Part shown: one piece after another, positions 1 through 36,996 of the stretch
Numbering within the stretch: the first letter of the stretch is position 1
Layout of the letters: every line of letters begins with the position of its first letter
Source of the DNA: Nemertoderma westbladi
Taxonomy: Eukaryota > Animalia > Xenacoelomorpha
DNA length: 36,996 bases
Assembly: GCA_032718475.1 (NCBI GenBank)
Contig: JAUCBJ010008589.1
Coordinates: 1-36,996, forward strand
Direction: 5' to 3'
Made by a program: the position numbers and the translations under genes
The notes under the pieces: generated by a model
What the model was told of the DNA's origin: nothing
Database searches by the model: none
Seen by the model: only the letters and a program-made list of their open reading frames with translations

Positions 1-9
1 TTTTGGGGT

Positions 10-527
10 TGTTAGCTTATTCAATCCCGCCAACACCCCATAAAGTTATTAGCCGATAAGCAATATTGGGAGCCACGAGATTGGGCAATTAACCAACTCG
101 TGCCATCCCAATAAGAGTGGGAAGGAGACACACACAATAAGGGTCAGGGGTTACTCCCCTGACAAGAGAGAGAACAGCAAGGGCGAAGGGAAACACTCCA
201 AAGGGTGCCAACAGGGATATCAACCAATCAGAGGGGGGAAAGGCATCGATTGAGTAGCAATAAGGCCACCGTGCAATATAACCAGTAACCTGTAATCATT
301 CATTCAGTTTACTCAGTCAGATCAGTAGGGTGGAACGGGGACTTCTGTCACCGTCCGCTACCGCCATTATATATTACCTGTTGTGTCATACTATACTATA
401 TCAACTGTCAGACTATTATACCTTATACATATAACCGAACACCAGAACTCTTTTACCTTTCACACACGGCGGGGACGCGTGGATAGAAAACCCAACGGAT
501 AAACCGGGATCCGTAGATCCCGTCACA
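10..527 (+). repeat. 5' LTR (518 bp)
   Basis: Starts TGTTAG and ends CGTCACA. 10-280 appears identical by eye to 7122-7392. TATA-like AATATA at 275-280, initiator-like TCAGTT at about 304-309, terminal hairpin CGGGATC-CGTA-GATCCCG at 505-522. Confidence 0.9.
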
Positions 528-657
528 GTGACAGAACTAGATCCGCCCAGCTGCCCTGACAGAGATAGAATCCTAGCAGCTGCCCTAACAGTCTGACAGT
601 GATAGAACTAGATCTAACCAACTGACAGACTGTGGCTGCCAGCTACCAAAGGCAAAG

Positions 658-3600
658 ATGAGCCGAATAGGAGAGAAAGGAACGACACCGCCGCGGACCC
701 CGGACGACGATCTAACGATCCGCGAGGCCACGGCGAGACGATACGAACCCACGACGCCGGTCGATGCTACGCCGACCACGTCGACGCAGGTTGACGCTAC
801 GTCGATAACGAGCAACACGGCGAACCAAGATGTGGGGGGTCGTCTACCAGGAGAGAGCGAGTCGAGTAGAGGAGACGAGACGGGGGAGGAGGAAGACGAG
901 TCGACGTGGAGCGAGGGTCGACGTACCAATGTCACCGGTCAGCCACAGACCGAGGGCGACGGACGGCCCACCGGAACGGCAACGGTGGGGCCGCCGGTAC
1001 GACGTCGGACCCGGAGAGATGGAAGGGAGGTCGGCGACGAGGATGTCGGGGTTTCTGATCGACTTCGACGAGCCTACGCCGCGACCCGGGAACAACTGAA
1101 GGAAGCTAGAGGAGGGGTTGAGATAGACCAGGTGAAGTTGAGGAGACGACTAGGTGAGTCGAACAGATACTTTGATTACCTAGTGCGTTCTGGGCAGGGA
1201 GAACTGGCCGAGGAGAGAGCGAGAGGGGTTGCCTTCGAACTGTTTGGGCTATGGGAACGTAGGGGTATGGGGCCTGGTGTAGTGTACATAGGGCCATACT
1301 TAGTCGATGCCAGGGAAGTCAAGTTAGTGGGTTGGGCGGGACCGCACGAGGGCGAATCCGAGGTTAGCTCCGAGGATTCGGTCTCGTCGGTCAGCGAGAA
1401 CCCCGGAGAGCGGGGGAAAGTGAGTAGGACGGAGGGGCGGCGGGAGTCCGTCGCAACCTATAAGTCTGCTACATCCTCCGTAAAAGAAAGAAGGGTGCAG
1501 GAGACAAAACTGGCTGCATATAAATTAAAAATTGAAGAATTAGAGTGGCGACTGAGGGGAAGGAAGGAGCGAGAGAGTGAACGCGAAGAGCGTGAGGCAA
1601 GAGAACAGAGCGTGCGGTACACGTACAGTACGTACAGTAACCGTACGGGCGAGGGGGGTAGTAGTAGTGCGTTAGGAAATATTGGTATTAATAGTACCGT
1701 AGTAAATAACCCTAATCCCTTTATTACAGGAAATATTTTACCCGGTAGTAGTAATTTAAGTTTAAATTCAAATAATAATATTAATTCAAATATTCAGAAT
1801 AATCAAAATAATTCAAATAATTCGAATAGCAATTTAAATTTTGAAAATAATAACAACTCTAATTTAAATAATTTAAATAATTCCGTTTCAAATTCTAATA
1901 ATTCAATTGATTTAACAAATAATATTGGGAATGGTGCTATTAATATAAACGTGCCAGACGTGTATAGCCCGGCAGACGGCGGCCTGGTAGGCCACGTAGT
2001 TAGTAGACAGGAAGTGGCGGGGTTGCGCCAACCCGACGGCGGCCTGGTAGGCCACGTAGTTGGTAGGCAGGAGGTAGCGAGGTTGAGCCAACCCGGGGTG
2101 GGCCTGGTAGGCCTCGCAGTAGTAGGGAGAGAGGCGGGGGTGAATAGACCCAGCCGTAGTAGAGACAGTGTGTCGACTAGAGAGGGGTGTAGAGACGAAG
2201 TAAGAGATATTGAAATTAGATGTGGCGGGTGGGGGGGGGCTACGGGCGCCCCACCACATGAGATTAGCGGCGAGAGAGGGGGGGCAGAGAATGCCCCACA
2301 AGAGGGGTGTAGAAGTGTAGTAAGAGGTAGTGAAGTTAGAAGTGGCGGGTGGGGGGGGGCTACGGGCACCCCACCGCGAGAGATTAGTAGCGAGAGAGGG
2401 GGGGCAGGGAGTGTCCCACAGGCGTCGGCGGATAATGCGCGGGCCGAATTGGGTAAACCGCAACACCCGGCGATGGAGAGTGATAGGGGGATTGCGAGTA
2501 TCCCCAGCGGCGTGCGATCGAGCAGAGAGAGACGGGTTGACGTCGCGAGAGGGCGGGCGACGGAACGTCGAGCCCAGTTAGAAGAGAGAAGATTAGTAGA
2601 GTTTAATAGAGATGTCGAAGATAGGGGAAGATTAGTAGAGTATAATAGAGAGGTCGGAGATAGAAGAAGATTAGTAGAGTTTGGCCGAGAGGTCGAAGAG
2701 AGAAGGAGTGAAGATAGTAGAAGAGTCGTTGCTAGGAGCAACCGGAGAGCGAGGACGGATAGCGAGCCGTCGCTAGTAGAGATGGAGTTAGGGAGTCAGT
2801 GGGGTCGAACTTCGGGAGATTGCCGTCGCCCCGGAGAAACGCACCGCACGCCAGGAGAGGGGTACAGGACGTACCGATACGAAGACGAGAGCAAGATAGG
2901 GGATCGAAGAGAAGCTTCCCGACGGGATATAGCTGCCGATCGAGAGTACGGTAGTCGCGGGGAGATTCGAGATTCGAGAAGAATAAACTTCGATTCGGAA
3001 GGGCACATGCAGACTGCAGGACATACTGTAGGCCTTACTGCACATACTATTATAGGCCATGCTGGGAGAGATAGAGTAGGCGATAGGGTAGCGCGGACGA
3101 CGGGATTAAACCCGGAAGTCGCGGAGTACATACCGGTAGGTAGGCGAGAGGTAGGTAGGCCTATATCGGTACAGCAGCATGACTATAATTTCCAGGGACA
3201 TAACATATATCCAGGGGAGGGGAGGGTTATTGTAGATAGATGTATGGGCCCCAATATATTAACATCAACCCCAGTACTAAACATACCTGTGGGAGGGGGA
3301 CAGGGTGACATTCCCCCATCACAATATCAACAATATACCCCAATAGGAGCGAGAACATCGAACCCCTTGGACGAGAACAGATCGTGCGACACGGAAATAT
3401 GGAGGGGGCCGTTACCCCCAATGATATACCCGACGCAACAAGCAAAGTCAACAGCAGATAGGACGAACGGACCGTACCCAGTAAGAGAAACTATACAACA
3501 TCCATCGAACCCATTGGAAGCGCAGGCGATGGGGATGGCCACGTTAATCGATGCTTTAAAAACTAGGATCGAGTTACCACCTGTGGAACCATTTAAATTC

Positions 3601-5751
3601 GATGGGAGTAGGCCGGAAGAATATCTACAGTTTCGGCGTATGTATAGTAACGAAATATTAAGTAAGAACTTGACGCAGGCGGAGTGCCTAAAATATCTGC
3701 AAGTATATACAGGAGGCCCAGCATACGACATCGTGAGGCAATACCAGGGCATCGAGGGCGGCTTCACGACAGCATGGCGGGCGCTAGATAGGGAATACGG
3801 GCACCCGGCCAAGATCATCCGGCAAACCCTGAGAGGCATAACATCGGGTGGCCTACAGGATAATCCCGTTAGCATAAGGACCTTTGCAAACAAGGTCGAG
3901 AAGGCGTTAATCGTGTTAAAGACGCTAGGCGCACCATACGAACTCAACGCGTCTAACAACATCACCACGATAGCGCAGGCACTGCCGATCTGGTTACGAA
4001 GGAAGTGGAGGAAGATAGCCTTCTCCACACGGGAGAAGAAGGGTGCGGAACCGGGCTTAGAAGAGATGTCGAGCTTCCTCAACTATGAAGCCGAATTAAT
4101 AACAGACCCAGTCTATAGCGAGGATAGTTTGGGGACAAGCCATAAACCCGAACACGATCCTGCAGATCCACTCCCGAGAGTAGGACAATCACTACCACAT
4201 GCGGCCACACAGGGGACTGCTAGTCCACAGTTAGCTGGTAGTAGGGCCACACCGTGGCGGGGACAGAAAGAAAATAACACCATAAATAAACATAATCCCA
4301 ATGTACCCAGTAGGCCGAGTACAGACAACCAAAACACTAAATCGGTACATATAAACCTACGCGCGATACGTGAGGGACTATACAGGGAACGCTATAATCC
4401 AGGATTCGAATGTCAATTACATCGAGACGGAACACATAAGACCAGGAGTTGTAAGCACTGGCAAGCGTTGCCCAAACAAGATCGTATAGCCTACACAGAC
4501 GCGAACGGACTATGTCATCGATGTGTGGTAGAAGGACACAGATCCGGAGAGTGTAGAGAAACAGCAGTTAGAGAGTCCGAGACTGGAGGCCAGGCAATGG
4601 CCACAAGCACGACAGAGGAGGAGAAGAAGAGAAAAGTACTACTCGGGGTAGTACCAGTAAAGATATCAGGAGAGGGCGGTCGATCAGTAACGACATTAAT
4701 GCTGGTCGACAGCGGAGCAGCCTTCACGCTGGTGGAGAACTGGGTGGCCGAAGAGATAGGGCTAAAGACAAGGCCGAATAGAATGGCGGTGACTACCGTC
4801 TCGAGTAAAGATGAGGTCCTGGAGACGAGGGCGGGGCGGTGCAGGATAGCAGCGATTGCACCGGGATATGACTATGGGGCGACGATCGACCCCATCCACG
4901 TCATAGAATCGATAAACATCAACGCCAGGCGACCAACCAACATTGAGGTCGAGCAATATAGATTCCTGGACGGTATCGATTTCTCAATACCAAAGGTGGA
5001 CGTTAGGAAGGTGTCCATTATAGTAGGGATGGACTGCCCGACGGCCCACGAGAGAACGAAGACGGTCTTCGGCGAAGACAGGCAGCGGGACCCGACGGCG
5101 ATCCTCACGCCGTTCGGATGGACGCTTAGCGGCCCAGTTAAAACCAACATCCCATGCAGTGTGACAGAGACATCTGGGTGCATGATACCAGGCACCGAAG
5201 ACGCAGAGGAAGTAGAGGAGAAACAAGAGATAGTAGAGCCAAATAGGGAGGTGACGGTAAGAAAGTGGGCAGAGGAGAGTAGGTTTCCCAGCAAGTATCG
5301 GTATGGAGATGGAGCGGAGCGGACGGCGAGGTGTCCGGAGGACAACACTCCGGGGGAGTGCCCGGAGGAGTGTCGGAAGGAGTGTCTAGAGGAGTGTCCA
5401 GAGGAGTGTCCGGAAGAGACGCAGGTCCGGTTTGGAGGCATACCGACAAGGGGGAAGTCGAGAAGGAAGGCAGGACGGAAAGGGATAGGACTACTATTGT
5501 ACCTACTGTTCTGCCTGTTCTTTCACTTTCTATTCATTCTACCGGCGGGAGACAACAAGGAGGGAGGTGGCATTTTGATGCCAGGAGATGAGCTAGTTAA
5601 GAAGGCGGCGGAGAGACCCGATTTCAGGGTGGCAGAAGAGGGAGAACCAATTCCTGGTGAGATGGAATTGGCAAAGAGAGTGCGGCGAATCCTACAGGAC
5701 CTACAAGAGCAGCAGTGGGAGAGTGCCTGTTGGAAGAATCGCCCTAGTTAG
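658..5751 (+). CDS. BEL/Pao-like Gag-protease polyprotein, 1697 aa, lacking RT/RNase H/integrase
   Basis: ELPPVEPFKFDGSRPEEYLQF resembles the Pao Gag (DUF1759-type) start. Zinc knuckles CQLHRDGTHKTRSC and CHRCVVEGHRSGEC (CX2CX4HX4C). Protease active site LVDSGAAFTLV and Pao-typical PTAILTPFGWTLSGP. Long low-complexity N-terminus; C-terminal PEEC repeats and a hydrophobic helix. Confidence 0.88.
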   Translation: MSRIGEKGTTPPRTPDDDLTIREATARRYEPTTPVDATPTTSTQVDATSITSNTANQDVGGRLPGESESSRGDETGEEEDESTWSEGRRTNVTGQPQTEGDGRPTGTATVGPPVRRRTRRDGREVGDEDVGVSDRLRRAYAATREQLKEARGGVEIDQVKLRRRLGESNRYFDYLVRSGQGELAEERARGVAFELFGLWERRGMGPGVVYIGPYLVDAREVKLVGWAGPHEGESEVSSEDSVSSVSENPGERGKVSRTEGRRESVATYKSATSSVKERRVQETKLAAYKLKIEELEWRLRGRKERESEREEREAREQSVRYTYSTYSNRTGEGGSSSALGNIGINSTVVNNPNPFITGNILPGSSNLSLNSNNNINSNIQNNQNNSNNSNSNLNFENNNNSNLNNLNNSVSNSNNSIDLTNNIGNGAININVPDVYSPADGGLVGHVVSRQEVAGLRQPDGGLVGHVVGRQEVARLSQPGVGLVGLAVVGREAGVNRPSRSRDSVSTREGCRDEVRDIEIRCGGWGGATGAPPHEISGERGGAENAPQEGCRSVVRGSEVRSGGWGGATGTPPREISSERGGAGSVPQASADNARAELGKPQHPAMESDRGIASIPSGVRSSRERRVDVARGRATERRAQLEERRLVEFNRDVEDRGRLVEYNREVGDRRRLVEFGREVEERRSEDSRRVVARSNRRARTDSEPSLVEMELGSQWGRTSGDCRRPGETHRTPGEGYRTYRYEDESKIGDRREASRRDIAADREYGSRGEIRDSRRINFDSEGHMQTAGHTVGLTAHTIIGHAGRDRVGDRVARTTGLNPEVAEYIPVGRREVGRPISVQQHDYNFQGHNIYPGEGRVIVDRCMGPNILTSTPVLNIPVGGGQGDIPPSQYQQYTPIGARTSNPLDENRSCDTEIWRGPLPPMIYPTQQAKSTADRTNGPYPVRETIQHPSNPLEAQAMGMATLIDALKTRIELPPVEPFKFDGSRPEEYLQFRRMYSNEILSKNLTQAECLKYLQVYTGGPAYDIVRQYQGIEGGFTTAWRALDREYGHPAKIIRQTLRGITSGGLQDNPVSIRTFANKVEKALIVLKTLGAPYELNASNNITTIAQALPIWLRRKWRKIAFSTREKKGAEPGLEEMSSFLNYEAELITDPVYSEDSLGTSHKPEHDPADPLPRVGQSLPHAATQGTASPQLAGSRATPWRGQKENNTINKHNPNVPSRPSTDNQNTKSVHINLRAIREGLYRERYNPGFECQLHRDGTHKTRSCKHWQALPKQDRIAYTDANGLCHRCVVEGHRSGECRETAVRESETGGQAMATSTTEEEKKRKVLLGVVPVKISGEGGRSVTTLMLVDSGAAFTLVENWVAEEIGLKTRPNRMAVTTVSSKDEVLETRAGRCRIAAIAPGYDYGATIDPIHVIESININARRPTNIEVEQYRFLDGIDFSIPKVDVRKVSIIVGMDCPTAHERTKTVFGEDRQRDPTAILTPFGWTLSGPVKTNIPCSVTETSGCMIPGTEDAEEVEEKQEIVEPNREVTVRKWAEESRFPSKYRYGDGAERTARCPEDNTPGECPEECRKECLEECPEECPEETQVRFGGIPTRGKSRRKAGRKGIGLLLYLLFCLFFHFLFILPAGDNKEGGGILMPGDELVKKAAERPDFRVAEEGEPIPGEMELAKRVRRILQDLQEQQWESACWKNRPS

Positions 5752-5901
5752 GAGATTTAGTCGTCCAATATTTTGGACTGAGGGGGGTGGGAATGAGGGC
5801 GAGACGCCCTTCCCACAAAAATAATTATTTAATTTAAATAAACAATAATAAATAATTAAATAATTAAAATAATAGTTAGTAGAAAGTAGCAGTGGTAGAG
5901 A

Positions 5902-6616
5902 GGTTGTGGGCACCGTTAGCGCCACGTAGAAAGTAGTAAGAGATGGGTTGTGGGCACCGGAAGCGCCACGTAGAAAGTAGTAAGAGATGGGTTGTGGGCA
6001 CCGGAAGCGCCACGTAGAAAGTAGTAGGAGAGAGTGGTTGTGGGCACCGGAAGCGCCACGTAGAAAGTAGCGGTGGTAGAGAGGTTGTGGGCACCGGAAG
6101 CGCCACGTAGAAAGTAGCAGAGAGTGGTTGTGGGCACCGCAAGCGCCACGTAGAAAGTAGTAGCAGAGATTGGTTGTGGGCACCGCAAGCGCCACGTAGA
6201 TAGAGGTGGTGAAAGAGTGGTTGTGGGCACCGCAAGCGCCACGTAGAGAGTAGAAAGGGGTAGACTAGTAGAGTTAGAAAGATAGTAGCAGAGTAGAAGC
6301 AGTAGTAGTGTGGTTGTGGGCACCGTTAGCGCCACGTAGATGGAGGTAGAGTTAGTAAGAGGGTACATAGTACCGGTTGTGGTTGTGGGCACCGTTAGCG
6401 CCACGTAGATGGAGGTAGAGTTAGTAAGAGGGTACATAGTACCGGTTGTGGTTGTGGGCACCGTTAGCGCCACGTAGATGGAGGTAGAGTTAGTAAGAGG
6501 GTACGTAGTACCGGTTGTGGTTGTGGGCACCGTTAGCGCCACGTAGATGGAGATAGAGTTAGTAAGAGGGTACGTAGTACCGGTTGTGGTTGTGGGCACC
6601 GTTAGCGCCACGTAGA
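5902..6616 (+). repeat. Array of 13 x 29-bp conserved repeats GGTTGTGGGCACCG(TT/GA/CA)AGCGCCACGTAGA with 14-64 bp purine-rich spacers, in the 3' non-coding region of the LTR element
   Basis: Copies start at about 5902, 5946, 5990, 6036, 6083, 6126, 6172, 6219, 6312, 6381, 6450, 6519 and 6588. Only two central bases vary. Confidence 0.92.
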
Positions 6617-7083
6617 TAGAGATAGAGTTAGTTGGAGGATTTTAGTAGAAGAGTTGGTAAGAGTTAGTAGACTTAGCAGAGAGTAGAGTTAGATAGTTAG
6701 AGTTAGTAAGTTAGATAAGGTAGATAGTATGATAGCACAGGGGTAGCATTAGAGATTAGGGCCTTAGGGAGTGGCAGAGAGTAGAGAGGAGATAGTGAGA
6801 AGAGCTGTTGGCGAGAAGTTAGAGTGCGATTCAGGTGTGGGGAGAGTGTAAGAGTGGGGAGAGAGCGAGTTGAGTCAGAGAGCTGAGTTAGAGTGGCGAG
6901 AGTGTTGGGGAAACAAAAATTGTGTGAGAGAGCGCACGATCGGCCCGACACGAGACGCCAGAGGGTAGTGACATCATACCCATAGGGAGCGGCCCGGAAA
7001 GCCGGCTCCGAAAAGAAAATAACTCCACCCCACACCCGATACTAGATCGGGATCCAGCGGGATTGTAACGCACTTTTTGGTTG

Positions 7084-7121
7084 ATGCTATCTTCTTACCG
7101 GGAAGATAGCATGGGGGGGAG
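7084..7121 (+). promoter_or_regulatory. 11-bp stem-loop followed by the polypurine tract (plus-strand primer)
   Basis: ATGCTATCTTC-TTACCGG-GAAGATAGCAT (7084-7112), then GGGGGGGAG (7113-7121) abutting the TG of the 3' LTR. Confidence 0.8.
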
Positions 7122-7658
7122 TGTTAGCTTATTCAATCCCGCCAACACCCCATAAAGTTATTAGCCGATAAGCAATATTGGGAGCCACGAGATTGGGCAA
7201 TTAACCAACTCGTGCCATCCCAATAAGAGTGGGAAGGAGACACACACAATAAGGGTCAGGGGTTACTCCCCTGACAAGAGAGAGAACAGCAAGGGCGAAG
7301 GGAAACACTCCAAAGGGTGCCAACAGGGATATCAACCAATCAGAGGGGGGAAAGGCATCGATTGAGTAGCAATAAGGCCACCGTGCAATATATTACCGGT
7401 CGTGCTATCCATTCACTTCAGTTATCTCAGTCTGTCACTACAGTCACGGTAGTACGGTGACAATTTAGACCATCACCGCCGTCACCAATCACATATCATT
7501 CAGTATACCGGTTAACTGTGCTATCTACTATCACTCTGTATTATATATATATCAGTCCATAATAACGACACTGGAACAACAACTCTTTTCATTCACACGG
7601 CGGGGACGCGTACATAAGCGACACCGGATAAACCGGGATCCTCTCGGATCCCGTCACA
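7122..7658 (+). repeat. 3' LTR (537 bp)
   Basis: TGTTAG...CGTCACA. First 271 bp match the 5' LTR; the remainder is clearly homologous but diverged. Terminal hairpin CGGGATCC-TCTC-GGATCCCG. Confidence 0.9.
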
Positions 7659-10600
7659 TAATTGAACCCATTCCGGTACTCACCTAATTGAACCCATTCC
7701 GGTACTCACCTAATTGAACCCATTCCGGTACTCACCTAATTGAACCCATTCCGGTACTCACCTAATTGAACCCATTCCGGTACTCACCTAATTGAACCCA
7801 TTCCGGCACTCACATAATTGAACCCATTCCGGTACTCACCTAATTGAACCCATTCCGGTACTCACCTAATTGAACCCATTCCGGTACTCACCTAATTGAA
7901 CCCATTCCGGCACTCACATAATTGAACCCATTCCGGTACTCACCTAATTGAACCCATTCCGGTACTCACCTAATTGAACCCATTCCGGTACTCACCTAAT
8001 TGAACCCATTCCGGCACTCACCTAATTGAACCCATTCCGGTACTCACCTAATTGAACCCATTCCGGTACTCACCTAATTGAACCCATTCCGGTACTCACC
8101 TAATTGAACCCATTCCGGCACTCACCTAATTGAACCCAATCAGGTACTCACGTAATTGAACCCATTCCGGTACTCACCTAATTGAACCCATTCCGGTACT
8201 CACCTATTTGAACCCAATCCGGTACTCACCTATTTGAAACCAATCCGGTACTCACCTAATTGAACCCATTCCGGTACTCACCTAATTGAACCCATTCCGG
8301 TACTCACCTAATTGAACCCATTCCGGTACTCACCTAATTGAACCCATTCCGGTACTCACCTATTTGAACCCAATCCGGTACTCACCTAATTGAACCCATT
8401 CCGGTACTCACCTAATTGAACCCATTCCGGTTCTCACCTAATTGAACCCATTCCGGCACTCACCTAATTGAACCCATTCCGGTACTCACATAATTGAACC
8501 CATTCCGGTACTCACCTATTTGAACCCAATCCGATACTCACCTATTTGAACCCATTCCGGTACTCACCTAATTGAACCCATTCCGGTACTCACCTAATTG
8601 AACCCATTCCGGTACTCACCTATTTGAACCCATTCCGGTACTCACCTAATTGAACCCATTCCGGTACTCACCTAATTGAACCCATTCCGGTACTCACCTA
8701 TTTGAACCCATTCCGGTACTCACCTAATTGAACCCATTCCGGTACTCACCTATTTGAACCCATTCCGGTACTCACCTAATTGAACCCATCCCGGTACTCA
8801 CCTAATTGAACCCAATCCGGTACTGACCTAATTGAACCCATTCCGGTACTCACATAATTGAACCCATTCCGGTACTCACCTAATTGAACCCATTCCGGTA
8901 CTCACCTAATTGAACCCATTCCGGCACTCACATAATTTAAAAAATTCCGGTACTCACCTAATTGAACCCATTCCGGCACTCACCTAATTAAACCCAATCA
9001 GGTACTCACGTAATTGAACCCATTCCGGTACTCACCTAATTGAACCCATTCCGGTACTCACCTATTTGAACCCAATCCGGTACTCACCTATTTGAAACCA
9101 ATCCGGTACTCACCTAATTGAACCCATTCCGGTACTCACCTAATTGAACCCATTCCGGTACTCACCTAATTGAACCCATTCCGGTACTCACCTAATTGAA
9201 CCCATTCCGGTACTCACCTATTTGAACCCAATCCGGTACTCACCTAATTGAACCCATTCCGGTACTCACCTAATTGAACCCATTCCGGTACTCACCTAAT
9301 TGAACCCATTCCGGCACTCACCTAATTTAAAAAATTCCGGTACTCACCTAATTGAACCCATTCCGGCACTCACCTAATTGAACCCAATCCGGTACTCACC
9401 TAATTGAACCCATTCCGGTACTCACCTAATTGAACCCATTCCGGTACTCACCTAATTGAAGCCATTCCGGTACTCACCTAATTGAACCCATTCCGGTACT
9501 CACATAATTGAACCCATTCCGGTACTCACCTAATTGAAGCCATTCCGGTACTCACCTAATTGAAGCCATTCCGGTACTCACCTAATTGAACCCATTCCGT
9601 GACTCACCTAATTGAACCCATTCCGGTACTCACCTAATTGAACCCATTCCGGTACTCACCTAATTGAAGCCATTCCGGTACTCACCTAATTGAACCCATT
9701 CCGGTACTCACATAATTGAACCCATTCCGGTACTCACCTAATTGAACCCATTCCGGTACTCACCTAATTGAATCCATTCCGGTACTCACCTAATTGAACC
9801 CATTCCGGCACTCACCTAATTGAACCCATTCCGGTACTCACCTAATTGAACCCATTCCGGTACTCACCTAATTGAATCCATTCCGGCACTCACCTAATTG
9901 AACCCATTACGGTACTCACCTAATTCAATCCATTCCGGTACTCACCTAATTGAACCCATTCCGGTACTCACCTAATTGAACCCATTCCGGTACTCACCTA
10001 ATTGAACCCATTCCGGTACTCACCTAATTGAACCCATTCCGGTAGTCACCTAATTGAACCCATTCCGGTACTCACCTAATTGAACCCATTCCGGTACTCA
10101 TCTAATTGAACCCATTCCGGCACTCACCTAATTGAACCCATTCCGGTACTCACATAATTGAACCCATTCCGGTACTCACCTAATTGAACCCATTCCGGTA
10201 CTCACCTAATTGAAGCCATTCCGGTACTCACCTAATTGAACCCATTCCGGTACTCACCTAATTGAAGCCATTCCGGTACTCACATAATTGAACCCATTCC
10301 GGTACTCACCTAATTGAAGCCATTCCGGTACTTACCTAATTGAAGCCATTCCGGTACTCACCTAATTGAACACATTCCGGTACTCACCTAATTGAACCCA
10401 TTCCGGCACTCACCTAATTGAACCCATTCCGGTACTCACATAATTGAACCCATTCCGGTACTCACCTAATTGAACCCATTCCGGTAGTCACCTAATTGAA
10501 CCCATTCCGGTACTCACCTAATTGAACCCATTCCGGTACTCATCTAATTGAACCCATTCCGGCACTCACCTAATTGAACCCATTCCGGTACTCACATAAT

Positions 10601-12838
10601 TGAACCCATTCCGGTACTCACCTAATTGAACCCATTCCGGTACTCACCTAATTGAAGCCATTCCGGTACTCACCTAATTGAACCCATTCCGGTACTCACC
10701 TAATTGAAGCCATTCCGGTACTCACATAATTGAACCCATTCCGGTACTCACCTAATTGAAGCCATTCCGGTACTTACCTAATTGAAGCCATTCCGGTACT
10801 CACCTAATTGAACACATTCCGGTACTCACCTAATTGAACCCATTCCGGTACTCACCTAATTGAAGCCATTCCGGTACTCACCTAATTGAACCCATTCCGT
10901 GACTCACCTAATTGAACCCATTCCGGTACTCACCTAATTGAACCCATTCCGGTACTCACCTAATTGAAGCCATTCCGGTACTCACCTAATTGAACCCATT
11001 CCGGTACTCACATAATTGAACCCATTCCGGTACTCACCTAATTGAACCCATTCCGGTACTCACCTAATTGAATCCATTCCGGTACTCACCTAATTGAACC
11101 CATTCCGGCACTCACCTAATTGAACCCATTCCGGTACTCACCTAATTGAACCCATTCCGGTACTCACCTAATTGAATCCATTCCGGCACTCACCTAATTG
11201 AACCCATTACGGTACTCACCTAATTCAATCCATTCCGGTACTCACCTAATTGAACCCATTCCGGTACTCACCTAATTGAACCCATTCCGGTACTCACCTA
11301 ATTGAACCCATTCCGGTACTCACCTAATTGAACCCATTCCGGTAGTCACCTAATTGAACCCATTCCGGTACTCACCTAATTGAACCCATTCCGGTACTCA
11401 TCTAATTGAACCCATTCCGGCACTCACCTAATTGAACCCATTCCGGTACTCACATAATTGAACCCATTCCGGTACTCACCTAATTGAACCCATTCCGGTA
11501 CTCACCTAATTGAAGCCATTCCGGTACTCACCTAATTGAACCCATTCCGGTACTCACCTAATTGAAGCCATTCCGGTACTCACATAATTGAACCCATTCC
11601 GGTACTCACCTAATTGAAGCCATTCCGGTACTTACCTAATTGAAGCCATTCCGGTACTCACCTAATTGAACACATTCCGGTACTCACCTAATTGAACCCA
11701 TTCCGGCACTCACCTAATTGAACCCATTCCGGTACTCACCTATTTGAAGCCAATCCGGTACTCACCTAATTGAACCCATTCCGGTACTCACCTAATTGAA
11801 CCCATTCCGGTACTCACCTAATTGAACCCATTCCGGTACTCACCTAATTGAACCCATTCCGGTACTCACCTAATTGAACCCATTCCGGTACTCACCTAAT
11901 TGAACCCATTCCGGTACTCACCTAATTGAACCCATTCCGGTACTCACCTAATTGAACCCATTACGGTACTCACCTAATTGAACCCATTCCGGTACTCACC
12001 TAATTGAAGCCATTCCGGTACTCACCTAATTGAACCCATTCCGGTACTCACCTAATTGAACCCATTCCGGTACTCACCTAATTGAAGCCATACCGGTACT
12101 CACCTAATTGAACCCATTCCGGCACTCACCTAATTGAACCCATTCCGATACTCACATAGTTGAACCCATTCCGGTACTCACCTAATTGAACCCATTCCGG
12201 TACTCACCTAATTGAACCCATTCCGGTACTCACCTAATTGAACCCATTCCGGCACTCACCTAATTGAACCCATTCCGGTACTCACATAATTGAACCCATT
12301 CCGGTACTCACCTAATTGAACCCATTCCGGCACTCACCTAATTGAACCCATTCCGGCACTCACCTAATTGAACCCATTCCGGTACTCACCTAATTGAAAC
12401 CATTCCGGTACTCACCTAATTGAACCCAATCCGGTACTCACCTAATTGAACCCATTCCGGTACTCACCTAATTGAACCCATTCCGGTTCTCACCTAATTG
12501 AACCCATTCCGGTACTCACCTAATTGAAGCCATTCCGGTACTCACCTAATTGAACCCATTCCGGTACTCACCTAATTGAACCCATTCCGGTACTCAGCTA
12601 ATTGAACCCATTCCGGTTCTCACCTAATTGAACCCATTCCGGTACTCACCTAATTGAACCCATTCCGGTTCTCACCTAATTGAACCCATTCCGGTACTCA
12701 CCTAATTGAACCCATTCCGGTTCTCACCTAACTGAACCCATTCCGGTACTCACCTAATTGAAGCCATTCCGGTACTCACCTAATTGAACCCATTCCGGTA
12801 CTCACCTAATTGAACCCATTCCGGTACTCACCTAATTG
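7659..12838. repeat. 26-bp satellite, about 200 copies (TAATTGAACCCATTCCGGTACTCACC), intronic
   Basis: Direct tandem repeat. The minus-strand unit reads CAATTAG|GTGAGTACCGGAATGGGTT. Variant patterns recur at offsets of 442, 858 and 1300 bp. Confidence 0.97.
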
Positions 12839-12915
12839 GCGTTGTTTTATAGAACCAGATTGAAGGCTGCTTCTCGGTGATTTTGTTTTTGTCCTCGATT
12901 TAACGGAATTGGTCC
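12832..12915 (-). CDS. TRIM-PARP exon (basic Ser/Lys-rich segment GTNSVKSRTKTKSPRSSLQSGSIKQRQL)
   Basis: Acceptor CCCAG, donor TAG|GTGAGT. The only open frame is the one required by the phase-1 upstream exon. Confidence 0.75.
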
Positions 12916-15900
12916 CTGGGTGACACGAAATATAATATCAGATTATGGAATTTGTCAATGTAATGCGAAGGCCGAAGACAAATAAATAATTTAATAGATT
13001 ATACATCTGTAGGTTTATTTTCTATACTTTGCAGATAGGGGGGGGGGGGGGGGGGGAGGGTCTCTAGATGCAATCAAAATGCATCCCTCTTCAGCTGAAA
13101 GCCGAGGTAAATAACAGCTGATTTAGAGTAAGCTAAGTATTTACTACTGCTAAGTATTTACTACTGCTAAGTATTTACTACTGCTAAGTATTTACTACTG
13201 CTAAGTATTTACTACTGCTAAGTATTTACTACTGCTAAGTATTCACTACTGCTTTAAGTATTTACTACTGCTAAGTATTTACTACTGCTAAGTATTTACT
13301 ACTGCTAAGTATTTACTACTGCTTTAAGTATTTACTACTGCTAAGTATTTACAACTGCTAAGTATTTACTACTGCTTTAAGTATTTACTACTGCTTTAAG
13401 TATTTACTACTGCTAAGTATTTACTACTGCTAAGTATTTACTACTGCTAAGTATTTACTACTGCTAAGTATTTACTACTGCTTTAAGTATTTACTACTGC
13501 TAAGTATTTACTACTGCTAAGTATTTACTGCTGCTTTAAGTATTTACTACTGCTGAGTATTTACAACTGCTAAGTATTTACTACTGCTTTAAGTATTTAC
13601 TACTGCTAAGTATTTACAACTGCTAAGTATTTACTACTGCTTTAAGTATTTACTACTGCTTTAAGTATTTACTACTGCTAAGTATTTACTACTGCTAAGT
13701 ATTTACTACTGCTAAGTATTTACTACTGCTAAGTATTTACTACTGCTTTAAGTATTTACTACTGCTAAGTATTTACTACTGCTAAGTATTTACTACTGCT
13801 AAGTATTTACTACTGCTAAGTATTTACTACTGCTAAGTATTTCCTACTGCTAAGTATTTACTACTGCTAAGTATTTACTACTGCTAAGTATTTACTACTG
13901 CTTTAAGTATTTACTACTGCTAAGTATTTACTACTGCTTTAAGTATTTACTACTGCTAAGTATTTACTACTGCTAAGTATTTACTACTGCTAAGTATTTA
14001 CTACTGCTAAGTATTTACTACTGCTAAGTATTTCCTACTGCTAAGTATTTACTACTGCTAAGTATTTACTACTGCTAAGTATTTACTACTGCTAAGTATT
14101 TACTACTGCTAAGTATTTACTACTGCTAAGTATTTACTACTGCTAAGTATTTACTACTGCTAAGTATTTACTACTGCTAAGTATTTACTACTGCTAAGTA
14201 TTTACTACTGCTAAGTATTTACTACTGCTTTAAGTATTTACTACTGCTAAGTATTTACTACTGCTAAGTATTTACTACTGCTAAGTATTTACTACTGCTA
14301 AGTATTTCCTACTGCTAAGTATTTACTACTGCTAAGTATTTACTACTGCTAAGTATTTAATACTGCTTTAAGTATTTACTACTGCTAAGTATTTACTACT
14401 GCTAAGTATTTACTACTGCTAAGTATTTACTACTGCTAAGTATTTACTACTGCTAAGTATTTACTACTGCTAAGTATTTACTACTGCTTTAAGTATTTAC
14501 TACTGCTAAGTATTTACTACTGCTAAGTATTTACTACTGCTTTAAGTATTTACTACTGCTAAGTATTTACAACTGCTAAGTATTTACTACTGCTAAGTAT
14601 TTACAACTGCTAAGTATTTACTACTGCTAAGTATTTACTACTGCTAAGTATTTACTACTGCTAAGTATTTACTACTGCTTTAAGTATTTACTACTGCTAA
14701 GTATTTACTACTGCTAAGTATTTACTGCTGCTTTAAGTATTTACTACTGCTGAGTATTTACAACTGCTAAGTATTTACTACTGCTTTAAGTATTTACTAC
14801 TGCTAAGTATTTACAACTGCTAAGTATTTACTACTGCTTTAAGTATTTACTACTGCTTTAAGTATTTACTACTGCTAAGTATTTACTACTGCTAAGTATT
14901 TACTACTGCTAAGTATTTACTACTGCTAAGTATTTACTACTGCTTTAAGTATTTACTACTGCTAAGTATTTACTACTGCTAAGTATTTACTACTGCTAAG
15001 TATTTACTACTGCTAAGTATTTACTACTGCTAAGTATTTCCTACTGCTAAGTATTTACTACTGCTAAGTATTTACTACTGCTAAGTATTTACTACTGCTT
15101 TAAGTATTTACTACTGCTAAGTATTTACTACTGCTTTAAGTATTTACTACTGCTAAGTATTTACTACTGCTAAGTATTTACTACTGCTAAGTATTTACTA
15201 CTGCTAAGTATTTACTACTGCTAAGTATTTCCTACTGCTAAGTATTTACTACTGCTAAGTATTTACTACTGCTAAGTATTTACTACTGCTAAGTATTTAC
15301 TACTGCTAAGTATTTACTACTGCTAAGTATTTACTACTGCTAAGTATTTACTACTGCTAAGTATTTACTACTGCTAAGTATTTACTACTGCTAAGTATTT
15401 ACTACTGCTAAGTATTTACTACTGCTTTAAGTATTTACTACTGCTAAGTATTTACTACTGCTAAGTATTTACTACTGCTAAGTATTTACTACTGCTAAGT
15501 ATTTCCTACTGCTAAGTATTTACTACTGCTAAGTATTTACTACTGCTAAGTATTTAATACTGCTTTAAGTATTTACTACTGCTAAGTATTTACTACTGCT
15601 AAGTATTTACTACTGCTAAGTATTTACTACTGCTAAGTATTTACTACTGCTAAGTATTTACTACTGCTAAGTATTTACTACTGCTTTAAGTATTTACTAC
15701 TGCTAAGTATTTACTACTGCTAAGTATTTACTACTGCTAAGTATTTACTACTGCTAAGTATTTACTACTGCTTTAAGTATTTACTACTGCTAAGTATTTA
15801 CTACTGCTAAGTATTTACTACTGCTAAGTATTTACTACTGCTAAGTATTTACTACTACTAAGTATTTACTACTGCTAAGTATTTACTACTGCTAAGTATT

Positions 15901-18900
15901 TACTACCGTACTGCTATGGTATTTAATTAATCAACTAACCACTGGATCCCTTTCTCGAAGTGACTCCGGAAGATTTACGACTATTCGTTCCGGTACGCCG
16001 TCCGTCTTCTCGGCTATCCAATACTCGTTTATTGACAGGTGTACCTGTCCGCCTCCCGGAACCAACTTCGCTTGCTTTCCCCTCTTCTGGAGTTCCTATA
16101 TAATTTACATGATATCACATAATTAATATACATTAAGTATATAACGCATATTATATAAGATACAAAAATAAATGATATCAATTTTAGTTGAGGTTAAAAA
16201 AAATCATCAATAATTGTTGCTTTATTTACTAATTATGTAGCTATTGACTTAGCACTTAATATTTTTGGGATTGATTAAGTTTGTAGACAACGTGGCATAT
16301 TTACCTGCATCTAATTGACTAGCGACACTGAATATCCGACAGACGTAAACGGCCCACCATTCCTCGTCTACTGATTGATCCGTGGAGCTCCAGACGAATC
16401 GAATACCCGACTCACCGTTAAAAGCTGTAAACAAATAAAGGATTTTGAAACATTTTTCAAAAACTTTTGATATTTAATTAATGATTAATTTACGCAGCAT
16501 TAAACCTTCAAACTGTAAACAAACCGTCACAATGTAAAATTATAGTGGGCAGAAGTAGAGCCTATACTGCTCTATAGCAGTATTTCCTGTTGCACTCTTA
16601 CTGTATAGGACACCAGATATCTTGCTCGTAAATACAGTTATACACCCGGATGCTATGCAGGTTAAATGGCTTAGGACAAGATACAATGCTCAGACACTAA
16701 CGATGCATTTTACAACTCGGGTGTAACTCTCTACATTACGAAACCCAGCATCATTCTGCAGGCATAGCGGCTTCGACTAACTTGTTCCCAGCTTCGAGGA
16801 TGGTATACGATCAATGAGACCCATGAACCCATCCCTGTTAATGTCAGCAATGTGTTCCATCTTATAAGGAGTGTGAAACATGTAGTGTTCCTCAACCCCT
16901 CCCTCATCCGTGTGTGTTTCGTGTCGATGTTTCTGATACGATTTAAATAACTCGGGATTTTGAAGACGTTTAATCTGCATTAGAAATTAAGAAACAAATT
17001 AGTTTGTTGATAAAGATTTGTAAGAAAATCTGAATGTTTTCTTACAAATTGAGGTATTCTCAGGAGGTTATTCTAGGAAAAGTCGATACAGTGTAATTCC
17101 TAAAAAAACTGAGAAATTAAAAGGCGTTAAATGATATACTATGAGTAGTTACTAACAGTTACAATAGACGGTTGTTTGTCGTCATCGCAACGGTCTATAA
17201 ACAGTTGTTGAACTCTCTGGTACTCGAAAGTAGAGGAATCTACCATCTCCACCAACACAAAGTCTTGCGTTACAGATTGAGGTAGCCACCAGTTAGGAAC
17301 ACAAAGACCTGCCAAACAATAGTATCTATAAATGTGAGCAATAAATTTCCTACGAGAAACTCATTATGATACTAAGACTCTGTTTTAGGAGGGTCATCTA
17401 ATATTGGCTGATGAATTGTATTACAGAAACAACACAAACGTACAATCAACCAATTCCGCAACAGAATCGGTGTTGCTCCTACTGTACCGGCAAGTAACTA
17501 AATACCAACACAATCATTGAGATATCGGCTACAACAATGACCATAATGCTCATATAACGGACAATATATCGTACCTTCTAGACTTATTTGAACTTAATGT
17601 TTATATTTTGCAACACGGAGAACCACCCAGGTCTTACCTCGTTTAACATTATCGTCGTATTCCGACATTTTCGTATCTTTGCCGGTAGAGGGCGTTACAC
17701 TAACGTTGAGATCCTGATTGGCTACAAGAGGAACTTGTATATTAAACACCATCTCGGAAGGGACAACATTGGGAAACCTGAGTAAGAGCTTATAGGGGCC
17801 GACATCAGTGACCTAAAGTAGAATGCGCGTAAATATATTATCGTAATTATGGCGATATTAATAAATATTCAATTGTAATATAAATTGTTAATTATTATTA
17901 ACCGGTACTATAAGAAGACTCTTCAGTATATAATGAATGATGTTATAATAGATGTTAGGGATGTTACATGTACGCACCTGCATCACTATAGATCGCATAT
18001 AGAGGTATGTTTATCTAACCTTAACTTTCAGCTTAAAACTTCCATCATTGTTGACGCTGGTAACAACTTTAACATTTACACCGTCCCAGTCGACAATATC
18101 GACATTGGCGTCGGACATCCTTAACGGCCCCTTAGCCACGCCCACATCCAACACAAAGGCTTTATCTGCAACCGATCCTCGTAACGAACCCTGTAACGCA
18201 ACAAACTCTTTACAGATAAATATAGTAAACATTATATCCTTCTGATTAAGTCTACAGTATATTATATTCTACAGGTACTACTATTAATTCCACAATAATA
18301 ATAAAAGTTGACTAAGATAACTCACTTATCTACAAACCATTAACACTGTAATATATGAAATAAAATCTAACATTACAATATGTATTCTAAATTATCATTC
18401 CGTGATATACCGATTACATGACTTACCTTAATATATTAATATTCAAAATAAAGTCATAGAATAGACCTACATTTTTATGGCTACATAATACATTCCTCCG
18501 AATGTTATAATACACTAAAAGAATCGTTTTTAGCAGCAAATATTCCATTTTAATAACCAATATAAATTTCAGCCACGTTTATAACATTACTGATAAATTA
18601 ACAGTTTATTATCTGTTATACTGTTATAGCGTAACTAAATTTATATCAGTTATTAAAATGGAATATTTGCGGCAATAAACGATTCTTTAAGTATAAACAT
18701 TATGAAGTCATCCAAGGCAATAATTATATCAAAATCATATTACAAATTCATTTTACATATTTCAAATCCAAAACCACCAATTAATATATAAAATGGTTCA
18801 AATACAGAGGACTTTGAAATACGTGGTCTATTCATGTCCCCAATAACCAGTAAATAAAATATACAAATACCTTGACGACAACCAGCTTCGGGAAGGTAAA

Positions 18901-21900
18901 TTCAGCTGCATGTTCTTTTACATCCTTAGTTGTTTGTAGATATCCAATACATTCGTAGTTGATATCCTTGTTCTCCTTTCTAGTTGGCGACACTGGTCTT
19001 CTTAAAGCAGTCAGAATATCTTTACTTCCGCACAGCATGGCCGGGGTTTCTGGGTTGAGTGAGAGGGCGCACCTAACCAGACCTGCGGCGTATTCTAACG
19101 ACTCTATACTCGTTACTGTCTTACCCAACCCCTCGTTAAGAGACCGACTCTCCACTTCCATTAACTCATTTAAGCCTTGTAATGTCTGTTCCGCGCGGTT
19201 GTTCAATATTTCGTGCATCTGTTTGTATTCCCGAAGTACCAGACTTTGTATCGTTGCCGCCGCGCTTCTGTGATTGGTCAGCTCAAGTTCAGTGGATATT
19301 TTGTTGTTCTGATTGGTTTCCAGTTGATTGGTCACGTGAGAAAGAATCTCTTCGACTTGCGTTATATAAGTGTCATCAACATCAACAAGTTCCACTGGAG
19401 CGTGACCTAAAGGAAGAATAAAAATTCATGAATATGTAAATAATAACAGTAAATAAGAATAAAATTAGATTATGTTAGAACATTTTTTTGCGTTCAATAC
19501 CATTACGAAGATTTCGACCATGTAGTGACGACCATGTTGGCCAACTATTCCGTATTGAATTCCAACAGCGTACAATAGTGTCTAACTAATAAACCAGTAA
19601 ATAAGGAATAACCACCTAAATCCGCCGAGTGCTTGGACATTGTACATGCTGGACAAGCAATGACGTCACAAGTAGTACAAAGGAAAGCAAATTCGGCCCC
19701 GTGTATGTCGCAAACTCTCTTTCTCTTTTCGGCAACATCCTGTTAATAAATAAATTAACAACGATAATTATAGGCCTACAGTATGGAACTGAAGATTATT
19801 CGACGCTTTGTGCTACTGTAAAGGGATAATTGTACATACAGTATTCTGATTATAGAAAATATTACTTACGCACAGCCAGCATCCATCCCTATCTGTCCAC
19901 TCTCCAACCTTACCTGGACATCCATCCCTATCTGTCCACTCTCCAACCTTACCTGGACATCCATCCCTATCTGTCCACTCTCCAACCTTACCTGGACATC
20001 CATCCCTATCTGTCCACTCTCCAACCTTACCTGGACATCCATCCCTATCTGTCCACTCTCCAACCTTACCTGGACATCCATCCCTATCTGTCCACTCTCC
20101 AACCTTACCTGGACATCCATCCCTATCTGTCCACTCTCCAACCTTACCTGGACATCCATCCCTATCTGTCCACTCTCCAACCTTACCTGGGCATCCATCC
20201 CTATCTGTCCACTCTCCAACCTTACCTGGGCATCCATCTATCTGTCCACTCTCCAACCTTACCTGGGCATCCATCCATCTGTCCACTCTCCAACCTTACC
20301 TGGACATCCATCCCTATCTGTCCACTCTCCAACCTTACCTGGGCATCCATCCCTATCTGTCCACTCTCCAACCTTACCTGGACATCCATCCCTATCTGTC
20401 CACTCTCCAACCTTACCTGGGTATCCGTCCATATCTGTCCACTCTCTAACCTTACCTGGGCATCCGTCCATATCTCTCCACTCTCCGACCTGGGCATCCA
20501 TTCATCTGTCCACTCTCCAAACTTACCTGGGCATCCATCCCTATCTGACCACTCTCCAACCTTACCTGGGCATCCGTCCATATCTGTCCACTCTCCAACC
20601 TTACTTGGACATCCGTCCATATTTATCCACTCTCCAACCTTACCTGGGCATCCATCCATCTGTCAACTCTCCAACCATACCTGGGCATCCATCCATCTGT
20701 CCACTCTCCAACCATACCTGGACATCCATCCCTATCTGTCCACTCTCCAACCATACCTGGGCATCCATCCATCTGTCAACTCTCCAACCATACCTGGGCA
20801 TCCATCCATCTGTCAACTCTCCAACCTTACCTGGACATCCATCCCTATCTGTCCACTCTCCAACCTTACCTGGACATCCATCCCTATCTGTCCACTCTCC
20901 AACCTTACCTGGACATCCATCCCTATCTGTCCACTCTCCAACCTTACCTGGACATCCATCCCTATCTGTCCACTCTCCAACCTTACCTGGGCATCCATCC
21001 CTATCTGTCCACTCTCCAACCTTACCTGGGCATCCATCTATCTGTCCACTCTCCAACCTTACCTGGGCATCCATCCATCTGTCCACTCTCCAACCTTACC
21101 TGGACATCCATCCCTATCTGTCCACTCTCCAACCTTACCTGGGCATCCATCCCTATCTGTCCACTCTCCAACCTTACCTGGACATCCATCCCTATCTGTC
21201 CACTCTCCAACCTTACCTGGGTATCCGTCCATATCTGTCCACTCTCTAACCTTACCTGGGCATCCGTCCATATCTCTCCACTCTCCGACCTGGGCATCCA
21301 TTCATCTGTCCACTCTCCAAACTTACCTGGGCATCCATCCCTATCTGACCACTCTCCAACCTTACCTGGGCATCCGTCCATATCTGTCCACTCTCCAACC
21401 TTACTTGGACATCCGTCCATATTTATCCACTCTCCAACCTTACCTGGGCATCCATCCATCTGTCAACTCTCCAACCATACCTGGGCATCCATCCATCTGT
21501 CCACTCTCCAACCATACCTGGACATCCATCCCTATCTGTCCACTCTCCAACCATACCTGGGCATCCATCCATCTGTCAACTCTCCAACCATACCTGGGCA
21601 TCCATCCATCTGTCCACTCTCTAACCATACCTGGACATCCATCCCTATCTGTCCACTCTCCAACCTTACCTGGGCATCCATCCATCTGTCAACTCTCCAA
21701 CCATACCTGGGCATCCCTATCTGTCCACTCTCCAACCATACCTGGGCATCCATCCATCTGTCAACTCTCCAACCTTACCTGGGCATCCATCCCTATCTGT
21801 CCACTCTCCAACCATACCTTGGCATCCCTATCTGTCCACTCTCCAACCATACCTGGGCATCACTATCTGTCCACTCTCCAACCTTACCTGGGCATCCCTA

Positions 21901-24900
21901 TCTGTCCACTCTCCAACCATACCTGGACATCCCTATCTGTTCAATCTCCAACCATACCTGGGCATCCCTATCTGCCCACTCTCCAGCCTTACCTGGGCAT
22001 CCCTATCTGTCCACTCTCCAACCGTACCTGGGCATCCCTATCTGTCCACTCTCCAACCTTACCTGGGCATCCCTATCTGTCCACTCTCCAACCATACCTG
22101 GGCATCCGTCCATCTGTCAACTCTCCAACCATACCTGGGCATCCATCCCTATCTGTCCACTCTCCAACCATACCTGGGCATCCCTATCTGTTCAATCTCC
22201 AACACTACCTGGGCATCCCTATCTGTCCACTCTCCAACCATACCTGGGCATCCCTATCTGTCCACTCTCCAACCATACCTGGGCATCCCTATCTGTCCAC
22301 TCTCCAACCATACCTGGGCATCCGTCCATCTGTCAACTCTCCAACCATACCTGGGCATCCATCCTTATCTGTCCACTCTCCAACCATACCTGGGCATCCC
22401 TATCTGTTCAATCTCCAACACTACCTGGGCATCCCTATCTGTCCACTCTCCAACCATACCTGGGCATCCCTATCTGTCCACTCTCCAACCATACCTGGGC
22501 ATCCCTATCTGTCCACTCTCCAACCATACCTGGGCATCCGTCCATCTGTCAACTCTCCAACCATACCTGGGCATCCATCCCTATCTGTCCACTCTCCAAC
22601 CATACCTGGGCATCCCTATCTGTTCAATCTCCAACACTACCTGGGCATCCCTATCTGTCCACTCTCCAACCATACCTGGGCATCCATCCCTATCTGCCCA
22701 CTCTCCAACCATACCTGGGCATCCCTATCTGTTCAATCTCCAACCATACCTGGGCATCTCTATCTGTCCATTCTCCAAGATTCACCACTTTATGGTCATT
22801 AAATCTTCGCATCTTCGAATGATATTCTAGACATTCTTCACAAAAAACCAAATCGCAGTCGATGCATACCAGCGTTCCTTTTAACATAAAATGTAAAATT
22901 TGTAACGTAAAATATCATTTATTAAACTGATAACATTTGAACAGACCAAATTAAGCACCGTGTTAAATTATTACTCAATTACTCTAAGTGGCTGTAAGTG
23001 TATATTCTTATTACTGCTACTACTATGGTTTACCTAGACATACCGGTATGCATATTACCAATTGGGGTGTCGTTTCAGCCCATTTTAGCATAATTAACAT
23101 TTAGTTTAACAATTCGTTTCGAAAATATTTAATTTCGATATTTACCATTTAAGGAACCTTTTAAAGGAAAGTAGCAGGTCATAATGGAAGGCTTTTCTAA
23201 CCAAAACAATAAACTAAATTGAGGAACACAGTTTACAGTAATTTACAGTATTTTTACTTTTCAATATTAATTTAACATTAACCTTATGGGAAGGCTGAAA
23301 CTACACCCCAATTGGAAATTTGCATACCGTACAGCAATACCAAGGACTACTGAAGCAAGGACTGGCACACGGCAAATCCGTTTCCCCTTGAGCACCTTAG
23401 ATCCTGAACGAACTTAGATCTTGGGTGGACATAGATCCTTCCCATACGAACTTAGATCCCTCCCATACGAACTTAGATCCTTCCCATACGAACTTAGATC
23501 CTTCCCATACGAATTTAGATCCTTCCCATACTAACTTAGATCCTTCCCATACGAACTTAGATCCTTCCCATACGAACTTAGATCCTTCCCATACGAACTT
23601 AGATCATTCCCATACTAACTTTAGATCCTTCCCATACGAACTTATAGATCTTCCCCATACGAACAGTTAGGATCTAAGTTAACCTAGATAGGATCTAAGT
23701 TCACCCTGTTAGGATCTAAGTTCACCTACTGTAGTTAGGATCTAAAGTTCACTAGTTAGGATCTAAGTTCACCCAGATAGGACCTAAGTTCGGAAAGATA
23801 CAAGTTCATCAAAGTCAGGCCTTGCGGGATCTAAGTTCGTTTTACCGGTAAATCCTGACTTCGCTAGCGAAGGCCAGGCCATGCAGCCATGTTCAGATGT
23901 TGATACCGATGTTCAGATGCAGATGTCGTACAGCTATTACCGGCAAGGACTACTTGGTTACCGGTAACCAGTTTGAATGATAAACATACACCTGTACACA
24001 CTCTGTGGTAAAAAATTATGTAGAATCGATTTCTGGTATTATCCGGCAGCCCGGTACTGCAGTACTGTATTAGTTTTTCAATTAGGCCTACCGCATACCG
24101 GTACCTACTGACCTATTGATATTGCTTTCAAGTATTGCTTTCTACAGTTCTATATTTTAATGTTTCTTAATAATGTCTGAATGTAGAGCTGTAGAGTACC
24201 GGTCTGCCGATAGCTGTATATATACTCGTACTGTACAATCGGACAACTGCACTGAACTGTGGTGTGGTATATCTGTATATGGTTATGGTACCGCGTACCG
24301 GTATAGGCCTAGGCAGATAGGCCTAGTTCAGTAGTTCAGGTACAGAGAACAGAGGTACCGGTAATCCTCCGAAACGGCGTAGCACATGCACATACAGACG
24401 TATTGACGTACAAGCACTGCTGCACTGAAGCACGTACCACTGTACCAGTGCAGCAGTGTACCACGTCATTTCGCCACACAGCCACACAACCGTCATGACC
24501 GTCAGACCGTACAGCCGTAACTATTATCAGATTATTACAGTATTAATTTGATTTGATTATTAGTAACTGGATTGCCGCATTGCCAATGCGACTAAGCGAT
24601 GACACTATGATGGTTCGCCTTTCATCTAAGGGCTGAAGGGTAGAAAGCGGTCATCTGTACCAACCTGCAACCAGGCTGGTTACCACCCACTGCTGCACTG
24701 GCAGACTGGCTTGGCTGACTGGATGAGGCAGTGAGGTTCGAGAGTTTCCCGAGGGTGTTCCGCACATCAAGCTGTCAAGGAGGCCGGTTGGGTCGTTCAG
24801 TCGTTGCAATTGCAACCATTACACCAAATGAATTTCCCAGAGTACCAGCAACCTGTCACTGTCAGGGTCAGCCTGTATACCGCGCGCACCTTCGACGCCA

Positions 24901-27900
24901 AGTCAGGCGTCAGCACGTCAAACTCCGCCTGTCGAAGAACGACAGATTAGCTCATTGAACTCGAAGGACTTCTGGACTTGGTAGCTGGGTTCGTTGAACT
25001 TGATGCCTGGATGCTGGTATCTTCTCCTGGATGCCTGGGTGCACGATCTGCCATGTGCCATTGATGTGCCGATGCTGCGATGTGCCGCACATTGACATAT
25101 ATCCAAAATAGCCATAATCAACACTGTCAGACTGTACGATATATTTCAGTGACATATTCGTGATCAGCATCCCAAAACACCTACTGACCCATATCTGTAG
25201 GCCTATATGGTTATAAAATCAATTTGATTTTGTGGTAATTTTTCATTATCATATTTTTGCACTAGGCTGCTAGGCCTACTTGTTTTTTCGTGCCTCAGAG
25301 GGCACATTCAACTGTTCAAAATTACCATTTAATTGTAATGCTATTAATAATAATGCTATTTAATTAATAAAGAGCCCATATTATCATCAGGGCCATTGGC
25401 CATTGATGTGTTCTCTGGAGTGGGGAATATTTGGTCGGCAATCATAATAATAAATAATATAAACACAAAAATATAGAAAATAATTCATGAAAGCAACAGA
25501 TAATTGAGAAACTAATTCCAAAAATAGATTCTCCATAATTGTTTACCCCAGAGCTGCTAAGCGTGTATGTTTATCATTCAAACTGGTTACCGGTAACATA
25601 AACAACATGGCCTCGCTAGCGAAGTCTGGATTTACCGTATGCCTGCCCTTGCTTCAGTAGCCCTTGATCAATACCGGTACTGAAAAGTTATCGGTCTGTG
25701 GTAGGCTTACCGTACCGGTCAGCGGATAGTGTCAGTGTTAGTAATACTGAAAAACTAAAGATGTCTGATTTTAGTAAATTCGCAAATGATGATTTCGACG
25801 CTGCCGATTGGATTAATGCTGGTTTTTCTGGATTTGAAGAACATGGTAAAACCAGGGAAGCTCACGCAACGACACTTGTTACAAAATTGCAACTATTTAT
25901 ACAGGTTGGTTTTTGGGCTGCTGGCCTGACAGCGCTCCCGCTCCTCTACCACTGGCGCCAGCGGTACGGTAAGCCGTGCCGATGCCACTGACTGGTATTC
26001 ACTGTTATTTTCACTCAAATCAAGAAACGTCGTTCATATGTATTTTATTTGCCAGTTTGCGCTGGAGATATGCAGATAGGCGTATGTCAGTATGTGTGCA
26101 GGTGTGGGGTTGTAGTATGTAGTATAAAAGTGTGGTCTCGGTTGTGAAGTGTGATGGCGTGAGACAGAGGGGGCGGGTGGCGGGCCCGGGGATCCCATCT
26201 CTGCGCATTACATGAATAAATGATTCCGTCTCTGTTAAATTACCAATTTAGGATTCACTTTGGCACGTTATTGAGTTATTCTATCCATAAAAATAAACTA
26301 AAGTCAATAGAACAGGTAGTACAGTAGTACGGTACTGCTCTAGTATGAAACCTCATGGTCTGAGTTTCTCGACAACTTCGTCTGATTGATCCATTACCAT
26401 TTTAAACTACCTGCAATTTTTAAGTCCGAAACAAATTTACCTTATTTTAAAATATAATAATAAGAAGATAAATTAAATTTATTAAAAATAATAAGATAAA
26501 TTAATTATAGATAAATTTAAACAATTTATCTTATTTTATTACTAATAAATACATTTTACATACATTAATTGAATTTATTTATTTTACATTAGTTCAGTAC
26601 ATTATTTCATGCCGAAAGGCGAAATTGAATAAATATATAAGAATATAGCACTGTGTAACAGGTTACAGGTTACAGTTCTATTTTTTTGAGTAGTCAGTTG
26701 TTATTTGCGTCGATATTCACATGGGCTGGAGCCTGCAGGGGGATGAGTTTTGAATGCATCGAACGTCCCATATCTGGATGTGGCTCACAGTTGAAGTTCA
26801 GAAGTTGACAGTCTGGGGTCGGACGGTCGGGGTCTGGTCTCTTGTTCGGCTGCTGCACTATTATTTTAGTAGGTGTTAGGCCTACCTACTCGTTTACCGG
26901 TTGAAGTTGAGTTTTTTTATTTATTTTTTTTTCAGGAAGTGAATCAATCGTTAGAGGAACTGTGCCATCTCTCTGTCAGCAATCTGCCGAGAGTTCTACG
27001 TGACATTGACGTCATTAAACAGGAAACTAATTTCCTGGACAAACAATTAAGGAGTGTCAGTGGAGATATTGAACAGGTACCGCCACCAGTACTTACCCTA
27101 TTAGTACCTGCAGTATGTACGGGTCCTACTAAAAACCGTAATTTACCGCAATTTACCGCAACTAATTGTCATTTTCTAGCAGCCCCATGGTCTAGTGGTA
27201 ACAACCTTAGGCTTCCACGTAGGAGGCCCTGGTTCGATCCCTTGACCAGGCAACGCTGTTTTTGCAGTGTTTTAAAAACTACAAAATTTATATTTAATGC
27301 TGTAAAATGTGATCAATATAAAAACCAATATATGGCGTATATTGGCCATATCGTATATCGTCCAATATATGCCAGTATATGTATATATATATACATTAGA
27401 TTAGACAGTTGTTACAGGGTCCTACGAATTAGGCCTACCCCTAAATAGTCACTAAATACCACAAAAAGTCTAAACTATTTACCGAAACTATTTACGACGT
27501 CATAATTTCTGGTCGACCACAAATTATGACGCCGTGGAGAACTTCTGAAAAAAAAGTTAAAAAAAATTAATTAATTGGCAAAGATCAGCCAGCGTAGATC
27601 TGACACCAGATACTAAGTAACAGTAACCTGACCGTTTCACCACCACCCCCCCCCCCCCCCCCCCCCCGAACGCTACTATTTAATTTTACTAACTTTAACT
27701 TTTTTAAATTTTACTACTATTCTCTACATTATCTAGTTTCATAGTTATTTATTCTTTTTTTTTCAATTCGTTAACTCAAATGACATTAAAGCGTTCTAAT
27801 TATTAGTAAGTTTTATAATGTTGGAACGATCCTGTGTCAGTTGCAGACTATCATAAATCAAAACAATAAACGCGAGCTAAGAGCACAGGTTGCTGTATAC

Positions 27901-30900
27901 GCCAAATTATTTTGACTCAACTTAAACTTTGAGGTTAACGTTGTTTCTATTGCCTCCAGGTTGAGTGCAGCACCAATAAAACGATGAGTCATCTGGTCCA
28001 TCTCGACTCGTACAAAACGCGGATCGAGACCGCGTTACAGACACTCCGGGAGGCAGACAACTGGACGGTGCTGACAGCCGACACCGACCGAGTGATGCAG
28101 ACACACGACGCCCGACTGATCCTCGAGCAACTGGTCGCCATGGAGGCGAGTCTGCGCGCGCTCCGGGGATTCCCGGAGTACGACGAACGCGAGACCAAAC
28201 TGGATTCCTTGAAGGACCGCTTGGAGGCGTTGGTTAGTCCGCGTCTCGTCGACGCGATTAACCGTCGGCAGACAGACCGAGCCGCTGAGTTGGTGGCCGT
28301 ATTTAAAGGAATGAACCGCACCGAGCAGGTTTACATCTACTACTACCGAGCGAAGCGAGCGAGTTTCCAGAAGGAGTGGCACCGCCTAGTGTCGGAGCGC
28401 GGTGTCGGAGACGCGAGTTTGACGGACTTCCTTCAGACGGTTCTGTGCGCGTCGTTGGCTGCGGAAGCCCGTTGGTGCGACGAGGTAATCGGACCCGCGA
28501 CGCCGATTATTCTCGAGTTGTTGTCGCGAACTCTATCAGGTTTAGAACCTCCCGTCTCCGCCGTCGTCGAGAGTTTCCTCACCGAGGAATCCTTCGCCAT
28601 TGACGGTTTAATATCCGCCAAGTCGATTATCCTAAACTTCCTCCAGGAAGTTTATTTCGTTTTAGGTAATTCCTACGATCCGTCATTCTCTTCCAGTTTC
28701 GACTTCATCCGGCAGGTTTGGTCGCCTTTGTTTCCGTATTTATCGACTTATTCCGACTTAGAGAGCGACTACATAACGGGTCGATGCCGCGATATGTCCT
28801 GGAATATCGTGGGAAAGGATATCCCCGATATCAGGGATATCCTAACGAAGAATTGTTGTGTTATATTCGATATCCTGGAGGAATCCCTCAACCACTGCGT
28901 TCTGTTTACCGATTGTCTCGCAGCCCCGGGGTTTGTAGAAACTATTCGTTCGAGTTTCTCCAACTTTATGGTTCAACTCGAGGCTTTTCTAGCCGAAATC
29001 GTTACCGTAGCAACTGATGACGCCAACTACTGGGAATATTTCGGTTTGTCGGTGAACTTCATCGAAGTTTGCGGTTCGATGTTATCCAAACTGAACTCGT
29101 TAGAATCGAATATATTCGAGCGGTTTATAACAACATTAAGTAAATATATAAATACAGACAAACAAACTAAATCGCTTTATGATCATTTTAATTACCTAGA
29201 AAGTCAAGACGAAGAGAAATTCGAGTATTTATGTAAATTCTACCGGGAACTCGAAACAGATGTTGAGGTTTCCAGACCCCTCGAGGTTTATATTAACAGA
29301 TTAAACAATTCGGCCCATCAGTTATCCTTCGATTTGCTTTTCGCTCCGATTAAGCGGCTGTTGGAACCGATTCAGTCGATGGATGTTTGGTCGGGAACGG
29401 AATCCGACGGTGGTCTGGAGATTCCCTCCTACGGGAAGGTTCCCCAGGAGTACATCACCCTGATCGGCTCCTTGTTGATGTCGTTACCGCAGCAACTCGA
29501 GCCCTACATGCTGGAAGGCAACCCGGATCTCTCATTTGCTGTTCGGCTGGGTAGACTGCCCTACCCCGAGGAGGGAGGCTCTCGGGAGGATTCCCTCGCT
29601 CTCCATTGGTTGTCCTCTGTTTCCCGTGCGACCATGCACACGATGGGACAGGCCGTACTCCTGATACCTCGGTTGTCCAATCACGGGGCCGGACAGTTAG
29701 CCGTCGACCTCCAGTATTTACTTAATGTGGTTGAGAGTCTAGGGTTGACTCCATTGTCTACGTTGTTACACATCGTAACCTTGGCAACGGTTAACGTGGA
29801 TGATTTTGTTGACGTTGCCATGAGAATTCCAGCTCGGATTAGCCAATCAATGCGTTCTATGCGAAATATATAATAAATTATAAATACCAGCTGCACCGTG
29901 TGCACACACACAGCTGCAATGTGTGCACACACACAGCTGCACCGTGTGCACACACACAGCTGCATCGTGTGCACACACACACAGCTGCACCGTGTGCACA
30001 CACACAGCTGCACCGTGTGCACACACACAGCTGCACCGTGTGCACACACACAGCTGCAATGTGTGCACACACACAGCTGCAATGTGTGCACACACACACA
30101 GCTGCACCGTGTGCACACACACAGCTGCACCATGTGCACACACACAGCTGCACCGTGTGCACACACACAGCTGCAATGTGTGCACACACACAGCTGCACC
30201 GAGTGCGTGCACACACACAGCTGCCCCGTGTGCACACACACAGTTGCAATGTGTGCACACACACAGCTGCACCGTGTGCACACACACAGCTGCAATGTGT
30301 GCACACACACAGCTGCACCGTGTGCGTGCACACACACAGCTGCCCCGTGTGCACACACACAGTTGCAATGTGTGCACACACACAGCTGCAATGTGTGCAC
30401 ACACACACAGCTGCACCGTGTGCACACACACAGCTGCACCATGTGCACACACACAGCTGCACCGTGTGCACACACACAGCTGCAATGTGTGCACACACAC
30501 AGCTGCACCGTGTGCGTGCACACACACAGCTGCCCCGTGTGCACACACACAGTTGCAATGTGTGCACACACACAGCTGCAATGTGTGCACAGCACACACA
30601 CAGCTGCAATGTGTGTCTCATCGTAAACTTCCACTCCGTATAGCTGTTGGTTGTTGACCTTTATTATTCTATTTTATATTTCTCTTATTAATAACTAATT
30701 AGTGCCGTTGGTGGTAATATTATTCTATTTATTGATTATTGTTGTGCTCGGAGGGTTTCTAGGCAATTATTTATTTTATTTTTATGATAAACGCCGATTA
30801 TAATATTATCGACAATTTATCTCTAACGGTTTTTTCCCCCACCAACTCAGCGCTTCCAACAGCTGCTGGAGACCCAACCAGTCCTGTCGCTGCCGCCACT

Positions 30901-33900
30901 GTAACGACCCGCAACGGAGACACCACATGCGACGGAGACACCACATGCGACGGAGACACCACATGCGACGGAGACACCACATGCGACGGAGACAGCACAT
31001 GCGACGGAGACAGCACATGCGATGGAGACACCACATGCGACGGAGACACCACATGCGACGGAGACACCACATGCGACGGAGACAGCACATGCGACGGAGA
31101 CAGCACATGCGATGGAGACACCACATGCGACGGAGACACCACATGCGACGGAGACACCACATGCGACGGAGACACCACATGCGACGGAGACACCACATTA
31201 TTTAGATGTACGTTCGCGTGGTTAGACTAACATACTGTAATGTCCGTTTGTGATATACAGTTTGGTATTATTTCGTTAGGTCCAAAGGAGTTAGGTTTAA
31301 TAAACTTTTCGTTATATACAATGAACGTTAGGTCCAAGGATTAAATATCAAATTCAACTCCATATTCTTCACAGATTTTTACTAACACTCTGCTCTGAGA
31401 CCAGTTAAATAAGAGATAGATAATCCGCATCAAATAAATGATTTATATTTTTACCTAAAACCCGACAACCCACTGCACAACTATTTAATCTTTCGACTTA
31501 GACCGTTGACATAAATATTTAATAATGAAATATACTTTTCATGCCCTATATTTTTTACTCATTTGCCCTATATTTATGTTGGCCTAACAGTAACACGGTA
31601 CAATGTACAACCTAATGCAGTAGCGGTGTCCTAGGCGATTCCCCCCCCCCCCCCCCCCTTCCTATGGACTTCAGTATAATAATGCTGTAGTAGAAATCCT
31701 TAGCGTTCCCCTAAAGCAGGTATTTCTGTAGATTAGTACCGGTACCGGCACCGGTACTGCTGTAGGCCTACTGTGTAGCCTACCATTTAAATACGGTAAT
31801 GGTAGAGCAGAGGCCTACCGGCTGACCGGTTGTGCTAATGGTAATTACATTGTATTGATTTAATTTGACAGGTGAAGAAATTGTATTAACTTTATTTGAA
31901 ATATAATTTAATTTAATTTATGTAATTTGAAATGTAAATCAATGATGCTGTATCTTTAAGCTGTCCCATTCCCTCAAATGTTCATGACATAGTTTATTGT
32001 TATGTACATGACATAGTTTATTGTTTTGGTTAGAAAATCCCGCCTCTGTAACCTGCTCCTTTCCCTGAATTGGTAAAGTGACCGTTTATTGTTTTGGTTA
32101 GAAAGCCCCGCCTCTGTAACCTGTTCCTTTCCTTCATTTAGTAAAGTGACTGTTTATTGTTTTGGTTAGAAAATCCCGCCTTGGCCTCTGTAACCTGCTC
32201 CTTTCCCTGATTTGGTAAAGTGACCGTTCGTTGTTTTGGTTAGAGAGGCCCGCCTCTGTAACCTGCTCCTTTCCTTCATTTAGTAAAGTGACTGTTTATT
32301 GTTTTGGTTAGGAAATCCCGCCTCTGTAACCTGCCCCTTTCCCTCAATTAGTTAAATTATCGTTTATTGTTTTGGTTAGAAAGTCCCGTCTCTGTAACCT
32401 GCTCCTTTCTCTCAATTGGTAATGTTATCGTTTATTGTTTTGGTTAGAAAATCCCGCATCTGTAACCTGCTCCTTTCCTTCATTTGGTAAAGTGACTGTT
32501 TATTGTTTTGGTTAGAAAATCCCGCCTCTGTAACCCGTTCCTTTCCCTCAATTAGTTAAATAATCGTTTATTGTTTTGGTTAGAAAGGCCCGCCTCTGTA
32601 ACCTGCTCCTTTCCTTCATTTGGTAAAGTGACTGTTTATTGTTTTGGTTAGAAAATCCGGCCTTAACCTGCTCCTTTCCATCAATTGGTAATTGTTTTTG
32701 GCTATAAAATGAGTGTTTTGCTACGTCATGTGGTAATCGATTATCGACAACAACCACAAACTATTAAATATAGAGTCTTTTTACCACAGGCGCATATGGA
32801 AATCTATCTCATAGTCTATAAATCATGGAATCATGGAATGTTTTGGCACAGGCATAGTGAAACCAACTGTCCGACAGACCAGAAATCAACAAATTTTGTA
32901 TGTTTTGGCATAGGCATGTTGACATCAACTGTCTGACAGTCCAGAAATCAGCAGTCTTACAGTTTGAAGAAATACATACATAAAAAGTCATAAAATAAAA
33001 TAAAAGGACAACAAAAGTCATTAAAAGGACAACAAAAGTCATTATGCACAATTCGTAAAAAAAGGAGGACAAAAAAGTCAAATAAAAGGACATAAAACAT
33101 CACTGCCAAAGAATTCTGACACAGCTGTACCCCAAGTAACACACACTAATTGATGAGAATACCAATACGATGATAATCGAACCACTTTTAGAAACTTTTA
33201 AACTTAATAATAATTTTCTGAATAACTTGAAATGTGAAACACGGTCAAATGTTAGCAGCATCAAGAAAAGCACTGAAAACAGGTGAGTCTCTGATAATAT
33301 AAAGAAATATGGACTTTTAAAGCGAAAATACACATTTCAGTGCCGAGCCCTTTCCAAAAACCAAATTGGTTATCTTCTAATTTAGCTCAACTAGAAATAT
33401 TATCTGAAATACATGACTCCAACACTTTAGAGCATGCTGAGGATATAGCTTAATATTGCTTAATTTAGAAGAGACAAGTGACTCGTAACTAAAAATATGA
33501 GATTCTATGGCTTTAGACCAGATGGCAGAGTTATTACAACTTCTTACATTATTTAAATAGTGAGATGACACACCAACAGGAATATTACACATAAACGCTT
33601 TTGCACAAGCAGCTGTTTTTTCGGAATTAGTTACTAGGAAACCTTCACAAACAATCTGGCAAGCAATTGATTTGCGGATTGATGTAGCCACTACTGCGTT
33701 TATAGCTGTTAGTGTACCGGTGCAGAATAATATTGTACCAGTACTGAGCTGTTAGTGTACCGGTACAGAATAATATTGTACCAGTACTGCAGTACCAAAC
33801 CTAAGAACTGAATACTTTCACGCTAATACCGGTAGTTATCCTTTGATTTACTCTTAAAACCTCAAGGCAGTTTTAGGTGACTGTAGCCTTGATAGGCCTA

Positions 33901-36900
33901 TAACCCGATAGTTTTATTAGGCCTACATAATTTATTGTCTTGTCGTTCCGAGGCCCTGCAATCAACGAACCGTCGCAATAACAATGCAAGTAAAGGGGAA
34001 CAATATCGCATTACAAGGCTCGGGTTCGGAAATTATATTGGCAACGTCATCAGATGAAAATCATCTACCAGAGTGCATGATTGATGGTAAAGATGGTACT
34101 TTCTGGATCACAACCGGAATGTATCCACAGCAGTTTGTCATTCGTTTCAACCAAGCCGCCAATATTAACAACATAAACATTTCGTCAAACAGTGTTAAAC
34201 ATATTATTGTCCAGAAGAGCTCGAAAAGTGAACCGGGTGATTATGAGATTCTCGCAGAAAAGGTTTTTACCCAAACCGATGGACATTTACAAGACGAACA
34301 GTTCGATTTAGGAACAGCTAAAGGCAACACAACGGCAACCTACCTTCGCTTTGTTATTAATTCTGGCTACGATCACTTTGCCTCCATACACGGGTTGAAT
34401 ATATCTGGGGAATTCGTTTAAAACTTAATTGCAGTACCTGTTTGTGTATACTATAGCTGTACCATTTGTATCTATAAGGGCTTAACCACATTACAGGCGC
34501 TTACATTTCACGTCTACTTCAGCACCTATGCTATTAGTTATCGTTTACTGTTTTGGTAAGATAATCCCGCCTCTGCAACCTGCGCCTTTCCTATAATTCT
34601 GTAATTTTTAATTTATACAATAAAATTTAAATTGTACAATAAATTTATGCACCAGTTAATTTCCAATGTGGGTGCCTCTTGTGCGAAATCCGTATATCTA
34701 AATTTTACTGTAAAATCTACATAATTAATATACAGTATTTGTGTGTAATGTAAAGTAGCATTCCACTTTACAGTGTGCTGATCAAAGTTGTTTGTTACAC
34801 GAACGAACGTAGTGAGCGAGTAAAAATAAAGATACGACGAGCAGAATACGAAACGAAACAAACATCATATTATTACTAACATTATCAGTTTTCGTACCAG
34901 TACATTTGCGAGATTATGGTGATAGTCATTCAATAGTTAATGATTTGTTTAGATAAGTTGGCATGTATCTATTTTAATTTCGCCAGTACCACATCATACA
35001 GTATAATCTATAGCGCCGTGATCCATGATGTAATCAATGGTCTTTATGACATAGTCATAAAATTTTGGAATAAAAAATGTTAGCTCTGTATTCTGTATAT
35101 ATATATAGCCTATGCCGTGGATGTTATTGTTTGCAATTTATAACTGATTTAATATATACTTACTTAAAAAAGTATTAAATTAACTAAATTAAAAAAAACG
35201 ATTAAATATATTTTATTATGAGTAATATTCCATTCCAGGTAAATAATTGTTATACGATGTATTTACAAATGCCTATTCATCAAATTAATTATTTATAGTA
35301 TAATAATATTTGTTTCGAGGCCGAAGGCCGAGGGAAAAATGCTTTTACTAATTTCGAGGAAATGTGGATTACAAAGGGGACAAATGAAATATTAAAATAA
35401 TTTTTTTTCAGCCCTTGAGAATCAATGTTAACAGGCTCACAAGGCTGGCAAATCGGCATACATACTGTACTTCAAGATTTATGACGTTCTTTTTTTGTTA
35501 CGTAAACCATCTGCGAATGCCATTGGCTGGACCGCAAAGATTGAAATTCTTCAATTATGTTGCCAATATGTGATATCAGCCTCATAATCTATAACGAGTT
35601 CTGTGGGGCGAGCCACGCAGTCAGGGTGAGCCTTAGCGCACAATTATAATTGGTAAATAGGGCGAAATTTAATGTCCGTCTGTCTGTAAGTCTGTAATGA
35701 AAAATTCATTTGTAAATAACTTTTGAAGATTTTAACCATTTTCAACCAAATTTTGTATGGGTATACTAGAGAAAAAGTTCCAATATTTTTGAAAGTTACG
35801 GGCAAATACCTCTCGAACTTTTGACTACAGATCAAATCGAACTTGCTTAAGTTCGTGTGCTGCGCGACGCCCCGCGAAAGTGTGCAATGTGCGATTACAT
35901 TCGTGTATCATAGGGCTCTATATAATACCGCATCCGTATTAGGGAAAGGGTTAAGTAAAAATTATCCCTTTAGGGGCACGCTGTGTCATTGTGATAGGAC
36001 TGTACAGAACTAAAGACACCATACTTGTGAGAGTTTTAAATTTACAATATTATTTATGATATTTTTTAATTTTTTTCTGCTACCCGAAAGGAGCCAGACA
36101 CTGGAGCAGTCAATCAACTTACCTGGAATACTGTTGTCGCAGTTTTGGCATGTTTTTTTCTGTCCGAGTTTCAACGCCTCTCTCACATCCTTGAGATGTA
36201 AAATTAAAGCGTTTGTGTTCAATTCTGCGGAGCTGGTCCCTTGGAGTTGAGTCTCCGTGCCGCACTGGGGGCAGACTATCGCATCCTTTGTAGTTAAATC
36301 CTCGTGTAAGCATTCTGTACAGAAACTGTGCACACAAAGCAATCTCTTCGGGGGCCTACAACATTGTAAATATCAATAGTAATGCACCTCGCATAACGAG
36401 GCCGTTGCGTTAAAAACACAATCTGTTTGTATCCAAACACAGTTGTACATAAATGTACATACTACTAAACAAAGCATCCCGCCTTGAAAATAAATTCGAA
36501 TCTCGTACTTCTAAATTGATTTGTGTGTAATGTAAAGTAGCACTTTACATTGTGATAAAAAAACATTGTGCTGACCCGAGTGTATTGAAACATACGAGGA
36601 TCAGGACATTATTGTTAAAGCAGCAAGTAGGTAAATTATGTAATTCCAACGACTGCTTTTGAAAAGCTGTAGATGTAACCGTTGTTTTTTGATTTTTTAA
36701 AATAAATTTATAGAGTATTATTTATATATGATTTCTTAAAGTAGTCACTGCCAATAGTGTTTTAGAACCGCATCACTGTCAGCAATCCCAAAACAGTAGA
36801 ACTCACCTATCTTTAGAATATCTTCTGTTACAAGCGGTGCACTTTATAAAGTTCACCGGAACCGGTGACGATTCCAATTCAGTCGAAGTTCGTGAAACCA

Positions 36901-36934
36901 AACCAGAAACCTCTTTACTCCCAATAACAGAATC
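12832..36934 (-). CDS. Multi-exon TRIM-family gene (RING, B-box1, B-box2, coiled coil, filamin/Ig-like) fused to a divergent PARP-like catalytic domain; partial, both ends outside the window
   Basis: Manually joined exons 36934-36807, 36355-36123, 22877-22750, 19739-19616, 19406-18871, 18190-18020, 17812-17638, 17308-17157, 16974-16782, 16424-16305, 16095-15940 and 12915-12832. All junctions are GT-AG, phases match and there is no stop over 2200 nt. Confidence 0.85.
13132..15905. repeat. 17-bp (19-bp variant) satellite GCTAAGTATTTACTACT, about 160 copies, intronic
   Basis: Direct tandem repeat. Diagnostic variants recur at a 1197-bp offset (13521/14718; 14351/15548). Confidence 0.97.
15940..16095 (-). 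CDS. TRIM-PARP exon (low-complexity GTPEEGKASEVGSGRR...SRKGSS)
   Basis: TATAG acceptor, G|GTTAGT donor, phase 1/1, open frame. Confidence 0.78.
16305..16424 (-). CDS. TRIM-PARP exon, PARP-like core (TFNGESGIRFVWSS...WAVYVCRIF)
   Basis: TTTACAG acceptor, CAG|GTAAAT donor. GIRF and VYVCRI align by eye with the PARP GxYFA and MFLARV strands. Confidence 0.78.
16782..16974 (-). CDS. TRIM-PARP exon, PARP-like (IKRLQNPELFKSY...EHYMFHTP...INRDGF)
   Basis: Matches the mono-ART PARP pattern IERIQNxxLWxxY...ExxLFHGT...IxxxGF. Splice sites are phase-consistent. Confidence 0.82.
17157..17308 (-). CDS. TRIM-PARP exon, start of PARP-like domain (VPNWWLPQ...LVEMVDSSTFEYQRVQQLF)
   Basis: PxxW...LVxL...SxEYxxVxxxF pattern that opens PARP7/11/12/14-type catalytic domains. 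The donor could alternatively be at 17163 (same phase). Confidence 0.8.
17638..17812 (-). CDS. TRIM-PARP exon, end of filamin/Ig-like domain plus linker (VTDVGPYKLLLRF...)
   Basis: TTTAG acceptor, GAG|GTAAGA donor, phase 0/1, open frame. Confidence 0.78.
18020..18190 (-). CDS. TRIM-PARP exon, filamin/Ig-like beta domain (...VVTSVNNDGSFKLKVK)
   Basis: NNDGSF resembles the filamin-repeat DNxDGTY motif. TTACAG acceptor, AAG|GTTAGA donor, 57 codons. Confidence 0.75.
18871..19406 (-). CDS. TRIM-PARP exon, coiled coil (BBC region)
   Basis: Part of ORF 18832-19395; helical, heptad-rich; phase 1/0 splice sites. Confidence 0.83.
19616..19739 (-). CDS. TRIM-PARP exon, B-box type 2 (CDIH...LCTTCDVIACPACTMSKH...GH)
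   Basis: Cys/His spacing of B-box2. AACAG acceptor, TAG|GTGGTT donor. Confidence 0.85.
19879..22778. repeat. 35/39-bp minisatellite, about 80 copies, made of exon tail plus splice donor
   Basis: Minus-strand unit TTGGAGAGTGGACAGATAGGGATG(GATG)CCCAG|GTA(T/A)GG. Contains an 800-bp internal duplication (20222/21022). Confidence 0.96.
22750..22877 (-). CDS. TRIM-PARP exon, second part of B-box1 (TLVCIDCDLVFCEECLEYHSKMRRFNDHKVV)
   Basis: Completes the CQNC...G begun in exon 36123-36355. AAAAG acceptor, CAG|GTATGG donor, phase 0 into B-box2. Confidence 0.86.
23043..23329. mobile_element. MITE-like element, about 290 bp, TA-flanked (Tc1/mariner-like)
   Basis: Imperfect TIRs of about 36 bp: CGGTATGCATATTACCAATTGGGGTGTCGTTTCAGCC and GGCTGAAACTACACCCCAATTGGAAATTTGCATACCG. 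Contains one inverted copy of the 68-bp unit arrayed at 32016-32700. Confidence 0.7.
23341..25666. mobile_element. Degenerate non-autonomous TIR DNA transposon (8-bp TSD; hAT/P-like ends)
   Basis: Ends CAAGGACTACTGAAGCAAGG and CCTTGCTTCAGTAGCCCTTG; flanks AGCAATAC and ATCAATAC (7/8 match). Inverted homology continues (23957-23991 is the reverse complement of 25563-25597). No intact transposase. Confidence 0.75.
23380..23845. repeat. Foldback-like insert: 21-bp tandem repeat (GATCCTTCCCATACGAACTTA) followed by inverted AGGATCTAAGTTC copies, interrupting the left TIR
   Basis: About 11 tandem units, then about 7 inverted core copies. Flanked by CGGCAAATCC (23370-23379) and CGGTAAATCC (23846-23855). 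Confidence 0.7.
25761..29873 (+). CDS. COG7: Conserved oligomeric Golgi complex subunit 7, 3 exons (25761-25904, 26936-27076, 27960-29873), 732 aa; nested antisense in the TRIM-PARP intron
   Basis: MSDFSKFANDDFDAADWINAGF...HATTLVTKLQLFIQ|EVNQSLEE...LPRVLRDID...LREADNWTVL...PQEYITLIGSLLMSLPQQLEPY matches recalled COG7 motifs. Both introns are phase-0 GT-AG. Confidence 0.93.
27181..27252 (+). pseudogene. tRNA-derived sequence (SINE head or tRNA pseudogene) in COG7 intron 2
   Basis: A-box-like TGGTCTAGTGG and B-box GGTTCGATCCC at tRNA spacing. Acceptor and anticodon stems pair poorly. Confidence 0.6.
29888..30615. repeat. 23-bp minisatellite CAGCTGCA(CC/AT)GTGTGCACACACA just 3' of the COG7 stop
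   Basis: About 30 tandem copies with 25-27 bp variants. Confidence 0.95.
30914..31198. repeat. 18-bp minisatellite ACGGAGACACCACATGCG, about 16 copies
   Basis: Direct tandem repeat with patterned CAG/CAC variants. Confidence 0.95.
32016..32700. repeat. 68-bp minisatellite, about 10 copies, probably transposon-derived
   Basis: Unit GTTTATTGTTTTGGTTAGAAAATCCCGCCTCTGTAACCTGCTCCTTTCC...; single dispersed copies at about 23163-23214 (inverted) and about 34543-34591. Confidence 0.9.
33100..33450 (-). pseudogene. Frameshifted non-LTR retrotransposon (LINE) reverse transcriptase fragment
   Basis: Across frames: KVLESCI, DNQFGFWKGLGTEMCIF, SPVFSAFLDA, FDRVSHFKLFRKLL and YWYSHQLVCVTWG, in the order of the LINE RT motifs QFGFR...FLDxSKAFDRV. 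Confidence 0.8.
33984..34421 (+). CDS. IFT25: Intraflagellar transport protein 25 (HSPB11), single coding exon, 145 aa; nested antisense in the TRIM-PARP intron
   Basis: LATSSDENHLPECMIDG..TFWITTGMYPQQFVIRF...ATYLRFVINSGYDHFASIH matches IFT25/HSPB11 in motifs and length. Confidence 0.93.
   Translation: MQVKGNNIALQGSGSEIILATSSDENHLPECMIDGKDGTFWITTGMYPQQFVIRFNQAANINNINISSNSVKHIIVQKSSKSEPGDYEILAEKVFTQTDGHLQDEQFDLGTAKGNTTATYLRFVINSGYDHFASIHGLNISGEFV
36123..36355 (-). CDS. TRIM-PARP exon: RING C-terminal part (PKRLLCVHSFCTEC...CPQC) and start of B-box1 (KTCQNCDNSIP)
   Basis: C3HC4 RING pattern. TGTAG acceptor, CAG|GTAAGT donor. Confidence 0.88.
36807..36934 (-). CDS. TRIM-PARP exon: first RING ligands (FIKCTACNRRYSKD)
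   Basis: TTTGCAG acceptor, TAG|GTGAGT donor. The phase-2 join completes the RING. Confidence 0.82.
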
Positions 36935-36996
36935 CTGCAAATATTATTGAATGTTACCTCATGGGATACCGAAGGATGAAATGCTAGGACTACTTT

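Follow-up and report, generated by a model that had tools for sequence, protein, structure and literature searches.

A predicted TRIM-filamin gene with a PARP-like domain in place of NHL repeats in Nemertoderma westbladi

The minus strand of the window analysed here, a 36,996-nucleotide stretch of contig JAUCBJ010008589.1 from the xenacoelomorph Nemertoderma westbladi, encodes a predicted protein with, in order, a RING, B-box1, B-box2, a coiled-coil helix, a filamin repeat and a clade 3 PARP-like domain. As judged from the sequence, it is likely that these parts belong to a single spliced RBCC-filamin-PARP-like gene. The explanation that we favour, at about even confidence, is that this gene encodes a subfamily C TRIM protein with a PARP14-type domain instead of the NHL propeller, in which both catalytic parts would be dead and which would probably act as a dimeric scaffold.

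The gene model comprises 12 predicted GT-AG exons between positions 36934 and 12832, all 12 preceded by AG and followed by GT, and their in-phase joins yield 2,200 nt and 733 codons with no stop, which bears out the exon structure and end points proposed in the initial annotation. Both ends of the gene lie outside the window. Exon 1 (36807..36934, minus strand, as are all exons below) encodes an N-terminal linker and the first two RING cysteines and, lacking an in-frame ATG ahead of the RING, begins at an acceptor, the true first exon being located beyond 36996; exon 12 (12832..12915), whose acceptor is the weakest in the model (rank 6 of 10), closes at a donor without a stop codon. Domains cross exon junctions at several points, the RING being divided between exons 1 and 2 and B-box1 between exons 2 and 3, with the last histidine of B-box2 in exon 5. 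Since the zinc ligands of these three domains are all kept and the frame is open, constraint on the coding sequence can be argued.

The TRIM and PARP parts meet at the donor of exon 7 (17638..17812; end of the filamin repeat and a linker), which ranks first among 25 nearby GTs in a small splice matrix derived from 11 training sites, and which is in phase with the acceptor at 17308 of exon 8 (17157..17308). An out-of-frame acceptor at 17349 scores higher in the same matrix (8.4 versus 5.3 bits), and splicing to it would bring a stop after some 25 further codons, short of the PARP domain; read-through from exon 7 likewise soon meets a stop. Both observations would suit a pair of adjacent genes, or a TRIM45-like RBCC-filamin gene to which the PARP exons are not joined in frame. 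We consider this highly improbable given the strength of the in-phase exon 7 donor, the small size of intron 7 (329 nt; introns 5-10 span 182-680 nt) and the absence of AATAAA or ATTAAA poly(A) signals from introns 6-8. Furthermore, exon 8 requires an upstream exon because its frame contains no methionine ahead of the conserved domain start.

Exon 2 (36123..36355) encodes the remainder of the C3HC4 RING, a post-RING helix and the first two B-box1 cysteines, and over exons 1 and 2 all eight zinc ligands are present. The RING half on exon 2 is recognized by Pfam with an E-value of 1.6e-4, under the gathering score, and its best PDB matches are TRIM2 (E 1.8e-4), RNF4, TRIM56 and TRIM32; over the RING and post-RING helix the best TRIM alignments are with TRIM2, TRIM56, TRIM32 and TRIM3. 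The rest of B-box1, in exon 3 (22750..22877), matches Pfam ANCHR-like_BBOX (E 9.5e-7, above gathering) and the TRIM28 B-box in the PDB (E 7e-5), and B-box2, in exon 4 (19616..19739), matches Pfam zf-B_box (E 2.1e-8, above gathering). Exon 5 (18871..19406) supplies the last B-box2 histidine, the coiled coil and a linker. Its AlphaFold2 model contains a helix of 87 residues (11-97), mostly with pLDDT of at least 90, and the AlphaFold-Foldseek check proposed in the initial annotation, applied to exon 5 alone, recovered the long helix; the only two Foldseek PDB matches, the TRIM20 and TRIM5alpha coiled coils, were weak (E 1.8 and 2.0). The filamin-type Ig repeat starts in exon 6 (18020..18190), and this region scores 12.8 bits against a profile of 19 filamin repeats, a value reached by none of 2000 shuffles.

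TRIM2, TRIM56, TRIM32 and TRIM3 form part of subfamily C in the grouping of Marin (PMC3503706, available part). Because the RING is nearest to these four proteins and a filamin repeat follows the coiled coil, the predicted protein is likely a member of subfamily C carrying a PARP-like domain in place of the NHL propeller; NHL repeats, which characterize class VII, gave no Pfam match on any exon in the window. In the PDB alignment, using TRIM2 numbering, the linchpin Arg64 and Phe81 of TRIM2 are both lost, being replaced by Gly and Ala, respectively. Mutation of either residue abolishes TRIM2 activity, and F81A itself was among the substitutions tested (PMC9732051, available part). The TRIM2 E2 contacts Ile25, Tyr50, Val62 and Glu28 correspond to Ala, Asp, Gln and Arg, the equivalents of Ile25 and Glu28 having been located by counting from the first cysteine pair, and those of Leu86, Asp88 and His40 are retained. 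Since the RING is devoid of residues that TRIM2 uses for E2~Ub activation, its ligase activity is doubtful and, by transfer from TRIM2, it is likely catalytically dead.

The PARP-like domain was recognized with a clade-3 profile built for this analysis (58 sequences, based on PARP12/14/15, 199 positions), to which the joined protein matches with 43 bits over residues 502-644. The region by itself scores 47.7 bits, and none of 2000 shuffles reaches this score, whereas against a profile made from 50 PARP1-like phage sequences it shows no match (<0 bits). The domain starts in exon 8, has its core in exon 9 (16782..16974), which includes the catalytic histidine (residue 582), the threonine that follows it and the D-loop, and extends through a degenerate tyrosine strand and the next β strand in exon 10 (16305..16424), where the match stops. 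PARP14 was the sole PDB match of exon 9 (E 0.08); exons 1, 8 and 10 gave none, and exon 6 only unrelated weak ones. As Pfam on single exons found the RING and B-boxes and neither filamin nor PARP, which were matched by the purpose-built profiles, the Pfam part of the proposed verification succeeded for the first two domain types; taken together, the Pfam and profile matches agree with the RBCC, filamin and PARP-type architecture that had been described.

The description of the C-terminal region as PARP-type and catalytic holds for its clade-3 similarity; the match covers only profile positions 6-142 of 199, leaving the last 57 unmatched in the canonical reading, and of the catalytic residues the histidine is kept, while the glycine after it is replaced by threonine and the tyrosine by threonine or arginine, depending on which of two plausible registers is chosen. 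His-Gly and Gly-x-Gly-x-Tyr are kept in 58 of 58 profile members, 15 of which were chosen via the same tyrosine motif. According to the available part of a preprint (bioRxiv 2020.03.09.974832), ZAP, RCD1 and TASOR, which are inactive, are devoid of at least two NAD contacts. With the NAD-binding glycine and the catalytic tyrosine lost and the last strands apparently missing, transferase activity is doubtful, and by transfer from this set of PARPs the domain is likely dead; with its last 57 profile positions unmatched, it may be unfolded unless completed elsewhere. It is acidic (14 Lys/Arg versus 24 Asp/Glu across 153 residues), and for this reason RNA binding by the PARP-like domain alone is not favoured.

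These losses bear on the suggestion in the initial annotation that ubiquitin ligation is coupled here to an ADP-ribosyltransferase fold; coupling to a working transferase is unsupported in view of the missing Arg64 and Phe81 equivalents on one side, and of the missing glycine and tyrosine and the apparently missing last strands on the other. An active protein that ubiquitylates and ADP-ribosylates a single target would accord with the eight RING ligands, the equivalents of TRIM2 Leu86, Asp88 and His40, and the PARP histidine, all kept, and with known fusions of E3 or E2 and PARP domains, the Dictyostelium U-box-macro-PARP and clade 6A UBCc proteins (PMC2964712, available part). Set against the altered linchpin, Phe81 and four E2 contacts and against the degenerate NAD site and truncated match, such a two-enzyme function appears very unlikely.

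Whether the PARP fold is truncated depends on exon 11 (15940..16095), which in the canonical frame encodes a basic tail rich in Ser, Gly, Arg and Lys that goes on into exon 12; beyond residue 653 there are 19 Lys/Arg and 6 Asp/Glu in 80 residues. A second frame runs open across exon 11 to a stop in exon 12, and would give a protein of 728 residues in the window with a complete fold, including the last strands and a glutamate at the third catalytic position. Three routes could lead to it: splicing at a GC donor that precedes the GT by 4 nt, a single-base error in the assembly, or a frameshift of recent origin. Within it, a stretch of 24 residues, weakly similar to the last PARP strands and aligned with them in register, lies some 32 residues past the last matched strand, compared with 29-35 in the aligned members. 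A mixed matrix gives the stretch 4.7 bits and eleventh place among 15,255 windows; out of 3000 each, 3 synonymous resamples and 9 codon shuffles reach this value. A whole-codon model prefers the second frame (-0.8 and +1.2 versus -4.7 and -4.5 bits). The mixed matrix was, however, built after the motif had been seen; two single matrices give negative scores, at 35 and 76 of 3000, true PARP members score at least 20 bits, and the full PARP profile does not reach into the stretch. Moreover, donor 16305 and acceptor 16095, each ranked first, yield the canonical frame, and if the second frame were coding, the first would be open by chance in 0.9-2.5% of resamples, as opposed to 15-24% for the reverse. 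Synonymous codon usage is tied between the two frames, and a PDB search with the second returned only a DNA ligase (E 0.67). We regard completion of the fold by this route as doubtful and, as its product would still be without the tyrosine and glycine, it would most likely still be a pseudo-PARP.

The B-box, coiled coil and filamin order is that of subfamily C (classes VII and X: TRIM2, TRIM3, TRIM32, TRIM45, TRIM56 and TRIM71; PMC3503706 and PMC9732051, available parts), TRIM71 likewise having two B-boxes, and where class VII proteins have NHL repeats after the filamin repeat the present protein has the PARP-like domain. Clade 3 PARPs (PARP7 and 9-15; PMC2964712, available part) resemble the protein in the sequence of the catalytic domain (the same 43 bits); nothing of the macro, WWE, CCCH or RRM type lies ahead of it here, and the NAD site is degenerate and the last strands unmatched, as noted above. 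A degenerate NAD site, and with it a predicted non-catalytic role, is common to the pseudo-PARPs ZAP/PARP13, TASOR, RCD1 and PARP9, although their folds are complete and they are not fused to an RBCC. The C-terminal part of TRIM45 consists of filamin only, and C-terminal domain swaps are a known habit of the TRIM family. For ZAP and PARP9 the partner ligase is a separate protein, TRIM25 and DTX3L, respectively. In the Dictyostelium and clade 6A fusions, as described in the available parts of PMC2964712 and PMC4245714, ubiquitin-system and PARP domains are also combined in one chain; these involve a U-box or an E2-like domain and no tripartite motif, and are non-animal.

TRIM coiled coils usually form an antiparallel dimer. 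Assuming that the present one does so, the favoured scaffold would hold two filamin-plus-pseudo-PARP heads far apart, in which the pseudo-PARP and the basic tail may have a common ligand, RNA or an RNP being the likeliest, by analogy with the NHL domain of some class VII TRIMs and with the dead PARP domain of TASOR, whose binding is weak. Any transfer of ubiquitin would depend on an active RING supplied by a partner, as where TRIM3 is paired with TRIM2. The protein may serve in RNA or transposon control or in ordinary development.

Alternatively, a piece of a PARP gene could have been taken up by a TRIM gene, with both portions now drifting, the PARP part of this young or decaying chimera having no selected function. 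The absence of catalytic residues from each module together with the apparent truncation, the large tandem arrays and the LTR element beyond exon 12, and the absence of relatives from homologue searches with exons 5 and 9 are compatible with that scenario. Decay is nevertheless hard to reconcile with 733 codons free of stops and frameshifts and with the full set of zinc ligands, and the PARP part, so diverged that Pfam and word searches miss it, still occupies three exons in frame, from which we infer selection; on balance we hold the decaying chimera to be rather unlikely. The homologue searches in question were word-based and returned nothing at an E-value of 10, with two candidates for exon 9 and 1,524 for exon 5. 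Five representative proteins returned with exon 9 were all internally repetitive and, when read, judged unrelated; a filamin motif search among viral contigs yielded one filamin-like fragment in 44 loci, which was set aside.

TRIM and clade-3 PARP proteins cooperate in mammalian RNA defence as separate chains. A natural one-chain TRIM-PARP would show that such cooperation can be fixed within a single polypeptide, and would offer a test of the ligand bound by a dead PARP at the position of TRIM target recognition; with both catalytic sites apparently lost, the protein is a candidate double pseudo-enzyme. The weight of these considerations is that of one predicted gene in one animal, in a family already familiar for C-terminal swaps. 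In line with the claim that no TRIM class with a PARP domain has been characterised, no TRIM-PARP fusion was found in the literature searched, TRIM and PARP surveys included, and no B-box or RING Pfam family occurs among the 120 listed of 707 PARP matches, the list being mostly vertebrate PARP14. It is possible, though in our estimation unlikely, that the protein represents a new TRIM class, a one-chain equivalent of TRIM25 plus ZAP with a clade-3 PARP for NHL, whose dimer would sense viral or transposon RNA through its pseudo-PARP heads, recruit ubiquitylation and have been kept by selection throughout its own animal lineage.

By tblastn there are no paralogous exons in the window, only copies of the end of exon 3 in a 39-mer array. 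The large tandem arrays have expanded from two donor sites, and the LTR element lies past exon 12. Intron 2 harbours two nested antisense genes, separate from the fusion: a COG7 gene of 3 exons and 733 codons (25761..29873, plus strand; Pfam COG7, E 5.7e-96) and an intronless IFT25/HSPB11 gene (33984..34421, plus strand; PDB 1TVG, E 1.8e-34; IFT25, E 7.8e-23).

The window is eukaryotic DNA with introns and many tandem arrays and without CpG depletion (observed/expected 1.07). Rebuilt from this sequence, the gene comprises 12 predicted minus-strand exons that join in phase (2,200 nt, 733 codons, no stops), each preceded by AG and followed by GT; the 12-exon model with RBCC, filamin and PARP-type order proposed in the initial annotation is thereby reproduced, with Pfam and profile matches. 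The RING begins in exon 1 (36934-36807) and ends in exon 2 (36355-36123), B-box1 is divided between exon 2 and exon 3 (22877-22750) by a 13.2-kb intron and, after exon 4 (19739-19616), exon 5 (19406-18871) carries the last B-box2 His and the coiled-coil helix. Since these zinc domains cross exon junctions, the first five exons belong together. Scored by a leave-one-out matrix whose training set was the splice sites of this gene, 7 of the 12 donors come out on top among nearby GTs and 10 fall within the top two; the figures for acceptors are 5 and 8 of 12. The model is incomplete at either end: the window contains no in-frame ATG before the RING, and the donor at which exon 12 (12915-12832) closes is followed by a 5.2-kb satellite and then a 7.6-kb LTR element that reaches the window edge. 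This satellite (7654-12838) is an array of about 199 copies of a 26-mer amplified from the end of exon 12 and its donor, and the end of exon 3 has likewise given rise, donor included, to about 78 copies of a 39-mer (19879-22778); both arrays yield runs of repeated donor-like sites. The adjoining element (1-7654, plus strand) has LTR-like ends matching at 96% over 313 nt and a 1,720-codon ORF with DUF1759 and aspartic protease matches and no reverse transcriptase match; we take it to be BEL/Pao-like.

Searched singly against Pfam, the exons gave both B-boxes above gathering and half a RING in exon 2 (E 1.6e-4). A PDB search matched exon 2 to TRIM2 (1.8e-4), TRIM56 (2.8e-4), TRIM32 and TRIM3 over the RING and post-RING helix, and equally well to RNF4 (1.9e-4) over the RING core only. 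The coiled coils of TRIMs are usually antiparallel dimers; exon 5 alone was modeled by AlphaFold2 as a single helix of 87 residues, for which Foldseek returned only two matches, both weak and both TRIM coiled coils. Exons 6 (18190-18020) and 7 (17812-17638) align in register with a profile of 19 filamin repeats chosen by motif among 121 metagenome loci, at 12.8 bits, a score reached by none of 2000 shuffles nor by the reversed sequence. TRIM45 ends at filamin. By its sequence, the gene is assignable to subfamily C in Marin's scheme (PMC3503706, accessible text).

For exon 9 (16974-16782) alone, PARP14 was the only PDB match (E 0.08). A PARP profile built from 15 of 33 viral loci and 43 non-redundant domains (of 119 cut from 120 listed proteins) matches residues 502-644 at 43 bits; scored by itself, this region reaches 47.7 bits, against at most 6.5 among 2000 shuffles. 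The domain searches suggested in the initial annotation were thus borne out for the B-boxes, half the RING and filamin, and for the PARP region only at profile positions 6-142 of 199. As a PARP1-like phage profile gave no match, the domain is, judged by profile, of the clade-3 type (PARP7, 9-15; PMC2964712, accessible text). Free-standing PARP14-like domains, short at about 180 residues and with His-Gly and the Tyr site intact, are also encoded on viral contigs (L046, L048, L050, L051, L053, L054, L057, L060-L062, L065-L068, L075), as is a large PARP1-like family with the full His-Tyr-Glu triad (L203-L272, 50 sequences used).

That the TRIM and PARP exons are unjoined genes is suggested by an out-of-frame acceptor at 17349 that outscores the in-frame one at 17308 in the small splice matrix and whose use would end the protein ahead of the PARP domain. 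However, introns 5-10 measure only 182-680 nt, introns 6-8 contain no poly(A) hexamer, the exon-7 donor is the best-scoring of 25 GTs, and no start codon lies in exon 8 (17308-17157) before the PARP-like domain; an in-frame TRIM-PARP fusion is likely. The canonical junction after exon 10 (16424-16305) leads into an 80-residue tail with abundant Ser, Thr, Gly, Lys and Arg. A complete PARP fold could come from the other open frame of exon 11 (16095-15940), which includes a segment that lines up in register with the final strands of the PARP domain and is favored by whole-codon composition, synonymous usage being tied. This segment scores weakly with a post-hoc mixed matrix (4.7 bits, reached by 3 of 3000 resamples) and negatively with each of the two single matrices (reached by 35 and 76 of 3000), and openness favors the canonical frame about tenfold. 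We consider use of this second frame improbable; the last strands could also sit in an exon outside the window.

RING positions follow TRIM2 numbering, counted from the published His40 on the exon 2-PDB alignment. According to the accessible text of PMC9732051, TRIM2 loses its activity when Arg64 is mutated or Phe81 is changed to Ala, and Ile25, Glu28, Tyr50, Pro61 and Val62 contact the E2. At these positions the gene encodes Gly (64), Ala (81), Asp (50), Gln (62) and Pro (61), and a count starting at the first Cys pair puts Ala at position 25 and Arg at position 28. His40, Leu86 and Asp88 are retained. The PARP-like domain keeps the catalytic His, followed by Thr where 58/58 profile members carry Gly; the catalytic Tyr, also present in 58/58 (15 of which had been chosen by this motif), is replaced by Thr in the profile register or Arg in an alternative register set by eye. 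PARPs without two or more NAD contacts, ZAP, RCD1 and TASOR among them, are inactive (bioRxiv 2020.03.09.974832, accessible text). By transfer from these relatives, we predict both domains to be inactive and the gene probably to encode a double pseudo-enzyme; an active ligase-transferase, as initially annotated, is disfavored by the changes at Arg64, Phe81 and the E2 contacts and by the replaced PARP Gly and Tyr.

Domain order, phases and residue losses are directly observed; a less likely rival reading takes the gene for a decaying chimera. We give roughly even chances to a ligand-binding protein in which the coiled coil would dimerize, bearing two filamin-plus-pseudo-PARP heads with basic tails that would bind ligand where class VII TRIMs, unlike this gene within the window, carry NHL repeats after filamin. 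Any ubiquitylation might be supplied by a partner RING, as the TRIM3 RING works with TRIM2, and some class VII TRIMs bind RNA through NHL (PMC9732051, accessible text). The dead PARP of TASOR binds ssRNA weakly (bioRxiv 2020.03.09.974832, accessible text); here the PARP-like domain is net acidic, which disfavors RNA binding by it alone. That the protein is a selected RNA-defence factor seems unlikely.

The architecture is a real TRIM arrangement previously undescribed in the literature searched, where no paper on a TRIM-PARP fusion surfaced. In their accessible main texts, the TRIM surveys PMC3503706 and PMC2533329 contain no 'PARP' and the PARP surveys PMC2964712 and PMC4245714 no 'B-box', although supplementary tables could hold such a protein; the latter two report PARP fusions with U-box, UBCc, UBA and UIM. 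The accessible portions of PMC8195603, PMC9334734, PMC11377751 and PMC10450202 include no TRIM-PARP fusion, and none of the 120 PARP relatives listed (mostly vertebrate PARP14, out of 707 matches) has a B-box or RING family. It is quite possible that other invertebrates have unlabelled cases. Two housekeeping genes lie antisense inside the B-box1 intron, the three-exon COG7 (25761-29873, plus strand) and the intronless IFT25/HSPB11 (33984-34421, plus strand), and shortly upstream of the COG7 start an 85-nt inverted near-copy (23957-24041 versus 25513-25597) shows 85% identity.
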